Of a stretch of DNA of 64,000 nt, positions 1 to 64,000 are shown one piece after another. The translations under genes and the position numbers were made by a program. The notes under the pieces were generated by a model. That model had not been told where the DNA came from. It was given only the letters and a program-made list of their open reading frames with translations, and did not search any database. This DNA is from an uncultured Alphaproteobacteria bacterium (lineage in GTDB: Bacteria > Pseudomonadota > Alphaproteobacteria > Rhizobiales > Xanthobacteraceae): positions 137,087-201,086 of the forward strand of contig CAVZWE010000020.1 of NCBI GenBank assembly GCA_963778925.1, written 5' to 3'. Numbering within the stretch: position 1 is the stretch's first letter; each line of letters opens with the position of its first letter.

Positions 1-48
1 GATTGTGCGCTGGATGAAAGAGCCTTCCCCTTGAACTATCGCGCGGTT

Positions 49-62
49 TTGACCTGCATCAA
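49..62. promoter_or_regulatory. FixK/FNR-type box TTGACCTGCATCAA
   Basis: Exact TTGA-N6-TCAA, about 80 nt upstream of the ATG at 143. Confidence 0.6.
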
Positions 63-142
63 CGCCGGGGCTGATGGGGGCGAGCAATCTCAAACGCCGG
101 CTTTTTTGGCTGGCATTGCCTCCATTCGATGAGGAGAGAGTA

Positions 143-493
143 ATGCAAACGCCAGTTGAAATAGAATTTCAGGAGATGGTTGCCAGTCCCGCGGTTCAGG
201 ACATGATCGCGGACCATGTGAAGAAGCTTGAGCAATTCTATGGCCGCATTACCGCATGCCGGATCGTCGTCAAGGGGCCCGGCGATCGTCACAAGACCGG
301 CGGCCTGTATGACATCAAGATTCGACTGGCGCTGCCGGATGGTCGCGAAGTCGATATCGGGCGGACGCCGAAGGCTGACGAGCGACATTCGGATTTGCAA
401 TTCGCCATCAACGATGCGTTCAAGCGGGCAGGCAGGCGACTTCAGGACAGCGCGCGGCGTATGGAGGGAATGGTCAAGAGCCATCAGGGTTGA
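143..493 (+). CDS. HPF/RaiA family ribosome-associated protein, apparently lacking the usual C-terminal cold-shock domain
   Basis: MQTPVEIEFQEM...GRITACRIVVKGP...AINDAFKRA; RBS GAGGAG before ATG 143. Confidence 0.75.
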   Translation: MQTPVEIEFQEMVASPAVQDMIADHVKKLEQFYGRITACRIVVKGPGDRHKTGGLYDIKIRLALPDGREVDIGRTPKADERHSDLQFAINDAFKRAGRRLQDSARRMEGMVKSHQG

Positions 494-522
494 ATTCAAA
501 ATCAAGCACCTGTTTTGAGATC

Positions 523-750
523 ATGACAAAAACACAAGCAAAACAACTGGTCGTTTGCGTGGAAAACGATGGTTATGCGGTCTCGCTTGAGAAACGCAAA
601 ATCTACGTGGCGCTCCGCGATGCGGCAGCCGGGAAGCACAATATGCTGCGGATTGTCGATGAATCCGGCGAGGACTACCTCTATCCAAAGGCATTCTTCC
701 GTTCGATCGCGCTGCCGCAAGCTGTCAGAAGGGCTGTGCTGGCGGCGTAG
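523..750 (+). CDS. Small hypothetical protein of a type usually downstream of a RelE-like toxin (probable orphan antitoxin)
   Basis: VCVENDGYAVSLEKRKIY...LRIVDESGEDYLYP; preceded by a short VEFKIKHLF* remnant (489-518). Confidence 0.6.
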   Translation: MTKTQAKQLVVCVENDGYAVSLEKRKIYVALRDAAAGKHNMLRIVDESGEDYLYPKAFFRSIALPQAVRRAVLAA

Positions 751-771
751 CCCGTTGGGCGGGTTGGCCGA

Positions 772-1083
772 TCAGGCCACTTCCAGCGTCGGAATTTTCC
801 TGATCTCCTCTCCAAGCTCCTGCTGCGCCCGATGCAGATCGTACCGCCTTTGCAGATTGAGCCAGAGATCGGGACCGTTTCCACACAGCTTGCCGAGCCG
901 CAACGCCATGCCTGGGGTGACCGGCTGCTTCTCCTTCAGGACGTCATACAGCATCTGACGCGAAACGCCGAGCAGCCTGGCGATCTCCGTCCTGGGCCGA
1001 TCGAGCGCCGGCAAAATTTCCTCGCGCAGAAGTTCGCTGGGATGCATCGGCGGCAAGCCTCGCTTCGGGAGCTTTCTGGTCAT
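772..1083 (-). CDS. higA: HigA family addiction-module antitoxin (HTH)
   Basis: PPMHPSELLREEIL...IARLLGVSRQ...VTPGMALRLGKLCGNGPDLWLNLQ; start chosen at ATG 1083 after GAGG. Confidence 0.85.
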   Translation of the reverse strand: MTRKLPKRGLPPMHPSELLREEILPALDRPRTEIARLLGVSRQMLYDVLKEKQPVTPGMALRLGKLCGNGPDLWLNLQRRYDLHRAQQELGEEIRKIPTLEVA

Positions 1084-1112
1084 GAATCTGACCTCATCGA
1101 TAGCCGTGGTTC

Positions 1113-1559
1113 TCACCGCTCCTCTCGCAAATCGCGCGAGGTCAGCTTTACTTTGCGAGTACGATGCCATGCGGCGAAGGCCTTGATGACCTGATCGAAG
1201 AAACGCGGCGGCAGGAAGCCATAATCGTAGCGATCACTGCGGCCGATTTTCCGAAGATCATAGCCCGGCCAATCGAATTCGTTGCCCTCTGAAACAACGA
1301 TCCAGGAACGCTCGTCGTCAAGTCCGAGATGACGCTTAACCGCGGCGGGAATTTCGACGGCGCCGTCGGGATCGGCGGTAGGAGAGTGCGTGATCGGCAG
1401 AACCACAACGACCGTTGTGTCATTCGCCGGGCGCTCGACCGCAAGCACGATCACGCTCGGGCGATCTTTTCGCCCTTCTTCCCCTCCCGCTTCGTGTTCG
1501 TGGTGCCATAGATAGGCATAGGATATGACAAGGCCCGGTTCGGGCGTGGGGATCGGCAC
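1113..1559 (-). CDS. PemK/MazF-like type II toxin (growth inhibitor)
   Basis: PGLVISYAYLW...EGRKDRPSVIV...VLPITH...SWIVVSEGNEFDWPG. Confidence 0.75.
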   Translation of the reverse strand: MPIPTPEPGLVISYAYLWHHEHEAGGEEGRKDRPSVIVLAVERPANDTTVVVVLPITHSPTADPDGAVEIPAAVKRHLGLDDERSWIVVSEGNEFDWPGYDLRKIGRSDRYDYGFLPPRFFDQVIKAFAAWHRTRKVKLTSRDLREER

Positions 1560-1564
1560 GCCCG

Positions 1565-1834
1565 TTATTTCGGCTCAAGCAGGGCATCGAGATGCGCATG
1601 CCGCTCGTCCATGCGTGAGGTGCCGATGGCCTGGGCTCTCTCGTCGGACAACTCGGCCGTGGCAAAGCTGCGGCGACGCTGCTTGAAACGGCGGAATTCT
1701 TCGTACTCGTCCGGCGCAACGAAATAGCCCGTGATCGATCCGTGGCTCGATACTGCCACGGCCCCTCGCTGGGCGAGCATTCGGTAGCGGCCAAAGTTCC
1801 GGGTGAACTCCGAAGCCGGGATGGTGTCAGCCAT
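1565..1834 (-). CDS. Phd/YefM-like antitoxin
   Basis: IPASEFTRNFGRY...AVAVSSHG N-terminal Phd pattern; directly upstream of the PemK-like gene. Confidence 0.75.
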   Translation of the reverse strand: MADTIPASEFTRNFGRYRMLAQRGAVAVSSHGSITGYFVAPDEYEEFRRFKQRRRSFATAELSDERAQAIGTSRMDERHAHLDALLEPK

Positions 1835-1865
1835 ATGCAGGTGTCCTCTATTGCGACCCCAATAT

Positions 1866-1897
1866 ACGTAAGTTACGTGAAAAGCGCAAGTTACGTG
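1866..1897. promoter_or_regulatory. Probable autoregulatory operator of the phd-pemK operon
   Basis: Palindrome ACGTAAGTTACGT (1866-1878) and direct repeat AAGTTACGTG at 1870 and 1888. Confidence 0.45.
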
Positions 1898-2017
1898 TTT
1901 AAGGTCGGTAGCATGGAGAAGCTGTGCAAGACGGGAGAAAATGCCTGTGAAACACCAACATAACCATTTTTAAGGTAATTCTGATGTAGACCACTATTAC
2001 CATAATGGAGTAATTAA

Positions 2018-2785
2018 ATGACGCCCGCCCAATGCCGAGCTGCTCGTGCCCTGCTTAACTGGTCGCAAGACGATCTGGAAATCGCAGCTCGCGTGTCAAA
2101 GAAAACCATCGCGGACTTTGAGCGGGATCAGCGTAACCAGCAGTCTCGAACTATAGAAGCGATTGAGGTTGTGCTGATGGCGCACGGAATAGTTTTCATT
2201 CCTCAAAATGAGGAGGGCGAAGGTGTGCGAAAACGCTCTTCAGTGCCACGTCTCCTTAGGCGGGAAGACATTGGTCATCGTGAGTGGGTAGCGTTTTTGT
2301 TTGACTACAAGCAGAACCGAGTCACGAGTTTCATAAGATACCAAGCACTTAGTTCGATCGCCCTAGCAAACCTCGAACCTCTCGCAGCCTTTGACCGCGA
2401 CGTCGCCCGAATTCTGATGTGCGCGGCAGAAAAGTTTGACAACGATGATCTTGATCCGGAAGGGCGGGTGTTGATCGCGCGAGGAGATCTTGCGCCCATT
2501 GAATTTGATCCAACAGTCGAGGTGGATCCCAAACAACGCGTTCCCCTGCATCTGATTTGCCGGCGCCCCTTCCTAAGTTCGAATGGCACACAAATCGAAG
2601 CTGTCGACTATAATGGCTTCCGAACAGTGACCGCTTCGGGAAAAACAAAATCATTTCTAAAACTTCGCCCGGGTGATTCGGATCACGATGCGATCGACGT
2701 CACCTCCGAGGCAGCCGCCGGCACGTTCATTATGAGTGAACGCAATGGAGAGGGTTCCCCAGCTTCATCAAGGAAGGGAAAGTAA
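2018..2785 (+). CDS. XRE-family HTH protein with long C-terminal extension
   Basis: MTPAQCRAARALLNWSQDDLEIAARVSKKTIADFE HTH followed by ~180 aa of unassigned sequence. Confidence 0.75.
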   Translation: MTPAQCRAARALLNWSQDDLEIAARVSKKTIADFERDQRNQQSRTIEAIEVVLMAHGIVFIPQNEEGEGVRKRSSVPRLLRREDIGHREWVAFLFDYKQNRVTSFIRYQALSSIALANLEPLAAFDRDVARILMCAAEKFDNDDLDPEGRVLIARGDLAPIEFDPTVEVDPKQRVPLHLICRRPFLSSNGTQIEAVDYNGFRTVTASGKTKSFLKLRPGDSDHDAIDVTSEAAAGTFIMSERNGEGSPASSRKGK

Positions 2786-2800
2786 CGTAGGACATCGATC

Positions 2801-2841
2801 GTAGCTGGTACCACGACTTTATAGCGGGCCTGCGGCCCTAC
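2801..2841. repeat. Truncated GTAG...CTAC REP-like element
   Basis: Starts GTAG, ends GCCCTAC, between the XRE and MtlR-like genes. Confidence 0.35.
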
Positions 2842-2900
2842 GAAGCTTACCTCCAGCTGTATTCGTAAGATACCTTCCTATTGTTCACATAGGTGCCCCA

Positions 2901-3434
2901 ATGGCGCGAATGACATACGAAGATCACAAGATCGCAATTGACGAAATCCAGGATTTTCCAGATCGCGCCGCAGCTATCGTAGCTGCCGCCATACTCGAAA
3001 GCACATTGGAAGAAGGCATCGCGAATCGCCTTCTCCCAATGTCCAACACGCACCGGGATGCGCTGTTTGGGGGAGAAGCATCATTTGCTACATTTTCTGC
3101 CAAAATAAGCCTCGGCCTTTCCCTTGGCCTATATGGTAATAAAACAAAGACGGACCTCAGCTTGATCCGCAAAATTAGAAATGAGTTCGCTCGCCATGCA
3201 AACCGCTCGTTCGAGCATCCGGAGATCTCTAAGCACTGTGCGCTGATTACAAATTACCGAACCGAACCCGAGCCCGAACCAATAGCGCCAGAAGTTGCCG
3301 CCTTCTACGCCAAATTTCCTAGAATAAACCTTCGATGGAGATTTTTGTATGCCACGTCTGCAATTGGGCTCGGCATTCTACGAGAAACGAATGATAACGG
3401 GCGCGCTCCACCCAATCCAACAATATTGGCCTAG
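2901..3434 (+). CDS. MtlR/MltR-like protein (HEPN fold)
   Basis: DRAAAIVAAAILE, TFSAKISLG and RNEFARH (R-x5-H) motifs. Confidence 0.7.
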   Translation: MARMTYEDHKIAIDEIQDFPDRAAAIVAAAILESTLEEGIANRLLPMSNTHRDALFGGEASFATFSAKISLGLSLGLYGNKTKTDLSLIRKIRNEFARHANRSFEHPEISKHCALITNYRTEPEPEPIAPEVAAFYAKFPRINLRWRFLYATSAIGLGILRETNDNGRAPPNPTILA

Positions 3435-3450
3435 CGGCTTTCATTTTTAG

Positions 3451-3622
3451 GTAGCCCGTGGGGCAAAGTTAGCCGAGGTGTAACCCGCCGGTTTCTCGTC
3501 GGTGAGCGGCGGATTACGCTGTGCTAATTCGTCCTACGGGCTTCCCAATTATCGCTCGATTGAGCCCAGTAGATGGCGTTTAGCCAAGAGCGTAACCCAG
3601 TTCTTTATTGCCCCGCCCTACG
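3451..3622. repeat. Two GTAG-type REP-like palindromic doublets (BIME-like)
   Basis: GTAGCCC...GTAACCCGCCG / CGGCGGATTACGCT...CCTACG (3451-3540) and GTAGATG...GCGTAACCC / CCGCCCTACG (3569-3622). Confidence 0.6.
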
Positions 3623-3659
3623 GCCCTAAACAACATTCCGACGCCTTATCAGAAATCTC

Positions 3660-4505
3660 TTATGGTTCATGTTTGCCGCCGCGGCCTCGCCGCTTAGGAC
3701 GACCGGACGCGATTCCGGGAGCTAAAATCCTCAAATCTCGGATTGCCATTGCGTACCCACGGCCAGCATACGAATGGAAGTTATCAAATGTTATGATTTG
3801 GTCCCCAGTATTTTCAGGCGAGTACCAGGAAGAAGCTTCGCCATCTCGAGGAAGAGTTGCAGTCAAAATATTTGGACCAATCGTGTCACCGGATTTTGGG
3901 TTTGCAGCGGCGCGGACCACAATCGCATGACATTTTCCTTTTGTAGCGATCGCATCTTTCTGGGAATCAATCAGTTCATTGAGCTCTGGCATTTCCCGCG
4001 CGCCCACACCGGAACGAGCGCCGTAACATCCCGTCCAGCTGAAAGACGAATCCTTTCCAACAATTTTGGTCAAGATGAATTCATCGAGCACACTGGGAAA
4101 GAGTTCCTTGTGATCCTCGAAGTTCGAAAGCAAAAACAGGCTAGACTGGTTATTGACGAAGCCACAAAGAACGATGGTTAGCCGCCGTTGATCTGCTGAA
4201 AGTTTGGCGAGGTCGGCGTTGCCCTTGAATTCGGTCGTGATTTTCCGGACGAGGAGGCTCATCACTTCTGTTGTCTCGACCCAAGGCTGAGCCATTTCGG
4301 CCAATGCAGACAAGAGCCATTCCCTAGTTTCAAAGCCATTCCACTTCGCCAAACCTGTATATGCGCTGATAAGTCTTCCGTCATAGAATCGGTAGTTCCC
4401 TATTTTTGGGGAGCGATCGTCTACCAATTTTCCATTCCAACTCAGCCGGGTGTCGGAAGCGAGAACGACGTATTCCGCATTCCCGCCTCCGACGATGAGC
4501 GTCAT
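3660..4505 (-). CDS. Ntn-hydrolase, proteasome beta-subunit-like Thr protease
   Basis: After Met removal: Thr1, Asp17, Arg19 and Lys33 at proteasome-beta spacing (TLIVG...VVLASDTRLS...SPKI), then a TG motif. Confidence 0.7.
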   Translation of the reverse strand: MTLIVGGGNAEYVVLASDTRLSWNGKLVDDRSPKIGNYRFYDGRLISAYTGLAKWNGFETREWLLSALAEMAQPWVETTEVMSLLVRKITTEFKGNADLAKLSADQRRLTIVLCGFVNNQSSLFLLSNFEDHKELFPSVLDEFILTKIVGKDSSFSWTGCYGARSGVGAREMPELNELIDSQKDAIATKGKCHAIVVRAAANPKSGDTIGPNILTATLPRDGEASSWYSPENTGDQIITFDNFHSYAGRGYAMAIRDLRILAPGIASGRPKRRGRGGKHEP

Positions 4506-4549
4506 TGATGGTCCCCCGGTACAACTCTATCTGAAGTCTTGCGATCACC

Positions 4550-4654
4550 ATCTGGTTCGCGCGCTACGATCCGCCGTCCGCCAAAGGAGCCCCAGGCGCA
4601 GGCCGCCCCATCGCCGATGAACTGCGGATTACGCTGTCGCGAACCAGCCCTACG
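4550..4654. repeat. GTAG-type REP-like doublet
   Basis: GCGGATTACGCTGTCGCGAACCAGCCCTACG with inverted partner GGTTCGCGCGCTACGATCCGCC. Confidence 0.5.
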
Positions 4655-4671
4655 AACGCGTAACGGAAAAG

Positions 4672-6634
4672 TCAGTTCGGCTTCGCGTCCCCGACCGCCG
4701 CCGGCGCACTCGCAGGCGCCGCCGCATCCGGCGCCGCCGCCTTCTGCCCGCCGCCGGTAAACCGCTCCAGCACCGAGCGCAACTGGTCGCGCGTCTTGCG
4801 GTCTTTCACCGCGTCGAGCAAAGGCGCGGAGGCCGGCGAGCGGCGGATCAGGCTTTCCGGATCGGGGAAGATCAGGGGATCGTCCCACGGGCCCTGCACC
4901 ACGAAGGGCAGGTCGAAGCCGGGCGTGGTGTTCGGCGCCGAGACCAGGCTGGCGATGCCCTTCATGTCGTATTCGCGCGCAGGCACCGAAGCGGTGCCGG
5001 TCAGGGTCAGGCGCGCCGCCGGGCCTTCGACGCGGATGTCCTCGGCGGTGGCGATGCCGTCGGCGAATTTCATCGAAATGGTGAGGTTGTCATAGGGCGT
5101 CGAGCCGGAGCGGAAATTGCCGGCGCCCGACAGCGGCCGGCGCTCCAGCCGCTTCAGAAGCTGCTCGGCGTTGAAGCCGGCAATCGCGCCGTCATGGCCG
5201 GTCAGGGTCGCGGTGCCGTCGAGCGAGGATGCCAGCCCGAACGGGCTCGAGCCGGAGGCCACCAGCGAGACGTTGAGGTTGCCGCGGCCGGACAGCTTTG
5301 GTCACGCCGAACAATTCGCTGGCACAGGCCTGCAGGTCGACGTCGGTGAACTGGAACTGTGCTTTCACATCGGCGACCGCGTCCGAGCGCGCGACGCCGA
5401 ACGAGCCCTTGGCGATGCCGCCATAGATCTGCGCCTCGCCGATGGACAGCGCCAGCGCGCCGCCGCGCAAATTGGCGCCCAAGGCCGTGCGGCCGAGTTT
5501 CGAGGAGCCGACGGTCAGCTTCGCCGCCGACAGCCGCATGTCGAGGTCGGTGGTCGACAGCGCGTTGAGGTCGAACAACTGCCGGTTCCAGTCGCGCGCG
5601 CCGCTGGCGAGCAGGCGGAAGGTGGAGATATAGGGGGTGAAGTCGAGCGCGTCGGCGGCCAGCGTCGCCTGCAGCGTCTGGCGGCCGTTATTGGCGTAGG
5701 TCATCACGCCCTCGGCGACATTGCCGTCGAGCTCGACATTGACATTGGTGAGCGCGATCGAGGGGCCGACCACATTGGCGCGCGCCTTCAGCGCGAAGCG
5801 GCCGAAGCCGCCGGCGCCCGGCGGCGCCTGGCCGGCCCAGCGCAGCGCGTTGCGCAAGGACGGGCTGTCGATGGTCAGCGTGCCCTCCATCATCGCGCTG
5901 GTGCGGTTGGCGACCGCGCCGTCGAACGCCAGTTTTAGCGGCGCGCTGGCGAGCCGCGCCTTGACCCCGGAGCGATCGCCGGACAGCGCCGCAAGAAAGT
6001 CGCTGGCCGAGATCGAGCCGTCGACGCGCTCGCCGCGCCAGTCGAACTGGCCCGTGGCGGCAAAGGAGCGCGAGATCGAGGGCCAGGCCAGCGACAGGTC
6101 GATGTCGTCGAGGTTTTCGGAGACGTGACTGGCGGCGTCCTCGTAAGCGAGCACGCCGTCCTGGATCCGGATTTCCGAGAACGACACCTGATTGTCGGCG
6201 CCGGGCTTCATCGCGCGCGCGATGGTCTGGATGAACGGCGCCCAGTTGCTGCCGCCATCGGCATCCCTGACGATGCGGATATGCGGCCGCAGCATCATGA
6301 CGTCGGAGATCTCGAACCGGTGCAGCAACAGCGGCAGCAGCCGCAAATTCGCGGTCATCACGTCGACCGAGAGCGCGGGGTCGGCGGTCGCTCCGCCCTT
6401 CAGCCCGACGTCATGAAACGAGACGTAGCTTGCGGGAAACACCGAGACCTCGATTGGGCCCTTGACCAGGAGGTCGAGGCCGGTGACGGCGCGGATCTGT
6501 GCTTCCACCGCGTCGCGCAGCGCGTCCCGGTTGAGAAACCATGAGGTCGCGACCAGGCCGACCAGCGCCAGGCCGAGCAGCGCCGCAACCGGCGTCCCCA
6601 GGCGCTTCATTCCTTGGGCCATCGTCAATGACAT
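4672..6634 (-). pseudogene. asmA: AsmA family protein, split by a +1 frameshift at 5297-5299 (real or sequencing error)
   Basis: Two consecutive AsmA ORF pieces; removing one T of TTT restores GVTKLSGRGNLNVSLVASG; span is 3n+1. Confidence 0.8.
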
Positions 6635-6884
6635 ATCCTGATCGGCCCGATGCCGTGGGGTCGCGCTGTCGATTAAGAAGCAGGCAGGGTGCGTGACGAA
6701 CTCGGGATAACCCTGGTCCGGCAATTTACACTGCCCCCTCGGCAATGGCCGACCGGGACGCCTTGCCAACACCGCCAACTTGCTCGGTTTTCTTGACGCT
6801 TTCAAGGCCGTACTGGCGTTCCGCACCGGCTGGTGGACCGCCAAAATTTTCGGACCGGGGCGAATCGTAGTCACAACGGCCACA

Positions 6885-6999
6885 TGGTTCGAGACGCCGC
6901 GCCTCCGCCCTTTGGGCTACGGCGGGCTCCTCACCATGAGGGTTTAAGACCTCATCCTGAGGAGCCGCACTCTTGTGCGGCGTCTCGAAGGATGAAGCC
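6885..6999. repeat. Rhizobial intergenic palindromic repeat (CCTCATCCTGAGGAG...GTCTCGAAGGATG family)
   Basis: Near-identical second copy at 34285-34382. Confidence 0.8.
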
Positions 7000-7117
7000 A
7001 CCGCACAGGAAAAATGCGCCAGCCGCCTGTCATTGACGCACTGCGAAGAATTCGCCTAATAATCGCTGTTTCGAGGGCTTGCCGTCAGCGCCTCATCCTC
7101 CATCCAGGTCGTATTTC

Positions 7118-7846
7118 ATGAACAAGGTCTATCCCGACGCCAAATCGGCCCTCGACGGCCTCCTGAAGGACGGCATGATGATCATGTCCGGCGGTTTTGG
7201 TCTCTGCGGGATTGCCGAGACCTTGTCCGATGCGATCCGCGACTCCGGCGTGAAGAACCTCACCGTGGTCTCCAACAATGCCGGCGTCGACGGCATCGGA
7301 TTGAGCCGGCTTCTGGAGACGCGGCAGATCAGGAAGATGATCTCCTCTTACGTGGGCGAGAACAAGCTGTTCGCCCAGCAGTTCCTCGCCGGCGAACTGG
7401 AACTGGAATTCGCGCCGCAAGGCACCCTGGCCGAGCGCATCCGCGCCGGCGGCGCCGGTATCCCCGCCTTCTACACCAAGACCGGCGTCGGCACATTGAT
7501 CGCCGAGGGCAAGGAAGTGAAGGAATTCGACGGCGAGAAATATCTGATGGAGCGCGGGCTGTTCGGCGATCTCGCCATCGTCCACGCCTGGAAGGGCGAT
7601 ACCGCGGGCAATCTCGTCTACCGCAAGACCGCGCGCAATTTCAATCCGATGATGGCGACCGCTGCCAAGATCACCGTCGCCGAGGTCGAGCATCTGTTGC
7701 CGGCCGGCCAGATCGATCCCGACCAGATCCACACCCCCGGCATTTTCGTCAAGCGCATCATCCAGGTCGGCACCGCCAACAAACGCATCGAGCAGCGCAC
7801 CACGCGCAAACGCGAGGCGGCCGCCGCCGCCGGAGAGGAAATCTGA
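7118..7846 (+). CDS. scoA: 3-oxoacid CoA-transferase subunit A
   Basis: [31 protein letters not shown]. Confidence 0.9.
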
Positions 7847-8496
7847 TGGCCTGGACCCGCGATCAAATGGCCGCGCGCGCCGCGAAGGAACTGCGCGACG
7901 GGTTTTACGTCAATCTCGGCATCGGCATTCCGACGCTGGTCTCCAACTACATCCCCGATGGCGTCGACGTGGTGCTGCAAAGCGAGAACGGCATGCTCGG
8001 GATGGGGCCGTTTCCCTATGAGGGCGAGGAAGACCCGGACCTGATCAACGCCGGCAAGCAGACCGTGACGGAGTTGCCGACCACCAGCTATTTTTCCTCG
8101 GCCGATTCCTTCGGCATGGTGCGCGGCGGGCATATCGATCTGTCGATATTGGGCGCGATGCAGGTGGCGCAGAACGGCGATCTCGCCAACTGGATGATCC
8201 CCGGCAAGATGGTCAAGGGCATGGGCGGCGCGATGGATCTGGTCGCCGGCGTCAAGCGCGTCGTTGTGGTGATGGAGCATTCCGCCAAGGACGGCCCGAA
8301 GCTGTTGAAGAGCTGCAACCTGCCGCTGACCGGCGAGAAGGTGGTCGACATGGTGGTGACGGACCTTGCAGTGTTTACCATCGACAAGCACGGCAAGGAC
8401 GGCATGGCCCTGATCGAGCTCGCCGACGGCGTCACGCTGGATGAAGTGAAGTCGAAGACCGAAGCCGAGTTTAGGGTCGCGCTGAAGAACGCGTGA
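7846..8496 (+). CDS. scoB: 3-oxoacid CoA-transferase subunit B
   Basis: [14 protein letters not shown] (catalytic Glu), GMGGAMDLV; overlaps the scoA stop. Confidence 0.9.
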
Positions 8497-8505
8497 TTCA
8501 CTCAC

Positions 8506-8594
8506 CGTCATGGCCGGGCTCGTCCCGGCCATCCACGTCTTTCTTGCCGCTCCACGTTAAGACGTGGATGCCCGGGACAAGCCCGGGCATGACG
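8506..8594. repeat. GTCATGGCCGGG...CCCGGGCATGAC palindromic intergenic repeat
   Basis: Long imperfect inverted repeat between convergent genes, typical of Bradyrhizobiaceae. Confidence 0.8.
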
Positions 8595-8617
8595 AATTAT
8601 TTTCGTGCGGGCTGTCC

Positions 8618-9964
8618 TCACGCCGCAGCGGCAGCGACATCTTCCAGCCCGCGGTTGCGCGGCTCGATGCCCCAGGCCCACACCACCACGATCTGGATGA
8701 TCACAAGGCCGATCATCAGCCACAGCACCCCCGGCAATTGGTAGGATGCCATCAGGCTGCCGACGATGAAGGGCGAGATCACGGTGGCACCGCGCCCGAA
8801 GGTGTTGCAGATGCCGTTGGCGCGCAGCCTGATCTCTGTCGGGAACAGTTCGGGCGTATAGACGCCGAACAGGATCGCGGTCTGTACATAGATCGCCACG
8901 ATCAGCACGAATCCGACGCTTAGCACGATCGCCGGATCCGACGCCGCGTTGAAGCGGGCATAGATGTAGCCCGAGATGATGGTGACGACCGACGCGCCGA
9001 TGATGCTGGCGCGCCGACCGATCGCGTCGGACGACCAGGCGCCGAGCGCGCAGCCGACCAGCGAGGCGATCGACAGCACCAGCGTGTAGGCCAGCGAATT
9101 GGCGATGGTCAGCCCCTGGCGCAGGAAGAATTGCGGCAGGAACAGCACGAAGCCGAAGATCAGGGTGTTGATCGTGATCAGCACCCAGCAGCCGACGATC
9201 ATGCGCTGCAAGAGCGGCGGCCGCAGCATGTCGGCTGCGGTGACCTGCGGCACGGCGGCCGGCACCACCACCGGCGGCAGCGTCGCTCCGGCGGCGGATT
9301 CCTTTTCGATTGACTGCATCAGCGCTTCGGCTTCCGCGGTGCGGCCCTGCGATTCGAGCCAGCGCGGCGATTCCGGGAGATTCTTGCGCAGATACCAGAC
9401 GATCAGCGAGCCGATTCCGGCGATGACGAACATCGGGCGCCAGCCAAAGGCCGGGATGATGAGATAGCCGAGCAGCGCGGTCGCCGGGAACCCGGCCACC
9501 ACCAGGAACGCCATCATCGACAGCCAGCGCCCGCGCGTCTTCGGCGGAACGAATTCGGTCAGCGTCGAATAGCCGACCACGATTTCGGCACCTAAGCCCA
9601 AGCCCTGCACGAAGCGGCAGGCGATCAGCTGAGTCATATCCTGCGCGAACGCCGCCGCCAGCGACGCCAGCCCGAAAATCAAGAGATTGATCTGATAGGT
9701 GAAGCGGCGCCCGAACCTGTCGCCGACAAATCCGGTGATCAGCGCGCCCAGCGTCATGCCGACAAAGGTCAGCGAGATGAATTGCAGGTTTTGCGGTATG
9801 GTCGAGAATTTGGTCTGGATTGCGGAGGCCAGCACGCCGCCGGCGATATAGAGATCGTAGCCGTCGAAAAACATGCCGGCGCCGACCAGCCAGAAGATCC
9901 GGTAGTGAAACGACGAGATCGGCAGCCGGTCGAGACGTGCGCCGGCGTTTACTGCGGTAGCCAT
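8618..9964 (-). CDS. MFS transporter (aromatic acid/sugar porter-like)
   Basis: FFDGYD, GDRFGRR, EFVP..RG, PESPRWL, ELFPTEIR; about 12 TM segments. Confidence 0.9.
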   Translation of the reverse strand: MATAVNAGARLDRLPISSFHYRIFWLVGAGMFFDGYDLYIAGGVLASAIQTKFSTIPQNLQFISLTFVGMTLGALITGFVGDRFGRRFTYQINLLIFGLASLAAAFAQDMTQLIACRFVQGLGLGAEIVVGYSTLTEFVPPKTRGRWLSMMAFLVVAGFPATALLGYLIIPAFGWRPMFVIAGIGSLIVWYLRKNLPESPRWLESQGRTAEAEALMQSIEKESAAGATLPPVVVPAAVPQVTAADMLRPPLLQRMIVGCWVLITINTLIFGFVLFLPQFFLRQGLTIANSLAYTLVLSIASLVGCALGAWSSDAIGRRASIIGASVVTIISGYIYARFNAASDPAIVLSVGFVLIVAIYVQTAILFGVYTPELFPTEIRLRANGICNTFGRGATVISPFIVGSLMASYQLPGVLWLMIGLVIIQIVVVWAWGIEPRNRGLEDVAAAAA

Positions 9965-10040
9965 TGTGAAGTTCCCCCCTGTTTGATTTCAAATGCGGCG
10001 CCGGTCTTCTCTGGACGCGGTGTGGCCGCTGTTTATTGGT

Positions 10041-11570
10041 TCAGTTCAAACGCCGTTGCGTCGCCGTGTCACGGTACCAGTCGAACGGCTGATCACCGGT
10101 GGCGACCATCACGCTCTTGGTGTTGAAATGGTCGTCAAAGCTTTCGGTGCCGAATTCGCGCCCGACGCCTGAATCATCGACGCCGCCCCAGGGCGAGGCC
10201 GGGTCGAGGCGGTGATGGTCGTTGATCCAGACGATGCCGGCCTTGACGCTGGCAGCGAGGCGATGCGCGCGGGCGATGTCGCGGGTGCGGATTGCGGCCG
10301 CCAGCCCAAACGGAGAATCATTGGCAAGCAGCAAGGCGTCGGCCTCGTCCTTGAACGGCGTCACTGAGGTAAACGGTCCGAACACCTCCTGCTGGAAGAT
10401 GCGCATGTCGGACTTCACGTCCGCAAACACCGTGGGCTCGACGAAATAGCCGTTGTCATGGCCCGGAATCTTGGCGGCGGCGCCGCCGGTCACCAGCCGC
10501 GCGCCGTCGTCACGGCCAAACTGGCAATAGGACAGCACGCGGTCGCGCTGCCGCGCCGAGATCACCGGGCCGAGCTGGGTTGCGGGATCGAAGGGATCGC
10601 CGATGCGGATGCTTTTGGTCTTCGCCTTCAGCTTCTCGACGAACTCGTCATAGATCGAGGTCTGCACCAGATGCCGCGAGGCGCAGACGCAGGTCTGCCC
10701 CGCGCCGATGAAGGCGCCGAACGCGGCATAGTTGACGGCCTGATCGACATCGTAATCGCCAAACACCATCACCGGCGTCTTGCCGCCGAGCTCCATGGTC
10801 TGGTGCGCGAACACTTTAGCGGCAGCAGCGCCTGCGATACGGCCGGCTTCGGTGCCGCCGGTGAGCACCAGCTTGTTGATGTCGGGGTGTTCGGCGAGCA
10901 TTTTGCCGGCGCTCTGGCCAAGCCCGAGCACGACATTGAATACGCCCGGCGGCAGTCCCGCTTCGGTGAAGATCTGCGCCAGTTTTAGCGTCGTCAGCGG
11001 CGTATATTCCGACGGTTTTACGACCGTGACGCAGCCGCTCGCCAGCACCGCGGCCAGCGACTTGCACATGATCATCAGGGGATGATTGAACGGAGTGCAA
11101 TTGGCGACGATGCCGATTGGCGTGCGCAGGGTGTAGTTCAGATACGAACCTTCGACCGGAATGACCGCGTCGCGCCGCGCCAGCGCCAGGCCCGCGAAAT
11201 AGCGGAAAAAGTCCGGCAGCCGCGACAGCTGCGCGCGGGTCTCGTTGAGCGGGCGGCCATTGTTGAGCGTCTCCAGCCGGTACAACTGCTCCAGATTGGC
11301 CTCGAACGCATCCGCGAGCCGGTTGACCAGCCGGGCGCGGGCGCGAATGTCCATGCCGCCCCACGCGCGGCTTTCGAAGGCTGCGCGCGCGCCCTTCATC
11401 GCGCGGTCGATGTCGTCGGCGGTCGAATTAGGGATCTGCGCGATCACGTCGCCGGTGGCGGGATTGCGGACGTCGAGCATCTCGCTCGAGCCTGCTTCGA
11501 TTTCGCGGCCGTCGACGAAATTGCCGTGGATTTCGACCTCGGCGGTGGATGGTTTGGAAGGAATATTCAT
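10041..11570 (-). CDS. Aldehyde dehydrogenase
   Basis: MELGGK, GQTCVCASR, EVFGP, FGLAAA; start set at MNIPSK. Confidence 0.9.
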   Translation of the reverse strand: MNIPSKPSTAEVEIHGNFVDGREIEAGSSEMLDVRNPATGDVIAQIPNSTADDIDRAMKGARAAFESRAWGGMDIRARARLVNRLADAFEANLEQLYRLETLNNGRPLNETRAQLSRLPDFFRYFAGLALARRDAVIPVEGSYLNYTLRTPIGIVANCTPFNHPLMIMCKSLAAVLASGCVTVVKPSEYTPLTTLKLAQIFTEAGLPPGVFNVVLGLGQSAGKMLAEHPDINKLVLTGGTEAGRIAGAAAAKVFAHQTMELGGKTPVMVFGDYDVDQAVNYAAFGAFIGAGQTCVCASRHLVQTSIYDEFVEKLKAKTKSIRIGDPFDPATQLGPVISARQRDRVLSYCQFGRDDGARLVTGGAAAKIPGHDNGYFVEPTVFADVKSDMRIFQQEVFGPFTSVTPFKDEADALLLANDSPFGLAAAIRTRDIARAHRLAASVKAGIVWINDHHRLDPASPWGGVDDSGVGREFGTESFDDHFNTKSVMVATGDQPFDWYRDTATQRRLN

Positions 11571-11626
11571 CGGTCTCTTCCTTCGATCATGATCCAAAAC
11601 GGATCGTGACCTCGTCTCTTTGTTTG

Positions 11627-11673
11627 AGCATGATCTCTTCGGAAAACCGCGCTCCACTTTTCCGGATCATGCT
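11627..11673. repeat. AGCATGATC...GATCATGCT palindromic intergenic repeat
   Basis: Inverted ends around GGAAAA...TTTTCC core; overlaps the gntR stop. Confidence 0.55.
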
Positions 11674-12308
11674 TCGACGATCACCGCGTTGCGCATGAGC
11701 GCCGGCAGCACGCGTTTTTCGGTTTGTGAAATATGCGCCTTGATGATGCGGGAGGCAGTCCGCCCGTCGCGGCGCTGCATCGCCTCGATCAAGGCGACGT
11801 GCTCGGCCACCAGTTGCGCCGGGTCATGGCCCTTGACATTGGCGACGCTGACGCGCACCAGGCGATCGGCCTGTCCGATCAGGTCGCACAGCGAAGCCGC
11901 CATGCGGCGGTTGCCCGAGGCATGCGCGAGCGCCGAGTGAAAGGCCCGGTTATAGGCGATGAAGTCTTCGTGGTTGCCGGCAAAGCGCCTGTATTCGTCG
12001 AGCGCGTTCAGAACTTCATCGGATGCATTCTCGATTGCCTCCGCAACGCAGGCCGGTTCCAGCGCGAAGCGAAACCGCAACAGGTCGCGCGCATCGGAAA
12101 GCGAGATCGGATTGACCCGATAGCCCTGGCGCGGCTGCACGGTGACGAGATGCTCGCGTTCCAGCCGCAGCAAGGCCTCGCGCACCGGCTGGCGGCTGAC
12201 GGCATAGCGTTCGGCCAGCTCCTGCTCGCGCATATCATCGCCTGGCGCGAGGCGGCAGGTCAGAATATCAGCGCGCAGATTCTCGTAGACATTATCGCGC
12301 AAAAGCAT
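11667..12308 (-). CDS. GntR/FadR family regulator
   Basis: EQELAERYAVSRQPVREAL HTH; FCD motif NRAFHSAL. Confidence 0.9.
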   Translation of the reverse strand: MLLRDNVYENLRADILTCRLAPGDDMREQELAERYAVSRQPVREALLRLEREHLVTVQPRQGYRVNPISLSDARDLLRFRFALEPACVAEAIENASDEVLNALDEYRRFAGNHEDFIAYNRAFHSALAHASGNRRMAASLCDLIGQADRLVRVSVANVKGHDPAQLVAEHVALIEAMQRRDGRTASRIIKAHISQTEKRVLPALMRNAVIVEA

Positions 12309-12462
12309 CGTAGTTTCCTTGGAGGTGGGCCTTAATTTCGCAGCCGTGAAATATCACGTCAAGTGACAAAGGCTTGAAAAGCCTGAATTTTGATTTATCA
12401 ATCGGCCGGCGCTGACGAACGCCGCCCCGTTGCAGTTTTCCAACCTTGAGAGAGACACCGCC

Positions 12463-13278
12463 ATGGATCGACTTCTCGCCGACGGTACGGTCAATGCGGC
12501 GCAGTCAGGCCAGGGGGCAGGCAAAGGGACAGGCAAAGTGCCGGCGCTTTTCCTGCTGCATTCGCTGCTGTCGGATCGCGCAAGTTTCGACGCCATTGTT
12601 CCCCGATTGTCGAAGTCGTTCCGGGTCATCGTTCCGGAACTGCCGGGCTTTGGCCGATCGAAGGCGGTCAGCGGCGGTCTTGCCGCGGTCGCCGACCGGA
12701 TGGCGGAAGCCGTGAAGGAGGGCGCCGGCGGCGGCGAGACCATCGTGCTCGGCAACGGTTATGGCGGGTTCGTCGCCCTGCAAATGGCCATTCGCCATCC
12801 CGGTATCGCAAGCCGGCTCATCCTCGCCGATTGCGGGGCGGCGTTTTCGGAAGAAGGGCGGCAGGCCTTCCGCAACATGGCGGCGGCTTCCAAAGCCAGG
12901 GGATTGGCGGCGATCACTGACGTCGCGATGCGGCGGTTGTTTGCGCCGGAGTTCCAGGCCCAGCATCCCGAACTGATGCGCGATCGGCGCGAGGCATTTT
13001 TGCGAACCGACCCCGAAGTGTTCCGTGCGGCCTGCGCTGCGCTGGCGGAACTCGACCTCCGGCCCGAGCTTGGTCGCCTCACCGTGCCGGTCCTGGTCCT
13101 GGTCGGCGAACATGACGAAGCGACGCCGCCGCCGATGTCGCACGAATTGGCCGCTCACCTGCCGAACGCGCGTCTTGCGATCATTCCCGGCTGCGCGCAC
13201 GTTCCGCAACTGCAATCGCCCGAGCTGTTCCTGGATGCGATCGGCGATTTCCTGCCGGCGGCGGCCGCGGCGAATTAA
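12463..13278 (+). CDS. Alpha/beta hydrolase (3-oxoadipate enol-lactonase-like)
   Basis: LHSLLSD, GNGYGG nucleophile elbow (Ser apparently replaced by Gly), GEHDEATP, GCAHVPQL. Confidence 0.8.
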   Translation: MDRLLADGTVNAAQSGQGAGKGTGKVPALFLLHSLLSDRASFDAIVPRLSKSFRVIVPELPGFGRSKAVSGGLAAVADRMAEAVKEGAGGGETIVLGNGYGGFVALQMAIRHPGIASRLILADCGAAFSEEGRQAFRNMAAASKARGLAAITDVAMRRLFAPEFQAQHPELMRDRREAFLRTDPEVFRAACAALAELDLRPELGRLTVPVLVLVGEHDEATPPPMSHELAAHLPNARLAIIPGCAHVPQLQSPELFLDAIGDFLPAAAAAN

Positions 13279-13324
13279 GGGTCGAACTTGACCTCCCGGT
13301 TACCAGTCCTGCCCGGCGCTCTGC

Positions 13325-13577
13325 TTACAGAAACTTGATCGTGAGCCAAACCGCCGCCCATATCGCCAGCGACAGCAGCGCGACCGATACGACGACGATG
13401 GCCAGGGCCCGCATCAGCGTGTTGGTGCCGGCGGCGAAGGAGGGTTGGTTTCGACGGGGACGGAAGTCGTCGCCGTCCTGGGGGATATGACCGCGGATTC
13501 CGGACATCCAGAGCACCAATTCCAGCACGTGCAAGCTCATCGTCCTGGCTCCCAACTGTCGCGCGATAAGACATCAT
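13325..13577 (-). pseudogene. Small single-TM protein with an apparent +1 frameshift in a G5 run (13480-13484)
   Basis: MSYRATVG...NPRSYP joins QDGDDF...ALAIVVVSVALLSLAIWAAVWL if one base is removed; span is 3n+1. Confidence 0.4.
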
Positions 13578-13641
13578 GGCCTGAAAATACCAGCCGCCTT
13601 TTGCGCGAGCGCAAACTCTCCATATTTTCCTGAGCCGGCAT

Positions 13642-13655
13642 TTGAGCCAGCGCAA
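13642..13655. promoter_or_regulatory. FixK2-type box TTGAGCCAGCGCAA
   Basis: Matches TTG(A/C)-N6-(T/G)CAA; lies between divergent small gene and hemN-like gene. Confidence 0.55.
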
Positions 13656-13750
13656 GGCCGCATCCCCTCGTTTGGGCTATCGAACGTGGAACTTGGGGGT
13701 GCGCTGACAGGCCCCGGTTGCAGTTCAATGATCCGGGGACGGTTTTGAAG

Positions 13751-15001
13751 ATGAAGCAAGATCTTGCGGCGTGCTACCGCCAGGAGTGGTTGCCCCGAAA
13801 TACCGGCTATCCGGCCGCGCCGCATTTCTCGTCCGCCATCGGTCCCGATACCTATGCGGAATGGCTCAAGGCCATGCCGCCACGTGCCAGCGCGTCGCTC
13901 TATCTGCACGTTCCGTTCTGCCGGTATTGCGGTCACGATGCCCCGGCCACCAGCCGCGACCAGCCGATCGCGATCTACGAATCCGCGCTGCGCTGTGAAA
14001 TCGATCTGGTATCGCGGCAAATCGATCGCCGCATCAAGGTCGACCGCATCCACCTTGGCGGCGGAACGCCGACCATGATGGCGCCGGAGTCTTTCATCGA
14101 TCTGATCGGATCGGTCCGCCACGCCTTCTTCGTGCCGCCCTCGGCCGAAATTGCCGTCGAGATCGACCCACGCGGGCTGACGCGCCGGATGATCGACGCA
14201 CTGGCCTATGGCGGCGTCAACCGTGCGAAACTCGGCGTTCACAGTTTCGACCCCGTGGTCCAGCGTGCCATCGGCCTGGTGCAAAATTTCGAAGAGACCG
14301 CGGCGGCGGCGATAGCCTTGCGGCGGGCCGGCATCGCCGGCATCAATTTGAACCTGACCTATGGACCGCCGTACCAGACCGTCGCGTCATGTCTCGACAC
14401 CGTGCGCCGCTGCGTCGGGATTCGCCCCGATCGCTTTTCGCTGTTCAGCTACGCGCAGGTGCCGGCGTTCAAGCAGCCCCGGCGCAGGATCGATGCGGCG
14501 CCGCTGCCCGACAGTTGCGAACGCAACGACCAGTACCATGCGATCGCCGATGCGTTGAAGGAAGCCGGATATCAGCAGATCGGGCTGGACCGCTTTGCGC
14601 TTGCCGATGACGAGATGGCGCTGACGCTGCGCGAAGCAAGGCTTCCCAGCAACTTTCAGGACCACACCATCGATGCCGGCGACGTCCTGCTCGGCTTCGG
14701 CGCCGGTGCCATCGGAAGGCTGCCGCAGGGCTATGTGCAGAACGAGGCGCAAACGCACGCCTATGCGGAAAAGATTGCCTGCGGCGGATTGGCAACGGTC
14801 AGAGGCTACGCATTGACCGACGTTGACCGTCGACGCGCCGAGATCATCGAGCGCATCATGGGCGAATTCGGCGCCGATCTCGACCGGATCTGCGCCCGGG
14901 ACGGATCGATTCCTGAGATGAAATCGTCGCCGCGTGCTGGGGATCGGAACCCGGATGGCTTCCTCGCGTTCGACGGCACCTCGCTCGCTCTGACGGGATA
15001 A
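13751..15001 (+). pseudogene. hemN: Degenerate HemN-like radical SAM protein (CxxxCxxC reduced to CRYCGH, short C-terminus)
   Basis: YPAAPHF, LYLHVPFC, GGGTPT, GVHSFDP, GFGAGAIG; second cluster Cys missing. Confidence 0.7.
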
Positions 15002-15102
15002 TTTACGCCGGGGTCAATGCTGACAATTTGAGCAGGCCGGGCGCATTATCCGTTCGACGATCGCCATCCGCATGCCTAGTCTTACCCAAGCCTTGAGGAG
15101 GG

Positions 15103-15591
15103 TTGATGCGCACGGTTCTCGACTACTGCAGCGGAGGAATTCAGCGAAACGTCCCTGCGGGGACGATCGTCATTCACGAGGGCGGCACCACAGGGCACCT
15201 CTTTGTGCTGATCGAGGGACGGCTCGAGGTCATCAAGGGCGATACCGTCGTTGCCGCCATCCATGAGCCGGGCGCGGTGGTCGGCGAAATGTCGGTCCTG
15301 CTCGACCAGCCCCATACCGCGACCGTCCGCGCCGCCTCGGATTCCCTGATCTACGAATTCGGCAATGCCGCATCGTTCCTGCGCGACCAGCCGGAGGTGG
15401 CGCTCCTGATCGCCCGGCTTCTGGCGCAGCGGCTCAATGTCGCCACCACCTATCTCGCCGACATCATGCATCAATATGCCGGCCACGGCGATCACCTCGC
15501 GATGGTCGGCGAGATCCTGCAGAGCATGATCAACCTGCCGCCGATCAGGGTCTCGCCGGGTTCGGATCGGCAATCCGACTCCAGACTTTGA
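15103..15591 (+). CDS. Cyclic nucleotide-binding domain protein (stand-alone)
   Basis: VIHEGG...LFVLIEGRLEV...GEMSVLLDQPHTATVRA. Confidence 0.85.
   Translation: MMRTVLDYCSGGIQRNVPAGTIVIHEGGTTGHLFVLIEGRLEVIKGDTVVAAIHEPGAVVGEMSVLLDQPHTATVRAASDSLIYEFGNAASFLRDQPEVALLIARLLAQRLNVATTYLADIMHQYAGHGDHLAMVGEILQSMINLPPIRVSPGSDRQSDSRL
15506..15585 (+). repeat. Direct repeat copy A (3' end of cNMP gene) of 33177-33256
   Basis: 67/73 identical by manual alignment to 33177-33249. Confidence 0.85.
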
Positions 15592-15746
15592 AGTCATTTG
15601 TTTCTCGGGTCATTTTTAGCTTCGACCCCGGCTCTTGTCTCCGGCCGCCGCCCAAATGGCGTGACACGCTGCCTGCCGCCGTCTGCCGCCCGGTGTCTGC
15701 CGCCTGTCCCATCGAGGTGATGATGGCGCGGTCGCGGTCGCCGACC

Positions 15747-16016
15747 TTATTTCGGAAGGCATTCCACATTAAAGGCAATGATGATCTGTGCTGGGTCAGC
15801 TTTACCTAGGCTCTTCAAGTCTTCTAAACCACTTTTCAGCTTGGCTCCCGCCTCCTTTAAGCTGCCCTCAAGTGTCGACTTGGCCGCCCTGCATCGCTTT
15901 TCATTCGAGAACTCCTGAAACACCACGGTTGGGAGGAGCCTCCATTCCGCCCTGTCGTTTGTAGCGGCCGGACTGACTGAGTAGGAGAAGACGTACATCA
16001 GGATCCACATCGGCAT
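15747..16016 (-). CDS. Small hypothetical, possibly exported protein
   Basis: MWILMYVF...QEFSNEKRCRAA...VECLPK; hydrophobic start and two Cys. Confidence 0.4.
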   Translation of the reverse strand: MPMWILMYVFSYSVSPAATNDRAEWRLLPTVVFQEFSNEKRCRAAKSTLEGSLKEAGAKLKSGLEDLKSLGKADPAQIIIAFNVECLPK

Positions 16017-16406
16017 GCTCCACTTGTGATGCGACGGCAGTGACCGCCTGCGCCCCCAACGCCATCGTCGATAAGATGGTCGCGCCTCGCTTGCTTCGGT
16101 GCTTTCGGTGTCGTCGCAATGATGGTGTCCACGCCTCATCAGCATGCCATGATCTAGATCAAAGCGATCGCGGCGCGTGCGGAGTGCCGAGATCGCGATG
16201 GGTTGACGCCGGTCGATAAGATCAGCACCGGGACGGTGTCGGGTCTTGCTTACCCGCCTGCTGTTTGCGCGCCCACAACCGATAGGCTTCCTCGATAAAC
16301 GGATCGTCGGCTGTCAGCTCCGGTATCAACCGCGCACCTTCCTAGCGGAAGTGTTCTGGACCACGCCCCAGTTTGCGACGGTGGCGGCTCGCTAAGAGCA
16401 GATGTT

Positions 16407-16478
16407 TTCCGCTCTTCCCCCGAAACCGGACGTCGCTCAATACGGTCGGCATGTCCGTTCGGTGCCAATTTCGGAAGT
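16407..16478 (+). repeat. Tripartite GTCCG repeat, units B and C
   Basis: TTCCGCTCTTCCCCCGAAACCGGACGT and ATGTCCGTTCGGTGCCAATTTCGGAAGT. Confidence 0.6.
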
Positions 16479-16564
16479 CCGCCAAATGTCATTTCTTGAT
16501 CCTCGTAGAGCACCAAAGAGAGACCGCCTCGCGGCGGTCTCTCCGAGTCCAACCAGTACTTTGA

Positions 16565-17164
16565 TCAAGCAGCTCGCTTGAACGCTTCCCATGCCGCCTC
16601 ATTGGCGCGATCGAAGGCAGCGCGCGTTTCCGTCAAAGCTGCCATAAGTGCGGACCATGACTGGGTCCCCGCCTGGTTCAACTTCTCGAGTTTCTTCTCC
16701 GCGTCGACTGCATCGGCGTTCATACGCTTCACGGCGGCGTCGATATCGCCCCGACGCTCAGAAGCGAATTTTTTGGCATCGCTGCCAAGCTTGTCGGCCG
16801 CTTCGCGCCACGCTTTCAATTGGGCATCGGCTTGAAGCTTGAACGTCGCCTGCTGGTGCTCGATTTGCTTGCCGAAGCTCTCGACATATTTCTTGACCTC
16901 GGCCTCGAACGAGCGCCAGTCATCCTCTAGTTTTGCCTTTGCCTGGATCCAGGCGGCCTCGTTAGCTTCCGACTGCTTCTTCATGGTGTCCCGGAAGTCA
17001 TCACGCTGCTTGCGCAGTTCAGCCAGAGTCTTCTCAGCCTTGTCGCGGACATCGGCCTGCACCTCGGCTACCTTGCCTTCAAGCGATGTCACTGCGGCGT
17101 CCATTTCATCAAGACGCTCCTTGGCCCAATTTGTAAAGAAGTGGGGATTGCTTTGCGTAACCAT
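16565..17164 (-). CDS. All-helical coiled-coil hypothetical protein (apolipoprotein/phasin-like)
   Basis: Ala/Glu/Lys/Gln-rich amphipathic sequence; RBS GAGGAG. Confidence 0.7.
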   Translation of the reverse strand: MVTQSNPHFFTNWAKERLDEMDAAVTSLEGKVAEVQADVRDKAEKTLAELRKQRDDFRDTMKKQSEANEAAWIQAKAKLEDDWRSFEAEVKKYVESFGKQIEHQQATFKLQADAQLKAWREAADKLGSDAKKFASERRGDIDAAVKRMNADAVDAEKKLEKLNQAGTQSWSALMAALTETRAAFDRANEAAWEAFKRAA

Positions 17165-17221
17165 TTGCTTATCTCCTCGCATGCCCCATTTTTCTGATTA
17201 ATATGCCGCGCCAAGCTATCT

Positions 17222-17235
17222 TTGATGTAAGTCAA
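17222..17235. promoter_or_regulatory. FixK/FNR box TTGATGTAAGTCAA
   Basis: TTGA-N6-TCAA, 58 nt upstream of the 17164 start. Confidence 0.6.
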
Positions 17236-17290
17236 CATCAAACCCAAGAGTAATCCTCGGTCTGACCGGACTTCACCTAAGAAGTTACGG

Positions 17291-17409
17291 AGGTCCGAAA
17301 TGGGTCAAACTCAGACCTCGGGGCGTATCTGAGGTAGGTCCGTTCGTCCCCCAACAACAGACATGAGGCGACTGCGGCAGCATGTCCGAAAGGTGCCAAA
17401 CGCAGACAT
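17291..17409 (+). repeat. Tripartite GTCCG repeat, complete A-B-C copy
   Basis: AGGTCCGAAATGGGTCAAACTCAGACCT (17291), AGGTCCGTTCGTCCCCCAACAACAGACAT (17336), ATGTCCGAAAGGTGCCAAACGCAGACAT (17382); spacing 45/46 nt. Confidence 0.7.
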
Positions 17410-17517
17410 CCCAACTCGCGGAACAATGATCGCCCTTCATGCACGGCTTTATCAGAAATCCCGGAGCGACCTCATTCCGTTGCTCGTGATTTGCTTACCA
17501 AACCTGGTCAGCGCCGA

Positions 17518-18369
17518 TCATGGCTTGGCAGGTGGGACAGCGCTTTCGGGCATCGGCATCTGCATATCCGAGGGCATAACCATGCTGCTGCCCCTCGGGA
17601 ATGTGGGAAGGAATCGGGGTGCCGCGATCACCACCACACCATAAACGACGAGAGCGGCCGCCGTCGCGCGAGCCGCCACGCGACCCCAAGGCAATGTTTT
17701 CTCCGCGAATATGACGAGCGTGATAACCGCCATGGCAGCGATATTCATGATGCCGAGTGGGAACAGGATGACGAACAGGAGCCAGCAACAGCCAAGGCAA
17801 TAGCCCCCGTGGAGCAATCCCATGCGCAACGCGCCCGCAGCACCGTCGCGCCACGATGTCATGATGAAGGTGATGGGCGTGCGGCACTTCGAAAGGCACA
17901 AGTCCTTCAAGGGTGTAAGCTGGTAGAGGCCCGCCGCGACGAGCACTATTCCGCCGACGCGGGCCGCGGTGGTCGGCGATAGCGCGGCACGCGCAGCAAC
18001 CGCCTCGGCGGCGAGCGCGCCGGCATAGGCTGCAACTCCCGACAGCCCCCACACCAAAAGGTATGTCACCGCGAATATCCAGGTTGAGACGAACGCTTCG
18101 CCGCGCTGTCGCTTGCCCGCCTGCACTTTATGGAAGGTGAGGATCATGGGCGCGGCAGTCGGAAACATCATGGCCACCATCATGATGACCCAGACCGCCA
18201 GGAACAGCGGCGCGCGCAGGCCCATGGTCGGCGAGTCCATCGCCATATCCATATCGGTGCCTGCGGCTTGCCAGACGAGCACCGCCCAAGCCGCTGCTGC
18301 GAGCGCCAGCAGCAAGCCCAAGATGACGTTACGTTGAAACGCGATCGGGCCCGTCTGGGTGCCGTCCAT
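17518..18369 (-). CDS. DUF2182 family metal-binding integral membrane protein
   Basis: WVIMMVAMMFP, YQLTPLKDLCLSKCR, GGYCLGCCWLL. Confidence 0.85.
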   Translation of the reverse strand: MDGTQTGPIAFQRNVILGLLLALAAAAWAVLVWQAAGTDMDMAMDSPTMGLRAPLFLAVWVIMMVAMMFPTAAPMILTFHKVQAGKRQRGEAFVSTWIFAVTYLLVWGLSGVAAYAGALAAEAVAARAALSPTTAARVGGIVLVAAGLYQLTPLKDLCLSKCRTPITFIMTSWRDGAAGALRMGLLHGGYCLGCCWLLFVILFPLGIMNIAAMAVITLVIFAEKTLPWGRVAARATAAALVVYGVVVIAAPRFLPTFPRGSSMVMPSDMQMPMPESAVPPAKP

Positions 18370-18438
18370 TTGAGCCTCCCTCGCGGCACCAGACCGCCGA
18401 TCTGGAAAATGGTCAACTTAGCGACGCGCGCAGCGCTG

Positions 18439-19059
18439 TTAGTTCGACCAGCTGATCGGCGCGTAATGGCCGTTCTTGCCGGAATTGTCCCAACGCATGC
18501 CGTGATCGGCGAAGGTGCTGCCCTTTGAGCCGACTGCCAGCGCGAGCTTGTCGGGCGCGGCCGGATGGCCAATCGTCGTCCAAATCTCACCGCTGCTATG
18601 CATGGTGGGCAGAGGCTCCACTGCCATATGCATGATGCCTGGGATTTCCGCCGAGCGGCTTTTGCCCGTGATGGCATATTTGATCGCCACTTTCTTCGCG
18701 CCGAGATGATTGCCAACCAAAGGCGCGAATGCCGCCATGGGGCCACCCTCCGCGCCGCTGAAGATGGCACCGAGCGCCGCGGTCTGTTGTTCATCAGCGC
18801 GCTCATCGATATAGGCCGCTAGCGTCCAGTTGCCTTCTCCCATGGCGCCCGGTGTATGGCCAACGACGGCAACGTTGAGCCCGTCCAGCGATATTTTGCC
18901 GTAACTGCCCTTGTCGATATGGAAGACGAGCGCAACGTCGCATACCCCCTGACTCGGCCGCGCCGTCAAAGGGGCGCTAGTCGAGACAAGGCATGGGCAC
19001 ACCACGTTGCAGTTGCAATTCTCGAAATAATCGCCAGACAGGTTCCATTTCGTTGCCAT
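18439..19059 (-). CDS. DUF1326 family protein
   Basis: W.LSGDYFENCNCNVVCPC; the usual partner of DUF2182. Confidence 0.85.
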   Translation of the reverse strand: MATKWNLSGDYFENCNCNVVCPCLVSTSAPLTARPSQGVCDVALVFHIDKGSYGKISLDGLNVAVVGHTPGAMGEGNWTLAAYIDERADEQQTAALGAIFSGAEGGPMAAFAPLVGNHLGAKKVAIKYAITGKSRSAEIPGIMHMAVEPLPTMHSSGEIWTTIGHPAAPDKLALAVGSKGSTFADHGMRWDNSGKNGHYAPISWSN

Positions 19060-19289
19060 CTGCTCCTCCTCCTATAACGGAAAACACGAATGATTTTAAA
19101 GACGCGCCGCAAATGCTCCCTCACTTGAATTCAATTTCCGGCTGGTCATCGCCAAGCGAGCCGTCTCTTGTCTACGCCCTAGGCGAGAATTTAGCATAAA
19201 TTCTTGAATGCCGAACAGCCGAATTGAGGCCAGTGTCACGCATCTTATCAAGTGGGTCTCCCCGCACTCATTCAATGTCTGAGATGGGT

Positions 19290-20008
19290 GTGCGCCGTGC
19301 AAAGGCGGCGCTTTCCAGTGGGTGCAAGCCCCACCCGGCAACCGCTCCAGCCGGAAGCAATCGGAGCAGTCATGGAGGTAACGAAGTGGCTGAAGCCTTC
19401 GATTAGCGTGTCACAAATTGGTGACAGCGCGAGTGTGCAGGCCGCAACGCGAGTGAACGCCGAGCAATCCTCGAAAAGGACAATGCGCAGGTCGACCCGA
19501 CAACCCTATCGGGGAAGACTGATACGTCTGGATGAAATGAGCGAAGCGATACGTTCAGACGCTGCGCCGGGGTAGTGGCGGCGGCATGTACACAAGGAAA
19601 GCGCACGAAACACGGGAAGCCCCAAGGCGTGGTCAGCGATGACCAACCGGAAGCCCGTGAGGGACAGGCTGGGCGCCCTGGGGTGGCGGAGAGGTTCGTA
19701 GTACCGCGGAAGCCGGGTAACTCCGGTGGAGGGAAGGGACCTCAGTTCAAGACCGACGCAATACGTGGTGAAGGACCTGGAGATTGGGCAACCTATCAAC
19801 TCCAATAAATGTTCAGAAGCCGCAGATGGCGTTGCACGCGAAAGCGTGAAGTCTTGTCCGAGAGCCGGATGCGGGAAATCTGCCTGTCCGGTTCGATGAG
19901 CGGGATGTGGAAACGGAGCCATGGCCGAACCAGTAAGGCACCGCCAGACGAAAGAGGCGGCAACAGATATGTTCTACCTAAAGCCACCGCGCCACATCTC
20001 AACTCTAC
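19290..20008 (+). mobile_element. ORF-less group II intron (719 nt; RT/maturase ORF deleted)
   Basis: 5' GTGCG; domain V GAGCCGGATGCGGGAAATCTGCCTGTCCGGTTC (19862-19894); long domain VI ending CTCAACTCTAC; only a 21-codon ORF stub [21 protein letters not shown] (19784-19849). Confidence 0.85.
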
Positions 20009-20074
20009 CAATTCGCGCCGATTTGACCGTAGGGCGATCACGTCCGGCGCGCGACACGATATGGGCGAGACGCA

Positions 20075-21340
20075 CTAGGACGATAGCGCGCGACAAATCC
20101 CGCGCTCGAATTGCCGATAGGCCTTGAGAGCTTGTCGGTCGGCGAAGGGGAGGATCTGCATCATGATCACGCCGGCGATCCGCGTCGTCGGGTCGATCCA
20201 GTAATATGTATTGAACAGACCGGCCCATGTGAGGCTGCCTGCCTTGCGCCCGTCGGGGACGGGATCGATATTGATCATGTGTCCAAGCCCCCATCGCAGC
20301 TGAACGCCCGGAAAAAAATCCACGTCGTTCGATAGCGCCGGGTTTGTCGTCTTGAGGATCCCCGCTTCGAGGTTACCGATCTGGTTTTCGGACATCAAGG
20401 CAACGGTCTCCGGCCGAAGGATACTTGTCTTGCGGAGGCTTCCGCCATTCAACAGCGCCTGCAGCAGGGTCAGATAATCCGGCGCCGTGGAATAGATGCC
20501 GCCTCCTCCGGAAAACACTTGCCGAACATTTGGCTTTTCCGGGGGCTGCGGAAGAAGTTTTCCATTCGGGTCCCTCACATGCAGACGGGCCTGACGCGCG
20601 CGCTGTTTCCCCGTGAGCGAGAAGCTGGTGTCGTTCATTCCGAGCGGTCCCGTGATGTGATCGCCGAAATAGCGATCGAGACTCTGCCCGCCGGCGATTT
20701 CCACCATCCGGCCGACCCGGTCCAGACTGCCGCCATAGGCCCACCTGGAACCAGGCTCGAACATCAGCGGCACGCGCGGCAAGGCGGGGTTATGGTGAGC
20801 AACCTTGAGATAGCGAACGACATTCGGATCCCAAAGCGGATAGCTGAACCCGGACGTGTGCGTCAGCAGGTTGCGCAGCGTTATGGGTTTTTGCGCCGGG
20901 TGCAGTTGCGGAACCCCTTTCGCATCGAAACCGGCGAGAACCTGGGCCGACCCGAGGGTCGGATCGATATTGCCGGCCGGCTCGTCCAGATTCAGCTTGC
21001 CGCGCTCCACCAGTTGCAGCGCGGCGACCGACGTCAGCAGTTTGACCATCGAGGCGATTCGGAAGATCGTGTCGAACGACATGCGTGACGCCGCGGTCAT
21101 GTCGCGGAAGCCGAACGCGCCTTCATAGACCACCGACTGTTCGTTTGCGGCCATCGCTATAACGCCGGGTATTTCCCTGGCGCTGACCCTTGCCTGCAAT
21201 GCTCTGTCGATCTCCTCCCTATGGGCCGGCTTGTTGAGAGGCGCGGCGATGCCAGTCGAAGGTGCGGCCGGAATCACGCTTGCGGATGCAAGAGCCGCTG
21301 TCCGCAATAGCGCGTCGCGTCGGGTGATCGGTCTTGTCAT
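20075..21340 (-). CDS. Serine hydrolase (beta-lactamase class C/esterase family), Tat-exported
   Basis: TRRDALL twin-arginine signal, SMVK (SxxK), [14 protein letters not shown]. Confidence 0.85.
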
Positions 21341-21626
21341 TTGCGCCTTGAAGGTGAGACTGCTGGCACTCCCGAGAGATACGGCAAGCGTCTCAAGAAA
21401 CACCGATAAACGGGCGCAAATCGCCTTGCTTGCTGTGCAATGCTACGACCGCTAGCTACCACCGATCAACCGCGTTTCTTTGGTTCATCGGCACAAAGTT
21501 GGCAGTATTGCGTGAGCAGCGGCAGGTGGATCTGGTTTGCTGCGAATAATTGGCCGCTCGGTCCATCCAAATCGTACCCGCTAATTTGTATACCAGGGCC
21601 TGAACTCAAGAATTCGCAGTGGTCGG

Positions 21627-21651
21627 ACGTCCGCTTTGCCCACTCTCCGAC
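21627..21651 (+). repeat. Tripartite GTCCG repeat, isolated degenerate unit
   Basis: ACGTCCGCTTTGCCCACTCTCCGAC upstream of sulP. Confidence 0.4.
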
Positions 21652-21740
21652 GAATTGATCAGACTGGTCTCGGTGCGGCAATGGTGACAGAACGAGCGCC
21701 GACGAGCAACTAAAGGCAAGACCTGCGGGAGGATTTCCAA

Positions 21741-23363
21741 ATGTCACAGTTCGCGATCACCCGCGGCGATATTTTCGGTGGCTTGACCGCCGGCGTTGTG
21801 GCCTTGCCTCTTTGTCTTGCGTTCGGTGTCGCCTCCGGATTGGGCGCTGCCTCCGGCCTGTATGGCGGCATCATATTGGGCATTGTGGCCTCGCTTCTGG
21901 GCGGCACTGCGGTTCAGGTGTCCGGTCCGACGGCGCCGATGACGTTGATCCTGGCGGGCGTCGTCGCAGTGAACACGCTTCCGACAGGGAAGGTGAATCT
22001 CTCCAATGTCTTCGGCGTCTTCGTTCTTGCTGGCGCGTTGCAGGCCTTGTTCGGGATCGCAAGGCTCGGGCGATATGTTCGCTTCCTGCCCTATCCGGTG
22101 ATCTCCGGCCTGATGACGGGGATCGGCATCATCATCATTATTCAGCAAATCTTCCCAGTAGCGGGTTTGGACTCGCCGTCCTCGAATCCTGTCGCGATTC
22201 TGCAGTCCCTTGGAGCCCTGCAGCACGGTGTCCGTCCGGGCGCGGTATTGCTCGCGGCGACCACGGTCGCGCTTGCTTTCCTGCTGCCCCGTATCGTTTC
22301 TTTCGTTCCGCCGTCTCTCGTCGCTCTCGTCGTGCTCACGATTATCGCCGCTGTCTTTGGGATTTCGGCTCCGACCATTGGCGATATAGCCGGCGGCCTG
22401 CCGCACTTCATCATCCCCAGTTTGGATTTTGCCGATCCCAAACTCATCATCACCGCTGCGTTTCAACTTGCCTTTCTTGGGTCGATAGACACCCTCACGA
22501 CATCGCTGGTCGCAGACAGCATCACCAGAACGCATCACGACAGCAATCGGGAACTTGTCGGGCAAGGTGTGGGCAACGTGGCTGCTGCCCTTTTCGGTGG
22601 AATTCCTGGCGCCGGTGCGTTCATGCGGACGGCCGTCAATATCAGGGCGGGCGGACGGCATCGTTCTTCCGGTATCATTCATGGTCTATTCCTGCTCGCC
22701 GTTTTGCTCGGCCTATCCGGCGTGGTGCGGTACATCCCCCATGCCGTCCTGGCAGGAATTCTGATCAGCGCGGGGTTGAGCATCATCGATTATCGCAGTC
22801 TCTCCCATCTCTCGAGCGCCCCACGCGCCGACATCATCCTCATGCTGCTCGTGGTCGTGTTGACGATTTTCACCGATCTGATCACAGCCGTCGGCATTGG
22901 CATGGTCGTCGCCTCCTTGATCTTCATGGCGTCCATTGCCGGGATCATGGAACAGAGGACGAAGCTCACGCTGATGGAAGACGAGCCATGGGCGGATGAA
23001 ATCGAAATTCCCGAAGAATTGAGGAATCGTTTGCTAATCAAGCACGTGGATGGCCCGCTATTCTTTGGCTTCGCCCAAGCCCTTCGCAAGGTTTCGGCCC
23101 AAGTGGCGGATGGAAGGATGCTCGTGCTGAGGATGGAACGGGTCTCCTATATGGACCAGTCGGGAATTTATGCCCTGCAGGACGTCCTGGTCGACCTCGA
23201 GGCCGCGAACCTGTGCGTCCTTCTGGTTGGCCTTCCCCAAAACCAAATCGACCGCCTTGAAGCGATGCAGGTGGTGCCGAATCTCATGCCGAGAGAGAAC
23301 GTCTTCGGCAAATTCGAGGCATTCAGGCGTGAGTTGCCTAGGATCGTCGAAAAACTCGGATGA
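21741..23363 (+). CDS. SulP/SLC26 family anion (bicarbonate/sulfate) transporter with STAS domain
   Basis: GLTAGVVALPLCLAFG, SGPTAPM, NRELVGQG, GPLFFG, MDQSG. Confidence 0.9.
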   Translation: MSQFAITRGDIFGGLTAGVVALPLCLAFGVASGLGAASGLYGGIILGIVASLLGGTAVQVSGPTAPMTLILAGVVAVNTLPTGKVNLSNVFGVFVLAGALQALFGIARLGRYVRFLPYPVISGLMTGIGIIIIIQQIFPVAGLDSPSSNPVAILQSLGALQHGVRPGAVLLAATTVALAFLLPRIVSFVPPSLVALVVLTIIAAVFGISAPTIGDIAGGLPHFIIPSLDFADPKLIITAAFQLAFLGSIDTLTTSLVADSITRTHHDSNRELVGQGVGNVAAALFGGIPGAGAFMRTAVNIRAGGRHRSSGIIHGLFLLAVLLGLSGVVRYIPHAVLAGILISAGLSIIDYRSLSHLSSAPRADIILMLLVVVLTIFTDLITAVGIGMVVASLIFMASIAGIMEQRTKLTLMEDEPWADEIEIPEELRNRLLIKHVDGPLFFGFAQALRKVSAQVADGRMLVLRMERVSYMDQSGIYALQDVLVDLEAANLCVLLVGLPQNQIDRLEAMQVVPNLMPRENVFGKFEAFRRELPRIVEKLG

Positions 23364-23429
23364 CCGGTTATTATCCACTTCGGCTCCTGAATCATCGATC
23401 AGAAGATCAATTGAGCGGCGCAGCGCGGA

Positions 23430-24161
23430 CTAGTCGCTCGGCTGCTCGATCCTTCCGGTGCGCTGAAAATGCGACATAAGCATCTGGCAAATCAGCGCCC
23501 ACGAAATGCCGAAGCACCAGCCCGCCAGCACATCGCTCGGATAATGAACTCCAAGATATATCCGGCTGACTCCGACCAACAGGGCCAGGATCGCGGCGGT
23601 CATTATAAGATGGATGCGAACTGAGCGGGAAGCTTGCGTCTGAGCCAGCATCAAGCCGAGCGTCAGATAGCAGACAGACGAAATCGCTGCGTGCCCGCTC
23701 GGAAAGCTCGGCGTAGAGACCTGAGTGAGTGGAGTGACGAGATCGGGGCGCACTCGCGCAAAGGCAAGCTTGAGAAGGGTGTTGAGAAATGTGCCGCTCA
23801 GGACCGTCGTCAGGACGAACAAAGCGGCTCGACGTTTGCCTGCGGTAAAAAGGAACGTGGTTACGATTGTGACCAGCAGTGCAAGTACCGCGGTACTGCC
23901 CAGTGCGGTGATGTCTCGCACAACGTCGAGCAACCATGGCGGCCCGATTGGTCGCGACAAGTCGGACGCTTGGCGAAAGGCGACCATCAACCAGCGGTCG
24001 AACGCGATAGGCTCTCCTTCGGTCACCTCCTGTGCGATGAACGCAAAACCGAACAGGAGAACGGCGACGAATAAGGCCGGAGCCCAAGACCTCAGATGCC
24101 CGGCAGCATTCTGCGGTTCAGTCGTTCTCATCTTCGTCGCCTCCGGGAACTCAACTTCCAT
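23430..24161 (-). CDS. PAP2 family phosphatase
   Basis: KLAFARVRP, SFPSGH, SRIYLGVHYPSDV; start uncertain (24161 or 24131). Confidence 0.85.
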   Translation of the reverse strand: MEVEFPEATKMRTTEPQNAAGHLRSWAPALFVAVLLFGFAFIAQEVTEGEPIAFDRWLMVAFRQASDLSRPIGPPWLLDVVRDITALGSTAVLALLVTIVTTFLFTAGKRRAALFVLTTVLSGTFLNTLLKLAFARVRPDLVTPLTQVSTPSFPSGHAAISSVCYLTLGLMLAQTQASRSVRIHLIMTAAILALLVGVSRIYLGVHYPSDVLAGWCFGISWALICQMLMSHFQRTGRIEQPSD

Positions 24162-24275
24162 CAAGTACGAGAGGGTGTTCAGGTCGGCGTGCTGGAGGCC
24201 AGCCGGGATGAAGCTGCGGGTTTTCGAGTGGTCTACTCGCATACACGGTATTGGGAACTCGGCGTCGCGCCGGGT

Positions 24276-26165
24276 TCAAATCGCAAATTGTCGTCCAATC
24301 TCGACAACCTCGTCCCTCGGCAGCTTGAAGTAGTCGATCGCCTCGCTCGAATTGCGTAACATGAACGAAAACACGACCTCTACCAGCCACGGCAGTCCCT
24401 TGCCGTCCTTGCGCCTGACGACCGTCTCGCGCCCGATGTAATAGGTCACTGAGCCATCGACCGGGTAGCCCTCCGCGCGTGCACGTTCCAGCAAGGCCGG
24501 GAGGTCGGGCTGCTCCATGAAACCGTAATGAGCCTGGTTTCGCCACACTTGCGGGCCGATCTGGCGCACGTCCAGCCGGTCCTCCTCTGCGACGTAGGGG
24601 ATCATCTCGGTGACAACATTGAGGATCCCGACTGAATCGTGCAGCGCGTGAGTGTGCCGGAGGTGCCAGACCACGAGCGGCGGAATCTCGCGCGTGACGC
24701 GTGCCACGAACACAGCGGTGCCCGGCACGCGCCGAATCTCGCCGCTGTCGATCTGCGCCACGATATCGCCGATCGGAATCTGAGGTTCATCCGCCAATGC
24801 GTGCACCGCGGTGCGGCCCACTTGCCAGATCCGCATCAACGTGAAGACAGCGATGGCAAACAGCACGGGCACCCATCCGCCGTCGGCAAACTTCAACATG
24901 TTGGCGGACAGGAAGGCTCCCTCCACCGTGGCAAACCCGACGCCAATTGCGATCACCGCCGGCAGCGGCAAACCCCAGATCTCGCGTAGCGCGATCGAAA
25001 GAAGGAAGGTCGTCAGCACCATGTCCGCCGACACAGCTATTCCATAGGCGGCGGCCAGGTTCTCCGAGCTTCGAAAGCTGATGGCAAGCGCGAGCGTTGC
25101 AGTCATGAGCAGCCAGTTCACCGCGGGCACGTAGATCTGGCCAAATCCCTCGGCCGAGGTCTGGACGATTCGCATCCGCGGCAGGCAGCCGAGCTGGATC
25201 GCCTGGCGTGTCATCGAGAAGGCGCCCGTGATGACCGCCTGGCTGGCGACGGCGGTTGCAATCGTGGCGAGGATGACCAGCGGCAGCAGCAACACCGGCG
25301 CGGGGCAGAGACGAAAGAACAGACTTCCCTCGACCGCCCCACCGGCCAGCACGAGCGCCGCCTGCCCCGCATAATTCAGAACCAGCGCCGGGAAAACCAC
25401 GCACCAGCCCAACCGGATTGGCGCCCGGCCAAAATGGCCGAGGTCGGCATAGAGCGCCTCCGCCCCGGTGACACAAAGGAACACGCCGCCGAGCACCAGC
25501 ATGACGTTGCCACCACCGGAAAACAGGAAGTGCAGCCCCGGTGCCGGATTGATGGCCCATAACACGGCCGGATACTGTGCGATCCCCCACAGGCCGAGCA
25601 GGGCGAGCACCGCGAACCAGGCCGCCATGACCGGCCCCAGGAATCGACCGAGCACAGCCGTCCCACGTTGCTGCACGGCGAACAAAGCGGCGAGAATCGC
25701 CACGGTCCCCGGCAGTACGAAGCGGTCGAGCTCAGATGCTATGACGTCCAACCCCTCCAATGCCGACAGCACCGAGATCGCCGGCGTGAGGGCGCAGTCG
25801 CCGTACACCAGCGCCGCGCCGAACATGCCGATGAACAAGACGGGGCGCCGTCCCGGCTTCCGGCTCAGCAGCGCCATCAATGCGAGAACGCCACCTTCGC
25901 CTTCATTGTCCACCCGTAGCGCCAGGATGATGTACTTTACCGTCGTGATGATGATGAGCGTCCACACAATCAGCGACAGCGAGCCGAGGACGGCCTCCGG
26001 CGCGGGATGCTTGCCCGTGGCACCAAGCACGACCTTGAGCGTGTAGAGCGGGCTTGTGCCAATATCGCCATAAACTACGCCAAGGGCGGCCAAACTCAGC
26101 GCAGAGAGGCTGTGCCCTGAATGGTGCGGAGAGGCCTTGTTTGTTTCAACGGCCATTTGAACCAT
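24276..26165 (-). CDS. kup: KUP/HAK/KT potassium transporter
   Basis: GVVYGDIGTSPLY, GEGG, GAEALYADLGHF, GQIYVP, AAAYGIAV. Confidence 0.92.
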   Translation of the reverse strand: MVQMAVETNKASPHHSGHSLSALSLAALGVVYGDIGTSPLYTLKVVLGATGKHPAPEAVLGSLSLIVWTLIIITTVKYIILALRVDNEGEGGVLALMALLSRKPGRRPVLFIGMFGAALVYGDCALTPAISVLSALEGLDVIASELDRFVLPGTVAILAALFAVQQRGTAVLGRFLGPVMAAWFAVLALLGLWGIAQYPAVLWAINPAPGLHFLFSGGGNVMLVLGGVFLCVTGAEALYADLGHFGRAPIRLGWCVVFPALVLNYAGQAALVLAGGAVEGSLFFRLCPAPVLLLPLVILATIATAVASQAVITGAFSMTRQAIQLGCLPRMRIVQTSAEGFGQIYVPAVNWLLMTATLALAISFRSSENLAAAYGIAVSADMVLTTFLLSIALREIWGLPLPAVIAIGVGFATVEGAFLSANMLKFADGGWVPVLFAIAVFTLMRIWQVGRTAVHALADEPQIPIGDIVAQIDSGEIRRVPGTAVFVARVTREIPPLVVWHLRHTHALHDSVGILNVVTEMIPYVAEEDRLDVRQIGPQVWRNQAHYGFMEQPDLPALLERARAEGYPVDGSVTYYIGRETVVRRKDGKGLPWLVEVVFSFMLRNSSEAIDYFKLPRDEVVEIGRQFAI

Positions 26166-26483
26166 TGCAGCCCCAAACCGGGATGTCGGGTGCCGAGGGA
26201 TTGCCCCCGCCACCCTCTCTCGCAGTATCCGAATGGATTTCCGGACCGCCCGAGGCTTGGGCAACCATTGCCGGTCCAGATTGATCTGGATCAAAAGAAC
26301 ACAACGCCAGGCGCTTCCCGGCCCCGGCACCTTCGTGGAAAAGTCGTGGGAGATCCTGGAAATGAGCTGCGCATTTCGCCGCTGCACACGAGCATGCAGG
26401 GCAAGCCCAAGCGAGTTGGCCGTCGTTCAAATTGGAACAAGATCGGGAAACACGGGCACGCCTATGCGACGACGCCCGCGCCG

Positions 26484-26915
26484 TCAACGCGCGGCGTTGT
26501 AGACATCACGCAGGACGTTGGTCTCAAGCTCCAGATCCTTCAGTCGATGCTTGACTACATCGCCGATGCTGACGATACCGGCCAGCTTGCCGCCGCGCAG
26601 TACCGGCATGTGGCGCACGCGATGGTGCGTCATCAGGTTCATCACGCGATTGACACTCTCGTCCGGGGACACGGTGGTCACACCGTATTGCATGACCTCC
26701 TTCACAGTCATCGACCCGGCTGTCTCGCCATAGCGAGAAAATGCATGGACGATTTCACGTTCGGAAATGAGACCAAGAATTTCGTCCCCGCTCGTCACCA
26801 CGAGAGCGCCAATATTCTTTGCGCGGAGCCAGTCCGCCGCTCTCTTGATGCTGGCTTCCGGAGCTATTGTTGTGACGTCGGTGCCCTTCCGCCTCAGAAT
26901 GCTTTCGATGGACAT
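26484..26915 (-). CDS. CBS domain pair protein
   Basis: Two CBS repeats, RVRHMPV, GIVSIGDVVK. Confidence 0.9.
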   Translation of the reverse strand: MSIESILRRKGTDVTTIAPEASIKRAADWLRAKNIGALVVTSGDEILGLISEREIVHAFSRYGETAGSMTVKEVMQYGVTTVSPDESVNRVMNLMTHHRVRHMPVLRGGKLAGIVSIGDVVKHRLKDLELETNVLRDVYNAAR

Positions 26916-27094
26916 AGCCTCCTCCCATCGTTTGGCCTAGCCGCCTATCTCATTGATTTGCGGTCTCGCCCCCGCAATTGGGAAGCAATTGGGGGGCATG
27001 GAAGCCGTTCTCCACTTTAGCTTATCATATCGGCAGGAAGCAGTCAGCAAGCATCGGGGACCGCGCAACCGATCAGTCGTTGGCAAGCTTGTGC

Positions 27095-27204
27095 GTGACC
27101 GGTTCGGGTCATTCGTGCCGTGTTGGGGACCGGTTGAGCCGGCACCCGAAAAGCGGACATTCTCGGGTTTCTCCAACATGTTACAAACGTGCCAAAGCTG
27201 TGCC
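27095..27204 (+). repeat. Tripartite GTCCG repeat, A-B-C copy
   Basis: GACCGGTTCGGGTCATTCGTGCCG, CACCCGAAAAGCGGACAT, ATGTTACAAACGTGCCAAAG. Confidence 0.6.
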
Positions 27205-27399
27205 GATATATGGCTTCGGTCTGAACGGGAACCTGCCGCCTGCGAGCATGGCTCGCGCAGCCCGACCGCGTCGCGCTGCTTCGACAGCGTATTCCTAAAC
27301 TTCTTCCCGTCCTTCACAATGACGACTAAATTCTTCGCCGGATCCTCCGGCAATTGATATCTGCGATCGGATCGCCCCGCTCATTCGAAGGCGACGTAA

Positions 27400-28848
27400 A
27401 TGGCAATTCATGCTCGCTTGCGGACCCCTGTCCATTTCGCGGTTGCATTGCTTTCGTCGGCCTGTGCTTTTCATGCCGTCGTGCAGGCGGCGTCGCCGGT
27501 GCCCGACGGAGTGTCTCTCAGCGTGTCGGCGATTACGTGGAGCACCGTCAAATACGCGACCGATGCGGAGAACGGATTCGTCAGCGGGTCGCTCGACAAG
27601 AAGACCATCGTCGATCGCACATTCAGCACCCGCGTGCTCGAGAATCGTTATCTGAAGGTAACGCTCGTGCCCGAATTCGGCGGGCGAATTCTTTCCATCA
27701 TTTACAAGCCGACCGGCCACGAACAACTTTATCGCACGGAAGTAGGCGTGCCTTACGGGATCGAGGGCGGCAATTTCTATTACGACTGGCTGATGGTGTA
27801 TGGCGGCATCTTCCCGACATTCCCGGATGCCGAGCACGGCAAGACCTGGCTGAAGCCGTGGGATTTCAGGGTGGTGAAGGAGAGCGCCGGCGAAGTGACG
27901 GTGTCGATGTCGCTGAAAGACGATTTCGCATATGCGGGGGCGCCGAGGAAATTCAGGCCGGGCTCGACGGGCATCGAAGCGACGACCTACGTGACGCTGA
28001 AAGCCGATCGCGCCGCGCTCGATGTGCGCGTAGTGCTGAAAAATCCGCAAGACAAGACGATCGACTACGAGTACTGGACCTGCACGACGCTGGCTCCGGG
28101 ATCGGACCCGAAAAATCCCAAAACGACCGGCGGGGCCGAAATCATCGCGCCGATCCGGGCCTACCGAACGGCCGACTGGTCGGCCAATCTGTCCGACGGC
28201 GACAACAGTTTAGGCATGGGCACGAGCCGCTTCGAAAGACTGCGCTATTTCAAGAACTGGCCGACGATGGGCATCGCATATGCCGCGCCGGACATGCAGG
28301 GCGGGAATTTCTGGGGCGTAATCAACCATGACAACGAAGAGGGGATCATCCGCATCGCCGACAATACCGTCACGCCGGGCCTGAAAATGTGGACGTGGGG
28401 ATTTCCGTCGTTTACGAACGAAACCGACGCACGCAAAGACCCGAACGAACAACGACCTTACATCGAATTATGGGCAGGCGTGTCGGACCAGTTTTTCCAC
28501 AGCGCCAGGTTTTCCGCACTGGGCGAAGTGTCGATTCCGGAAACCTACAGCCCGACCGTCGGCATCAGCAACGTGACGCATGCGAACGAGAACATCCTGA
28601 TCAATCTCTCGGCCGATACGTCCGGCGTCAAACTTCAGTTCTTCAGTATCGAACCGGCCACGCCGTTGCGCGTAACGTTGAAACGCGGCGACGCGGTATT
28701 GTTCGACGACGCCGTGAAAGCCGACCCGAAAAACGGAAATGGTATTTCCGCGACGATTCCTGCCGGCGGCAGCGGCGAACAGGTACAGCTGACGATCAGG
28801 ACCGCAGAGGGTAAAGAGCTGATCGCGGCCGCGACAAAAATAAAATAA
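27400..28848 (+). CDS. Secreted DUF5107-like (aldose-epimerase/carbohydrate-binding fold) protein
   Basis: Signal peptide; VLENRYLKVTLVPEFGGRILSI, GGIFPTFP..EHG, ELWAG. Confidence 0.65.
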   Translation: MAIHARLRTPVHFAVALLSSACAFHAVVQAASPVPDGVSLSVSAITWSTVKYATDAENGFVSGSLDKKTIVDRTFSTRVLENRYLKVTLVPEFGGRILSIIYKPTGHEQLYRTEVGVPYGIEGGNFYYDWLMVYGGIFPTFPDAEHGKTWLKPWDFRVVKESAGEVTVSMSLKDDFAYAGAPRKFRPGSTGIEATTYVTLKADRAALDVRVVLKNPQDKTIDYEYWTCTTLAPGSDPKNPKTTGGAEIIAPIRAYRTADWSANLSDGDNSLGMGTSRFERLRYFKNWPTMGIAYAAPDMQGGNFWGVINHDNEEGIIRIADNTVTPGLKMWTWGFPSFTNETDARKDPNEQRPYIELWAGVSDQFFHSARFSALGEVSIPETYSPTVGISNVTHANENILINLSADTSGVKLQFFSIEPATPLRVTLKRGDAVLFDDAVKADPKNGNGISATIPAGGSGEQVQLTIRTAEGKELIAAATKIK

Positions 28849-28885
28849 ATTCTTGCCGATTGCCCTATTCAAACGCAGCGGGTTG

Positions 28886-29665
28886 TCATCGCAACGCCGC
28901 CCGCACCTTGCGCTTGAGGTCGAGGCTATTGCTATCGACGGCAACCACCCTTTCGTCATTCGCATCCTCGAAATTGGTCACGACCACCTTGAGTTCCGCG
29001 TTGGGCAGGTACTTCAGTTGCGGGTCGTTCCAGTCGCCATAACGTGGCTGAAGGGTCAGTTGCTGCTTCTCGCGCGGCTCCAGGCCGCCCTTGAAGGTCT
29101 GAACGAATTCCTGCTTGGCCCAGGGAATAGTCCGGTTCGGTGTCGTCAGAACGCTTGAGAAGTAAATGCGCGAGATAGGGAGCTTGCCGCTATTGCGAAC
29201 CTCAAACTCGATAACAGGTTGTTCGAGATAGCCGCTTCTCCGCCAGTAATATCTTGGAGAAGTAACTTCGACAGACCCCAATACGTTTCCGACATTCTGC
29301 AGCCTTGCCTCGGTCTCCGAAATTTCGGCGTCCAGTTTGATGGAGAGGTTCTGTATGATAGCGGAGGCGCTGCTGCCATTGATCCTTGGCCCAAGCCGGC
29401 TGAGGATTGTGTATGGATTTGCAAACCCCTTGGCGGTCATGTTGCCGAGCTGTTGTCCGTCGAGTTCAATTCTGGGCGTGCTTTCGATCAATAGATACCC
29501 CAGCGCAATCTGCAGACGGCGCAGGTCATCGTTGCTCAGCTTTGCTTTTATGGCAGCCAGGCTCCTTTGATAGGCATCCCAGCTCGATGTGTCGAAAACC
29601 GGATCGAAGATGCAACCTGAGAGCAAAAGGCAATACAGGATGGTCAGGCTCAACCGCTTCATCAT
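28886..29665 (-). CDS. Hypothetical lipoprotein
   Basis: Lipobox LLSGC after a short hydrophobic leader. Confidence 0.7.
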   Translation of the reverse strand: MMKRLSLTILYCLLLSGCIFDPVFDTSSWDAYQRSLAAIKAKLSNDDLRRLQIALGYLLIESTPRIELDGQQLGNMTAKGFANPYTILSRLGPRINGSSASAIIQNLSIKLDAEISETEARLQNVGNVLGSVEVTSPRYYWRRSGYLEQPVIEFEVRNSGKLPISRIYFSSVLTTPNRTIPWAKQEFVQTFKGGLEPREKQQLTLQPRYGDWNDPQLKYLPNAELKVVVTNFEDANDERVVAVDSNSLDLKRKVRAALR

Positions 29666-30044
29666 CTTGTCCGCTTGTGATCGTTGCAGGTACCGCCAGC
29701 ACGCCGGATTTCAGCAACGGTTCTTTAGGTGCAAGCCATCAACAAAAGATTGAGTGAATCGGTCCGCACCTGTCATTACTTAACAAATCGTGAATTTGTC
29801 CGGAGCCGGTGCTGCGCGGGTAGCGGTCACGACTACTGAGGGTCAATCGCCACAGAAACGCGACGTCCGCACCACGTCAGGTTTTCTCCAATGGCTACCG
29901 AAGAACGAACATCGCTGGAAGTTTAAAACGCGCGGTGTCGACGACTGTCCACTGGGGAAGGGCGGAGCCCTTCCTCTGAGAGCGACTTGGCTCAGATCCC
30001 GCAACAGCCCAGACATTGATCGTCGGCACCCTGTCGAAACATCG

Positions 30045-30194
30045 TCATCGGGACATATTTTCCGGCAAATTCCAGAATGCGTGGATGGCTTCGATCGAAG
30101 GAAACTCGAACGCCACCTTCGGCTGCTCACCGGGTTGGCGCTCCAGGACTTTAACCCTCCCGCCCCTGGTCGAAAACGTCCCAACGAATTTCAT
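30045..30194 (-). pseudogene. DUF1330 family fragment
   Basis: TRGGRVKVLE...FEFPSIEAIHAFWN; N-terminus and C-terminus missing. Confidence 0.5.
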
Positions 30195-30541
30195 GAAACT
30201 GACTTCCAGCGCTGTTTGTCTGAAGGCGGCTAACGTCCGCGATCGGATCAATCACGTCATCCCAAAGGTGCGAAGCTTACTTACGGTCTTCCCTCAACGG
30301 CGGACCAAGCGAAACTCGCGGGCAAGTGCGTTTCGTGCCGGAAGGGCGACATTTTGGTTATAAAACAAACAAATGCGAGTTATTTTGTGTTGCTGTTCCG
30401 GTCAGCGGGATCTCAAAACGTCATGGGGAAACATGAGCCGTTCGGGACGCTCGTTTCATCGGCACAGGACAATACTGTCGGTTATCAAATACAGCCGCTC
30501 ATCGCGCGCTATCAGGTGATCGGTGTTAGGAGCGTGAGCTC

Positions 30542-31903
30542 TTGAATTTCAATTCGCTGGAATTCCTGGTCCTTTTTTTGCCCATAACGTTTGTGGCATT
30601 CTATGCCGTGCCTATGCGACTGCGACTCTGGGTTCTAGTCGCCGCCTCACTGGTCTTCTACGGGATTTCGGGACTTGAAGTCCTCCTCGCCTTCCTGATC
30701 GCGATAATTTGGGGCTACTGCACGGCCTTTTTGCTCGTAAAATGGCAAAGACCGTCGACGATCATTGTCGCGATCTCGCTGCCGGCCATGATCCTGATCA
30801 TGTTTAAATATCTGACGTTCATCATGGATAATATTCATGCCGGGCCGCAGGTGCGGGACCATTTCTGGTTCTTCTTAAGCATCTTGTTGCCGGCCGGTAT
30901 CAGCTTTTATACGTTTGAGATCGTGTCCTATTCGCTCGATGTCGCCGACGGAAAGATCGAGCCTGACCGCGACCTGCTGCGTTTCGCCAGCTTCACTTCG
31001 TTTTTCCCGCATCTGATCGCCGGACCGATCATGCGCTATGCGGATATGCGGCAACAGTTACAGATCCTTCAATCCACGCAGATTCTCAAACCGAAGGTCG
31101 TTTCCGGCCTGAAATTGCTGTCGATTGGTCTGTTCTTCAAAATCTTTGTCGCGGACATCAGCGGAATGAAGGTTGCGAAGGCGACGAACATCCCGCTTGA
31201 GCGACTAACGGCGATTGATCAGCTCACGCAAATACAATTCTGGGCCTCACAGATCTATTACGATTTCTGGGCATATTCGGTGATGGCCATTGGCCTCGGT
31301 CGGCTGTTCTGTATCGAACTGCCAGTCAATTTCCGCCAACCCTATCTCTCCAGGAACCCCCGTGAATTCTGGCAGCGTTGGCACGTTACCCTGTCATATT
31401 GGCTGCGCGATTACGTGTATATCCGGATGGGTGGCCGCGACGCGTACGTCCGAAACATTCTGATGGTGTTTGCGCTCGTCGGCTTGTGGCACGGGGCGGG
31501 CTGGAATTTTGTGGTTTGGGGTATCTATCACGCGATTCTGGTCATCGTGTACCACTTCACCGCATCGGCGTGGGACCGCTTGCCGCAACCGATCGCCATT
31601 GCGTTGACCTTCATCCTGGTGAGCTTCGGCTGGCCGCTCTTTTTCCTCAGCTTGGAAAAGTATGCCCTGTTTCTCGGCCATCTTGCGACGGCACCCTGGC
31701 ACATGGCGGTTTATCGTCCGACCGACTGGCTGTATCTTGCCGCGATCGGGATCGTGACCTTCGGCCTACGCGAGCGGAATTGGCTTTATAGCGAGGCAGG
31801 TGGTCGCAACATTACGGATTCGCCGATAGTTTTGGCCTTTCTGATGTTCGGCGGGTTGTTGTTCCTGTCGTGGAGCAGCACCTTCATCTACTTCCGGTTT
31901 TGA
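30542..31903 (+). CDS. MBOAT family O-acyltransferase (AlgI/DltB-like)
   Basis: LPAGISFYTFE, FPHLIAGPI, YYDFWAYS, FWQRWHVTLS, GLWHGA. Confidence 0.92.
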   Translation: MNFNSLEFLVLFLPITFVAFYAVPMRLRLWVLVAASLVFYGISGLEVLLAFLIAIIWGYCTAFLLVKWQRPSTIIVAISLPAMILIMFKYLTFIMDNIHAGPQVRDHFWFFLSILLPAGISFYTFEIVSYSLDVADGKIEPDRDLLRFASFTSFFPHLIAGPIMRYADMRQQLQILQSTQILKPKVVSGLKLLSIGLFFKIFVADISGMKVAKATNIPLERLTAIDQLTQIQFWASQIYYDFWAYSVMAIGLGRLFCIELPVNFRQPYLSRNPREFWQRWHVTLSYWLRDYVYIRMGGRDAYVRNILMVFALVGLWHGAGWNFVVWGIYHAILVIVYHFTASAWDRLPQPIAIALTFILVSFGWPLFFLSLEKYALFLGHLATAPWHMAVYRPTDWLYLAAIGIVTFGLRERNWLYSEAGGRNITDSPIVLAFLMFGGLLFLSWSSTFIYFRF

Positions 31904-31905
31904 AG

Positions 31906-33060
31906 ATGGCAGTGGCCGAACAAGATCAACGCCACTGGGTCACGGTGTTCGGGGCTACCCTAGCGATACTGGTTGGAGTTGCAATTTGGTTGAACCTGTG
32001 GATCCCGAGTTTTCGGGATCCCGCGTTCAACTTCTATGCCATGAAACCGGGCGAGATCTTCAACGTATATGGCCTGACCCGACGCCAGGAAGGGTCGGTG
32101 AAGCTTGGTTTCGCGGAAGCCTATCCAGGACCGGAGATCGGGCTTTATGGCAATCACATCGTCGCGTTCTTTGGTGCAGACGCGTTCGGGCGTCCGGAAG
32201 ACGCAGAATATTTCTTCAACTACTTCTATGCAAACCTGTCACTGCCAGAAATCCATCGCTATCTGCTTCGTGTTGAGCAAACCGGCCATCTGCCGAAGAA
32301 ATTGATCCTGGTGCAAATCACGCCGCCAAACGCAGACAATGGTCGTTTCATCATAGATTTCGGCAATGAGTTGCCACCGAGCGTACTCCTGAGCGGCTTT
32401 GGACGAGACAAACTTTCGATGAACCCTCTGCCGATCGGCGCCGCGGCGTGGGAGCTTGCCGACAACTGGCTGCATGAAGTGTTGAATTACGACACTTTCA
32501 TATTGAGCATAGCTCAGAGCGGAAATTATGCGGACCGCACCGTCAGCCCGTCGACGTGCCATGATGAGACCTCCGCATGGCTGAGCCGCCTGCCAGACAA
32601 GCTGTTGATGCGGATCGGAGGGTCCGCAAGATCTCGTTTATTCTGTCTGCGGCGGCTGTGGGCCTATGCATTCCGCCGAGATGGTTCGAATGCTGAATTC
32701 TTGCAGCCTGATGAAGCGTTCGTCGTTCCGAATGAAGACCCGCTCAGAGAAGCCGAGCGTGGTTTGCGCGCCGGCGATGAACGTGAAATTGCCAGCCAAA
32801 TGCGGGCCATAAACGCTGTTGGAGCCCGCCATGGCATCAAAGTAGTATTCATGGTGCCGCCGGTCTATGAAACAGATCGGCACGATAGCGTCGTCAATCA
32901 GATATTCAGCCGCGCGCTTGCTCTTGTCCCGGATATTGCCGTGATCGACCACCGCAATATGCACAGCAACCCGTCGCTCTTCAGGAGCGTGATTCACCCG
33001 TCACCTCTGTATTATCGCTTGGTCGTCGACGAGCTTCGCCGCAGCGGCTTCATCGACTGA
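31906..33060 (+). CDS. Membrane-anchored partner of the MBOAT (SGNH/AlgJ/DltD-like)
   Basis: N-terminal TM, GxHI..FG, VFMVPP, terminal ..HP motif; coupled to the MBOAT stop. Confidence 0.55.
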   Translation: MAVAEQDQRHWVTVFGATLAILVGVAIWLNLWIPSFRDPAFNFYAMKPGEIFNVYGLTRRQEGSVKLGFAEAYPGPEIGLYGNHIVAFFGADAFGRPEDAEYFFNYFYANLSLPEIHRYLLRVEQTGHLPKKLILVQITPPNADNGRFIIDFGNELPPSVLLSGFGRDKLSMNPLPIGAAAWELADNWLHEVLNYDTFILSIAQSGNYADRTVSPSTCHDETSAWLSRLPDKLLMRIGGSARSRLFCLRRLWAYAFRRDGSNAEFLQPDEAFVVPNEDPLREAERGLRAGDEREIASQMRAINAVGARHGIKVVFMVPPVYETDRHDSVVNQIFSRALALVPDIAVIDHRNMHSNPSLFRSVIHPSPLYYRLVVDELRRSGFID

Positions 33061-33107
33061 ATCCCTTGAGCAAAAAGATTCGCCGTGTCCAGTAGGGCCG
33101 AGGAGGG

Positions 33108-33176
33108 AAGTCCCCTCCGGGTCATTCGCGCCGATCGTGCGATGTCAATTCGGAGTCCGGTCTGTCCTCGATCACT
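33108..33176 (+). repeat. Tripartite GTCCG repeat, units A and B, at right edge of the 17.6 kb region
   Basis: AAGTCCCCTCCGGGTCATTCGCGCCGAT, then GAGTCCGGTCTGTCC 45 nt later. Confidence 0.55.
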
Positions 33177-33256
33177 TCGGCGAGATCCTGCAGCGCATCA
33201 TCAGCCTGCCGCCGACAAGGGTCTCGCCAGGTTCGGATCGGCAATCCGATCCAGGG
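33177..33256 (+). repeat. Direct repeat copy B: orphan 3' end of a cNMP-binding gene, overlapping the metallophosphoesterase tail
   Basis: Encodes GEILQRIISLPPTRVSPGSDRQSD versus GEILQSMINLPPIRVSPGSDRQSD at 15508. Confidence 0.8.
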
Positions 33257-34028
33257 ATGTCAGCCACGCCGGCGGATGGACGATCGCCGCGGCCGGCCGC
33301 CGCAACGGCGCGTTGAGGTCGATATATTGCGCGTCGCCGATCGCCAGCCAGAACGCCGTGCCGTCATCGGTGTCGAGCACGATATAAACGGGCGGGCGCC
33401 CGGACTGCAGGCCGGTATTGAAGACCCAGGTGTCGCCGAGCCGGTCATACCACGAGCCGTCGGGGATGAACGGCGATTGATGCACATGACCGGAGATCAC
33501 CATCGACGGCTGATAGCTCTGGATCCACTGCATGAGTTCGACATCGCCGAAGAAGCGCTTGCCGCCCCAGCTCGTAGGGGAATTCGCCGGCGGCGCATGG
33601 TGGACCCAGATCCATTTTTCCGGCCGTACCGCGGCGGCGTCCCGAAGCTGATCCTCGATCCGCTGCTTGACCAGCGGTCCATCCCACCACGGACAAACCG
33701 TGAATAAGGTGTCGCCGATCGTGAGACCGTCGCCGTCGCAGGCGATGCCGAGTTCGCGGACGTCGGCAATCCATCGTGAAATCTTCTCGCCTTCCGGATT
33801 GCGTTCGTCGAGGTCATGATTTCCGGAGCAAAGAATGACCCGGGTGATGCCGGCAAGCAGCGACAGATATTTCTTCACGACCACGATCTGGGCGCGAAAA
33901 TCCACCGAGGATCCGATGTCGAGCGCGTCTCCGGCGAAGATCACGAGATCGAAGTGCGGCGCGGCGCTGAGCAGCCAATCGAATTGCGGCAGTGAGTAGT
34001 GCAAATCGGCAACGACCAGGCAGCGCAT
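33201..34028 (-). CDS. Metallophosphoesterase (Icc-like)
   Basis: ADLHY, AGD, SGNHD, HHAPP, SGHVH. Confidence 0.9.
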   Translation of the reverse strand: MRCLVVADLHYSLPQFDWLLSAAPHFDLVIFAGDALDIGSSVDFRAQIVVVKKYLSLLAGITRVILCSGNHDLDERNPEGEKISRWIADVRELGIACDGDGLTIGDTLFTVCPWWDGPLVKQRIEDQLRDAAAVRPEKWIWVHHAPPANSPTSWGGKRFFGDVELMQWIQSYQPSMVISGHVHQSPFIPDGSWYDRLGDTWVFNTGLQSGRPPVYIVLDTDDGTAFWLAIGDAQYIDLNAPLRRPAAAIVHPPAWLTSLDRIADPNLARPLSAAG

Positions 34029-34182
34029 ATCAAATCGATCCAGATGCTCAAGGATTAGGCGCCGCGCAGGCACCTGTATCCAATCCGCCAAAATGGAGCA
34101 AAGATTGTGCCGTGCCGCGCCGATTTGGACGCGACAAATTCCCGCAGCCACGTTCTGCTTGAGCGCGAGTTTCAAAGTATTT

Positions 34183-34250
34183 TTCGAGCGAAAGACTGCG
34201 CCGGACTTGATCCGGGGTCAGACGCCGGGTTCGCGTGAAAAAGCACGTCA
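34183..34250. repeat. TTTTCGAGCGAAG...CCGGTTCGCGTGAAGAAAACGCGTCA-type intergenic repeat
   Basis: Related copies at 52563-52653, 58686-58752 and (degenerate) 50147-50250. Confidence 0.6.
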
Positions 34251-34284
34251 GTTGGGAACCTGAAGCCCACCCATCATGGCCTCG

Positions 34285-34382
34285 TGGTTCGAGACGCGCG
34301 GCGTTGTCGCGCTCCTCACCATGAGGGTCTAAGACCTCATCGTGAGGAGCGCGCATTTGCGGGCGTCTCGAAGGATGAAGCC
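34285..34382. repeat. Rhizobial intergenic palindromic repeat, second copy
   Basis: Matches 6885-6999. Confidence 0.8.
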
Positions 34383-34399
34383 GCGCTCTGGAAGATGCG

Positions 34400-37300
34400 C
34401 TACGCCCTCGACATCGCGCGCAGGAACACCACTTCGACCAGGGTGCCCGATTGCGGGCCCGTCTTGATGTGGAATTGCGCGCGATTGGCCTCGGCCAGCG
34501 CCTTGGTCAGCGACAGGTTGACGCCGGAACTGTCGGGAGCCTGATCCGCCGGCGGCCGGGTACGGAACGGCTCCATGGCGGCGGCGACCTCGTTGTCGTT
34601 GAGCCCGTGGCCGGTATCGCGGACCCTCAGGATCACCTCGCCGAAATCCGACAGCGCGGTGGAGACGATGACCTGGCCGCCGGCATTGGCGAGATGGATC
34701 GAGTTGCCGATCAGGTTCAGCGTAATCTGGCGCAGCGCGCGGGCGTCGGCGACGACCGGCGGCAGCATGTGGGCGAGCGAGGTGCGGATGATGATGCGCT
34801 CGCGATTGGCCTGCGGCTGCATCACCGTGACGCAACTCTCGACGATGTCGTTGAGGTTCTGGTTGGCGAAGGCAAACTCCAGCTTGCCGGTCTCGATCCG
34901 GCTGATATCGAGCAGGTCGCTGATGATGGTGACCACGCGTTCGCCGCAGGCGCGGATGTCCTTCATATATTCGACGTAACGCTCGTTGCCGAGCGTGCCG
35001 AAGCGTTCGGCGATCATCACCTCGGCGAAGCCGATGATGGCGTTGAGCGGGGTGCGGACCTCATGGCTGATCCGCGCCAGCATGTCCGCCTTGGTGGTCG
35101 CTGCGCGATCGACCAGCCGTCGTGCCTGCAGCAATTCGTTCTCGTTTTTCCTGGTCTGCGAGAGATCGCGAAACACCGCGAAGAAATTCGGACCGTCGGG
35201 CCGGGTCCGTCCCACCGTCATCGACAGCGGTATCAGCCCGCCCTCGCGGACGCAGCCGAGCACGTCGCGGCCATGTTCGAGGCTGGCGGCGCCGTCGCTT
35301 CTGATGCGGTCCAGATAATCCCGCACCACGCGCTGGTTTTCCGGCGCGAACAATTCGGTGAGATTGCGCCGCACCAGTTCATCGCCGTCATAGCCGAACA
35401 GCGCTTCGGCGCTGCGGTTGCACGAACTGAGTTTGCCGTCGGTGTCGAACATCACGATGCCATCGGCCGTGGTATCGAGGATGGCGCCGAGTTCCTCGGC
35501 ATTGGCCTGCCCGATCGGCGAGGGCTGCGGCGCGGGGATCGGCTCCGGCATCGCGGCGGCGATAGCGGCTCCATGCGTGCCGGCGCCCGAGAAAATCAGC
35601 GCCAGTGCGGAATCATCGTCCCATGAAATCGTGTAGAGCCGCGCGTCGGTCGGCTGCGGCGGCGCCCGTTCCGGCGAAGCAGGTGCTGCGGAAATCGTCA
35701 CCGGCGTGCCGGTGTCGGACGTGCTGCTGGCGGTCGAGACGCCGGGTTCGACATAAAGCGCGTCGAGACCGCCGGCCTCTTCCAGGGCGTGAAGGCTCGG
35801 ATAGCCGATCTGCCTGAGAAATGCGGGGTTGGCATAGAGCAGCCGGTCGAGCCGGTAAATCAGGACGCCGGCGGGGAGCAGATCGAGCAGCGTCCGGTCG
35901 CGCCTGGCCTCGCCGCGCGCGGGCGGCTCGGGCTGCGCCAGCCAATTGGGTTGCTCGGTGACCGCAGGCACGGCCGGCACGGCCGGAAGCTCGATGACCA
36001 TTTCGGGCTCCTCAGATGCCGGCGTCGCGGCGGCGGAGTCGGCTTTTTCGCCCTCAAGCCGCGCCGCCAATTGACGGGCGAGCTCGTCGAAGGCGCTGTT
36101 TTCCACCGGAGTGAGGGTCGGCGACCTGGTTTCGCCGATCGGCCGAAACGGCAGGACGTTCTTCAGCATTTCGTTCGGCGTCTCAACGGGAGTTTCCACG
36201 GCTGCTTCCAAATCGGTTTGGTGTGAAGTCTCAACAGCAATCGGATCGGGTTTTTCAGGGGCACCGGAAAATATGGTGCCGGGCATTGCGGGCAGTTCCG
36301 TGGCGGGGAACTCCGAATCCGGCTCTACGATATCGGCCGAAAGCGCCCGCCGTGCCGGCGGACGGTTCACCCATTCCAGGCGGCGCAACGCCGCAAGCCG
36401 GGTCAGACCGTCGAGATCGCGGCACACCCCAAAACCACGGTAGCCGGCAAAATTCCGGCTGCGATCGAAGATCGGCAAACCCGACAATTCCACCGGTAGC
36501 CGGTCGCCGCCATCGGCCGGCCAGTTCAGCGCGATGCCGCTCCAGGTATCGCGGGTGGCGAACGCCGTGAGGACGCGGCCGTCGGGATCGAGCCCGAACG
36601 CCGCATTGATTTCGCTCCACGGCCGGCCGAAGCCCGCCGCGCTGGCCGGGCCGATCAGGCGGATGAATTCCGCGGAGCCGAGCCAGAAGCGGCTTGCTGC
36701 GTCCATCTGCCACATGAAGCGCAGGGGGTGCCGGTGCGGCTCCGGCGCGGGCTCGTCGAGCCATGCCGGCGCTGCGGCGCGCGAGGAGGAGGCCACCGGT
36801 GAGCCGAAGGTTTCGACCGCTGCCGGAGCTTCGCCTTCGCTTGGAGGCGCCGGCTCATCGGCGACGGCTTCGACATAAGGCGAAGGTTCAGGCGAGGCTT
36901 CGTTGCGATCAATTTCGATATCGGATGCGGCCGGCACCGCCGCCGCTTGCGCGGGTGAGGCTTCGACGTACGGCGTGTCGCTCGGCAACGCCGTCGGCAA
37001 TTCGGGCGCCGGCGGTACTTCTTCCGGGACGCCATGCTCGAGGGCTGGCTCTGCAGGCATTTCCGCGAATTCATCGATCAAGGCGAACTCGGCCGGCGCT
37101 TCGCCCGATATCGCCGACTGCTCGTAGTCGGGCGTCGGCCACTCCGCCATCGGCGCGACCGCTGTCGGCACCGGCTGCGCCACCGGAGTCTCGTCGGGCG
37201 GCAATTCGGCGAATTCATCGATCAATGCAAACCCGGACGGGGCTTCGCCTGATATCGCCGCTTGTTCATAGTTAGGCTGCGGTTGATCCACCACCGGCGC

Positions 37301-37939
37301 GATCAGCGCAACGAGGCCGATATCGGCACCGCTGCCGACACGCTGCAGCACCACGTGGCCGATGTCGATCGTGGTCTCGGCGCGGCCCGCTTTCAGCGCG
37401 TCGTTGCCTGCGTGATCGAGGCCGGCCTCGGCGAGATCGCGAAACCCGAACAGCGATCGCGCGGCTTCGCTGGCACCGACCAGCATGCCGTCGCGCGCAA
37501 AAGCTGCGGCCGGCGTGTCGATGCCTTCGACCAGGCGCTGCAGCCGCTCGAACAGCGGCATCGCCCGCCCGGAGGGTTCGGCGGCCGCGATCAGAATGCC
37601 GTGGCCGCCCTCGGCAAACTCAAGCCGCGCGCAGCCGCAGGTCACGAGCATGCCGAGCGAGGCGCCGAAGCCGCGCAGCCGCTGCAGCCGGATCGCGCCG
37701 TCGGGCGGCAGTCTGCCTGCGAGCTGCACCACCTGGCGGCGATGCGCATCGGCGGGACCGAAGATCTTCCTGGCCAGCGCCGTGCCGTTGGCGGCGCCGA
37801 ATATCCTGGCGCCGACCGGATTGGCCCACAGCACCCGGGTGCCGTCGGCCGACCAGAGCCATGCCGGCAGCGCGCTCGTTGCATACCCCGCCAGTCGCGG
37901 ATCGCCGACGCCTCTCAACTGGAATTCCGCAGGATTCAT
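34400..37939 (-). CDS. Large PAS sensor histidine kinase (PdhS/CbrA-like)
   Basis: Multiple PAS domains, Pro/Ala/Glu-rich linker, H-box ISHEVRTPLNAIIGFAE, DTGHG. Confidence 0.88.
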   Translation of the reverse strand: MNPAEFQLRGVGDPRLAGYATSALPAWLWSADGTRVLWANPVGARIFGAANGTALARKIFGPADAHRRQVVQLAGRLPPDGAIRLQRLRGFGASLGMLVTCGCARLEFAEGGHGILIAAAEPSGRAMPLFERLQRLVEGIDTPAAAFARDGMLVGASEAARSLFGFRDLAEAGLDHAGNDALKAGRAETTIDIGHVVLQRVGSGADIGLVALIAPVVDQPQPNYEQAAISGEAPSGFALIDEFAELPPDETPVAQPVPTAVAPMAEWPTPDYEQSAISGEAPAEFALIDEFAEMPAEPALEHGVPEEVPPAPELPTALPSDTPYVEASPAQAAAVPAASDIEIDRNEASPEPSPYVEAVADEPAPPSEGEAPAAVETFGSPVASSSRAAAPAWLDEPAPEPHRHPLRFMWQMDAASRFWLGSAEFIRLIGPASAAGFGRPWSEINAAFGLDPDGRVLTAFATRDTWSGIALNWPADGGDRLPVELSGLPIFDRSRNFAGYRGFGVCRDLDGLTRLAALRRLEWVNRPPARRALSADIVEPDSEFPATELPAMPGTIFSGAPEKPDPIAVETSHQTDLEAAVETPVETPNEMLKNVLPFRPIGETRSPTLTPVENSAFDELARQLAARLEGEKADSAAATPASEEPEMVIELPAVPAVPAVTEQPNWLAQPEPPARGEARRDRTLLDLLPAGVLIYRLDRLLYANPAFLRQIGYPSLHALEEAGGLDALYVEPGVSTASSTSDTGTPVTISAAPASPERAPPQPTDARLYTISWDDDSALALIFSGAGTHGAAIAAAMPEPIPAPQPSPIGQANAEELGAILDTTADGIVMFDTDGKLSSCNRSAEALFGYDGDELVRRNLTELFAPENQRVVRDYLDRIRSDGAASLEHGRDVLGCVREGGLIPLSMTVGRTRPDGPNFFAVFRDLSQTRKNENELLQARRLVDRAATTKADMLARISHEVRTPLNAIIGFAEVMIAERFGTLGNERYVEYMKDIRACGERVVTIISDLLDISRIETGKLEFAFANQNLNDIVESCVTVMQPQANRERIIIRTSLAHMLPPVVADARALRQITLNLIGNSIHLANAGGQVIVSTALSDFGEVILRVRDTGHGLNDNEVAAAMEPFRTRPPADQAPDSSGVNLSLTKALAEANRAQFHIKTGPQSGTLVEVVFLRAMSRA

Positions 37940-38281
37940 CGTGGTGACATGACTGGGCAGTTTGGAAGCTTGCTCGATGACGGCGACAGATATCGGCGGC
38001 CAACAATGACAGCCTTGGCGGAGCGTTACTATCGCTTGCGGGGGGTGGCAGGTCCACGCCCTGACGGCGGGGGCAGTGTCGAAAGGCGAGATAACCTTAA
38101 TCCGGCAGAACCTTGTGCGGCCTGCCACGTTGGGGTGTTGCAAACGGCGATCGAAGGTTCACGATGGGGAACCACTGGGCGCCGCGTCATCCCGGCGAAG
38201 TCTTTTGCCGGTAGGCTGATTCTGGACGAGCGGGGAAGCGGGGCTGTGGATGGCCCTTTAAAACGCAACAGGAGTGGGACC

Positions 38282-38659
38282 ATGAGCGAAGAAGGGCGTT
38301 TCGAGATTCCAAAGGAAATGCGGGCGATGGCGGAGGCGAGCTTCGATCAAGCCCGCAAGGCCTTCGAGAAATTCCTTGCCGGCGCGCAGGCGACCGCGGG
38401 CTCGATCGAGGAGCGTAGCGAGACCGTTCGCGCCGGCGCCAAGGACGTCGGCGCCAAGGCGATCGCCTATGCCGAGAAGAATGTCCAAGCCTCGCTGGAC
38501 TATGCGCAATCGCTGCTGCAGGCCAAGGACCTGACCGAGATCATGCGGCTGCACAGCGAATATGTGCAGGCGCAGATGCGTTCGCTGGCCGAGCAGGCCA
38601 GCGAGATGGGCCAGATCGTCAGCCGGGCGGCGATGGACGCCGCCAAGCCGAAAAACTGA
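38282..38659 (+). CDS. phaP: Phasin family protein
   Basis: FEIPKEMRAMAEASFDQARKAF...AKDLTEIMRLHSEY. Confidence 0.8.
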   Translation: MSEEGRFEIPKEMRAMAEASFDQARKAFEKFLAGAQATAGSIEERSETVRAGAKDVGAKAIAYAEKNVQASLDYAQSLLQAKDLTEIMRLHSEYVQAQMRSLAEQASEMGQIVSRAAMDAAKPKN

Positions 38660-38753
38660 GTTCTGGAACTCTACCTGGGGTTTCCGGGCCGGATCATGCA
38701 TCCAGTCCAAGCCTGCCATGCGGCATTGCACCTTAAATTGCACGGTGCCGTAT

Positions 38754-38765
38754 TGCATTGCACAA
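38754..38765. promoter_or_regulatory. PhaR operator TGCATTGCACAA
   Basis: TGC-N3-GCA palindrome in a TTGCA-rich tract upstream of the second phasin. Confidence 0.6.
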
Positions 38766-38907
38766 TTTTGACACTATATAGGCGTTGTAAGTCGACGCCC
38801 GACGAAGGGTATTCCGCAACGTGATCCAAGACGACGTTCCCGGGGGCTGCCGGGCGCGCAAGGGGTCACACCATCCCAATCTCACCCCATTGCGAAGGAA
38901 GCATGCC

Positions 38908-39339
38908 ATGGCAAGTTCAGATCCTTTCTCCTCATCCGTCATCCCGTTCGAGGTTCCCGAGCAGATGCGTGCGTTCGCCGAAAAGGGCGTCTCGCAGGCC
39001 CGCGACAGCTACGCCAAGTTCAAGGATGTCGCCGAGAGCAACAACGGCACGATCGAAGCTGTGTTCACGACCGCCAGCAAGGGCGCCAGCGAATTCTCGG
39101 CCAAGCTGATGGAAATGATGAAGGCCAACAGCACCGCGACGCTGGACTTCGCGCAGGAACTGCTCGGCATCAAATCGCCCTCGGAGGCGATCGAGCTGTG
39201 GACCTCGCACGCCAAGAAGCAGTTCGAGGCCGTCACCGCCCAGGCCAAGGAACTCGCCGAATTGACCCAGAGGGTCGCGACCGAAACCGTCGAGCCGATC
39301 AAGGCCAACGCGTCGAAACTGTTCAAGACCGCCGCCTGA
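38908..39339 (+). CDS. phaP: Phasin
   Basis: FEVPEQMRAFAEKGVSQARDSYAKFK...KSPSEAIELW. Confidence 0.88.
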   Translation: MASSDPFSSSVIPFEVPEQMRAFAEKGVSQARDSYAKFKDVAESNNGTIEAVFTTASKGASEFSAKLMEMMKANSTATLDFAQELLGIKSPSEAIELWTSHAKKQFEAVTAQAKELAELTQRVATETVEPIKANASKLFKTAA

Positions 39340-39361
39340 TCGAGCCCGCGGCTCCGTCCAA

Positions 39362-39392
39362 AAAAAGCCCGGGCTTTCCGCTCGGGCTTTTT
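39362..39392. terminator. Rho-independent terminator (bidirectional)
   Basis: AAAAAGCCCG / CGGGCTTTTT. Confidence 0.8.
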
Positions 39393-39541
39393 GTTTGGCG
39401 GCACGCGGCAAGGCCAAAAATGGCATCGTCCTGCATGCGCGGGGACGACATTGAAGCCGCGATCCCGGCCTTGCCAAAGACCGGCGTTGCACCTAGTTTC
39501 CGCCCGGTTCGGCGACCCCTTTTTGGGGGCCGATACAGGAT

Positions 39542-39618
39542 GCAGTTGTAGCTCAGTTGGTTAGAGCGCCTGTCTGTGGAACAGGAGGTCGGTGGTTCGA
39601 GCCCACCCAACTGTACCA
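39542..39618 (+). tRNA. trnH: tRNA-His (GTG)
   Basis: Acceptor GCAGTTG/CAACTGT, anticodon arm CCTGT-CTGTGGA-ACAGG, T-loop GGTTCGA, encoded CCA. Confidence 0.95.
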
Positions 39619-39873
39619 CTTTTCAATCACTTAGCCGGGCTTCCGAAATTTTTGGCTCTTTTCTGGCTCTCCGCACGCGATAATGCCGTTGTAGAGCCGA
39701 TTGGAGCGGCGCAGTTCAAATTTTCTACTTTCCATACCACGCCTTTGTCGGCCCCGGCTGACAAAGAGGAAAACTTCGTGACGTGCGAAGAATTGGCATG
39801 CGCAACGTCGCTGCAATGGGTGAAGCGCCGGGCAGCAATATTCAGTGAGCTAGCTGAACGCATCATAGCAGAA

Positions 39874-40101
39874 ATGTATTTTTCTTCGACATTCGTGCCA
39901 GAACTGGTTGTGTGTGTTGCACTCGCAGCGATTTACGTCTGTAGCCTGCGATATTCTACGGGTAAGCGATATCTTACAGCGTCAATTGCAGGGGCGATTA
40001 TTGGTGTTGCGGTTTTTTTATTTTGTTGCACTTTGGCTTTTCTTGAATTTCGAGTTTGCACGAGACTTGAGCATTTAGAGGAGAACCGGGTTAGTTCCTA
40101 A
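39874..40101 (+). CDS. Small two-TM hypothetical protein
   Basis: Two hydrophobic stretches; trimmed from an ORF call that overlaps the tRNA. Confidence 0.3.
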   Translation: MYFSSTFVPELVVCVALAAIYVCSLRYSTGKRYLTASIAGAIIGVAVFLFCCTLAFLEFRVCTRLEHLEENRVSS

Positions 40102-40473
40102 AAAGCTTAGCACGGACACAGTCAACGCCCCGAGGAACTTGAAAAGAGACAGAACACTTCGCGTAACAAGCCAAATCACGGCGCGAGGAATAGTTGCCTA
40201 TGTTTGACTGGCGAAATTGCTGGTTCGTTGGTCTGTCGCTGGGGTCGAGCTGCTGCGGAATAGGGAAGACATGGCGGGTGAGGGCCAAGGAGAGACATCC
40301 AACTGCTCTTGCTTCGCCAAGACGCGTTGGCGAGGCCTCCTGTCCTTCTGAGGTCTTTCCAAGCTAGTTCGTTGGTCCGGTCGCAGTGACTTTGTCTTAG
40401 CATTTGATCTAGATCAGTGCGCATCGCCAACGCGCGCGTTTTGCTGCGAGCGCAGTCCTAAAGAGTTAATCGA

Positions 40474-41277
40474 ATGCTCGCCTTCTCTCGCTTGCTGCTC
40501 GGCGTCTGTGCTGCGATCATCGCCTTGCTGGCCGTGATAGGGGCGTTAGCTCTGCTCGCCCTCGGCTCGGCGGCTGTGATTCGTTTTATCATTCCGGACT
40601 CGCAGGTTGTCGCGGGGACGGAATTTAGCGGTACGGTGGCTTGGGCAAAGAGCCTGCAACGTCAAGCGGGTGAGGACGAGGCAAGAGCTGCGCGCGAGAC
40701 GAGTCTCGTGATACGAAGATGGGCCGTTGACTGCGGTCTAGCGAAAATTGAGGCGGACGGAGTTGCTCGAAGCACCGATCCGGCTGATCCTGTTTTCAGC
40801 CATCTAAGCCAGACCGCAAATACGTTGTTTGATGGCAGGGTTGTCCTCGCTAACGAAGTTGGCAGCACGTTCACCATTCTGGAATGGGCTACAATAGCCG
40901 GCATCCTAATTGGGTTAGGAACAACCATCTGCGCCGGACTCCGGAGTGACGATCAAGCGCTCGGCGGTTGGGCGCGGACGGTGAGAATCCTTGCCGTAGT
41001 CTTTCCGGCTCTCGGCACCGCCGTCGCGGCTGTCGCGGCGTTCTACGGACCGCGGGAAGAACTGCTCCGTGTTTCGCAAGCGCTCGCAACTCTCCAGCAG
41101 CTCCACGCCGAAGTTCAGGTCGGACTTGTTCGCGAGCCGTGTCCCGGTGCAGATGGGCGCGCGAGAATTCTGAAGAAGTTCGAAGGCTGGGAAGACAAGC
41201 TCATCCAGCAACTCCCGGCGACAACTGCGGTACGGATTGGCGCGAGGGCGAAGGATTCCAAACGTACGATCGACTGA
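40474..41277 (+). CDS. Membrane protein with C-terminal SLATT/DUF4231-like 2TM domain
   Basis: TM pair ending ILAVVFPALGTAVAAVAAFYGPREELLRVSQALATLQQL. Confidence 0.5.
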   Translation: MLAFSRLLLGVCAAIIALLAVIGALALLALGSAAVIRFIIPDSQVVAGTEFSGTVAWAKSLQRQAGEDEARAARETSLVIRRWAVDCGLAKIEADGVARSTDPADPVFSHLSQTANTLFDGRVVLANEVGSTFTILEWATIAGILIGLGTTICAGLRSDDQALGGWARTVRILAVVFPALGTAVAAVAAFYGPREELLRVSQALATLQQLHAEVQVGLVREPCPGADGRARILKKFEGWEDKLIQQLPATTAVRIGARAKDSKRTID

Positions 41278-41546
41278 GTAGTCGGCGCATCTAAAGGTTC
41301 CGCTCCGGGCCAAAAGCATCGCGAGCTGATTGTCCGCTTCCGGCGTATAGACGTCCATACTGTTGAATTGCTCGGCATGTCGCGTCGAATATTGTTCGTC
41401 ATCTGCGCTGCTTTGTAACTCTCGCTCGCGTATCGAGGATACGTCTGGAAAAGATAACGTGTTACCTCGCCCAGGCAGATTAACTTATTGTAGAGGAATG
41501 CTCTGCGTTCAATGCGTGAGCCGGGCGTTCCGTGCAGCTAATGACC

Positions 41547-42524
41547 TTAGCGGCACGGCTTTATTGTCAGACCGGACGGCAGTTTTGTCTTAGTGCCGCA
41601 TGCTTCATCTAATTGGCCCTGCTTAAGGTTGAGACAATCGCTTAAGTCAGCATTATCGAGATTGGCGCCGTGCAAATTGGCGCCGCTCAGATTGGCACCG
41701 TTCAAGTTGGCATTGGACAAGGTGGCGTTGAACAGGGTGGCCATGCTCAGGTTGACGCTGATTAGTTGGGTGCCGTTCAGGTTGGCGCTGTTCAGGTTAG
41801 CTCCGCTCAAATTGCCGCCGAACAGTTCGGCGGCATTCAGGTCAGCATTGACAAGGTTGGCACCGCTCACATTGATGCCGAGCAGTTTTGCCTGGTTCAG
41901 GTTAATGCCGTTGAGGTCGGCGCCGATCAGGTCGGCGTCGTTCAGAACGGCCTTCGGAATATGCGCCCGGGCCAAAACAACTCTTCCCGGACCTGCTGTG
42001 CGTCTTTTGATCACCGTGAGTGCAGCTTGAACGTCGGTAGCTGGCGGTCCCTCATTCGTGTCCTTTTCGGTACTGACACGCACAAACGCGCCCAGCGTAT
42101 CTAACACCGACACGTGGTATTGCTCGGAGGTGTTCATCACTCCCTCCAGCGCATAGATACCACCGAGTCGCTTTACAGCGTTGTTTTCCTCGCTTAGTAA
42201 CTCAAACCCCTTCGAGACCTGCTGACTTACGATGGTCCGGTTCGACTGTTCTTGCTGCGACTGCAGTGTATTCGCCGACTGTTGGCTTTGCGCCTGCAGC
42301 GTCTGCTGCGTCTGGTAGTAAGCCAGACCGGCGCCGAGAATCACGGCTGCGCCTCCAATAAGTTGGCCGACGGACTTCCGGAAATTGTCCTCGACGTCGG
42401 CCCTCGCCTTCGGGTCTGAGACCTCCGGTCGAAGCCGTTTAACCTGCCATTTTGGGAGCCACCACCAGGCGGCAAGCGAGCAGACCAACGCCAAGAGCGC
42501 CATTGCAATCAACCACCAAGACAT
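41547..42524 (-). CDS. Pentapeptide-repeat protein with N-terminal TM segments
   Basis: About 20 tandem A(N/D)Lxx repeats in the C-terminal half; RLGGIYALE motif. Confidence 0.85.
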   Translation of the reverse strand: MSWWLIAMALLALVCSLAAWWWLPKWQVKRLRPEVSDPKARADVEDNFRKSVGQLIGGAAVILGAGLAYYQTQQTLQAQSQQSANTLQSQQEQSNRTIVSQQVSKGFELLSEENNAVKRLGGIYALEGVMNTSEQYHVSVLDTLGAFVRVSTEKDTNEGPPATDVQAALTVIKRRTAGPGRVVLARAHIPKAVLNDADLIGADLNGINLNQAKLLGINVSGANLVNADLNAAELFGGNLSGANLNSANLNGTQLISVNLSMATLFNATLSNANLNGANLSGANLHGANLDNADLSDCLNLKQGQLDEACGTKTKLPSGLTIKPCR

Positions 42525-42682
42525 GTGCCTAATTCTCCCCTGTCAAAGGTAGGATAGATTCTGTGCGCTCCCGCAGATTTAGAAATTGTCGGTGCGCCAT
42601 ATCGATATCGCCGACACCGCCACATTGACGCACCATTGACTCATTCGAAGGACAACTACAAGTTACTACAGGAGGGACAATC

Positions 42683-43000
42683 ATGCTATCGCGTACCTGC
42701 TTACCACTTACAGCCGTTGCTGTTTGGCTTACAATGTGTGGTGGTCAATCCTTGGCGCAGACTAAGACCGACTTGGTTTGCTGGGCAGAACGCCCAGGCC
42801 AATGCCCCGGGGTGTGGAGCGGCCCAAACGTAAGGCACATTGCTTGCGGCTCTGGCGGGAATGCAGGGTTCAATCCAATCTGGGTTTGTCAACAAACTTG
42901 CAGCGTTGGTGTAGGGCCCCGTTGCCGCATTACAGCCGGGCCAGGCGGAGATGGAGGGCAATGTGGTTACAGGGCGGCGAAGGTCGAGTGCTTCGACTAG
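42683..43000 (+). CDS. Small secreted Cys/Gly-rich protein
   Basis: RBS GGAGG, signal peptide ending SLA-Q, 8 Cys in about 80 mature residues. Confidence 0.7.
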   Translation: MLSRTCLPLTAVAVWLTMCGGQSLAQTKTDLVCWAERPGQCPGVWSGPNVRHIACGSGGNAGFNPIWVCQQTCSVGVGPRCRITAGPGGDGGQCGYRAAKVECFD

Positions 43001-43189
43001 GTAGAGCCTGTTGAATATGACGAACCGCATGCATCGACGGTTTCACTCGGTGCAACGGGATCGGCGGTACAATGAACTTATATGCACCTCGCCGACGATT
43101 TCGAGAGGAAGTCCATACTAGATCCAGTGCGGCCCTCTCTCTGCAAACTAAAATCTACGGCCGGATTGTCGTCACCTGTCGAAGCAGTG

Positions 43190-43279
43190 ACCACTCCGGT
43201 GGAAGCGCTCGACTACTATCCGTATGGCGGCATCCGAGTAGATACGAAGACCAACTACGGCTGCATTCGCAACAAATAA
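43190..43279 (+). pseudogene. Rhs core fragment
   Basis: EALDYYPYGGIRVDTKTNYG resembles the Rhs repeat-associated core start. Confidence 0.4.
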
Positions 43280-43486
43280 TACCAAACTTCCGAAGCCTTG
43301 ACTCATCTAGGCCGTTGCTTGGCCCAACTGAAGCGGCGGCATGCTGTTGAATATTCTTGCCTTCTTGCGACGGCTTGATTGAGTCGTCGAACGCGCAACG
43401 AGTCAAGTCTTCGCATTCCGGTATAAGGTCCCCGAAGAAGCACACACCAGACAGATCGACTAACGTCTTCAACGGAGGTTCATATC

Positions 43487-43990
43487 ATGTCGGATTTCAA
43501 TGTGCTTTCAACCGCCGCGATTTCAGGTGTCGTCGCTATAGCCGTTGCGGGAGCAACGACTCTTACCACCATTCACGTGGCGAATATCGAGATAGCCCAA
43601 AAGAATGATGAAGTTCAACTGAAACGGCGCAGCGAACGTCAAGAGAACTATCAAACAGCAATTGACCTGCTGACGGACCTGGGATGGCGGAGCGGTGATC
43701 CCAAGTATGTTGGCGCTATAGAACGCGAGTTTTCGGTCCCATTTGTGCGGGCTGCCAATCGGATACGGGTTTATGGCAGTCCGGCGACTATTGCTGCGAT
43801 GGACGAAATCCAGCAGGCATTTGGAATGTTCAACCGGGCAAAGGGGGACAGTGATCGCGCTGCTGCCGGAAAGGCAATCCAACTCGGTCTCGACCATCTG
43901 GTCATCGCTGCACGCGAAGATGTTGGACCGCGCAAAGAGGATGGTTTGAAGGATGTCCCGTTTCGTCAGGGCGCGGGACCTCCAGCATGA
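43487..43990 (+). CDS. Hypothetical protein with N-terminal TM and coiled coil
   Basis: RBS GGAGG, 167 aa open frame. Confidence 0.7.
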   Translation: MSDFNVLSTAAISGVVAIAVAGATTLTTIHVANIEIAQKNDEVQLKRRSERQENYQTAIDLLTDLGWRSGDPKYVGAIEREFSVPFVRAANRIRVYGSPATIAAMDEIQQAFGMFNRAKGDSDRAAAGKAIQLGLDHLVIAAREDVGPRKEDGLKDVPFRQGAGPPA

Positions 43991-44256
43991 CGACCGGCGA
44001 TCCGGTGCTCGGTGTGCCGGTGACAATAGCAACGATGAACGGTGAAGGCATGTTTATGGACGCAGACGGTCCGCTGCTATTGAAAAACGTGTCCGGGAAA
44101 GTAGTGCAATACAGGGGCAACTTGCCGGGCGTCGCAGCGCAGGACGTCGCGACGTATGTGGGACCCGCCACTGCGACCAGCACATTGTTCGTAGTGCTGA
44201 CACCGGATGGCTTGCGCGCGCAGACGACTTTCGCATCGTCCACCGCGATGCAGTGA
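43987..44256 (+). CDS. Hypothetical protein (89 aa), translationally coupled
   Basis: ATGA overlap with the upstream stop. Confidence 0.45.
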   Translation: MTTGDPVLGVPVTIATMNGEGMFMDADGPLLLKNVSGKVVQYRGNLPGVAAQDVATYVGPATATSTLFVVLTPDGLRAQTTFASSTAMQ

Positions 44257-44460
44257 CGGGATAAAAGGGGCCTCGTGCATTAAGTACAAGTCTCCGCGTC
44301 TTTCCACGATTATTCCACGATGCATCGTCACAGACCCCCAGCTACAACCACTATCCTGATCGGGGGGCACAATATGGTTGCCAAGGACTATCGCGATAAC
44401 TCAACAAACACGGCTTCGATGCTTCGATGCGGGAGTCCTTTATGGGCACCCAAATCACTC

Positions 44461-45519
44461 TTACTCTTTGATTTTCATGCAAATCAGCGCGCCTTCGACA
44501 CTCGTTCCGGCGCCAAATCGCTGGCATCGCGCAGCGCGACCGTTCGAGTCGAACGTCGGCCCGACCGCAGCCTGGCCACCGTCACTATTTGTGCATGCTG
44601 CAGAGACAAGTACGCTTCCGGACGGACAGCTATCGAAGCCGGTGTCTTGGGCTGCTGATGGAATGTCGACTGGAAAAAAGTCTGACGCGCTTGGCAGCTT
44701 GGACTGGAAAGCATTAATCTGTTTTTCCACTTGTTGTATTCCTCTCTCCAAACTATCGGCGCGGCTTTCCGCTATCGCTGTTGAACACACTTTCGGAATT
44801 TTTAACAGTTTGGCCGGACCTGATGTCACGATATTTAAAATCACTTCTTTGGTACATGCATAATCGACACCATTGATTCGCGTGCTGTCTAACTTCCTCG
44901 TGCATCTAAGTGAAATACTTTCATATTGTTTCAGCGTTTGCACGACGTCACTCGGCTGGGAAACATTGATTGTTGTGATTCCCTTTGTTACAAAGCAGGT
45001 GTTTTCCTTTAGGTCTAAAGGCCCAAATTGTTTAATCGTTATCTCAGAACTAGGGAGGCCGGGTTTGAACTGCATCTGCATTACTATCTCCTGCCCTCCA
45101 TTCGCTATCGCAATGTTTGGGTACAGCGAATCGCTCGTCATTGCGAGGCAGGTACCTATTACCTCAGCGCCCTCACTGGACACGGTGCGCGCTTCACCGG
45201 ACCTTATCTGACTTCTCCAATACTCCCCAAAGTGATTTTCGCAGTATTTGCTCTGTGATTGCTGGACCTCAGCAGCTGACGCCGAAGCGCTTCCGGAGAA
45301 AATTTTGTAAGACGCTTGAAGCTGAGCTTGCTGAGATGTTGACGCCGAAGAATAGTTCTCCGAACACAGGTCAGCCTTCTGGACGGCGCGCTGTAGGTCC
45401 GTGTCGAGATACTTTGAGTAGTTAAGCCCTATAATTCTGGCTAGTTCGACACAGGTATTGTCGTCAGAACTGCGCGGCGCGCTTGGCGTGGTCCCATCGA
45501 GCTTGGGTTGAAAGGCCGC
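44461..45519 (-). pseudogene. Cys-rich secreted-type protein lacking a canonical start (frame open 45519-44461)
   Basis: Manual translation shows 112 extra stop-free codons upstream of GTG 45183; 12 Cys, coiled coil, C-terminal CPSGSVLVSAAC domain. Confidence 0.55.
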
Positions 45520-45669
45520 CTAGATCCTGATTAGGCGACGCCAAGCCTCACGGGCGGCCTTCGCTTCCCGTCAGGATCGCCGAATGTTGCAGTGCGTTGT
45601 CTATTGCTGTCGCGACCACCGAGGCACACTCTGTCTGTCCGATTGGCGCTGCGGTAACAGGAGAGCAGC

Positions 45670-45912
45670 ATGAGCAAACCAGGTCTCGACGGACGTCACC
45701 GCAACAAGGATGGCGAAATCGGCGGCAAGCACGGCAACACCCTCGTCCGCACGCTTCGCAAAATGTATGGGCAAGGATTTGCAGCAGGCTATCCTGAAAC
45801 CGCAAAGCTGAGCGAGGTGCTGCTTCAGCTCAACGAGACCTCCCTTAGCCAACTCCGGCGCGATCACGAGACCGGTCATTTGGAGCACAAGATCAGCCAG
45901 GCATCGAAGTAA
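45670..45912 (+). CDS. Conserved small hypothetical protein
   Basis: GLDGRHRNKDGEI..KHGNTLVRTLRK.YG; RBS GGAG. Confidence 0.75.
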   Translation: MSKPGLDGRHRNKDGEIGGKHGNTLVRTLRKMYGQGFAAGYPETAKLSEVLLQLNETSLSQLRRDHETGHLEHKISQASK

Positions 45913-46125
45913 GGGCCGGCCCCGTCGCAGGATGGCAACTTCATCGAATCATCGTCCCGATGGCGCCGGACGCCACGCGAGATCGTCCGACAGCACGTAA
46001 ATCAGGATCGCGGCCAAACACAGCGCGATTCCGATCCAGAATATCGGCGAGTGGTGGAGCCGTCGCCAGTCGCGAGGACGTGCGGTGGGTTTCATTTGAT
46101 CACGTCAACGGGACGCTTCTCGCCT

Positions 46126-46314
46126 TCAGGACCCCCTGGCATCGTCGTCCTTCTTCTTCTCTGCGGCCCAATACTCCGCTTCTGACGGCAGTTTATCGAA
46201 ATCCGGCTTATACCCATTTGCCTCGTACTTTGAGCGCGGGACCGGGATGGTGGTGCCGGTCCCGTAATCGACCTGCACCCACCCTTCGTCGTCACGAAAC
46301 AGCCCAACAGGCAT
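46126..46314 (-). CDS. Small hypothetical protein
   Basis: MPVGLFRDDEGWVQVDYG...YEANGYKPDFDKLP; RBS GGAG. Confidence 0.6.
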   Translation of the reverse strand: MPVGLFRDDEGWVQVDYGTGTTIPVPRSKYEANGYKPDFDKLPSEAEYWAAEKKKDDDARGS

Positions 46315-46419
46315 AGGCCTTTTCTCCTGCCTTGCGCTAGCCATAGCACTCACTGGCGGTCCACCCAAGTCTATAGAAACCAACCCGCGTTCGGCCAGCA
46401 CCGGCTCGCCACCGCGATC

Positions 46420-46454
46420 CGTTGAGTCCATACGATCACGACCATTCGGCTATC
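46420..46454 (-). pseudogene. Second, fragmentary brnT copy
   Basis: 31/35 identical to 47104-47138; encodes RMVVIVWTQ. Confidence 0.6.
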
Positions 46455-46708
46455 CGGCCGCAAGCACCATGTAAGGAGACAATTGAAGTCGTTCCGAACG
46501 CATTACCTTGTTGCGACCGACGGCAAGGTCACCAGCCCTCGTGCGAAGTCCGTCCCAACGAAACTGGCATTCCCGATCATCCGGGTTGGGAGCGAATAAA
46601 CCTCATTCAGCGGCGATTTCCACCCACATCGATTTTTCATCGCAGGAAACAAATCGGCCGCATCCAGGATGCCTAGAGGGATCCGCGCAAGCGCAATACC
46701 CGCCAGCC

Positions 46709-47065
46709 CTACTGTTTGGTCTGGCTGGCCTTGCTTCGAGTGCTGACAGACGCGCGCTTTGCGCGGTGTGGCGCTGTCGCAGCCCTGACGTTGAGCTTGC
46801 GCGCACGCCTCAGGTCGGCGTTGATCCGCGTTTGCCAACCTTCGCCGGTCTCGCGATAGGCCTTCACGACATCTTCGTCGAGCCTGAGCGTGATCGCGGT
46901 CTTCGGCTTGCCGGACAATGGCGGCCGGCCGCGCCGGACCAGCCTGCCGCCATGGCGCAACTCGCCGTGGCGAAAGAAATCGCTCAACAGTTCAGGTGCG
47001 TCATCGGGATCATCGGTCAGCGGTTTGCCGAAGTATTTTGCGCCAGCGTTTTTCTTCTTTGTCAT
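46709..47065 (-). CDS. brnA: BrnA family antitoxin
   Basis: DDAPEL, RGRP...KTAITLRLDEDVVKAYRETGEGWQTRINADL. Confidence 0.88.
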   Translation of the reverse strand: MTKKKNAGAKYFGKPLTDDPDDAPELLSDFFRHGELRHGGRLVRRGRPPLSGKPKTAITLRLDEDVVKAYRETGEGWQTRINADLRRARKLNVRAATAPHRAKRASVSTRSKASQTKQ

Positions 47066-47300
47066 GGCAGTACCTCATCGAAATGACGTGGCGGCTCGCG
47101 CCGCGTTGAGTCCATACCATTACGACCATTCAGCCATCGAGGAAGCCGGCGCTGATCCGGCGAACCTCGCCGTAGTCAAATCGGTCGTCGATCATCGTCA
47201 CCGTGTCGCCGGAAAAAACCTTCTCGGCGTCAACGGCGAAATCGAGCCCCCGATGCGCCAGGGTCCAATCGCGCTTGGCGGAATCGAAGGTTGTCTTCAT
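47010..47300 (-). pseudogene. brnT: BrnT toxin with premature stop (CGA>TGA at 47130-47132)
   Basis: MKTTFDSAKRDWTLAHRGLDFA...DDRFDYGEVR...FLDG*MVVMVWTQRG...VISMR. Confidence 0.85.
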
Positions 47301-47306
47301 TGATAT

Positions 47307-47356
47307 TTATGTAACTACATAATCCGCCCGCAAGCAAGTATTATGTAACTACATAA
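47307..47356. promoter_or_regulatory. brnTA operator: two copies of palindrome TTATGTAACTACATAA
   Basis: Exact 16-mer at 47307 and 47341. Confidence 0.75.
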
Positions 47357-47468
47357 GTGCGGCCGTTCCGTAACACATTACGGCCACTGGATTTTGTTCC
47401 GTCGCTCGCTGCTTGCCATTCCCCTGCCATTCACTCACTATCCGGAATCACACGCTTCGGGGGGATAA

Positions 47469-47807
47469 ATGTCTGTGGTCTGGTCCAGGAAGTTCCAGCT
47501 CGGCTTGATGCTGGCAATCGCGCTTTCGATCTCGATGTGGCCTGCGCCGGGCCGGGCCTACACTCCCGAACAGGAGCAGGCGTGCAGCGGCGATGCGATG
47601 CGCCTTTGCGGCGCCGATATTCCCGATGTCGACCGCATCACGGCGTGCATGGTCAGGAACAAATCGCAGCTCAGCCCCCCTTGCCAGGTGTTCTTCCGGC
47701 CTGCGCCCGAGCTTGCGGGCACGCCGGGCAGGCCGCTCAGCATCAAGCCGTCAGCCGCGCAAAAGCCGAGCAAGTCCCGGAAATCGAAGGCCGACGACGA
47801 CGAATGA
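47469..47807 (+). CDS. Small secreted Cys-containing protein
   Basis: Signal peptide; EQACSGDAMRLC...ITACM..NKSQLSPPC. Confidence 0.75.
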   Translation: MSVVWSRKFQLGLMLAIALSISMWPAPGRAYTPEQEQACSGDAMRLCGADIPDVDRITACMVRNKSQLSPPCQVFFRPAPELAGTPGRPLSIKPSAAQKPSKSRKSKADDDE

Positions 47808-47919
47808 TCGCCGGCGCCCGGTTGCATTGCTGACCTGCCTGGTCGGCGAGCCGTGCATCCTTGCCAAGCCCATTCGCTTCACCGACACTTCCTCCATAAC
47901 AAAAAGATGGAGGAAACCG

Positions 47920-49114
47920 ATGTTCGTCAAAAAGCTCGCGCTGACAGGCGCGGCACTTGCGGTGCTGTCGGCGCAGCCGGCGCTGGCCCAGAAGCAGTAT
48001 GGGCCCGGCACCAGCGATACCGAGATCAAGGTCGGGCAGACCATCGCCTATAGCGGGCCGGCCTCGGCCTATGGCACGCTCGGCAAGGTCGAAGCCGCCT
48101 ATTTCAAATGGCTCAACGACAGCAAGGGCGGCATCAACGGCCGCAAGATCACCTTCATCAGCCGCGACGACGCCTATTCGCCGCCGAAAGCGGTGGAGAA
48201 TGTGCGCAGCCTGGTGGAAGGCGACGAGGTCGCGCTGATCTTCGGCGTGCTCGGCACGCCCCTGAACATGGCGATCCGGCCGTATCTGAACAAACAGGGC
48301 GTGCCGCAACTGTTCGTCGCCGCCGGCACCTCGGCGCTGAACGACCCCGCGCATTTCCCCTGGAGCATGGGCTGGCAGCCCAATCTGCGCGACGAGGCAA
48401 AGTTCTACGCCAGAGAACCTGCTGGCGCATAATTCGAAGCCAAAAGTCGGCGTGCTCTACCAGAACGACGATTTCGGCAAGGATCTGCTGAACGGACTCA
48501 AGGAGGGCCTGGGCGAAGACGCCGACAAGATGATCGTCAGCGCGCAGAACTTCCAGTCGACCGATCCGACCATCGACAGCCAGATGGTGATCCTGCAGAA
48601 TTCCGGGGCCGACGCGCTGTTCCTGTTCACCTATGCCAAGCAGGCGGCGCAGGCGATCACGAAAATGTCCGACCTGAAATGGAAGCCGGAAACCTATCTG
48701 CATCTCGGCGCCGCCTCGGTCGGCGCTACCTTCAAGCCGGCCGGCCTCGACAAGTCCACCGGCATCATGAGCGCGGGTTTCATGAAGGACGTCACCGACC
48801 CCAAATGGGCCGACGATCCCGACGTCAAGACCTGGCACGCCTGGATGAAGGAGAACATGCCCGGCGCCGACGTCAATGACAGCCTTACGGCTGCCGCCTA
48901 CAGCGTCGCGCAGACGCTGGAACAGGTGCTGAGACAATGCGGCGACAATCTTACCCGGGAAAACATCATGAAGCAGGCCGCGAACCTGCGGGATTTCCGC
49001 CTTGGCCTGCTGCTGCCGGCTAGCCGCATCAATACCAGCCCGACCGATTATCGCGTGGTCACCTACATGCAGCTGCAGCGTTTCAACGGCGCGAGCTGGG
49101 ATGACGTGAAGTAA
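47920..49114 (+). pseudogene. Branched-chain amino acid ABC-type substrate-binding protein with +1 frameshift near 48411-48417
   Basis: Two ORF halves; removing one base gives FYARNLLAHNSKPKVGVLYQNDD; span is 3n+1. Confidence 0.8.
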
Positions 49115-49469
49115 GGAGGCGCCAGTCTGGCGTCATTTCGGGGCGACCCCGACGGGTCGGCGCTTTGCGCCGCCCCCGGACTCGTTTTGTTCCCGCGCAC
49201 CGCTTTTTCCCGGAAAAAGGCGGCGGCACCGATGCACGGAAAGGTAGAATACGGAATGGATCGGGCGCCGGCACCCAAAAAGCCCGGCAATGACTTCCGC
49301 AGATGCTGTTTTGATTCGATTTTTGCCTCTCCGGCGGCGCCGGGTGTGACTCAAAAGCCAGCCGAATCGATTAATCAGTGGCTTCGTCACAATTAGTTGT
49401 AAATTTTTCTTTCACGAATCAGCGCGCTGATTCATTTTCGTCATCTGGGGTCAATCTGGAGGCGAAGGT

Positions 49470-50150
49470 ATGAACGTCATTGTTTTCGCATCGCGTAAAG
49501 GCGGCTCGGGGAAGAGTACCCTGGCCGCCCATCTCGCTGCGCATGTGCATAAGGCTACGAAGCCGTGTCTGCTTATCGATGCCGACCCGCAGGGGTCGTT
49601 GACGCTTTGGCACAGGCTGCGCGGCACCAACGAGCCGCCGATCAAGACTGCCGTCAATTCCGTCAGCGCGATCGTCGCTGCCGCGAAGCGCGACGGCATG
49701 GAATGGGTATTCATCGATACGCCGCCGAATACGTCGGCAGTCGTGGAAGATGCCATCAGGAACGCCACGATGGTGATCATTCCGGCGCGGCCCGGGGTAT
49801 TCGACGTCAATGCCGTGCAGGATACGATTCAGTCCTGCCGCGCCGCGCGCAAGCCGTATGCGGTCGTGATCAACGGTGCGCCGGCCCGCAGGGACGACGC
49901 GGAAAGCCGCATCGTCAGTATCGCGCGCGAAGCGCTGGCCAAGTTCCGGGCGCCGGTCTGGGGCGGCCAGATCACCAACCGGGCCGATCTGTTGATGGCG
50001 CTCGGCAAGGGTGAGGGCGCGCGCGAATATTTCGCGGAAGGGCGCGCGGCGGCGGAAATCGGCCGGCTATGGGCTGCGATCGAGCGGTCGGTGAAGGCGA
50101 TCCGCGGTCAGGCGTCGGCGAGCGGCACCATGCATAAGCAAGCGGCCTAG
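49470..50150 (+). CDS. parA: ParA family ATPase (short, orphan)
   Basis: KGGSGKST, IDADPQGS, IDTPP; no parB adjacent. Confidence 0.88.
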   Translation: MNVIVFASRKGGSGKSTLAAHLAAHVHKATKPCLLIDADPQGSLTLWHRLRGTNEPPIKTAVNSVSAIVAAAKRDGMEWVFIDTPPNTSAVVEDAIRNATMVIIPARPGVFDVNAVQDTIQSCRAARKPYAVVINGAPARRDDAESRIVSIAREALAKFRAPVWGGQITNRADLLMALGKGEGAREYFAEGRAAAEIGRLWAAIERSVKAIRGQASASGTMHKQAA

Positions 50151-50276
50151 AGCCATTTCCGTTTCGATCGAATCGAAACGGGGCACTAGATTCCTGGTTT
50201 GGCGCGTTTTCCTGACGCGAGCCGGTCTCCACTCCGCTTGAAGACGCTCCGGGCGGCCGCGGCTTTCGCGGTCGAC

Positions 50277-50307
50277 AAAAAAACGCGCGGGGTGCCGCGC
50301 GTTTTTT
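50277..50307. terminator. Rho-independent terminator (bidirectional)
   Basis: AAAAAAACGCGCGG-GGTG-CCGCGCGTTTTTT. Confidence 0.8.
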
Positions 50308-50359
50308 CGTTGTGTGGGCAACCTTCCCCCTCATGGGCAAGGATAAACGGCCTTTCGGC

Positions 50360-50500
50360 TCACGCCACCATCAGCATGTAGAACACGATCACCGGCGACA
50401 GACACAGGATCACCGACCAGATGCCGAGCGCCCAAAGGATGTCTTCGGTCGTAAAACCCTGTTGCTCAGGGAACCGATGGTTCTGAGTATCCGTATTCAC
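50360..50500 (-). CDS. 46-aa single-TM small protein (below ORF-track cutoff)
   Basis: GTG start, MNTDTQNHRFPEQQGFTTEDILWALGIWSVILCLSPVIVFYMLMVA. Confidence 0.5.
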   Translation of the reverse strand: MNTDTQNHRFPEQQGFTTEDILWALGIWSVILCLSPVIVFYMLMVA

Positions 50501-50631
50501 GACGCCCCCGCGTTTTTGTTGTTGTGGGGACTTTGTTACGCGTTGAATTTTAAAAAAGCCGGTCGCGATTTCGCTCGTATTTGACCGCTGGTGCTACCGT
50601 CGATTAACCACGGCAACACCTCGTGATTTCC

Positions 50632-50781
50632 TCAGCTTCCCAGCAGGTGGAAGGCCAGAACCGGCGCCAGGCCGAGCAGCATCGCCCACAGGCCGAACGA
50701 CGACACCAGAAGAACATCCTGCATTCCCTGGGATCGTGCGGCGATCGAATAGGCGGCATTTTGTATGGTTGGAGTGGTCAC
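50632..50781 (-). CDS. 49-aa single-TM small protein
   Basis: GTG start after AGGG; DVLLVSSFGLWAMLLGLAPVLAFHLL. Confidence 0.55.
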   Translation of the reverse strand: MTTPTIQNAAYSIAARSQGMQDVLLVSSFGLWAMLLGLAPVLAFHLLGS

Positions 50782-50930
50782 TGTTTTCCCCTTGGGTTGT
50801 CGCTGGGGGAGTTGAATAAGCGGCAAATTCTAAAGATACGGTCGCCGCATCGTTCGGATTCGAACGGCGCCCGCTACGGCGCGTTAACCAGGGCAGTGGT
50901 CGGGGCGAATTATCGGTCGGCGCGCCCTAC

Positions 50931-51059
50931 GCCGCCGGCGTGCTCTATCCCGTGTTCGGTATCCTGCTGTCGCCGATGGTGGGCGCCGCCGCGATGGCGC
51001 TGTCATCGGTCAGCGTGATCGGCAATGCGCTGCGGCTGGCGCGCACGCGGCTGGATTAG
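50931..51059 (+). pseudogene. copA: C-terminal fragment of a Cu(I)-translocating P1B ATPase
   Basis: [36 protein letters not shown]. Confidence 0.75.
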
Positions 51060-51077
51060 GGCGTAGAGCCGCTGCGG

Positions 51078-51150
51078 ACGTCCGTTTCGGCGGGCATTCC
51101 GAACTCAAGCCGGACATCGCGCCATATCCGCTTGATGCCAAGAGCAGACT
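51078..51150 (+). repeat. Tripartite GTCCG repeat (includes unit C)
   Basis: ACGTCCGTTTCGG...CCGGACAT and ATATCCGCTTGATGCCAAGAGCAGACT. Confidence 0.55.
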
Positions 51151-51457
51151 AAAAAAAAGCCGTCACGTTTGACGCCGTTTGAACGATTTAGTGGGCACCA
51201 CACCCCATCGCGATACGTCAGGGGTTCTGACATGAAGAACGCCGTCTGGGACCGCCATCGCTCATGGCAAGTTCCGAAGACAGGGCATAAGGTTGCACTG
51301 TCCGGCCTTGATGCCTCAATCAAAGACAAAAAGAGTTCCTTGCTGGTTCAAGATTTTCTCGCTGATCTCGGTCAGGTGGTGCTTCGAATATTGAACTGAC
51401 GGCTCTGTCCGACGAAAAGCAATTTCAATGACTTTATGTTCGTAAGGAGGAACTCTC

Positions 51458-52507
51458 ATGAAGCTTCGCGCGACGTTCCTTATCGCAGCAGGACTTTCAG
51501 TCCTCATTTCGATAGCCGCCCCGGCCAGAGCCGCTGCGCCCGAGTCCAAAAGCCAGATCACTATCCTCTACGATGCATTCGGAACCGATCCTTCGACGAC
51601 CAAGGACTGGGGCTTCTCCGCCCTGGTGGAGATCGCCGGAAAACGAATCTTGTTTGACACCGGGAATGACGCCGACATATTTGCAGCCAATGTGAAGGCG
51701 AAGGGTGTTGACCTCAAAACGCTTGATTTCGTTGTCCTGTCACACCGGCATTCGGACCACATGGCAGGCTTGAATTATGTTTTGAGCGTCAATCCGACGG
51801 TGAAGATTTACGCGCCCAAAGAAGGATTCGGCATCTACGGGTCGTCGCTGCCGTCGAGCTTCTACCGGAAAGATGAGACGTTGCCGCCGGAGATGCGCTA
51901 CTACGGAGGCGCACCACCTCAAGTCATGAAATTCGGCGCGGCGTGGCGTGGGGCCAACTTCGAATTGATCGACAAGACCACCGAAATCGCTCCGGGCATG
52001 ACCCTGATAGCGCTGGTGTCTGATGCCGCCGGCACCAGGGAGCTCAAGGAGCTATCTCTTGCCGTCAACACCTCTGAGGGCATGGTATTGGTGGTCGGCT
52101 GCTCGCATCCAGGGATTGAAAAGATTGCCGAGGCAGCGGCAGCCATCAATCCCAAAATTCATTTGATTGCAGGCGGCTTCCACCTCGTCGTCGCTTCTGA
52201 CGATGTTGTCGCGAAGGCAGTGGCGGCTCTGAAAGATACGTTCAAGGTCGAGAGCATTGCTCCGGGCCACTGCACCGGCGAGCCAATGTTCGCAGCGTTG
52301 AAGAAAGCTTTCGGTGACCGATATCTTTATGCAGGTCTCGGCACTACTCTGCCGCTTGGAGCGAACACGGGCTCCGACATGCGACGAGGCGACGGACCGG
52401 CGCTGCAGCAAGATGACCTGACCACCTATCGCAGGCTCGCGCGCCGCGAAGATCCGTTCGGAATCCAACATGCGCGAAGCTTACGAACAAAAGCTTCGCA
52501 GTTGTGA
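51458..52507 (+). CDS. Secreted MBL-fold metallo-hydrolase
   Basis: Signal peptide; WGFSALVE, LFDTG, SHRHSDH, VGCSHPG, GGFHL, PGHCTG. Confidence 0.88.
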   Translation: MKLRATFLIAAGLSVLISIAAPARAAAPESKSQITILYDAFGTDPSTTKDWGFSALVEIAGKRILFDTGNDADIFAANVKAKGVDLKTLDFVVLSHRHSDHMAGLNYVLSVNPTVKIYAPKEGFGIYGSSLPSSFYRKDETLPPEMRYYGGAPPQVMKFGAAWRGANFELIDKTTEIAPGMTLIALVSDAAGTRELKELSLAVNTSEGMVLVVGCSHPGIEKIAEAAAAINPKIHLIAGGFHLVVASDDVVAKAVAALKDTFKVESIAPGHCTGEPMFAALKKAFGDRYLYAGLGTTLPLGANTGSDMRRGDGPALQQDDLTTYRRLARREDPFGIQHARSLRTKASQL

Positions 52508-52669
52508 GAACGCAGTTCTAGCAGGCGAGCATGATCGGTTCTGATTGAATCAGAATTGAAGCTCTAGCTTCTTTTTTGACGTGTTTTCTTCACGCGAACC
52601 GGTATCCACCCCGGATCAAGTCCGGGGCAGGCTTTCGCTCGAAAACGCTCTAAACGCTGCAGCGCGCCA

Positions 52670-53593
52670 TTACCGGATGCTGCTTGCAAACGACTGCAAC
52701 GCGTCCGGGGACCAGCTTGCGATCGTCGCTTCGGTACGATAGCGCGGGAGATGATCCTCGAGCGAGTAGCAGACGCAGAGCGCGAGGCTGGCCCAGACCG
52801 CGGCACTGAAATAAAGCGACATCCAGGCAATCTCATCCTTCCACTCCGCAAGGTCGTGCGTCACGATCCAGCGCGTGCACACGTCACGGAGACCCTCGAG
52901 AGGTCCGAGAAGCTTGCCGCCGTCGCCGGTCTCGGCCCGCCATCGGCTCAGATACATCGGGACATCGACGGTCATGAGAAACGCCAGATAGCCCGTAATC
53001 CCGATGATCGTGACGACGAGGATCACGCGAACCTCACCATCGAACTCCGGCAGCAGCCGGCAAAGGCCGGCCCCGACGATGAAGAAGGCAACCGCCCATA
53101 TCGAATTTTCGATGGCGTTGCCCAGATAGTGGGTGGTCAGCACCGCGTACCATGAGAAGCATTCCGCGATCAGGATCAGCGGCACGATCACCCACGCGGC
53201 GTTCAAGGTGGTGTCCGCTCCCGTCATCGTACCGAGCTGGTACAGGATGATCGCCCACTGCGCCGCGAAGCAGACCTCGGCCACGGTTGCCACCGACCGG
53301 CCGACGACGACGCTCGACAGCCAGGTGTCGAACAGGCAGATCCGCTGAACATCCGCGCGCGGAAGGAACGACCTGAATGCGCAGCCGAAAACATAGGCCG
53401 CACAGAGGAGAAGCATGAGCCCGATGCCGGGTGTGCCGCCGGAACTGCCAACCGGCTGTTCATGGAGCTGGCGGTACAGCACGAACCAGACCGCGATGTT
53501 GACGCCGCTGACCAGCGTCAACAGACCCCACCACCAGGCCAGGGGATTTGACCAGGCCAGGGAAGTTGACCGCGCCCGCCATTCCAAACTCAT
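52670..53593 (-). CDS. Conserved multi-pass membrane protein
   Basis: 6-7 TM segments; GCAFRSFLPRADVQRICL, GRSVATVAE. Confidence 0.75.
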   Translation of the reverse strand: MSLEWRARSTSLAWSNPLAWWWGLLTLVSGVNIAVWFVLYRQLHEQPVGSSGGTPGIGLMLLLCAAYVFGCAFRSFLPRADVQRICLFDTWLSSVVVGRSVATVAEVCFAAQWAIILYQLGTMTGADTTLNAAWVIVPLILIAECFSWYAVLTTHYLGNAIENSIWAVAFFIVGAGLCRLLPEFDGEVRVILVVTIIGITGYLAFLMTVDVPMYLSRWRAETGDGGKLLGPLEGLRDVCTRWIVTHDLAEWKDEIAWMSLYFSAAVWASLALCVCYSLEDHLPRYRTEATIASWSPDALQSFASSIR

Positions 53594-53821
53594 CGACCGC
53601 TCCACATTTAATCGAACTGACATCCGATTGTAGAAATTCTGTCATAAATCGCGGCCTGTCACGACAAAAATATGTGTGCGGCGGGTGCTTTCGGGGGTGA
53701 TAGCGGGCCGCGTCTTTGGGCGGCGCCGACAGCGTGGATCGGTCCGGGACAAGCCAGGCCTCGCGACTGCCGGCTAAATGCTCAATACCGGAAGCATCGG
53801 CGTGCAGACGGTCGGGTTCGC

Positions 53822-54823
53822 CTACGATGCGCGGATGACTTGCTGTCTTCCCCGTTCGGCAGACCCTTCCAGTGCTTGATGGCTTCGCTCCTCGCGATCA
53901 CGGCAAGTGCGCCGCGCGATTTCAAGATCAAGCCGCGCGGCGAGCTCCGGGCTCACTTCCGTCATCGGCAGCCGCAGCTCGGCGCTGTCGATCAACCCCG
54001 TGCGCCACAGCCAGTACTTGATCGGCGCCGGGCTCGGCTCGGAAAACAATAAGCGCGTGAGCTCGGCAACCGACCGCCAAAGCGCCAGCGCGGCGTCGCG
54101 CTGGCTGGCTGCCAGCAGCGTCCACGCCTGGGCGAAGGTTTTGGTTTCGATATGCGCCGATGCCAGGATGCCGCCGTCGGCGCCATCGCAGAGTGCTTCG
54201 AAATATTGCGCGTCCTCGCCGGTCAGCACGGCGAAGCCTTGCGGGCGCCGGCGCAGGAGATCGAGCGACTGGCTGCGGTCGGCGGAGCAATCCTTCAAGC
54301 CGATGATGTTGGGATGGTCGGCCAATCGCAGCATCCCCTCGTTGCCGAGATTGACGCCGGTCCGGTAGGGAATGTTGTAGAGCATCACAGGATGCCGGGC
54401 CCGATCCGCGAGCGCGCCAAAGTGCAGCTCCATCCCGCGCTGCGACGGCCGCGAATAATACGGGCAGGAAATCAGATATCCGTCGATCGGCCAGCCCGCC
54501 GTTCCGTCGAGCGTGCCCAGCAATGCGCGGGTGTTGCTGCCGGACAGGCCGAGGCAGACCGGCAAACGCTTGGGTCCGATCTCGTCGCGGACCGCGAACA
54601 CAAGCCGTTCGGTTTCCTCGGGCGCAAGCGTGAGGCTTTCGCCTGTGGTGGCTGCGAGCACCAATCCATCGACAGGAAGCGCCGCGTAATGCCGCACCAG
54701 CCGCCGCAGCGAGGTCTCGTCGAGTTCGCCATGGCGGAACGGCGTGACCAGCGGCAACCAGAGGCCATGCAGTCCATTTTGAAGATCGCTATTTCGAAGA
54801 TCGGAAAATCGAGGGTCAGTCAT
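53822..54823 (-). CDS. dapA: 4-hydroxy-tetrahydrodipicolinate synthase (DHDPS)
   Basis: LVTPF, ATTGES, PYYSRPSQ, LYNIPYRTG, GLKDCS. Confidence 0.85.
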   Translation of the reverse strand: MTDPRFSDLRNSDLQNGLHGLWLPLVTPFRHGELDETSLRRLVRHYAALPVDGLVLAATTGESLTLAPEETERLVFAVRDEIGPKRLPVCLGLSGSNTRALLGTLDGTAGWPIDGYLISCPYYSRPSQRGMELHFGALADRARHPVMLYNIPYRTGVNLGNEGMLRLADHPNIIGLKDCSADRSQSLDLLRRRPQGFAVLTGEDAQYFEALCDGADGGILASAHIETKTFAQAWTLLAASQRDAALALWRSVAELTRLLFSEPSPAPIKYWLWRTGLIDSAELRLPMTEVSPELAARLDLEIARRTCRDREERSHQALEGSAERGRQQVIRAS

Positions 54824-54864
54824 GGCTCCATCTCCTGCGGTTTTTGAGCCGGAGACGGGACAAT

Positions 54865-54893
54865 AAAAAACCCCGTCCAGACGGCGGGGTTTT
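54865..54893 (-). terminator. Intrinsic terminator in the dapA leader
   Basis: AAAACCCCG / CGGGGTTTT followed by a U-run on the minus strand, 40 nt before the dapA start. Confidence 0.75.
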
Positions 54894-54917
54894 AAGGATC
54901 GGTTCGGGCGAGAAGTC

Positions 54918-54995
54918 TTATCGCGCGCGTCGATCCGAAGCCCCCGGATGGGGAGCTTTTTTCGACAGCACTGCCAAGCACGAATTCGTGATCAT
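54918..54995 (-). promoter_or_regulatory. Putative leader peptide MITNSCLAVLSKKAPHPGASDRRAR of a dapA attenuator
   Basis: 25 codons with tandem AAA AAA; mutually exclusive hairpins downstream. Confidence 0.55.
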
Positions 54996-55072
54996 GGATG
55001 GATGATGGTTGGCGCCACTGCGCCTGTCAACGGGGCGGAACAGGTGCAGCCGGATGCAGAAAGTCCGAAACC

Positions 55073-55210
55073 AAAAAAAAGCCGGGCTCGAAAGAGCCCG
55101 GCTTAAGGTATTGGCCACGTGAGGCCGACACAATCACCTTCCAAGAGGGATTACTGAACGCTCGCGCCACTGGAGGAGGGGGACAAATGCGCAACGCGAA
55201 TGCTCAGCGT
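55073..55210 (-). ncRNA. Putative ~138 nt small RNA with anti-SD CCUCCUCC motif (alpha-r7/BjrC1505-like?)
   Basis: TTGCTG-N18-CATAAT promoter-like site, CCCCCTCCTCC motif, strong terminator GCCGGGCTC-TTTC-GAGCCCGGC-U8; family name is recollection only. Confidence 0.55.
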
Positions 55211-55400
55211 AGAAACATTATGGTCCTTGCGAGCGGCCTGCAGCAACCACTTGGGCCGCATGTCAGTCATGCGGAGACCGGGGGCTATGTTACAGATCCC
55301 ATCCCGCCGCCGTCGGATGCAAACAAGGGAAGACGAATCTAGCAATCCGGTGATGCGCGGTTGAGAAATTCTCTCCCGCCACCGGATCAGTAACAAAAGG

Positions 55401-56324
55401 TTACGACGGCCAGCGCTGCGCCTTGCTCACCACGAAGTCGCGAAACACCTGCACCCGCGCGACTGACTTCAACTCTTCGGGATAAACGAAATAGGTATCG
55501 ACCTGGATCGAGTCGGTCTCGCCGAACAACTGCACCAGGCGGTTATTCTCCTCGACCAGATAGTCCGGCAGTGCGGCGATGCCGAGGCCCTGCTGACAGG
55601 CGCGGACCAGGCCCAGAATGTTGTTGACCTTGAAATAGGCCTCGCGCGGACCCGAGCCGTTGCGGCCGGCATCGATCAGCCAGCTCCGGTTCTGCAGATG
55701 GGGTTGTACCTGCGCGTCGCCGAGCATGATGATGCGGTGCGCGTCGAGGTCGTCGAGCGTGCGCGGCGTGCCGAAACGCTTGATGTATTCCGGCGAGCAA
55801 TAGGCATGGAAGCCGATCGAGAACAGCTTGCGCTGGATCAGGTCGGGCTGGGTCGGCTTGCGGGTCAGGATCGCGACGTCGGCCTCGCGCATCGAGAGAT
55901 CGAGCTGCTCGTCGGTCACGATCATCGAGATCCGGATTTCCGGATAGAGCGCGGTGAACTCGTGCAGCCGCGGAATCAGCCAGTTGATGCCGAGCGCCGG
56001 CGGCGTCGTGATCTTGAGATCGCCGCTCGGCCGCTCGCGGCTGTCGGTGAGTTTCGCGCGCGCCGCCTGCAGCTGCATGAACACGTCATGCGCGGTGCGG
56101 AACAACAGGTCGCCCTGCTCGGTGAGAATGAGGCCGCGGGCATGGCGGTGGAACAGCGACACCGAGAGCTCCTGCTCCAGCGCGCTGACCTGTCTGGAGA
56201 CGGCCGACTGCGACAGGCCGAGCTGTTCGCCGGCATGCGTGAAGCTGCCTGCTTCAGCCGCTGCGTGAAACACCTTCAGCTTGTCCCAGTCCATATCGGT
56301 AAATCCATCGCGGGTTCGAGCCAT
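55401..56324 (-). CDS. lsrB: LysR family regulator (LsrB/VtlR orthologue)
   Basis: MDWDKLKVFHAAAEAGSFTHA; conserved trxB-lysR linkage with divergent lrp. Confidence 0.8.
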   Translation of the reverse strand: MARTRDGFTDMDWDKLKVFHAAAEAGSFTHAGEQLGLSQSAVSRQVSALEQELSVSLFHRHARGLILTEQGDLLFRTAHDVFMQLQAARAKLTDSRERPSGDLKITTPPALGINWLIPRLHEFTALYPEIRISMIVTDEQLDLSMREADVAILTRKPTQPDLIQRKLFSIGFHAYCSPEYIKRFGTPRTLDDLDAHRIIMLGDAQVQPHLQNRSWLIDAGRNGSGPREAYFKVNNILGLVRACQQGLGIAALPDYLVEENNRLVQLFGETDSIQVDTYFVYPEELKSVARVQVFRDFVVSKAQRWPS

Positions 56325-56326
56325 GA

Positions 56327-57292
56327 TTATTCCGCCGCCGCGCGATCGCTGGCGCGCAATGCGAGAAAACGTTCGGCTTCCAGGGCCGCCATGCAGCCCA
56401 GCCCTGCGGCCGTGACTGCCTGCCGGTAGATTTCATCGGCGACGTCGCCGGCGGCGAATACGCCGGGCACCGAGGTCGCGGTCGAATTCGGCGCCACCTC
56501 GACATATCCCGATGGCTTCAGCTTGATCTGGCCCTGGATCAGTTCGGTGGCGGGTGCGTGCCCGATCGCGATGAAGACGCCGTCGGCCGCCAGTTCGGTC
56601 AAGGTGCCGGATTTGACATTCTTCAGCCTGACATGGGTGACCTTGGCCGGGTTCTCGGCGCCGCAGATTTCGTCGATCGCACTGTCCCATATCACCCTGA
56701 TCTTTGGGTGCTTGAACAGCCGCTCCTGCAGGATGCGCTCGGCGCGGAAGTGATCGCGGCGATGCACGATGGTGACCTGCGACGCGAAGTTGGTGAGAAA
56801 CAGCGCTTCCTCGACCGCAGTATTGCCGCCGCCGACCACGACCACTTGCTTGCCGCGATAGAAAAATCCGTCGCAGGTCGCGCAGGCCGAGACGCCAAAA
56901 CCCTTGAATTTCTCTTCCGACGGCGTGCCGAGCCAGCGCGCCTGGGCGCCGGTGGCGAGAATTACGGTTTCGGCGAGATAGACGTCACCGCTGTCGCAAC
57001 TCAGGCGAAACGGACGCTGGCCGAGTTCGAGCTTGGTGACGAGATCGGTGACCATCCTGGTGCCGACATGGGCGGCCTGCTTCTCCATCTGCTCCATCAG
57101 CCACGGGCCCTGGATGACGTCGGCGAACCCCGGATAGTTTTCGACGTCGGTGGTGATGGTGAGCTGGCCGCCGGGTTGGATGCCCTGGATCAGCACCGGC
57201 TCCAGCATCGCGCGCGCGGCGTAGATCGCGGCGGCGTAACCGGCCGGGCCGGAGCCGATGATGACCACCTTGGCATGGATCGGGGCGGGCAT
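56327..57292 (-). CDS. trxB: Thioredoxin reductase
   Basis: GSGPAG, SACATCDGFF, GGGNTA, AAGDV. Confidence 0.97.
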   Translation of the reverse strand: MPAPIHAKVVIIGSGPAGYAAAIYAARAMLEPVLIQGIQPGGQLTITTDVENYPGFADVIQGPWLMEQMEKQAAHVGTRMVTDLVTKLELGQRPFRLSCDSGDVYLAETVILATGAQARWLGTPSEEKFKGFGVSACATCDGFFYRGKQVVVVGGGNTAVEEALFLTNFASQVTIVHRRDHFRAERILQERLFKHPKIRVIWDSAIDEICGAENPAKVTHVRLKNVKSGTLTELAADGVFIAIGHAPATELIQGQIKLKPSGYVEVAPNSTATSVPGVFAAGDVADEIYRQAVTAAGLGCMAALEAERFLALRASDRAAAE

Positions 57293-57558
57293 AGGGTAGA
57301 TCCCACTGGTAAGGGAATTTGGTCAGCGCTTGAGCGGAAGGGGCCTGAAAGGCATCGCGACGGCGCCGAAAGTGTCAAATCCAAGATAGGGCATCTGGCA
57401 AGCTATGCAAGAATTGCAATCCATATCGGCGAAATTTCCCGGGGGTGCCGATAATTGGCGCGGTGCACGCGCAATAAAATTGCGCCAACGGCGCCAGCTG
57501 CGCTAAGACTATTGCCGGTAAAACCAGCAAGCTTTTTCAGCCGAGGATCCGGAACCGC

Positions 57559-58038
57559 GTGTCGAAGAATCTTGACGAAATCGACCTCAAAATCCTCAGC
57601 GAGATTCAGGCCGACGGCCGAATCACCAACGTTGAGCTGGCCAAACGCGTCGGTATCTCGCCGCCGCCCTGCCTGCGCCGGGTGCGGACGCTAGAGGAGG
57701 AGGGCTACATCCAGGGGTATCGCGGCCTGCTGGATCCGCGCCGGCTCGGCTTCGACGTTACCGTGTTCGCTTCCGTGCATCTGTCCAGCCAGGCCGACGC
57801 GGACTTGCGCGCGTTCGAGGATTTCGTTCGCGCCGAGCCCCTGGTGCGGGAATGCTGGATGCTGTCGGGCGAGGTCGATTTCATCCTCAAATGCGTGGCG
57901 CCCGACATGGGGACGTTTCAGGATTTCGTCACCCACCTGACCGCGGCACCCCATGTGCGCAATGTCAGGACATCGCTGGTGCTGCACAATTCCAAATTCG
58001 AAGCCGCGGTGCCGCTTGAGGTGAAAGTGCCGGGCTGA
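57559..58038 (+). CDS. Lrp/AsnC family regulator
   Basis: LDEIDLKILSEIQADGRITNVELAKRVGISPPPCLRRV. Confidence 0.92.
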   Translation: MSKNLDEIDLKILSEIQADGRITNVELAKRVGISPPPCLRRVRTLEEEGYIQGYRGLLDPRRLGFDVTVFASVHLSSQADADLRAFEDFVRAEPLVRECWMLSGEVDFILKCVAPDMGTFQDFVTHLTAAPHVRNVRTSLVLHNSKFEAAVPLEVKVPG

Positions 58039-58186
58039 GGGCGCCCGTACGCCTCGAAGGAAGCACCGCACAACGTGCCGTCATCGTTCGAGTAACGCGC
58101 AAACAACATGGAATAGCTGGGTCACGATAGTGTTAGGCGCCATGGAAGCGCGCCTCGCAACGTCTGGGCAGCAATGGGAGGATACA

Positions 58187-58642
58187 ATGGCCGAACGCGA
58201 TGAAGCGAAACTCATCTTCCCGGGCCTTGCCGCCTTCTACCAGCGCTTTTCCCCCTTCTCCTACGCCTTCATGCGCTTCGCTACCGGGGCGGTTCTGTTG
58301 CCGCACGGAATACAGAAGGTGTTGAATGTTCCGATTGCCAAATTTGCGCCGAACATCGCCGCCAAGGGGCTGCCGTTTGCGGAAGCGCTGGCCTATCTGA
58401 CCTATTTTGCCGAATCGGTCGCGGCTCTGTGCCTCGCCATCGGGTTGTTCACCCGGATCGCGGCGGCCGTGATCGGGATTGAAATGCTGATCATTGTTTT
58501 CCTGTTCCAATGGCAGTTCGGCTACTTCTGGACAGCCCGCGGATACGAGTACGCCTTGCTGTGGCTGCTGCTATGCATTGCCATCTTCTTCAAGGGCGGT
58601 GGCCGCTATTCGATCGATCGGCTGATCGGCAAGGAGTTTTGA
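58187..58642 (+). CDS. DoxX family membrane protein
   Basis: MRFATGAVLLPHGIQK, GLFTR, GYEY, GGGRYSID. Confidence 0.88.
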   Translation: MAERDEAKLIFPGLAAFYQRFSPFSYAFMRFATGAVLLPHGIQKVLNVPIAKFAPNIAAKGLPFAEALAYLTYFAESVAALCLAIGLFTRIAAAVIGIEMLIIVFLFQWQFGYFWTARGYEYALLWLLLCIAIFFKGGGRYSIDRLIGKEF

Positions 58643-58748
58643 CGTCGATTGTCCTTGCTGCGGCCATGAGCCAGACAGCCTCGCGCTCTAGATTCTTTTT
58701 TGACGCGTTTCTTCACGCGAACCGGTATCCACTTCGCTCGAAAACGCT

Positions 58749-59180
58749 TTAAGTCCGCCTTAGGTCCGGTTGAGGCGGCGTGCCGACGCGCAGGACAGCG
58801 TCGAGGCTGAGCGGTCCGCCGCCGGCCGCTGCCAGATAGAGACAAGCGAAACACAGCATGATGGCGAGCGTTCCCTCGTTGAGCAGCGGGAAGAAGCTCG
58901 CCGGAAAGTGTTCTATGAAATAGGCGAACGCCATCTCGCCCGACAGGATGAAGGCAGCGAGCCGGGTCAACAGACCCAGCATCAGCATCCCGCCGAGAAC
59001 CAGCTCGATCATGCCCGCGACGCCGAACAGCGACAGCGGCGTGACCTCCTCGAACATGGGGACGGGCGGAAACTTGAAAAGTTTCGCGACCCCGAACTGG
59101 AACAGTGAAAGGCCGGTGATGAATCTGAAAAGGCTGAGGAGGTAGGGTTGGTAGGCTGCGCCAATCCGATCCAGGCTCAT
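58749..59180 (-). CDS. DoxX family membrane protein
   Basis: FRFITGLSLFQFGVAK, GLLTRLAAFILSGEMAFAYF, GGGPLSLD. Confidence 0.88.
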   Translation of the reverse strand: MSLDRIGAAYQPYLLSLFRFITGLSLFQFGVAKLFKFPPVPMFEEVTPLSLFGVAGMIELVLGGMLMLGLLTRLAAFILSGEMAFAYFIEHFPASFFPLLNEGTLAIMLCFACLYLAAAGGGPLSLDAVLRVGTPPQPDLRRT

Positions 59181-59357
59181 GGTGTCCTCCGATAAAAAAC
59201 GTCAACGTACCAACGATTGGTTCACGGATCATGGCTTAGCCACCAGCAACCGCGCATCCAGGCGCGAGTGCCGACGGCTCGCCGAGGCGTCGTCGAGAGA
59301 GACGCAGCATAGCACGACTGCGCTTTCGCCTCTGTTCTTAAAATCCCCTTCGAACGG

Positions 59358-59768
59358 TCACCTACGCTGTCTCATGGCATCCAGGCTCCATGGGCCGGCG
59401 CCTGCAAACGCGAAAAACAGGAAAACGAAGCTGAAGAGCGCCGCAAGCTCGCCGCCATTGAGTATCGGATAGAACCCCTTGCTGGCGTGGGCCATGAAAT
59501 AGGCAGCCGCCGTGAAGCCGGAAAGAATGAAGGCGACCGGTCGCGTAAACAGGCCGATCGTGAACAGGATGCCCCCGATCAGTTCAATCAGCCCAGCCAC
59601 TCCCGACAGCGAGCCGATCTGAACGTGTGCAAAGGAGGAAACGACGGGAAAGCCGAGAATCTTGCCGGTGCCGTGCTGAAGCAAATCCAGCCCTGCAAAG
59701 ATACGGAGAACACTGAGGAGGCCAGGGGCGCCCGGCGCCCAGGCGGTGGACAGTCTTTCCGAATTCAT
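59358..59768 (-). CDS. DoxX family membrane protein
   Basis: LRIFAGLDLLQHGTGK, GLFTRPVAFILSG, NGGELA, GPWSLD. Confidence 0.88.
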   Translation of the reverse strand: MNSERLSTAWAPGAPGLLSVLRIFAGLDLLQHGTGKILGFPVVSSFAHVQIGSLSGVAGLIELIGGILFTIGLFTRPVAFILSGFTAAAYFMAHASKGFYPILNGGELAALFSFVFLFFAFAGAGPWSLDAMRQRR

Positions 59769-59984
59769 GGCTCGGGTCCCATTGGTTATAACGTACAACC
59801 ATCTTGCGAATGCGCGTATTACGTGGCGCGAACGGTGCCAACTCACAATGTTGTCGGCACGCCGTGACGCGCGCCCGCTCGCTTGGGTGCGCCTGCCCGG
59901 GCCGGCGCCGATGGATGCGCGCCAAGGATTTCCTGCGCGGGAAGTACTGGTGCGGGACAGATCCGGTGACTTTTCCCCAACCGA

Positions 59985-60380
59985 TCATTTGCGTCCCATC
60001 GTCGCATCAAGGCTCCACGGGCCCGGACCGGAAAAAAAGAAATAGATAAACACGAAACTGAAGAGCGAGGCGAGTTCGCCGTTGTTCAGGATCGGATGGA
60101 ATCCCTTCGGCGCGCTCACCATGAAATAGGCGACGGCCGCAAAGCCGGAAAGAATGAAGGCAACCGGCCGCGTGAACCAGCCGACAATGAAGAATGCGCC
60201 CCCGATCAGTTCGATGAGCCCACTGGCTCCGACCAGCGAATTGATATGAATGTTGGCGAAACTCTGCACGGCAGGAAAGCCGAGAATTTTTGCGGTGCCG
60301 TGGGCGAACAACAGCAGCCCGGCATAAATGCGCAACACGCTCAAGGCGCGCGGCGCCCATGCATTCAGTGTTTCATACAT
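59985..60380 (-). CDS. DoxX family membrane protein
   Basis: LRIYAGLLLFAHGTAK, GWFTRPVAFILSG, NNGELA, GPWSLD. Confidence 0.88.
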   Translation of the reverse strand: MYETLNAWAPRALSVLRIYAGLLLFAHGTAKILGFPAVQSFANIHINSLVGASGLIELIGGAFFIVGWFTRPVAFILSGFAAVAYFMVSAPKGFHPILNNGELASLFSFVFIYFFFSGPGPWSLDATMGRK

Positions 60381-60646
60381 GATCGTTTCCCCCTGATGGT
60401 TTGACGCCTTCGATTCGTATCGTGTCGCGGCGCTCAGGGAAACCACGTCGCGATAACAAAAATGGGCGGCGTTTCGCAGAGCAGCAAAGGAATAATGCGG
60501 CGGGCAAAGTGTTTGCGCGCGACCATGCATGATAATGCCGACGCCCTCGTCGCGGCGCCGTCGATCAGCGTCAACAAACAAAAAGGCCGGGAGAGTGTCC
60601 CGGCCCTTTTCCGCAAAATTCAAGAACGCCGTTCTGGACCAGACGA

Positions 60647-61045
60647 CTACGCCGCTGACCTTCGTCCACGCGTCCGCGGCGGCGCGATCAGCGCTTCTGC
60701 CGGAATGCTCCACTCGCGGTGCAGTTTCCAGGCCATTCTCATCGTGAGGGGACGCTTTTTGGTCAGGATGTCGGATGCGCGCTGGCGCGAGCCGAGCAGG
60801 CGGCCAAGATCGGCCTGGGTATAGCCGCCCGTTTCCATGCGGTAACGGATCGCCTCAACCGTCTCGGGCGGCTCGATCGGCCAGCGCTTGCGTTCATAGT
60901 CCTCGACGACCAACGTGAGAAGATCGAAGCGATCCGCTTCTGGGGTGCCCGGTCTTGGTTCGTTTTCGAAGTACCGCTCGATCTCTTCGAGGACCTCATC
61001 ATATTCGGTTTCGGTGCGAATTGGACGGATCATTTTTTTCGCCAT
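60647..61045 (-). CDS. higA: HigA-type HTH antitoxin (orphan)
   Basis: IRPIRTETEYDEVL...LVVEDYE...YTQADLGRLLGSRQRASDIL..KRPLT. Confidence 0.85.
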   Translation of the reverse strand: MAKKMIRPIRTETEYDEVLEEIERYFENEPRPGTPEADRFDLLTLVVEDYERKRWPIEPPETVEAIRYRMETGGYTQADLGRLLGSRQRASDILTKKRPLTMRMAWKLHREWSIPAEALIAPPRTRGRRSAA

Positions 61046-61147
61046 GACACGGTCTCCGGATCGATGCGTTGGTCGGCCGCCATGGCAGCCCACCCTTGCT
61101 ATCGCTCGGTCGGCGGTCTCCTCCTCGCCGTTTCCACGCGGCCGTTG

Positions 61148-61624
61148 CTAGCGCCACTCGACCTTGGTGATCTCGTAGGCCTTGGCGCCGCCGGGCGCCA
61201 TCACTTCCACGGAAGCGCCCTTCTTCTTGCCGATCAGCGCGCGCGCCAGCGGCGAGGTGATGGAGATGCGGCCCTTCTTGGCGTCGGCCTCCGGCTCGCC
61301 GACGATCTGCCACACCGCTTTCTTGTCGGTGTCCTCGTCGACCAGCGTGACGGTCGCGCCGAACTTGATGGTATCGCCGGAGAGCTTGGAGATGTCGATC
61401 ACGTCGGCCCGCGCCAGCTTGTCCTCCAGTTCGGCGATGCGGCCTTCATTGTGGGACTGCTCTTCCTTCGCGGCATGATATTCCGCGTTCTCCGAAAGGT
61501 CGCCATGCGAGCGCGCTTCCGCGATATGCTCGATGATGCGCGGACGCTCCACCGACTGGCGCTGCTTCAATTCGACCTCGAGGGCGGCATAGCCGCCGGC
61601 GGTCATCGGAACCTTTTCCATCAT
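61148..61624 (-). CDS. greA: Transcription elongation factor GreA
   Basis: [32 protein letters not shown]. Confidence 0.97.
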
Positions 61625-61767
61625 CTCTGTCGTCCTTCAACATCATGCGGACCAATCCGCGGGCCACGCACAAACGCCGAAACAGAACACCCCCATGACT
61701 GGTGAGTTCCAGCCATGCCGGCTTCATTGCCGATCAATTGCCGGACGGAGCGCGCCCGGCCCAAAGA

Positions 61768-64000
61768 TCAGGTTTCGGAAAAATAACTCTGCAGCGTGCG
61801 GACCTCAAGGTCCCCGCCCAGATAGGCGCGGATGCCCTGCGCGGCCGCCACGGCACCCGAAAGAGTGGTGTAATATGGCACTTTATGCAAGAGGGCAGCG
61901 CGTCGCAACGACCGGCTGTCGGCCAGCGCCTGCGGCCCTTCCGTGGTGTTGAAGACCAGCTGGATATCGCCGTTCATGATGGCGTCGACGATATGCGGCC
62001 GTCCCTCCAGCACCTTGTTTACCTTTTCGGTCGGCACCCCGGAATCGGTCAGGAAACGCTGCGTCCCCGAGGTCGCCATCACCTTGAAGCCGACCGAGGA
62101 CAGTAGCCGCACCGCCTCCGCGATCCTGACCTTGTCGATGTCGCGGACCGAGACGAACACCGTGCCCTTGCGCGGCACGCGGGTGCCGCCGCCGAGCTGG
62201 CTCTTGGCGAAGGCTATTTCGAACGAGCGGTCGATGCCCATCACCTCGCCGGTCGAGCGCATCTCCGGACCCAGCACGGTATCGACGCCGGGGAAGCGCG
62301 CGAAGGGGAATACCGATTCCTTGACGCCGACATGGCAGAGCTTGCGCTTCCTGAGATTGAAGTCCGCAAGCTTCTCGCCGGCCATCAGCCGGGCTGCGAT
62401 CTTCGCCACCGGCATGCCGATCACTTTCGCCACGAACGGCACCGTGCGCGAGGCCCGCGGATTGACCTCGAGAACGTAGATGTCGCCGTCCTTAATGGCG
62501 TATTGCACGTTCATCAGTCCGACCACGTCGAGCCCGAGCGCCAGTTCACGCGTCTGCCGTTCCAGTTCGCCGATCATCGCGGCATCAAGCGAATGTGGCG
62601 GCAGCGAGCAGGCGGAATCGCCGGAGTGAATGCCGGCTTCCTCGATATGCTCCATGATGCCGACGATGAAGGTGTCCTTGCCGTCGCAGAGGCAATCGAC
62701 ATCGATCTCGATGGCATCCGACAGATAGCGGTCGAACAACAGCGGATTGGTGCCGAGCACGGTATTGATCTGCCCGGTCTTGTCGTTGGGGTAGCGCGCC
62801 TTGACATCGCCGGGCACCAGTTCCGGCAGAGTGCCGAGCAGGTAATCGCCGAGCTGATTTTCCTCGCGGATAATCTGCATCGCGCGGCCGCCGAGCACGT
62901 AGGACGGACGCACCACCAGCGGCAGCCCGAGATCGGCCGCCACCAGCCGTGCCTGCTCGACCGAATAGGCGATGCCGTTTTTCGGCTGCTTCAGGTGCAA
63001 TTTGTCGAGCACGCGCTTGAAGCGGTCGCGGTCTTCGGCAAGGTCGATGGCGTCGGGCGAAGTGCCGAGGATCGGCACATTGGCCGCTTCCAGCGCATGC
63101 GCGAGTTTTAGGGGCGTCTGGCCGCCGAACTGCACGATCACGCCGTGCAGCGAGCCGTTCTGCCGTTCGGTCGAGATGATTTCGAGCACGTCCTCCGCGG
63201 TCAGCGGTTCGAAATACAAACGGTCGGCGGTGTCGTAATCGGTCGACACCGTTTCCGGATTGCAGTTGATCATGATCGTTTCATAGCCGGCATCGTGCAG
63301 CGCAAAGCAGGCATGGCAGCAGCAATAGTCGAATTCGATGCCCTGGCCGATCCGGTTGGGTCCGCCGCCGAGGATGATGACCTTCTTCTTGTCCGAGGGG
63401 GCACTTTCGTCGGCGAGCTTGCCTGCGAACGGCGCCTCGTAGGTCGAATACATATAGGCGGTGGGGGAAGCGAATTCGGCCGCGCAGGTGTCGATCCGCT
63501 TGAAGGCCGGACGAACCCCGAGCGCGTGGCGTTTTGCCGTCACTTCGGCCTCGGTGGTATGAGACAGTACCGCCAGCCGCGCGTCGGAAAAGCCCATCGC
63601 CTTCAGGGTCCGCATGCCGAAGGCATTTTGCGGCAGGCCGTTTTTGCTGATCTTGCTTTCCATCTCGACGATGCCGCGCATTTCTCCAAGGAACCACGGA
63701 TCGATCTTGCAGGAGGTGAAGATCTCCTCATTGGTCCAGCCGAGCCGCATCGCCTGCGCCACCTGCAACAGCCGGTCCGGTGTCGGCGTGCCCAATGCCG
63801 CGCGGATCGCGTTCTTGTCGTCGCTGCGGCCGAGCCCCTCGATCTCGATTTCGTCGAGCCCGGTCAGCCCGGTTTCCAGCCCGCGCAGCGCCTTTTGCAG
63901 GCTCTCCTGGAAGGTGCGGCCGATCGCCATCACTTCGCCGACCGACTTCATCGAGGTGGTCAGCGTGGTGGAGGCGCCGGGAAATTTCTCGAACGCAAAA
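61768..64000 (-). CDS. carB: Carbamoyl-phosphate synthase large subunit (5' partial at window edge)
   Basis: [44 protein letters not shown] domain. Confidence 0.97.

Follow-up and report, generated by a model that had tools for sequence, protein, structure and literature searches.

An apparently unnamed family of three-palindrome intergenic repeats, repeatedly found at the borders of accessory gene modules in Bradyrhizobium and related genomes

The repeat at 17286-17413 of a 64,000-nucleotide stretch of DNA from an uncultured Alphaproteobacteria bacterium (GCA_963778925.1 CAVZWE010000020.1:137087-201086; hereafter, the window) is a genuine member of a dispersed non-coding family, here designated E. 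Apparently, the family carries no name that we could find. We consider that E is probably a REP/BIME-like repeat that doubles as a substrate for recombination, and that the copies in the window are decayed relics of it.

Results

Structure of element E

A consensus with sharp boundaries was derived from 98 copies, and an alignment of 84 copies, including the copy at 17286-17413, was used to build a covariance model (CM), as the preliminary description of the window had proposed. The results revealed that E is a mosaic of approximately 117 nt comprising three imperfect palindromes of approximately 28 nt (units A, B, and C), which have the arms ATGTCCGCTTT/AAAGCGGACAT in common and differ in their centers (GGGTCA in A, CCCCC in B, and GTGCCA in C). 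These unit-specific centers were conserved across the 84-copy alignment. In the 98-copy consensus, the units measure 26-27 bp between the outer TGTC and GACA; each unit opens with A-TGTCCGC, the A-B and B-C spacings are both 45 nt, and the element terminates in ATGTCCGC and GCGGACAT. The preliminary description had recognized three related palindromes approximately 45 nt apart, most clearly at 17291-17409, and this observation was borne out by a complete element with unit starts 45-46 nt apart (Table 1).

The arms of E were 87% paired, compared with 28-40% in shifted registers, and the pairing formed three separate palindromes of 9-11 bp; a C.A mismatch recurred in unit A. Because RNAalifold predicted no consensus structure from the 84-copy alignment, the three hairpins were entered by hand. 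Little covariation was seen; the units may therefore form hairpins or be bound by protein as double-stranded DNA. A canonical copy in locus L053 folded with a z score of -3.9 relative to shuffled sequences, and the fold also allowed a nested form.

Copies in the window

Two copies in the window were significant (17286-17413 and 16396-16482), and four relics (19275, 27090, 51073, and 52529) were backed by orthology or weak scores; all six supported copies lie on the plus strand. The complete copy, flanked by the coiled-coil and PpoB2 genes, is orthologous to an element downstream of PpoB2 in locus L202, and the variant GGGATGTCTGCGTTTGGCAC is present in both. The relic at 27090-27220 retains the exact 11-mer arm AAAGCGGACAT at 27150-27160 and a GTGCCA center in register, and the homology between the window and L208 stops at 27084. 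At the site corresponding to 51073-51155, relatives carry units B-C (L269) or unit C (L263). The relic at 52529-52556, which was absent from the preliminary list, is as far from the stop codon as the full elements of L266 and L269 are, and homology with the relatives ends after it.

Table 1. Coordinates of E copies, gene modules, and associated features in the window
Feature	Coordinates	Strand	Basis or remark
73-bp direct repeat, left copy	15506..15578	.	Copies 92% identical; homology of the core stops at 15579-15583
17.6-kb insertion	15579..33176	.	In ~76/80 relatives, the two flanking genes adjoin or overlap
E, units B-C only	16396..16482	+	nhmmer E-value 5e-8 (model positions 39-118); CM E-value 3e-7
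Coiled-coil protein gene between two E copies	16565..17182	-	Pfam: weak coiled-coil matches only
Complete E, A-B-C	17286..17413	+	A 17293-17316, B 17338-17362, C 17384-17407; CM 80 bits, E-value 2e-18
PpoB2 (DUF2182) and DUF1326 gene pair	17518..19059	-	Pfam; synteny and element positions in L201-L262
Unit A, 5' half, cut after GGGT by group II intron	19275..19289	+	Aligned to the full A-B-C copy at the corresponding L202 site
ORF-less group II intron in unit A	19290..19937	+	D1-D4 19316-19452, D5-D6 19860-19934; 3' limit uncertain
Probable continuation of split E (3' half of A, spacer, start of B)	20009..20060	+	By-eye comparison with L202; weak, without model score
Decayed E (A'-B-C relic) between divergent genes	27090..27220	+	nhmmer E-value 0.2; CM E-value 0.5
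73-bp direct repeat, right copy	33177..33249	.	3' end of metallophosphoesterase gene
E, units B-C, upstream of metallo-beta-lactamase-fold gene	51073..51155	+	CM E-value 0.017
Metallo-beta-lactamase-fold gene, single-gene module between E remnants	51458..52507	+	Pfam PF00753
Unit A relic downstream of metallo-beta-lactamase gene	52529..52556	+	Aligned to L266 and L269 full elements; without model score

Among the recurrences listed previously, that at 16407 was recovered, those at 51078 and 19275/20009 were supported as relics, and that at 27095 persisted as a weak relic. The sites at 21627, 33108, 15596, and 29860-30020 each scored at most 1 bit with the CM, even when the search was confined to 220-320 nt. 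By-eye matches of 33108 and 21627 to variants in L010, L266, and L143 were dropped for want of support by the model, and a CM match at 8506-8595 was identified instead as a dimer of the CGTC REP, a known repeat type. The window showed no excess of arms with at most two mismatches (23 vs. 18 ± 3.7 expected). The pattern GTCYG-N8-24-CRGAC occurred in the window at the chance level (9 vs. 5.9 ± 2.5) and recovered, of E, just the three units at 17293-17407; a generic repeat finder applied to the window missed the family. The window copies folded no better than shuffled sequences (z, -0.3 to -1.1). The best reading is that they are old, decayed relics, which are unlikely to be acted on by any system at present.

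Gene modules and the 17.6-kb insertion

In agreement with the preliminary placement of copies between unrelated modules, E was found to separate unrelated small gene modules. The PpoB2-DUF1326 module is bracketed by E copies in the window and in L202 alike, and both this module and the metallo-beta-lactamase gene occupy different contexts in relatives. The L202 interval between E copies that matches the coiled-coil gene contains an unrelated small secreted-protein ORF instead, and an exact-protein look-up of the coiled-coil gene product returned no match. For the metallo-beta-lactamase gene, homology with relatives is limited to 51136-52551, and most of these relatives have no extended synteny to each other.

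Copies of the repeat had also been placed at both edges of a 17.6-kb region. These copies are unconfirmed because 15596 and 33108 score as chance, and the edges proved to be a 73-bp direct repeat, which is the duplicated junction of two core genes. The region is a true insertion bounded by this duplication and not by E. Of the six supported E copies, four lie within it. The region is a matter apart from E and consists of cargo that accumulated at a hot spot of repeated insertion between the two core genes. For the 40-51 kb region, tRNA-His was considered as an attachment site and rejected, as the 3' end of the tRNA was not found repeated.

Distribution and orientation of the family

The genomes hosting E belong to Bradyrhizobium, Pseudolabrys, and related Xanthobacteraceae. 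The A-B-C form occurs in many Xanthobacteraceae genomes, and this architecture was found independently in genomes other than that of the window (e.g., L053:1005-1123). Exact A-B matches in public genomes numbered more than 120 among the matches listed, and PLSDB plasmids yielded no match to E. We collected 389 distinct copies across 262 loci, including the forms ABC (166), AB (106), BC (70), and A (28). The copies were intergenic, with just 7 of 387 overlapping called genes. Depending on the locus set, E occurred once per 2 kb at the densest and once per 115 kb at the sparsest; the loci for density and orientation were selected by an exact A-B match, and the density in them is therefore overestimated.

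Adjacent copies were co-oriented in 233 of 253 pairs (92%), independently of gene direction, and the orientation was weakly tied to GC skew (70 vs. 42 loci, p = 0.01). In E-rich genomes, in which the gene calls were crude, same-direction copies separated accessory modules of one to three genes; in L176, for example, an array of such modules includes a duplicated lipocalin-DUF1330 module.

Breakpoints at E

The comparison of related genomes revealed that homology ended at or inside E in five cases. The identity between loci L038 and L042 is 93% and breaks off precisely where unit A ends; that between L046 and L044 is 92% and breaks off at a B-C element. The window has only the segment E-PpoB2-DUF1326-E in common with L202, and only the metallo-beta-lactamase gene and its element remnants in common with L263, L266, and L269. 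The fifth case is 16396, where unit A has been lost relative to soil-metagenome contigs that carry a proper unit A before 16388. Breakpoints fell at E repeatedly, but the association comprises five cases without a genome-wide null model, and intergenic accessory DNA is where both E and breakpoints would be expected to lie. No filled-versus-empty pair (flank-E-flank vs. flank-E-module-E-flank) was found. The soil-metagenome contigs exhibited no joints pointing to circles or deletions, although such contigs are unable to show the absence of these.

Search for a partner enzyme

No tyrosine recombinase was found in the window (phmmer with XerD; Pfam on 30 window proteins), and neither was a serine recombinase or a HUH (IS200/RAYT-type) transposase. 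In other loci, no recombinase or HUH transposase, the co-occurring enzymes that the preliminary description had proposed to look for, consistently adjoined E. Serine recombinases in 4.2 Mb of loci were limited to one large enzyme (L180) and one invertase in a locus without elements (L206). No small resolvase was found in 0.74 Mb of E arrays, and no Y1 transposase/RAYT was found in six-frame translations of approximately 2.2 Mb, a sample that a single-copy gene could easily escape. A small FimB/FimE-like tyrosine recombinase was rejected as a systematic partner: its gene lies directly beside E in three contexts, namely L345-L349 (where E is otherwise scarce), L124, and L088, but not in four others.

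Discussion

E is closest in kind to the interspersed palindromic repeats of the REP/BIME or BOX type. Similar to REP/BIME sequences, its approximately 28-nt imperfect palindromes, within the 20-40 nt typical of REPs, are intergenic, occur in high copy number and in regularly spaced composite clusters, produce no target duplication, and vary in abundance among related strains. However, REPs are defined by a conserved head beside the stem, GTAG or CGTC followed by AT (Di Nocera et al. 2013, PMC3733652), which E lacks. BIME units alternate in orientation, whereas E units stand in tandem in one orientation, each with a specific conserved center, and neighboring E copies are predominantly co-oriented. 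The intergenic repeats Br-REP1 and Br-REP2 of Bradyrhizobium japonicum (Hahn et al. 2016, PMC5082802) come from the same bacterial group, and Br-REP1 with two flanking palindromes forms three stem-loops (PMC5082802); nevertheless, their sequence CCGGAATCTCGAGATTCCGG differs from ATGTCCGCTTT...AAAGCGGACAT of E. The BOX element of Streptococcus pneumoniae (PMC3049150) resembles E in its modular A-B-C composition with variable module content and in its intergenic location without a known transposase. BOX belongs to another phylum, is unrelated to E in sequence, and consists of mutually unlike boxA, boxB, and boxC, in contrast to the same arms of the three E units.

Rfam contained no match to E at the gathering score, and none at E-values up to 1 for the window copies and one E-rich locus; the sequence was not found printed in the searchable literature. 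Together with the differences from Br-REP1/2 and from the GTAG and CGTC REPs, these results agree with the preliminary view that the repeat is not assignable to a named family. A known MITE or insertion-sequence end had been named as the competing identity; E is not MITE-like, since 38 full copies displayed no target duplication (no 3-9-bp repeats, and 2-bp matches at the chance level). The ends of E are inverted repeats because each unit is palindromic, and nothing more.

On the reading that E is a REP/BIME-like repeat doubling as a recombination substrate, the elements may have spread through a trans-acting enzyme, possibly acting on hairpins in single-stranded DNA. Once placed, near-identical copies could serve as substrates for recombination; any resulting gain, loss, duplication, and exchange of E-module-E segments would yield a cassette-like mosaic of the kind noted in the preliminary description. 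The cassette shuffling suggested in the preliminary description is retained to this extent: homology ends at E and modules recur in different contexts, but no recombinase co-occurs with E and no mechanism was found.

Alternatively, although this is unlikely, E could be a selfish or regulatory repeat of a passive kind (for example, a terminator resembling REPs, or an mRNA stabilizer) that accumulates in the intergenic DNA of accessory regions, so that its position at module boundaries and breakpoints is incidental and it plays no part in moving genes. In favor of this reading, E is intergenic and lies nearer the 3' ends of genes (median, 45 nt) than the 5' ends (107 nt). Every gene of an E-rich genome is flanked by E, L201 loses homology at the same gene borders although it has no elements, and the left limit of the metallo-beta-lactamase module ranges from 51136 to 51446 among relatives. 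A passive repeat nevertheless fits poorly with the two breaks between genomes 92-93% identical, which fall within a few bases of an E end, and with the clustering of copies in variable segments of E-poor genomes (L038, L053, L010, and the window); moreover, co-orientation independent of gene direction is unexpected for terminators.

It is more doubtful still that E is a dedicated site-specific recombination site resembling attC or Tn3 res, with unit A as the crossover site, B and C as accessory sites, and a recombinase in trans that moves B-C-gene-A cassettes. Equally doubtful is the broader form of this proposal, in which E copies would be the recombination sites of an undescribed alphaproteobacterial gene-cassette system, the co-oriented arrays would be cassette arrays with crossover at or beside unit A, and a gene at another genomic location would supply the recombinase. 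The 45-nt spacing, which the preliminary description likened to that of subsites in attC or res, is indeed fixed, and E has three sites per approximately 117 nt, but E departs from the definitions of both. The attC sites of chromosomal integrons (approximately 120-nt VCRs) resemble E in length, palindromes, high similarity within a lineage, and co-oriented arrays between small accessory gene modules. The E consensus nevertheless lacks the RYYYAAC (R'') and GTTRRRY (R') core sites, and its three separate palindromes contrast with the single long imperfect bottom-strand hairpin of attC with extrahelical bases; only the C.A mismatch of unit A recalls that structure. No intI or attI lies near E, the flanking genes face either way (153 opposite vs. 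113 in the same direction), and the copies are scattered over many contigs. Classical integrons are not known from Alphaproteobacteria.

The outer bases of each unit, TGTCCG, with which the arms begin, are close to resolvase half-sites. The res site of Tn3 comprises three inverted-repeat sites in 114 bp, each sized for a recombinase dimer (PMC9943657), and the three dimer-like units of E in 117 nt correspond to this arrangement (approximately 114-120 bp). The conserved unit-specific centers, the same-direction arrays, the location of breaks at or in unit A, the B-C-gene-A order of the metallo-beta-lactamase module in the window, and the small tyrosine recombinase gene beside E in three contexts could also be understood in this way. 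By contrast, the res subsites of Tn3 and gamma-delta are unequal in length and spacing, with crossover at site I, whereas the units and spacings of E are equal; res occurs singly per transposon or plasmid beside a resolvase gene, whereas E has hundreds of copies and no resolvase nearby. Forms made up of A-B or of A alone are as common as the B-C form, and the enzyme searches of the window and the arrays further weaken the proposal.

The ORF-less group II intron in unit A matched RF02003 (99.9 bits) and RF00029 (38.9 bits, E-value 6e-6, local search). Its 19286-19489 segment is 93-95% identical to two intron copies in L072, and the two full-length L072 introns have 5' exons that resemble the same half of unit A. 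In soil metagenomes, the intron reached a depth of 500-1800, and contigs had the 15-nt 5' exon in common with different sequences upstream. That E is mainly a target of other mobile DNA, whose insertions leave half-elements at segment edges, is very improbable, even though REPs are known targets of insertion sequences in the passage of PMC5082802 that cites Tobes and Pareja (2006), because such targeting is documented for the intron alone and the larger breakpoints have no recognizable mobile element at the split unit.

If E copies are exchange sites of accessory modules, they would help to explain how large mosaic Bradyrhizobium-like soil genomes shuffle small gene sets without recognizable mobile-element genes, and E would be a ready marker for such modules. 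On a modest reading too, E is abundant and apparently unnamed, yields spurious small ORFs in annotation, and is a homing target of a very abundant group II intron. The covariance model now in hand can be used for a genome-wide test of breakpoints.

Anatomy and classification of the repeat

The window is part of a Bradyrhizobium-like chromosome; the proteins of its core genes are 83-95% identical to their best matches, which belong to Bradyrhizobium and related uncultured genomes. The intergenic repeat that it carries, here termed E, was defined on the basis of 98 copies. E consists of three parts, the imperfect palindromes A, B, and C (consensus sequences ATGTCCGCTTTGGGTCAaAAGCgGACAT, ATGTCCGCTTTACCCCCgAAAGCGGACAT, and ATGTCCGCTwwGTGCCAAAAGCGGACAT, respectively), which are separated by 17-nt spacers; its length was 117 nt in 29 of 38 full copies, and similarity was lost abruptly at both ends. 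The complete copy in the window contains the palindromes GTCCGAAATGGGTCAAACTCAGAC, GTCCGTTCGTCCCCCAACAACAGAC, and GTCCGAAAGGTGCCAAACGCAGAC, and the A-B-C arrangement was also found in genomes retrieved for another purpose (e.g., L053:1005-1123; L numbers denote loci from other genomes).

In the fetched loci, the arms of E were 87% paired, compared with 28-40% in shifted registers, and the palindromes are therefore real. Covariation between the arms was scant and the same C.A mismatch occurred in approximately half of the unit A copies, indicating that the sequence, and not the structure alone, is conserved. The element is modular, and its forms comprised ABC (166), AB (106), BC (70), A (28), B (10), and C (9). 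No target-site duplication was found at E, the first base of which was preceded by a weak CC-R preference.

Rfam contained no family matching E, no copy was present in the PLSDB plasmids, and the unit sequences had no printed match in the text of the open-access literature searched. The sequences of Br-REP1 and Br-REP2 of B. japonicum differ from E, and the heads and stems that define the GTAG and CGTC REP superfamilies are missing from it. Because none of these sources provided a match, we treated E as an unnamed repeat family.

Distribution and orientation

The exact A-to-B pattern was present in at least 120 stretches of public genomes, and most of the matches listed were in Pseudolabrys, Xanthobacteraceae, and other Hyphomicrobiales assemblies. 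Iterated nhmmer searches of the fetched loci identified 389 distinct copies across 262 loci. Overlap with called genes was observed for 7 of 387 copies, and the copies were located closer to the 3' ends of genes than to the 5' ends. Adjacent copies were co-oriented in 233 of 253 pairs; orientation was independent of gene direction and weakly correlated with GC skew (70 vs 42 loci, p 0.01). The density was one copy per 2.1 kb in the pattern-scan loci, which are an ascertained set, and one per 47-115 kb where unrelated genes had been used to retrieve the loci.

Copies of E in the window

The whole window was scanned, with filters off, by using a covariance model built from 84 copies.

Positions of E copies and other features in the window
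Feature	Position	Strand	E-value	Remarks
Complete E	17286-17413	+	2e-18	Palindromes starting at 17293, 17338, and 17384; spacing 45-46 nt
E copy 16396	16358-16482	+	3e-7	Units B and C only
E copy	51073-51155	+	0.017	
E copy	27090-27220	+	0.5	
Unit A relic	52529-52556	+		Downstream of the metallo-beta-lactamase gene; full elements there in L266 and L269
Group II intron, ORF-less	19290-19937			Rfam D1-D4-4 (D1-D4, 19316-19452) and D5-D6 (19860-19934)
73-bp direct repeat	15506-15578, 33177-33249			92% identical
38-nt inverted repeat pair	34181-34218, 52608-52645			95% complementary (TTTTCGAGCGAAAGACTGCGCCGGACTTGATCCGGGGT)

The copy that the preliminary description had considered the clearest proved to be a complete three-palindrome element. 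The copies it had reported at 16407 and 51078 were also recovered, the latter with a weaker score, and that at 19275 is real by orthology with L202. Its observation holds in part: the repeat is genuine, but the copies claimed at 15596, 21627, 29860-30020, and 33108 scored at most 1 bit even in search spaces of 220-320 nt. Another covariance-model match, at 8506-8595 between convergent genes, was rejected as E; it is a head-to-head dimer of a known CGTC-type REP (CGTCATGGCCGGGCTCGTCCCGGCCATCCA and its mirror), an already described family distinct from E.

All six supported copies lie on the + strand. In soil-metagenome contigs matching the window from 16388 onward, a proper unit A precedes the B-C units. 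For no copy in the window was folding better than that of shuffled sequence, unlike for a canonical copy (z of -3.9), and the shared arm was not enriched across the window. The copies in the window are relics.

At copy 19275, the window and L202 align as far as ATGTCYGAGAWGGG, past which L202 runs into a full A-B-C element and the window into GTGCG, with which the group II intron begins. The insertion point of the intron in unit A follows GGGT, and E-like sequence resumes near 20009, approximately 70 nt beyond the intron. Two full-length relatives of the intron (L072:9216-9417 and 11498-11713) have unit-A-like 5' exons, and in four soil metagenomes the depth was 500-1800 at the intron 5' end and roughly 0-90 at the flanks. 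E is possibly a homing target of this intron.

Elsewhere in the window, the G+C content is lower (0.52-0.57) in the stretch after tRNA-His (39542-39618; stretch 40000-46000), where many ORFs have no Pfam match; a search for a second copy of the tRNA 3' end was negative. The ORFs 47593-48432 and 48452-49114 correspond to the N- and C-terminal portions of a single Peripla_BP_6 periplasmic binding protein, and the gene has therefore probably been split or frameshifted. A 15-nt periodic repeat (41646-41903) lies within a pentapeptide-repeat protein gene (41547-42524, -), and a 103-nt direct repeat (79%; 37056-37158 and 37200-37302) lies within the gene for a 1247-aa PAS histidine kinase.

The 17.6-kb insert

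The 17.6-kb insert contains four of the six supported copies and no integrase. In approximately 76 of 80 fetched relatives, the metallophosphoesterase gene (33201-34175, -) directly abuts and overlaps gene 15082-15597; in the window, core homology stops at 15579-15583 and restarts at 33177. E had been proposed to mark both edges, but these are formed by the 73-bp duplication, which spans the junction of the two overlapping core genes. In L020, L023, and L056, this junction is occupied by inserts of 1-3 kb that are unrelated and are accompanied by a similar duplication; their left junctions vary. The junction is a recurrent insertion hot spot. The 38-nt inverted repeat pair, whose arms lie immediately upstream of the metallophosphoesterase gene and immediately downstream of the metallo-beta-lactamase module, respectively, probably represents a further dispersed repeat.

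E in relation to module boundaries

The evidence that E marks module boundaries goes beyond its intergenic location, and several comparisons place homology breaks at E. L038 and L042 match at 93% identity through the final base of unit A, past which they are unrelated, and the 92% identity between L046 and L044 ends at a B-C element. The window and L202 share only the element-PpoB2-DUF1326-element segment (86% identity; PpoB2 is the DUF2182 gene); their elements are orthologous, having the variant GGGATGTCTGCGTTTGGCAC in common, and the outside neighbours differ. Many relatives carry the metallo-beta-lactamase gene at 85-92% identity, in most of them in a different context, and E remnants flank it on both sides in several. 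In the element-rich L176, co-oriented copies separate unrelated modules of one to three genes of lower G+C, including two successive lipocalin-DUF1330 modules. Among 150 inter-element ORFs from L081-L200, 22 encoded orphan ABC_sub_bind (PF04392) solute-binding proteins and 3 encoded TctC, a recurrence that suggests the duplication of gene-plus-element units.

These comparisons call for caution. Element-rich genomes have E after nearly every gene, homology between the window and L201, a locus without elements, stops at the same gene borders, and relatives differ in where the metallo-beta-lactamase module ends on the left. No pair of empty and filled sites was found. Separately, L278 carries, relative to L268 (96-97% identical), a 155-nt insertion (L278:11179-11335) directly after the metallo-beta-lactamase gene; the insertion contains yet another palindromic repeat (CCTCGCCCCGCTTGCGGGGAGAGG...).

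Candidate enzymes and mechanism

The cassette interpretation of the preliminary description is partly supported, by the homology breaks at E between relatives, but not with respect to attC core sites, which are absent from E, or a partner enzyme. The preliminary description had proposed looking for a co-occurring tyrosine recombinase or HUH transposase; homology searches and Pfam detected neither a tyrosine nor a serine recombinase in the window, and no Y1 transposase. A small FimB/FimE-like tyrosine recombinase (206 aa) adjoins E in L124, L088, and L345-L349; in the element-poor L345-L349, E (7841-7965) is immediately upstream of its gene (8001-8624). However, its occurrence beside E is inconsistent: no E adjoins it in L343, L350, L351, L353-L356, and L359, and it was rejected as the partner. 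More than 7800 close homologues of this recombinase occur in metagenomes. That E forms part of a dedicated cassette system is improbable.

The architecture of E is reminiscent of Tn3 res, whose three dimer sites span 114 bp, compared with three units in 117 nt for E. The arms of E start with TGTCCG, as do resolvase half-sites. The equal units, equal spacing, and copy number of E and the absence of a resolvase differ from res and argue against its membership in that class.

The best-supported reading is that E is a REP/BIME-like dispersed repeat, the conserved copies of which would additionally serve as recombination substrates.

Follow-up and report, generated by a model that had tools for sequence, protein, structure and literature searches.

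The 64,000-nt stretch of DNA analyzed here (the window) carries a 719-nt ORF-less group II intron, and the data indicate that a non-autonomous, endonuclease-less intron of the IIB type very probably retrohomed into the head of a dispersed tripartite repeat. Directly observed were the intron boundaries, the three pairings with the exons, the identical insertion position in independent repeats, and a common deletion in domain IV. The site would have been selected by pairing of EBS2 GGACA with IBS2 TGTCT, of EBS1 ACCC with IBS1 GGGT, and of EBS3 G with IBS3 C. Since repeat heads supply most of the cognate sites, the lineage would in effect home to the repeat.

The intron ends were set where similarity to more than 60 independent copies stopped. 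This placed the 5′ end at GTGCG (19290) and the 3′ end at ...CTCTAC (20008), with C20009 opening the 3′ exon. Full-length relatives on Microvirga and Paraburkholderia plasmids were approximately 1985 nt long, with an ltrA gene in domain IV; the window aligned with them from 19290 to approximately 19846 and again from approximately 19836 to 20008, where the similarity ended. Rfam RF02003 (D1-D4) matched at 19316-19452 with 99.9 bits, and the Rfam domain V/VI match at 19860-19934 fell slightly below the threshold. The 3′ end placed by Rfam at 19934 was rejected: homology among independent copies continues through 20008, and the Rfam end is wrong because domain VI here is approximately 110 nt long. 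The intron and its 3′ domains are as follows.

19290-20008, plus strand: ORF-less group II intron, GTGCG...CTCTAC
19834-19849, plus strand: domain IV stub, the remnant of the deletion that took the RT/maturase ORF; its hairpin CACGC-GAAA-GCGTG spans 19835-19848
19862-19894, plus strand: domain V (GAGCCGG...CCGGTTC), found with Rfam RF00029 and plastid D5 models
19898-20005, plus strand: long domain VI, read from the sequence; homology of the full-length relatives reaches 20008

Domain V starts with GAGC and has a 5-nt GAAAT loop closed by GCGG/CUGC. Approximately 108 nt, conserved in relatives, lie between domain V and the intron 3′ end. The basal helix of domain VI, GAG-C-GGGATGTGG / CCACATCTC-AA-CTC, leaves A20001/A20002 bulged, 6-7 nt from the 3′ end (...TAC). 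The element has the 5′ GUGYG, the D1-D4 core, the domain V AGC triad, the bulged A in domain VI and the 3′ AY of a group II ribozyme. At 19492/19518, in a domain I helix, the sublineage of the window has T/A where relatives have C/G, a compensatory U-A pair which argues that the fold of the intron RNA stayed under selection. A scan with a 34-mer specific to this sublineage found seven close relatives, and T19492/A19518 marks a clade seen in seven other loci at 89-98.6% identity.

Relatives were collected by two genome-collection scans, one with the intron 3′ end and one with the EBS1 hairpin, and by a plasmid search, yielding 133 intron 5′ ends and 149 3′ ends. Their hosts were Bradyrhizobium, other soil Alphaproteobacteria, Betaproteobacteria, and more distant phyla. 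Covariation was assessed as mutual information in a domain I alignment of 128 copies. The exon-recognition elements in the window are the following.

19276-19280, plus strand: IBS2 TGTCT (−14 to −10 in the exon); its pairing with EBS2 GGACA includes one G-U
19286-19289, plus strand: IBS1 GGGT, exon positions −4 to −1; covaries with EBS1
19478-19482, plus strand: EBS2 GGACA; mutual-information peak between −12 and 19480
19496-19513, plus strand: domain I hairpin CCCGA-CAACCCTA-TCGGG, with EBS1 ACCC in the loop at 19503-19506
19575, plus strand: EBS3 G; pairs with the first base of the 3′ exon
20009, plus strand: IBS3 C; pairs with EBS3

The highest mutual information was found for the position pairs −1/19503, −2/19504, −3/19505, and −4/19506, with standard pairs in 82-93% of the sequences. 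The EBS1/IBS1 pair classes were ACCC/GGGT (88), GCCA/TGGC (6), and CCCC/GGGG (2), and in distant relatives the loop was complementary to the exon of the same copy (TTTCGG/CCGAAA, GTTAC/GTAAC, GCGGAC/GTCCGC, and TACAG/CTGTA). The initial annotation had described the stem-loop at 19496-19513 and noted that its ACCC is complementary to the GGGT next to the insertion. That stem-loop is present, its stem was paired in 46-56 of 60 distinct sequences, and the covariation with the last four exon bases across 128 relatives identifies the loop as EBS1. Compensatory double changes were also detected in EBS2/IBS2 (GGTCG with CGACC; TGCCG with AGGCA). The EBS3 position was G in introns where the first 3′-exon base (+1) was C (58) or T (2), T where it was A (three introns), and C where it was G (one). 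EBS1 and EBS2 pairing with the 5′ exon, together with a separate EBS3 pairing with +1, represent exon recognition of the IIB type. The ACCC-loop introns occupied 101 distinct sites, whose 5′ exons have the consensus (A)(A)TGTC(C)G(C)(T)nnGGGT, and IBS1 was GGGT at 92 of them. The conserved exon positions −9 G and −16/−15 A, which have no pairing partner, could reflect protein contacts or merely the repeat consensus.

The repeat is approximately 125 nt long, with the consensus CTAATGTCCGATTTGGGT|CAAACGCGTCGTTTTGACCG in unit A (the bar marks the insertion point), ..CACTTCCGGTCTACCCCGATGAACGGACAT in unit B, and ..GGCATGTCTCAAAGGTGCC in unit C. A 17-mer search for unit A yielded 3 matches in the window against 0.6 expected, which is weak alone, and it was therefore replaced by a profile of the whole repeat, seeded from uninterrupted copies in related loci and refined once. 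Removal of the intron gave joined exons exactly as first annotated, ATGTCTGAGATGGGT|CAATTCGCGCCGAT around the junction; over a longer distance they read ATGTCTGAGATGGGT|CAATTCGCGCC...CACGTCCGG, or ATGTCTGAGATGGGT|CAATTCGCGCCGATTTGACCG...CACGTCCGG, with ACGTCCGG at 20039-20046. The intron-removed window matched the whole-repeat profile over positions 9-64 (nhmmer, E=3.3e-7), the interrupted copy being truncated after early unit B.

19272-19289, plus strand: 5′ half of the interrupted tripartite repeat (head of unit A), nhmmer profile positions 9-26
20009-20047, plus strand: 3′ half (rest of unit A and unit B start CACGTCCGG), nhmmer profile positions 27-64

The junction at profile position 26|27 was identical in 17/17 other intron-bearing repeat copies, which belong to other genomes. 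The proposal that the intron lies precisely inside unit A was borne out by this junction and by the profile match; its extent needed correction, as the intron is one base shorter than had been implied. The remaining copies and fragments of the repeat in the window are as follows.

16407-16479, plus strand: repeat fragment, units B and C only (nhmmer E=2e-8)
17284-17413, plus strand: complete uninterrupted repeat (nhmmer E=3.6e-26)
27098-27196, plus strand: uninterrupted repeat, whose unit A had been placed at 27095 (nhmmer E=1.1e-10)
30226-30352, plus strand: divergent repeat copy (nhmmer E=6e-5)
33105-33172, plus strand: partial repeat, whose unit A had been placed at 33108 (nhmmer E=0.003; exact 17-mer at 33119)

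The two unit A copies of the initial annotation are present, at coordinates (33119-33135 and 27106-27120) that lie 11 nt to the right of 33108 and 27095. The head of the complete repeat at 17284-17413, GGTCCGAAATGGGT|C, is a near-cognate empty site in which IBS2 is matched at 4/5 positions, IBS1 at 4/4, and IBS3 is matched. The empty near-cognate heads in the window (17296-17311, 27098-27112, and 33105-33123) have GGGT + C intact and IBS2 at 4/5. All six copies and fragments (16407-33172) lie on the plus strand and several neighboring genes on the minus strand; the chance of six same-strand repeats under random orientation is approximately 0.03. The shared orientation may reflect the direction of replication. 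The GC skew of the window was approximately 0, so the replication strand could not be inferred.

The repeat is short, non-coding, and present in many copies, with six copies or fragments in 64 kb and 45 profile matches in 1.67 Mb of loci. Among 72,556 PLSDB plasmids, it was found on Bradyrhizobium plasmids only, where it is unannotated, and an Rfam scan of six loci with complete repeats returned no family for it. Partial inverted repeats were visible by eye in the repeat alignment. A genome scan with TGTCCG-N5-GGGT, which samples the head variant with +1 spacing (the cognate is N4) and so informs on distribution and not on the occupancy of cognate sites, gave 79 matches. Forty-one were uninterrupted repeats, located in Bradyrhizobium, Xanthobacteraceae, Pseudolabrys, and soil alphaproteobacterial MAGs, and the remainder look like chance matches. 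REP-type repeats described in Bradyrhizobium include Br-REP1 and Br-REP2 (PMC5082802) and the GTAG- and CGTC-tagged REPs (PMC3733652); these are short, intergenic, many-copy, and genus-typical, and so is the tripartite repeat. TGTC/CGTC-led REP units with CCCC loops are reminiscent of its unit B. Identity with Br-REP1 or Br-REP2 was ruled out, as CCGGAATCTCGAGATTCCGG and CGAGATTCCGGGTTCGGCTCTTCGAGCCGCCCCGGAATGA (PMC5082802) are absent from the repeat consensus.

Other short repeat families in the window are unrelated to the tripartite repeat. They comprise one palindrome of 36 nt (perfect-type) and three repeats, direct or inverted, with two copies each at 93-100% identity (8506-8594; 6923-6965 and 34308-34350; 34181-34218 and 52608-52645; 52585-52609 and 58708-58732). 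There is also a 73-nt direct repeat of 92% identity at 15506-15578 and 33177-33249. Its second copy begins 5 nt past the partial tripartite copy (33105-33172) and may represent the terminus of a paralogous gene on the minus strand.

The joined exons matched the repeat profile in 17/65 intron copies with both flanks, and the junction was always at 26|27. Among the 17 copies with both flanks available that were at least 91% identical to the domain I of the window, 12 sit in the repeat. The profile was also applied to the 3′ exon alone, which shares just its first base with anything that the intron RNA pairs with; 11/149 copies matched in register compared with 0/2000 random 200-nt segments from the same loci. 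Insertions in the tripartite repeat are thus a minority in the wider intron family by this strict test, and the profile is conservative: several more 3′ exons (CAAAAGG..., CATTTTCGACC...) are plainly variants that resemble the repeat. A conserved GGGT|CA target, anticipated in the initial annotation, is shared by the closest homologous introns, in the same repeat. Introns 97-98.6% identical to that of the window occupied other repeat copies in other Bradyrhizobium genomes. Bradyrhizobium sp. AUGA SZCCT0283 (L237) carries an intron of 98.6% identity with an empty cognate head 1.7 kb away. Full-length autonomous relatives were found at the same repeat position as well, for example, in B. valentinum (L149) and at L203.

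The intron RNA specifies approximately 10 bases, in the pattern TGTCY-N5-GGGT|C. Uninterrupted cognate sites numbered 29 across the 2.28 Mb of loci retrieved, against approximately 15 expected from composition, and 20 of the 29 were heads of the tripartite repeat, in register. The head consensus, ATGTCCGnnnnGGGT|CA, fits all three EBS pairings perfectly. Most cognate sites are thus provided by the repeat, and no special mechanism is needed to explain why the intron is associated with it.

Sister lineages, with EBS1 GCCA or other loops, occupied sites like ..GTCCGTTGTTGGC|CCAAAGCGCC and ..TGTCCGCTATGCCC|CCGATAGCG. The 5′ exon ended in TGGC and the 3′ exon began with CC... at L061, L073, L099, L065, L112, L117, L119, and L183, and the sites of L058:445 and L066 were GCCC/GCCT | CC.... 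These sites resemble the heads of further repeats from the same superfamily, and EBS1 may have diversified, following the variants of the repeat head. In betaproteobacterial MAGs (Accumulibacter; L221, L217, L128, L138, L192, and L130), members of the intron family follow heads like GAATGACCGCAATGGGT|C, often with a tandem GAA(C/T)G(T/A)CCGCTT motif before them. The sequences suggest an analogous repeat family in Betaproteobacteria.

It is conceivable, although improbable, that the intron and repeat families are evolutionary partners, not a parasite and its passive target. Equally improbable is what such a partnership would entail, namely that the conserved head ATGTCCG..GGGT|CA (TGGC|CC and GCCC|CC in the sisters) persists or spreads by means of the intron machinery. 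The repeats might, for example, be copied by the intron reverse transcriptase or be selected as decoys that spare genes, and the intron would diversify EBS1 to track the head variants. If true, this would make Bradyrhizobium a natural LINE/SINE-like system of group II introns and REP-like repeats.

We regard it as very unlikely that the intron came to lie in unit A by coincidence, that is, that any TGTCY-N5-GGGT|C site is used and that the likeness to unit A is the IBS requirement seen twice. The RNA indeed specifies just those few bases, chance alone would give approximately 15 such sites in 2.3 Mb, many members of the intron family lie outside the tripartite repeat, and the 17-mer test was weak on its own. 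However, the match in the window runs 38 nt into the 3′ exon (profile 27-64), past any base that the RNA pairs with, and both the 3′ exons alone (11/149 in register against 0/2000 controls) and the close relatives with both flanks (12/17 in the repeat) tie the intron to the repeat beyond its IBS.

Still less likely is an IIC-attC-like intron that recognizes a structured recombination site, with the repeat as a functional mobile-DNA site. This parallel had been drawn in the initial annotation. In its favor, insertion occurs at one exact point of a conserved repeat, and a short inverted repeat, GGTCAAA...TTTGACC, surrounds that point in many repeat copies. The remaining evidence has largely refuted it. 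EBS2 is present and covaries, as does EBS3, whereas class C introns have no EBS2 (PMC3753933), and the ribozyme of approximately 700 nt with a long domain VI contrasts with the roughly 400-nt IIC form. Folded as single-stranded DNA, the joined target demonstrated no hairpin (z = −0.89, with 36/200 shuffles folding at least equally well), and the insertion lies inside the head, not after a hairpin. In addition, relatives with another EBS1 occupy unrelated sequences that match their own EBS1. The presence of the intron had further been read as an independent sign that the repeat functions as a mobile-DNA site; what it shows is an abundant head that carries approximately 10 paired bases. The least likely account is that the repeat halves travel with the intron as a composite unit or that the locus is a segmental duplication. 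L001 and the window do have approximately 15 nt of flank in common on each side. Across copies, however, flank similarity is only approximately 70-80% and tracks the repeat consensus, against 90-98% for the introns themselves; repeats without an insertion are frequent (five in the window); and beyond the repeat the sequence is unrelated in every copy.

Retrohoming by base pairing into an abundant repeat head is therefore preferred, by an intron that has lost its protein gene. Twenty ORF-less copies of 717-734 nt, at different sites, have one common deletion junction in domain IV. In full-length copies the ORF lies between two direct copies of a 6-nt sequence, GAAGGC, and a single deletion between them appears to have produced the ORF-less form, whose junction reads ...CACGCGAAAGCGAAGGC|GTGAAG. 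A further 7-nt loss in the subgroup of the window produced the GAAA-capped domain IV hairpin. The short form was found at different repeat copies across genomes and twice in one MAG (L035 and L120, in different repeat copies), indicating that it multiplied after the gene was lost. Full-length relatives (L002 and L003) encode a protein of 427-441 aa that has RVT_1 and GIIM only, with no endonuclease domain. The recurrence of one domain IV deletion at different sites suggests that ORF-less copies are mobilized by a protein acting in trans. Points against the preferred account are that no full-length intron was detected within the 64-kb window, that IBS2 in the window has a G-U pair, and that the repeat copy is cut short.

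The domain IV stub at 19826-19849 retains codons from near the start of the lost RT gene together with its stop codon, which form a 7-codon mini-ORF (ATG GCG TTG CAC GCG AAA GCG TGA). Other ORF-less copies have 7 extra bases that put this mini-ORF out of frame, and that of the window is therefore probably incidental. Oversized intron copies were found at L185 (2634 nt), L179 (1640 nt), L143 (2759 nt), and L153 (3414 nt); the arrangement at L185 is twintron-like, with the D1D4-4 intron enclosing another intron that belongs to a different Rfam type (D1D4-6). In an Isosphaeraceae MAG (L031, at approximately 820 on the minus strand), the ...CTCTAC end of an intron abuts the GTGCG of the next copy, head-to-tail.

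The window copy would have arrived by reverse splicing and reverse transcription, with the RT/maturase presumably supplied in trans by a full-length relative. As for other endonuclease-less introns, entry would have been into single-stranded DNA at the replication fork. Insertions in the repeat are harmless because the repeat is intergenic and many-copy. The intron is flanked by two genes on the minus strand, at 18439-19059 (a DUF-like ORF) and at 20075-21403 (a serine hydrolase/beta-lactamase-like ORF), and runs antisense to each of them; it may therefore lack transcription here, and this copy could be an inert fossil. A search of sequencing runs with a 1,601-base query matched only soil metagenomes, in which 34-39% of the sampled words of the query were present; these matches probably cover only the intron part, which makes up approximately 45% of the query. 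The matched runs included no isolate or RNA sequencing data.

With six copies or fragments in 64 kb, the repeat heads give the intron lineage a large pool of neutral sites per genome, and the ORF-less mini-form has spread across many Bradyrhizobium-type genomes. As a natural case, the system bears on how introns without an endonuclease can multiply and yet leave the host unharmed, on how non-autonomous introns persist, and on the nature of the still unnamed tripartite repeat of Bradyrhizobium. In addition, EBS1, EBS2, and EBS3 are assigned exactly for an intron class that has been little studied, which is useful for retargeting.

In class F (IIF) introns, the domain V loop measures 5 nt, the ribozyme 450-700 nt when the ORF is left out, domain VI is long and structured, and the protein has no endonuclease (PMC3753933). 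The intron of the window has the 5-nt domain V loop, a ribozyme of 719 nt without ORF, and a long structured domain VI, and the protein of its relatives has no D/En domains. We therefore describe it as class-F-like, a placement by these features. It resembles class F also in an IIB-like ribozyme of approximately 700 nt, in EBS1 and EBS2 located in domain I with IBS1/IBS2 just upstream of the splice site, and in an intron-encoded protein with RT and X domains only; it differs in that the window copy has no ORF. The g3 group of class F includes D.a.I1 of Dechloromonas aromatica and Ni.ha.I1/I2 of Nitrobacter hamburgensis (PMC3552965), and the hosts of this group (Nitrobacteraceae and Rhodocyclales) overlap or adjoin those of the relatives found here. 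In the literature on class F, no paper was found that describes a repeat as the homing site.

A 2015 review of the target habits of bacterial group II introns lists specific homing sites, terminators, and attC sites (PMC4424553). IIC introns insert after terminators and IIC-attC introns at integron attC sites (PMC4424553), and like them the intron of the window is inserted at a recurrent non-coding motif outside genes. Those introns, however, are without EBS2, much smaller, and dependent on a DNA stem-loop, none of which is true here. In Thermosynechococcus elongatus, ORF-less group II introns are mobilized in trans (PMC2882425), and short introns without the protein gene are likewise found at several sites beside ORF-bearing relatives. 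The lineage of the window differs in the apparent origin of its ORF-less form from a single deletion and in being spread over many genomes, and mobilization in trans is here an inferred property.

Its behavior is closest to that of RmInt1, a class D intron of Sinorhizobium meliloti that homes into ISRm2011-2, or of E.c.I4, which homes into IS3-family elements (PMC1802570, PMC3522654). These introns are endonuclease-less (RmInt1) or IS-targeting, and they share with the present lineage EBS-IBS homing to a many-copy, dispensable sequence and spread within the genome. They belong to other intron classes, and their target is a transposase gene in an insertion sequence, whereas here it is a non-coding dispersed repeat of approximately 125 nt. 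The mechanism seen in the window is thus a conventional one, and what is undescribed is this kind of homing site.

Follow-up and report, generated by a model that had tools for sequence, protein, structure and literature searches.

Introduction

Reviews describe ORF-less group II introns of bacteria as rare and immobile (PMC4424553). The one well-studied mobile exception belongs to a single thermophilic cyanobacterium, Thermosynechococcus elongatus, in which the ORF-less TeI3 introns share one common breakpoint and are mobilised in trans by related proteins (PMC2882425). RmInt1 of Sinorhizobium meliloti (class D/IIB3) is a rhizobial IIB-type intron whose RT/maturase has no endonuclease domain (PMC5894124, PMC4075523). 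A third point of comparison is provided by the B.c.I4-type introns of Bacillus cereus, which carry ~50-70 nt of extra RNA near the 3' end relative to a standard domain VI; this "domain VII" comes after domain VI and displaces the 3' splice site in the downstream direction (PMC4424553). Among mobile elements in general, MITEs are non-autonomous DNA transposons, short derivatives with internal deletions that are present alongside their autonomous parents or in greater numbers and receive the enzyme in trans. Such provision in trans has also been achieved by design, as laboratory delta-ORF versions of RmInt1 are mobilised by separately supplied protein.

Here, we describe an ORF-less group II intron found in a 64-kb stretch of DNA from an uncultured soil alphaproteobacterium (the whole stretch analyzed is referred to as the window, and coordinates are window positions on the plus strand unless a locus is named), together with its full-length siblings and its other ORF-less copies in genomes, soil metagenomes and soil metatranscriptomes.

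Results

Identity and boundaries of the intron

Positions 19290-20008 hold a 719-nt group II intron ribozyme without an RT gene, of the junction type designated J31, which its sequence identifies as a self-splicing-type ORF-less group II intron. Its extent was set by the ends of homology to sibling introns together with Rfam matches. The 5' terminus is GTGCG (19290-19294; GUGCG in the RNA, in keeping with GUGYG) and the 3' terminus reads ...CTAC with C20008 as last base, in keeping with a terminal AY. Full-length siblings in unrelated flanks start with GTGCG in nine of nine cases and end with CTCTAC in eight of nine; the ninth (L142) aligned only partially, with CTCTAC just past the aligned end. 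Homology between the window and other loci ceases at the intron ends in every locus compared. The closest copy noted, from Bradyrhizobium sp. AUGA SZCCT0283 (L016), is 98.6% identical and has different flanks. The first-pass annotation had pointed to the GUGCG start, a domain V with an AGC triad and an extended domain VI ending in AC, all of which are present in the sequence, and the intron features described are far beyond chance.

The neighbours of the intron are a DUF1326 gene on one side and a beta-lactamase-family gene on the other, and it is antisense to both. A promoter and terminator scan found no sigma-70-like promoter upstream of the intron and no terminator; the antisense position and the absence of a promoter match count against an active lineage. 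The GC skew of the window was too flat for replication orientation to be deduced, and searches of sequencing runs with unique window DNA turned up no run containing this genome, the word share being at most 0.25, as expected from the element alone. The window also contains a tRNA gene (39542-39615; Rfam RF00005, 71 bits), which is unrelated to the intron.

Deletion of the reverse transcriptase ORF

BLAST searches against plasmids identified full-length siblings of ~1.98 kb, of which the window copy lacks ~1.26 kb, corresponding to nearly all of the ltrA ORF. Full-length relatives occur in Microvirga, Paraburkholderia, Caballeronia, Sinorhizobium fredii, Sphingobium, Buttiauxella, Planctomyces and Bradyrhizobium, and the window aligns to full-length siblings over 19286-19846 and then over 19840-20008. 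What is left of the reading frame is a 21-codon RT/maturase remnant from TTG at 19784 to TGA at 19849, residues 1-21 of the protein of the full-length sibling L020 matching 19784-19846 by tblastn; remnants in ORF-less copies range from 21 to 23 codons. Both the ORF deletion and the 21-codon remnant had been called in the first-pass annotation and are borne out, as siblings carry the additional 1.26 kb and a sibling RT matches only these 21 residues of the window. The protein C-terminus it gave, AKA before the stop, was wrong, since the sibling protein ends in ...PWVKA.

In every full-length copy, the 5' side of the deletion reads ..GCGAAAGCGAAGGC/AGAAGCC.. and the 3' side ..GTGAAGGC/GTGA.., and GAAGGC or a near copy of it is found at both deletion ends in all full-length siblings, even the distant ones of Buttiauxella and Planctomyces. 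The J37 junction (..GCGAAAGCGAAGGCGTGA..), carried for example by a Bradyrhizobium sp. Ash2021 plasmid copy, equals the recombination product of the two GAAGGC direct repeats, while the J31 junction of the window (..GCGAAAGCGTGA..) equals J37 minus one 6-nt unit of the imperfect tandem GCGAAA/GCGAAG. Over 138 loci, 118 junctions were J31, 18 were J37 and two were other types (slippage variants). The J31 junction forms a hairpin, CACGC-GAAA-GCGUG (19835-19848; helix 32), which is invariant in 30 copies and has the joint within GCG at 19844-19846. An earlier proposal had the two ORF ends joined through the microhomology GCGAAAGCG; as repeat recombination to J37 was followed by a 6-nt loss, this is close and yet inexact, with only GCG shared at the final joint and the primary deletion lying between the GAAGGC repeats.

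These junctions suggest an ancestral IIB-type intron of 1.98 kb, encoding a protein without an endonuclease domain, in which the two 6-nt GAAGGC repeats recombined and removed ~1.26 kb of the RT/maturase ORF from domain IV. Slippage may then have taken out one 6-nt unit, giving the tight CACGC-GAAA-GCGUG hairpin. The exon-binding sites and the six ribozyme domains are all retained in the shortened RNA. The Novosphingobium resinovorum plasmid NZ_CP128493 (H42) carries a copy in which another, partial deletion affects the ORF.

Ribozyme domains and fold

An RNAalifold consensus placed domain I at 19290-19617, where Rfam RF02003 (group-II-D1D4-4) matches 19316-19452 from end to end of the model (99.9 bits, E 4e-21) and 36 of 102 pairs show compensatory changes among 47 sequences. 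Domains II (19618-19686; 9 of 23 pairs compensatory), III (19687-19747) and IV (19748-19860) come from the same consensus, with domain IV containing the ORF remnant at the location of the siblings' ORF. Domain V (19862-19894; AGC triad 19863-19865) was defined by alignment to RF00029, and all of its 14 pairs are formed in every one of 30 ORF-less copies. At a relaxed threshold, RF00029 matches the window from 19860 with 38.9 bits, 1.1 short of the gathering score of 40, and scores 42.8 and 40.1 bits on the siblings L020 and L010, where the whole extended domain VI is aligned and the match ends at the last intron base; in L020, it covers the equivalent 151 nt. The Rfam comparison proposed in the first-pass annotation agrees with its call, and the six-domain fold, domains I-IV included, is supported by covariation.

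Domain VI is extended to 108 nt (19898-20005) in both the minimum free energy (MFE) and the consensus folds. Its basal helix is formed by GAG-C-GGGAUGUGG (19898-19910) pairing with CCACAUCUC-(G)-CUC (19992-20005), followed by UAC, the 3' strand of the window copy reading CCACAUCUC-A-A20002-CUC. In both folds, the predicted branch A20002 forms a bulge, flanked in the consensus by 3 bp on its lower and 10 bp on its upper side; as UAC follows CUC, this would place the branch A 7 nt from the 3' end, which is the canonical geometry. Compensatory changes are present in 12 of 32 domain VI pairs. The Rfam alignment of the window ends domain VI at 19934, which we regard as a local misfit, as sibling homology, MFE and consensus folds and RF00029 on the siblings all give 20008. 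Although B.c.I4-type introns likewise have ~50-70 nt of additional RNA near the 3' end, a domain VII of that kind was rejected for the window intron: the extra ~75 nt are located inside the domain VI helix, and the sibling-defined end lies 7 nt after the branch A.

Across 47 sequences, 70 of the 224 pairs of the six-domain fold are compensatory. Among 30 ORF-less copies, 98.5% of cells are standard pairs over 221 pairs and 17 pairs are changed on both sides. Shuffles give 8.3 +/- 1.6 such pairs, with none of 500 reaching 17, and slid controls give no more than 6, with 37-40% pairing; these values are to be read with the structure having been derived from the same family, and some of the variation may stem from recombination with full-length lineages. 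The fold is conserved after ORF loss. In the window copy, 4 of ~224 consensus pairs are non-canonical, three of which are common to other copies, and nine substitutions are private or rare. One of these, G20001A, breaks the C-G pair 19901/20001 adjoining the branch A; an intact full-length intron (L151) carries the same base at this position. The predicted exon pairings of the window copy are intact, and the copy may still be active.

Target recognition by exon-binding sites

A target logo built from 45 distinct 5' flanks reads (A/G)ATGTCCG at -16 to -9, GGGT at -4 to -1 and C at +1. At the window locus, the 5' exon provides a putative IBS2 (TGTCT, 19276-19280), recognized by its complementarity and the target logo, and IBS1 (GGGT, 19286-19289), and the 3' exon provides IBS3 (C20009, its first base). 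Their intron partners are EBS2 (GGACA, 19478-19482), the complement of the conserved TGTCC of the logo, EBS1 (ACCC, 19503-19506) within the hairpin CCCGA-CAACCCTA-TCGGG (19496-19513), and EBS3 (G19575). All three pairings expected of IIB-type exon recognition (EBS1-IBS1, EBS2-IBS2 and EBS3-IBS3) are therefore present.

Two of these pairings covary. Where the EBS1 loop reads GCCA, the 5' exon ends in TGGC, and over all readable copies the EBS1/IBS1 combinations were ACCC-GGGT in 39, GCCA-TGGC in 12 and stray in three, two copies of a third specificity lying beyond what the search pattern resolves. EBS3 covaries with the first base of the 3' exon, with G-C in 31 readable copies, U-A in eight, G-U in four and A-C in one. 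Covariation of this kind is expected of RNA-guided reverse splicing and is not expected under DNA transposition. The target would thus be chosen by pairing of EBS2, EBS1 and EBS3 with (A/G)ATGTCCG-N4-5-GGGT/C.

Hairpin-like motifs resembling unoccupied homing sites were observed in the window at 17290-17322 and 17379-17408 (GAGGTCCGAAATGGGT/CAAACTCAGACCTC and ATGTCCGAAAGGTGCCAAACGCAGACAT). The first is a near-consensus target ~2 kb from the intron, and its vacancy counts against activity. The intergenic stretch 17301-17398 recurs at 90% identity in another intron locus (L009), and many occupied sites elsewhere read ATGTCCG-N16-CGGACAT. No Rfam family matched the hairpin repeats at 17180-17520.

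Parent protein and RNA evidence

The parent protein of L020 (443 aa) contains only PF00078 (RVT_1) and PF08388 (GIIM), ends ~30 residues past the maturase domain and scores 349 bits against TIGR04416 (cut-off 300). It has no D/En endonuclease domain, a lack that is a feature of bacterial classes A, C, D, E and F. The domain V-VI region matches introns of Escherichia, Shigella and Enterobacter plasmids at 80-83%; E.c.I4 and S.f.I1 have been assigned to class A (PMC3552965). The RT family is very abundant, with 7810 proteins at E <= 1e-100. RmInt1 was not identified among the tblastn matches; in other rhizobial plasmids, the best of these are ~48% identical.

A search of the 64-kb window with the sibling RT (tblastn) found no RT beyond the 21-residue remnant, which counts against trans-mobilisation in this host. 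On a plasmid of Bradyrhizobium sp. Ash2021, L020 with its intact 443-aa RT is located 19 kb from the ORF-less copy L001, so a helper can co-reside with an ORF-less copy. We infer that a sibling protein does the mobilising: the RT/maturase of co-resident full-length siblings would act in trans in both splicing and reverse splicing into DNA.

Soil metatranscriptome contigs cross the J31 junction gap-free in X31, X32 and X34, while other contigs run into the ORF. The ORF-less form is thus present in RNA pools, with the caution that the contigs may include DNA carry-over. No lariat or circle joint of the ORF-less form was found among the metatranscriptome contigs. In one X31 contig, the 3' end of a relative (..CUCGACUCCAC) is joined head-to-tail to the 5' GUGCG, the sole joint of this type, which may reflect either a circular intron or two copies in tandem; this relative also has a shorter domain VI.

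Spread and descent of the ORF-less lineage

The ORF-less form was scanned for with the pattern ACGCGAAAGCG-N0-30-TGANGTCTTGTCCGAGAGCC, which full-length copies cannot match. It was found in 16 species genomes (Bradyrhizobium isolates and MAGs labelled Bradyrhizobium, uncultured Alphaproteobacteria or, in the case of three short contigs, other phyla) and in at least 120 soil metagenome contigs. Flanking sequences were distinct in 45 of 46 cases on the 5' side and 69 of 91 on the 3' side, and the flanks of the window copy are common to none of the other loci. The ORF-less lineage has apparently gone on to occupy dozens of new sites in Bradyrhizobium-like soil bacteria using the enzyme of full-length relatives. 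The first-pass proposal of a non-autonomous element mobilised in trans thereby gains support from the siblings and from more than 130 other copies, and we put the probability that these sequences represent a non-autonomous group II retroelement lineage mobilised in trans, with the window element as one copy, at roughly 80%.

The principal alternative is that the ORF was deleted repeatedly and in place, each ORF-less copy deriving from a resident full-length intron via the GAAGGC repeats and the ORF-less form itself being immobile. Recurrent deletion is made possible by the conserved repeats, since every full-length sibling has GAAGGC, or a sequence close to it, at each deletion end. In a tree of the ribozymes, J37 copies are interleaved with the full-length introns L020, L151 and L153, the J37 copies L059 and L089 grouping there, and slippage variants occur in the junction region. 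Conserved repeats and J37 interleaving together imply that some ORF-less copies may have arisen by in-place deletion rather than transposition. As an account of the family as a whole, however, recurrent deletion appears unlikely, since the 118 of 138 junctions that are J31 would each need a second event. Furthermore, none of 17 sampled full-length copies falls in the J31 core clade, whose six diagnostic substitutions (19361T, 19402A, 19527T, 19583G, 19608A and 19809A) are missing from the 14 close ones. J31 copies whose backbones are almost identical (up to 98.6-100% across long stretches) also occupy different sites in different species, which speaks against this reading.

The movement of the ORF-less form in trans is also consistent with how target specificity varies within J31. 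Outside the EBS1 region, the copies L063, L080 and L109 share 96-100% identity with the window copy; within it, identity drops to 68-81% and they carry EBS1 GCCA. They also carry EBS3 U and occupy three different TGGC/A sites. Full-length GCCA introns exist (L148, L149 and L152). Most simply, recombination would have swapped the cassette, after which the ORF-less form would have moved again.

A considerably weaker contender, to which we assign a very low probability, is a dead relic: the window copy, or else the ORF-less family in its entirety, would neither splice nor move and would simply be decaying. The absence of an RT from the window, the nine private or rare changes with one adjoining the branch A, the vacant target-like site 2 kb away, the lack of a promoter match and the truncated or internally deleted derivatives L024 and L035 (both 433 nt) and L015 would all fit decay. 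For the family, this is opposed by the occupation of at least 45 distinct sites, the EBS-IBS covariation, RNA contigs across the junction, and pairing kept at 98.5% with compensatory changes in excess; for the window copy, it is opposed by intact exon pairings and by only 4 of ~224 pairs being non-canonical, three of them shared. Finally, carriage at the DNA level in place of reverse splicing, whether by a transposase or within a larger repeat, can be dismissed as highly improbable: several 3' flanks do form small similarity groups, many targets lie within hairpin-like repeats and IS110-family elements are associated with some copies, but homology between copies stops exactly at GTGCG and CTCTAC, likeness of flanks is confined to the short motif pairing with EBS1, EBS2 and EBS3, and flanks change complementarily when EBS1 or EBS3 differ, which DNA transposition does not predict.

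Several rearranged loci were observed during the survey. Degenerate derivatives with internal deletions or truncations include L058 in addition to the three named above. One metagenome contig (L119) carries two GCCA-type ORF-less copies in inverted orientation, at 11-731 on the minus strand and 5468-6177 on the plus strand. Twintrons were also found. In L017 (1969-3855), domain V of an ORF-less copy is interrupted by a full-length group II intron of another kind (Rfam D1D4-6 type, 499-aa RT). In Bradyrhizobium erythrophlei GAS478 (L010, 1868-2781) and in L078, the ORF-less element contains at its position 450 a second ORF-less group II intron of ~915 nt (RF02003, 51 bits), so that both partners lack an ORF. 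At L008 (4555-5571) and L079 (5108-6271), and also at L009, L147 and L152, the intron 3' end is altered and has an IS110-family transposase gene (PF01548 and PF02371) next to it. The altered end reads CGACT/TATATGAGG..., with the same break 4 nt before the intron end in ORF-less and full-length copies, which suggests an IS targeting domain VI of the intron.

Discussion

The J31 and J37 copies resemble the TeI3 introns in sharing a deletion breakpoint with ORF remnants, in occupying many sites with good EBS/IBS pairing, in having diverged EBS specificities and twintrons, and in having full-length relatives that could supply protein. They differ in that the parent protein has no endonuclease domain, whereas TeI4 proteins have D/En domains, and in that the host is a mesophilic soil alphaproteobacterium. 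The J31 lineage extends over many species and metagenomes, whereas TeI3 is represented by 17 copies in one genome, and the change of specificity here resembles a swapped EBS1 cassette. Mobility in trans has been proven for TeI3 and is predicted from sequence for the J31 lineage.

RmInt1 is likewise rhizobial, of the IIB type and served by an RT/maturase without an endonuclease domain. Its ORF-less form is man-made, in contrast to the natural and abundant J31 form, and it targets ISRm2011-2 rather than an intergenic hairpin-like motif. MITEs offer a parallel in kind, as short, internally deleted derivatives depending on an enzyme in trans; the J31 element nevertheless differs from them in being RNA-mediated, in choosing its target by base pairing and in having neither terminal inverted repeats nor target-site duplication. 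A bolder version of the preferred reading, which we hold tentatively and at somewhat less than even odds, is that J31 is a successful MITE-like non-autonomous intron whose spread takes in many Bradyrhizobium-like species of soils around the world, changing specificity by swapping EBS1/EBS3 cassettes through recombination with other intron lineages and owing its success to the junction hairpin that compacts domain IV.

If this MITE-like reading is true, it would contradict the textbook view of ORF-less bacterial introns as rare and immobile. A literature search found no description of the J31/J37 ORF-less intron family. The J31 lineage would be a second natural case of a mobile ORF-less intron, from a different, endonuclease-minus branch and abundant across species, soil metagenomes and metatranscriptomes. 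It would offer a natural system for studying how degenerate introns are served by a "driver" protein, which has been proposed as a step on the way to a common splicing machinery, as well as target-specificity change and the minimal size of a mobile ribozyme. As a 719-nt RNA with a known helper protein, it could also become a compact gene-targeting scaffold for rhizobia.

Follow-up and report, generated by a model that had tools for sequence, protein, structure and literature searches.

Introduction

Control by lysine is usually ascribed to riboswitches, feedback inhibition and protein regulators. The lysine riboswitch (L-box, RF00168) is a large metabolite-binding RNA that acts on lysine-pathway genes via a terminator or by sequestration of the Shine-Dalgarno (SD) sequence and does not need translation. 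In the classical enteric attenuators (trp, thr, his, leu, pheA and ilv), a short translated leader carries codons for the end-product amino acid, the 1:2, 2:3 and 3:4 pairings open to the RNA exclude one another, an intrinsic terminator precedes the structural gene, and the stop codon is placed such that a terminating ribosome blocks region 2. To our knowledge, the leader-peptide attenuators described so far cover Trp, His, Phe, Leu, Thr and Ile/Val, and the set described by Vitreschak et al. in 2004 reportedly includes neither lysine nor dapA. In TnaC and SpeFL, the position of the ribosome on a short leader ORF likewise sets downstream transcription; these leaders have a conserved end just ahead of the stop codon, where a ligand is needed for arrest, and termination depends on Rho.

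The trp attenuator RNA of S. meliloti is described, in the part of PMC10117765 that deals with it, as a leaderless mRNA beginning with the trpL AUG. Its terminated form, rnTrpL, and the 14-aa peptide that it encodes have proven functions in trans (PMC6614838, PMC7298713). The part of PMC10117765 on small ORFs further presents SEP5, a translated ORF that contains six Thr codons and three Lys codons and lies in the 5′-UTR of a gene that the authors call aspartate dehydrogenase; they suggested a leader peptide for the Thr/Lys pathway and reported it there as conserved only in Sinorhizobium.

Here, we describe a region on the minus strand of the window (the whole stretch of 64,000 nucleotides that was analysed) in which a leader with Lys codons, alternative hairpins and a terminator very probably switch on dapA at lysine shortage, as judged from sequence comparison. 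The first-pass annotation of this DNA had known of no Lys leader-peptide attenuator for dapA in alphaproteobacteria, and the literature that we searched agrees, as no description of such an attenuator was found in it; nor does any Rfam family describe the element.

Organization of the region ahead of dapA

Read along the minus strand, a sigma-70-like promoter is followed by a 25-codon ORF, a hairpin 1:2, an alternative pairing 2:3, an intrinsic terminator 3:4 and a gene for DHDPS. The features are as follows.

55002..55030, minus: promoter of the leader transcript; -35 TTGACA 55030-55025, 17-nt spacer, -10 CATCAT 55007-55002
54918..54995, minus: leader ORF, 25 codons MITNSCLAVLSKKAPHPGASDRRAR and stop; ATG 54995-54993, TAA 54920-54918
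54950..54966, minus: region 1, GUCGA-AAAAAA-GCUCCCC; 5′ strand of the extended hairpin 1:2, whose internal loop holds the Lys codons
54957..54962, minus: putative regulatory Lys codons AAA AAA, codons 12-13; position conserved, taken by Thr runs (thrS) or Lys/Thr (asd) in related leaders
54958-54938, minus: hairpin 1:2, AAGCUCCC(C)/GGGGGCUU
54966-54962 with 54933-54929, minus: outer 1:2 helix, GUCGA with UCGAC
54929..54945, minus: region 2, GGGGGCUUCGGAUCGAC; partner of either region 1 or region 3
54883..54901, minus: region 3, CGAUCC-UUAAAA-CCCCGCC; partner of region 2 (antiterminator) or region 4 (terminator)
54936-54931/54901-54896 and 54946-54942/54889-54885, minus: antiterminator arms GGAUCG/CGAUCC and CGGGG/CCCCG
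54893-54865, minus: terminator 3:4, AAAACCCCGCC-GUCU-GGACGGGGUUUUUU; stem AAAACCCCGCC/GGACGGGGUUUU and U6
54865..54878, minus: region 4 and U-tract, GGACGGGG, whose bulged A is conserved, then UUUUUU; 3′ arm of the terminator
54849..54859, minus: anti-SD box CCCGUCUCCGG, nearly invariant, after the terminator; its UCUCC pairs with the dapA SD
54828..54835, minus: dapA Shine-Dalgarno sequence GGAGAUGG, sequestered by the anti-SD box when folded without constraint
53822..54823, minus: DHDPS (DapA, 4-hydroxy-tetrahydrodipicolinate synthase), 333 aa; TIGR00674, PF00701; ATG 54823

The first-pass annotation had proposed a 25-codon leader with tandem AAA-AAA (54962-54957), a hairpin 1:2 starting in these codons (54958-54938), the two arms of a 2:3 antiterminator and a 3:4 terminator with U6 before a DHDPS gene, and all of these are present where it had placed them. 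The promoter at 55030-55002, the missing SD before the leader, the outer 1:2 helix and the anti-SD box were not on its list. Its assignment of the downstream gene to DHDPS is upheld by the TIGR00674 dapA model, whose cutoff is exceeded by a small margin (217.9 bits vs 206.15), as well as by a match to Pfam PF00701 and by the best PDB matches, all of which are DHDPS enzymes. Residues T44, Y107, Y133, R138 and K161 align with what we take to be the catalytic residues of E. coli DapA, in line with the intact catalytic motifs claimed before. At the positions aligned with what are presumably the E. coli allosteric-site residues H53, H56 and E84, P, T and L are found. An exact look-up of the DapA protein gave no record, and the neighbouring genes are Bradyrhizobium-like.

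The promoter at 55030-55002 is the sole promoter-like site in the region and matches at 10 of 12 positions. In 51 loci, its TTGAC precedes the start codon of the leader at a fixed offset of 35-37 nt, and a terminator at 55104-55072 divides it from the preceding transcription unit. The -10 box lies 6 nt from the leader start codon here and 6-8 nt from it across the loci, and contigs of soil metatranscriptomes have 5′ ends 2 and 4 nt upstream of the leader ATG; both observations argue for a leader ORF that is leaderless or nearly so. No SD sequence precedes the leader ATG. A precedent is the leaderless start of the S. meliloti trpL RNA as presented in the relevant part of PMC10117765; unlike the locus described here, that system (likened by description) senses Trp codons and controls trpE(G). 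One soil metatranscriptome contig crosses the terminator into dapA, which, being an assembled contig, gives no ratio of termination to readthrough. A search for isolate RNA-seq runs with this locus found none, and near-identical words occurred only in soil and peat metagenomes and metatranscriptomes.

Further upstream, a conserved module occupies 55215-55072. Its identification with the published small mRNA rreB was rejected as it has neither the 17-nt SD nor the 14-codon ORF. Control of dapA by the upstream LysR gene was likewise rejected, since this gene points in the same direction as dapA instead of diverging from it, and distant loci that carry the leader lack the trxB-lysR pair.

Conservation of the leader ORF and its lysine codons

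The same leader was found ahead of this dapA in about 55 loci of Bradyrhizobium, Afipia, Nitrobacter and distant Alphaproteobacteria, which as related leaders are not phylogenetically independent. Cultivable carriers among them include Afipia massiliensis DSM 17498 (L054), Bradyrhizobium sp. URHD0069 (L005) and Roseomonas nepalensis S9.3B (L031). Among the Nitrobacteraceae loci, identity is about 80% over the whole element, and the linkage between leader and dapA is kept in distant taxa with different upstream genes. Being conserved in more than 50 loci, the element is far beyond chance.

The conservation bears a coding signature. Every one of the 51 intact leaders preserves the start codon, the length of the ORF and the place of its stop codon, with one or more Lys codons at the foot of hairpin 1 on its 5′ side, and the ORF measures 22-28 codons in 46 of 51 genome loci. 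ATG and GAAAAA are 32 or 29 nt apart in 37 of 40 loci, and for GAAAAA and the stop codon 36 of 38 loci show 43 or 40 nt, so that these spacings differ only by 3 nt; between the stop codon and the terminator (25-32 nt) all three classes modulo 3 occur. Length changes are thus multiples of three inside the ORF only. The frame is broken or shortened in five loci (L011, L016, L017, L032 and L049), all from one MAG series (MFD...), which makes assembly indels a possible, though unproven, explanation.

The tandem Lys codons, on whose conservation the first-pass annotation had staked its reading, largely kept their place, and that reading is not refuted on this count. At least one Lys codon within residues 6-15 is present in 51 of 51 distinct intact dapA leaders, at least two in 44 and adjacent KK in 36; over these residues, 103 K stand against 16 T. 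AAG had been taken as the usual Lys codon, and indeed the five neighbouring genes contain 14 AAA vs 36 AAG, making AAA the minor Lys codon locally. Over all 60 leaders of this scaffold, 85 AAA and 26 AAG were counted. Distant lineages use AAG in place of AAA (AAG AAG in L031, for example), and some distant leaders carry extra Lys codons (KLAKAKK, AKSKK, KSIKSK). A lone Lys codon remains in a few lineages, as RK in L041, L043 and L048 and as KN in L008, L013 and L040. Against the attenuator reading, two Lys codons are a small sensor. Programmed frameshifting or slippage on the A6 run with the downstream hairpin was rejected as an explanation of the run: the heptamer is off the X XXY YYZ frame, the hairpin begins within the run, and AAG or single Lys codons occur in distant leaders.

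The 3′ end of the ORF is conserved as well. Arg directly precedes the stop codon in 50 of the 60 leaders, with all four CGN codons and all three stop codons in use, and 38 of the 60 end in RAR-stop. This Arg-stop end lies outside what a simple attenuator model explains.

Alternative RNA structures

The minimum-energy fold of 54860-55000 consists of hairpin 1, a GGAUCG/CGAUCC hairpin and the terminator. With -52.1 kcal/mol it has a z of -2.86, and 2 of 200 shuffles were equally stable. Pairing was then scored as the share of paired cells across the loci. For the extended hairpin 1:2, the outer helix was paired in 93.1% and the inner helix in 88.3% of cells; the terminator helix reached 96.1%, and the two antiterminator helices 96.9% and 82.7%. 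Taken as whole states, the terminator was paired in 93.6% and the antiterminator in 91.9% of cells, with slid-partner controls at 21-58%. Two loci with a weak or absent U-tract, L034 and L037, are examples of the few distant ones in which this part of the terminator is affected. In the other loci, terminators were defined by a purpose-written regular expression rather than by a terminator scan tool; such a scan missed 54893-54865 because of the bulged A.

Folding with a masked ribosome supports the 1:2, 2:3, 3:4 geometry in 48 of 49 leaders, and with it the antiterminator suggested at the outset. In 48 of 49 leaders, a mask set at the Lys codon made at least five of the seven core bases of the terminator 5′ arm pair upstream, with region 2. 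If the ribosome was placed at the stop codon or left out, this arm was mostly free (49 leaders). In these computations, the mutually exclusive pairings are predicted to be set by the position of the ribosome. Even when region 1 is masked, thermodynamics favours the terminator conformer, so that the model rests on kinetics, as in the classical attenuators.

Compensatory pairing, named by the first-pass annotation as a check, was found in part. It stood for the outer and inner 1:2 helices, where 6 of 12 pairs show changes on both sides, and for the inner 2:3 helices, which vary by lineage (GAUCG:CGAUC, CUUGA:UCAAG, UGCA:UGCA) and whose duplex surpasses shuffled sequences in stability in 58 of the 60 leaders, at a mean z of -1.96. 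It did not stand for the antiterminator in close relatives, in which covariation was not significant: two pairs with two-sided changes were matched by 221 of 500 shuffles. As these pairs are nearly invariant in Nitrobacteraceae, the covariation is uninformative there.

After the terminator, RNAalifold found the helix between the anti-SD box and the SD unprompted, and it is paired in 95.2% of cells. The segment of the box reads CCCGUCUCC. Its CCCGUC is also complementary to GACGGG of region 4, a pairing present in 96.6% of cells, with mixed support from folding. The SD was paired in 40 of 49 unconstrained folds vs 26 of 49 folds forced into the antiterminator. Given these mixed results, release of the SD by the freed terminator 3′ arm in antiterminated RNA may occur, and we infer it tentatively.

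Leaders of the same build before thrS and asd

The scaffold is not confined to dapA. Before thrS (n = 5) it carries Thr runs, with 0 K and 25 T, and before asd (n = 4) mixed codons, with 8 K and 10 T. Exchange of the codon cassette with the gene, Thr for thrS and Lys/Thr for asd, is a signature of codon-sensing attenuators and supports the attenuator reading; one scaffold with a different cassette before other genes is the strongest evidence for it. The thrS leaders end in (R/C)AR-stop and the asd leaders otherwise, for example in CAC-stop. Compared by description in the part of PMC10117765 that deals with it, SEP5 resembles the mixed Lys/Thr leaders before asd, whereas it differs from the dapA leader in its gene and its mixed codon set; no structure model is provided for it there.

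These leaders suggest a wider reading, in which the element would belong to a modular scaffold for attenuation in Alphaproteobacteria that is so far undescribed. Its parts would be a leaderless ORF some 25 codons long, the CCCC/GGGG hairpin, a GCGCGC-Arg-stop end, a CCCCGCCG...GACGGGG terminator with bulged A and the anti-SD box, and only the cassette would be swapped: Lys for dapA, Thr for thrS, Lys and Thr (and Met) for asd. The Arg-stop end would then serve as a timing pause at termination, and the abundant terminated RNA or its peptide would also act in trans, as do rnTrpL and peTrpL. Taken with all of these parts, we regard this reading as possible but rather unlikely.

A model for control of dapA and its alternatives

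We consider it likely that the element is a ribosome-mediated transcription attenuator that monitors how much charged tRNA-Lys is available, a view that draws its support from comparison between loci rather than from experiment. Transcription would start at, or a few bases from, the leader AUG at 54995, so that ribosomes would load on the leaderless 25-codon ORF. With Lys-tRNA plentiful, the ribosome would reach the stop codon at 54920-54918 and cover the 3′ half of region 2 (GGAUCGAC); region 3 would be free for region 4, and the hairpin and U-tract at 54893-54865 would halt the polymerase, giving an RNA of about 130 nt. If the leader were not translated, region 1 would pair with region 2 and the terminator would form again. 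With Lys-tRNA scarce, the ribosome would pause with AAA-AAA (54962-54957) in the decoding centre and cover region 1, region 2 would pair with region 3 (GGGG/CCCC, GGAUCG/CGAUCC), and the blocked terminator would allow readthrough into dapA. In a second, translational layer, the anti-SD box would pair with the dapA SD; its CCCGUC may pair instead with the freed terminator 3′ arm, favouring translation on antiterminated transcripts.

The design resembles that of the classical enteric attenuators in its short leader with codons for the end product, its exclusive pairings, the intrinsic terminator before the structural gene and the placement of the stop codon. It differs in its amino acid, lysine, and its target, dapA; in a leader that lacks an SD and starts at or near the 5′ end of the transcript; in having only one to five Lys codons; and in the additional SD-sequestering hairpin after the terminator. 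No sequence or Rfam relationship to the classical attenuators was found.

Several other explanations were weighed against this model. The ribosome could set the fold without sensing lysine, the attenuator responding to general translation capacity or coupling, with Lys merely tolerated and AAAAAA acting as loop or spacer in hairpin 1. Several lineages with just one or two Lys codons would fit, as would the run UCGAAAAAAG, which is conserved at the nucleotide level in Nitrobacteraceae and flanked by the GUCGA:UCGAC helix, and the occurrence of CGAAA in two different frames in two groups. However, Lys survives changes from AAA to AAG, distant leaders have extra Lys codons, and the same position bears Thr runs in thrS and Lys/Thr in asd leaders, tracking the pathway of the gene, which makes this explanation quite improbable. 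The conserved C-terminus points in another direction, to a nascent-peptide arrest sensor of the TnaC/SpeFL type, in which binding of a metabolite (lysine, for instance) in the exit tunnel would let the peptide (P-x-P-G, D-R-R-A-R-stop) stall the ribosome at the stop codon, and the RNA fold would be governed by this stalled ribosome. That Arg is last in 50 of 60 leaders despite variation of the CGN and stop codons, and that RAR-stop closes 38 of them, speaks for arrest, as does the fact that SpeFL likewise ends in NAR-stop. Unlike in TnaC and SpeFL, however, the conserved end is common to leaders for different amino acids: (R/C)AR-stop is shared with thrS leaders and cannot encode lysine specificity, and asd leaders end otherwise. 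In addition, P-x-P-G follows from the CCCC...GGGG hairpin sequence, the GCGCGCG stretch near the end of the ORF lies within a local hairpin as well, and termination here is intrinsic, by stem and U-tract, not Rho-dependent as in tnaC and speFL. We therefore hold arrest to be highly improbable.

The 130-nt RNA has its own promoter, its own terminator and a highly conserved sequence, and the S. meliloti trp attenuator RNA and peptide acting in trans (PMC6614838, PMC7298713) provide a precedent; its position upstream of dapA might be incidental, and its main role that of a small RNA acting in trans or of a short mRNA whose 25-aa peptide product is functional. Yet its linkage to dapA persists in unrelated genomic contexts, the pairing of anti-SD box and SD ties it to the downstream gene, and a role in trans would add to a role in cis, not replace it; the chance that this is the main function is very slight. 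Finally, the high nucleotide conservation of the untranslated parts and the combination of a terminator with SD sequestration, both typical expression platforms of riboswitches, would suit a metabolite-binding riboswitch or a leader bound by protein or tRNA, with an incidental ORF. The lysine riboswitch RF00168 shares these platforms and the lysine pathway, whereas a conserved ORF is found here instead of a large metabolite-binding RNA. A fixed start codon and ORF length, codon-sized indels and the swap of codons with the gene would be unexpected. An Rfam scan of 53500-55900 at E up to 10 gave neither a lysine riboswitch nor a T-box and only terminator-driven chance matches, and a scan of 14 related loci at gathering scores found nothing on the leaders, lysine riboswitch and T-box included. 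A riboswitch is accordingly extremely improbable.

Significance

A conserved Lys-codon attenuator ahead of dapA would add lysine to the list of amino acids controlled by leader-peptide attenuation, a textbook mechanism. The family, absent from Rfam 15, could help to annotate small ORFs and premature terminators more accurately in these genomes. Reuse of the scaffold with Thr before thrS and Lys/Thr before asd amounts to a natural codon-swap series, which makes the specificity of the sensor directly testable, and the leaderless start and added SD-sequestering hairpin offer test cases for coupled transcriptional and translational control. The attenuator would explain how entry into the diaminopimelate/lysine branch is tuned in many soil Alphaproteobacteria that have no lysine riboswitch at dapA.

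Organization of the dapA leader

The 577-nt spacer on the minus strand between a LysR-type gene (56324-55401) and the DHDPS gene (54823-53822) consists of two separate modules, the upstream one of which has a strong terminator (55104-55072) at its 3′ end. The downstream module is the leader of dapA, for which the first-pass annotation had proposed a lysine-codon attenuator. Re-examination of the sequence clearly confirmed that observation, all of its coordinates being correct, and AAA is indeed the rarer Lys codon (14 AAA versus 36 AAG in five neighbouring genes). The elements are as follows.

55030-55002, minus strand: leader promoter TTGACA-N17-CATCAT, the sole promoter-like site of the region
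54995, minus strand: leader start codon ATG, 6 nt past the -10 box and without a Shine-Dalgarno (SD) sequence
Stop TAA at 54920-54918, minus strand: end of the leader ORF of 25 codons, MITNSCLAVLSKKAPHPGASDRRAR
54962-54957, minus strand: Lys codons AAA AAA
54958-54938, minus strand: hairpin 1:2, AAGCUCCC(C)/GGGGGCUU
54966-54962 with 54933-54929, minus strand: outer 1:2 helix, GUCGA with UCGAC
54936-54931 opposite 54901-54896, minus strand: inner arms of the 2:3 antiterminator, GGAUCG opposite CGAUCC
54893-54865, minus strand: 3:4 terminator, AAAACCCCGCC-GUCU-GGACGGGGUUUUUU
54859-54849, minus strand: anti-SD box CCCGUCUCCGG, 3′ of the terminator and nearly invariant
54835-54828, minus strand: dapA SD sequence, GGAGAUGG

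The downstream gene was assigned as DHDPS by profile search (TIGR00674, 217.9 bits versus a cutoff of 206.15), and the top PDB matches of its product were DHDPS enzymes without exception. Its catalytic residues align with those of E. coli DapA.

Conservation of the leader and its reading frame

A search using one genome per species yielded 56 loci encoding relatives of the window DHDPS, mostly from Bradyrhizobium, Afipia and Nitrobacter, with distant Alphaproteobacteria (e.g., Rhodopila, Roseomonas, Azospirillaceae, Stellaceae) among them. TTGAC was found 133-154 nt 5′ of the terminator core in 51 of the 56. Within Nitrobacteraceae the whole leader is ~75-84% identical and thus as conserved as DHDPS itself (64-84% amino-acid identity); for the flanking LysR and TrxB proteins, identity is 86-97%. 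Since the leader persists in distant taxa despite different upstream genes, it goes with dapA rather than with the surrounding genes.

An intact ORF of 22-28 codons is present in 46 of the 51 genome loci having this scaffold. In virtually all loci, the T of TTGAC precedes the start codon by 35-37 nt, which places the latter 6-8 nt past the -10-like hexamer. Within the ORF, the distances between conserved anchors vary exclusively by multiples of three (ATG to GAAAAA, 32 or 29 nt in 37/40 loci; GAAAAA to stop, 43 or 40 nt in 36/38), and the stop-to-terminator distance ranges over 25-32 nt with no value missing and all three classes modulo 3 represented. The broken or shortened frames (L011, L016, L017, L032, L049) all belong to one metagenome-assembled genome series (MFD...) and possibly represent assembly indels or real leader decay. 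At L051:2800-3000 the KK codons and the RAR-stop are in different frames, for which both explanations are likewise conceivable.

Two independent soil metatranscriptome contigs have 5′ ends shortly upstream of the leader ATG, at a distance of 2 nt in one and 4 nt in the other; one of the two extends past the terminator into the start of dapA. These ends near the ATG, together with the missing SD sequence, point to a leaderless or nearly leaderless ORF. A precedent for this arrangement is the S. meliloti trp attenuator RNA, a leaderless mRNA beginning at the trpL AUG (PMC10117765).

The Lys codons proved to be conserved. All 51 distinct intact dapA leaders carry at least one in residues 6-15, located at the 5′ foot of hairpin 1; at least two are present in 44 leaders and adjacent KK in 36. 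In distant leaders Lys is kept up synonymously (AAG AAG in L031, CGA AAG in many) and extra Lys codons are frequent (MITCCCKLAKAKKSPIKG..., ...LAKSKKLPIPG..., ...AKSIKSKPSP..., ...IAKSRKPGPLPG...). Single-Lys exceptions read KN (L008, L013, L040) or RK (L041, L043, L048).

Alternative pairings of the leader RNA

The single-sequence fold of the leader comprises hairpin 1, the GGAUCG/CGAUCC hairpin and the terminator (z = -2.86). Because GUCGA/UCGAC extends region 1 outward, hairpin 1:2 becomes a long one that has the Lys codons in an internal loop. Forty-nine leaders were folded with the ribosomal A site on the first Lys codon (covered bases masked), with the ribosome at the stop codon, or with none. 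In the first condition the terminator 5′ arm was paired with region 2 in 48 of the 49 leaders; in the other two it was mostly free.

The inner 2:3 helix varies in sequence by lineage with complementarity kept (GGAUCG:CGAUCC, CUUGA.GGAG:CUC.AUCAAG, UGCA:UGCA, CCGG:CC.AGG), and the duplex was stabler than shuffles in 58/60 leaders (mean z = -1.96, trivial GGGG:CCCC excluded). In an alignment of 39 leaders, 93.6% of cells were paired in the terminator state and 91.9% in the antiterminator state versus 21-58% in slid controls. Compensatory pairing is borne out for hairpin 1:2, with two-sided changes in 6 of 12 pairs of this alignment; for the antiterminator, sequences of the closely related set vary too little for an informative covariation test. 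The terminator conformer is more stable in folding even with region 1 masked, so the switch must be kinetic, like classical systems.

Unaided, RNAalifold paired the anti-SD box with the dapA SD sequence, and 95.2% of the cells of this helix are paired. The box could also pair, through its CCCGUC, with GACGGG in the 3′ arm of the terminator, the conserved bulged A of that arm included (complementary in 96.6% of cells). Antiterminated transcripts would expose the SD sequence and leaky readthrough transcripts would keep it hidden. Folding faintly suggests such a release: the SD sequence was paired in 40/49 unconstrained folds and still in 26/49 with the antiterminator forced.

The same scaffold upstream of thrS and asd

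Metagenome contigs were scanned for the terminator core typical of distant leaders (CCCCGCCGG-N3-6-GACGGGG). Three further dapA leaders (L068, L090, L149) were obtained and, unexpectedly, the same scaffold 5′ of non-dapA genes. Traits outside the search pattern recur: TTGAC ~138-142 nt upstream (most members), a start codon ~35 nt past TTGAC, 24-25 codons, a CCCC...GGGG hairpin and a GCGCGCGCUGA end.

Leader peptides by downstream gene. K and T are counted in residues 6-15; leaders are not phylogenetically independent.
dapA: 51 leaders; 103 K, 16 T
thrS: 5 leaders; 0 K, 25 T; examples MSGIGRTATTTTTPAGGVSGGRAR; MNGLDRNVATTTTTPGTGVSGGCAR; MSGSGRILVTTTSTPGRGVSGGRAR; MNKLRSAAVTTTATAYGGSPAGCAR; MKKILTAITTTTTRIGGPCQSFVF
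asd: 4 leaders; 8 K, 10 T; examples MIRSTQKRKTALKTPPGGFGIALR; MLLSAPTTTNTKRCSSGAVRSCCC; MFCRVNKRTWIITKPFGGASWAYAC; MFGWMKRATMSTKPSVGVPRMCAC

Lys codons thus accompany the lysine-branch enzyme, Thr codons the threonyl-tRNA ligase, and both the enzyme common to both branches. Judged from these sequences, the codon cassette unambiguously tracks the pathway of the downstream gene, and such a match is the hallmark of codon-sensing attenuators. Either a riboswitch or a lysine-specific arrest peptide is hard to square with it. The leader is neither a lysine riboswitch nor a T-box, as Rfam gave no match in the leader region at E up to 10; the leaders of 14 related loci likewise had no gathering-score match.

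An arrest peptide of the TnaC/SpeFL type would draw on the conserved Arg-stop end, which the attenuator model leaves unaccounted for. In 50/60 scaffold leaders the stop codon is directly preceded by an Arg codon; each of the four CGN codons and each of the three stop codons occurs, and 38/60 end in RAR-stop. This end cannot carry lysine specificity because thrS leaders share it. A possible reason for it is the GCGCGC hairpin surrounding the stop codon; alternatively, programmed slow termination would keep the ribosome on region 2. The reading of a modular scaffold, with the cassette swapped by gene and the Arg-stop end as a built-in termination pause, would also build on this feature. Overall, we consider the lysine-codon attenuator a likely model for the dapA leader.

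The thrS leaders (L123:971-1138, L141:3829-4000, L168:7724-7892, L061:140-309 on the minus strand, L134:3748-3914; also L110) have runs of 4-6 Thr codons. The ligases of L061, L134 and L110 are short forms from the catalytic domain on, without N-terminal domains (TIGR00418 positions ~170-550). The asd leaders (L160:7520-7686 on the minus strand, L108:6100-6266, L130:3455-3624, L162:1476-1642; L076 with the upstream part cut) mix Lys and Thr codons, with Met too in L162; aspartate-semialdehyde dehydrogenase is common to the Lys, Thr and Met branches. Further relatives (L071, L139, L059) share the terminator core and a ...FRVR-stop end, are Thr/Ile/Cys-rich (e.g., MRDFDRTTTICTSQILES...) in a frame varying among contigs, and precede a small ORF of unassigned function beginning MW(N/Y)(Y/F)....

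Neighbouring elements and the dapA product

The leader-linked DHDPS (53822-54823, minus strand) evolves far faster than its neighbours (64-84% identity versus 86-97% for LysR and TrxB) and passes the dapA equivalog cutoff narrowly. E. coli DapA residues H53, H56 and E84, which are part of the allosteric lysine site, align with P, T and L. The protein may be an accessory isozyme, possibly insensitive to lysine. The gene 3′ of dapA (52670-53623, minus strand) encodes a 317-aa multi-pass membrane protein without a Pfam or NCBIfam match. All 56 related loci lack a counterpart, which suggests a neighbour restricted to this lineage.

The upstream module (55072-55286, minus strand; core ~55215-55072) is conserved along with lysR-leader synteny in Nitrobacteraceae and is probably a small RNA of ~140 nt. 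A possible promoter of this RNA, TTGCTG...CATAAT, was spotted by visual inspection. Its fold (z = -4.74) shows the anti-SD-like CCCCCUCCUCC in a 20-nt loop, and contigs of one soil RNA-seq run cover it at a depth of 13-18. Rfam gave no gathering-score match, with a weak suhB/mmgR match at 22 bits; identification as the published rreB mRNA was rejected. Module and leader are independent units because ~70-180 nt of extra DNA separates the module from the leader promoter in L005, L009, L018, L023, L026 and L050.

Relation to known attenuators

The leader appears to work like those of the trp, thr and his operons: cognate codons lie in region 1 of a leader ORF, the RNA can adopt alternative pairings, and the terminator is intrinsic. 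It thus shows the defining features of leader-peptide attenuators that can be read from sequence, and strong comparative evidence argues for the attenuator interpretation first proposed. Literature searches yielded no Lys leader-peptide attenuator, nor any attenuator before dapA. The comparative survey of Vitreschak et al. (2004) reportedly covers attenuators for Trp, His, Thr, Phe and branched-chain amino acids, and none for lysine. Closest among published elements is SEP5, an S. meliloti sORF whose six Thr and three Lys codons precede a gene named aspartate dehydrogenase, and which the authors of that study suggest to be a leader peptide (PMC10117765).

Compared to known attenuators, lysine specificity and the dapA target would be new. 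The dapA leader would further be marked by a leaderless leader ORF, an added translational lock and its place in an uncurated family of scaffolds found before thrS and asd as well.
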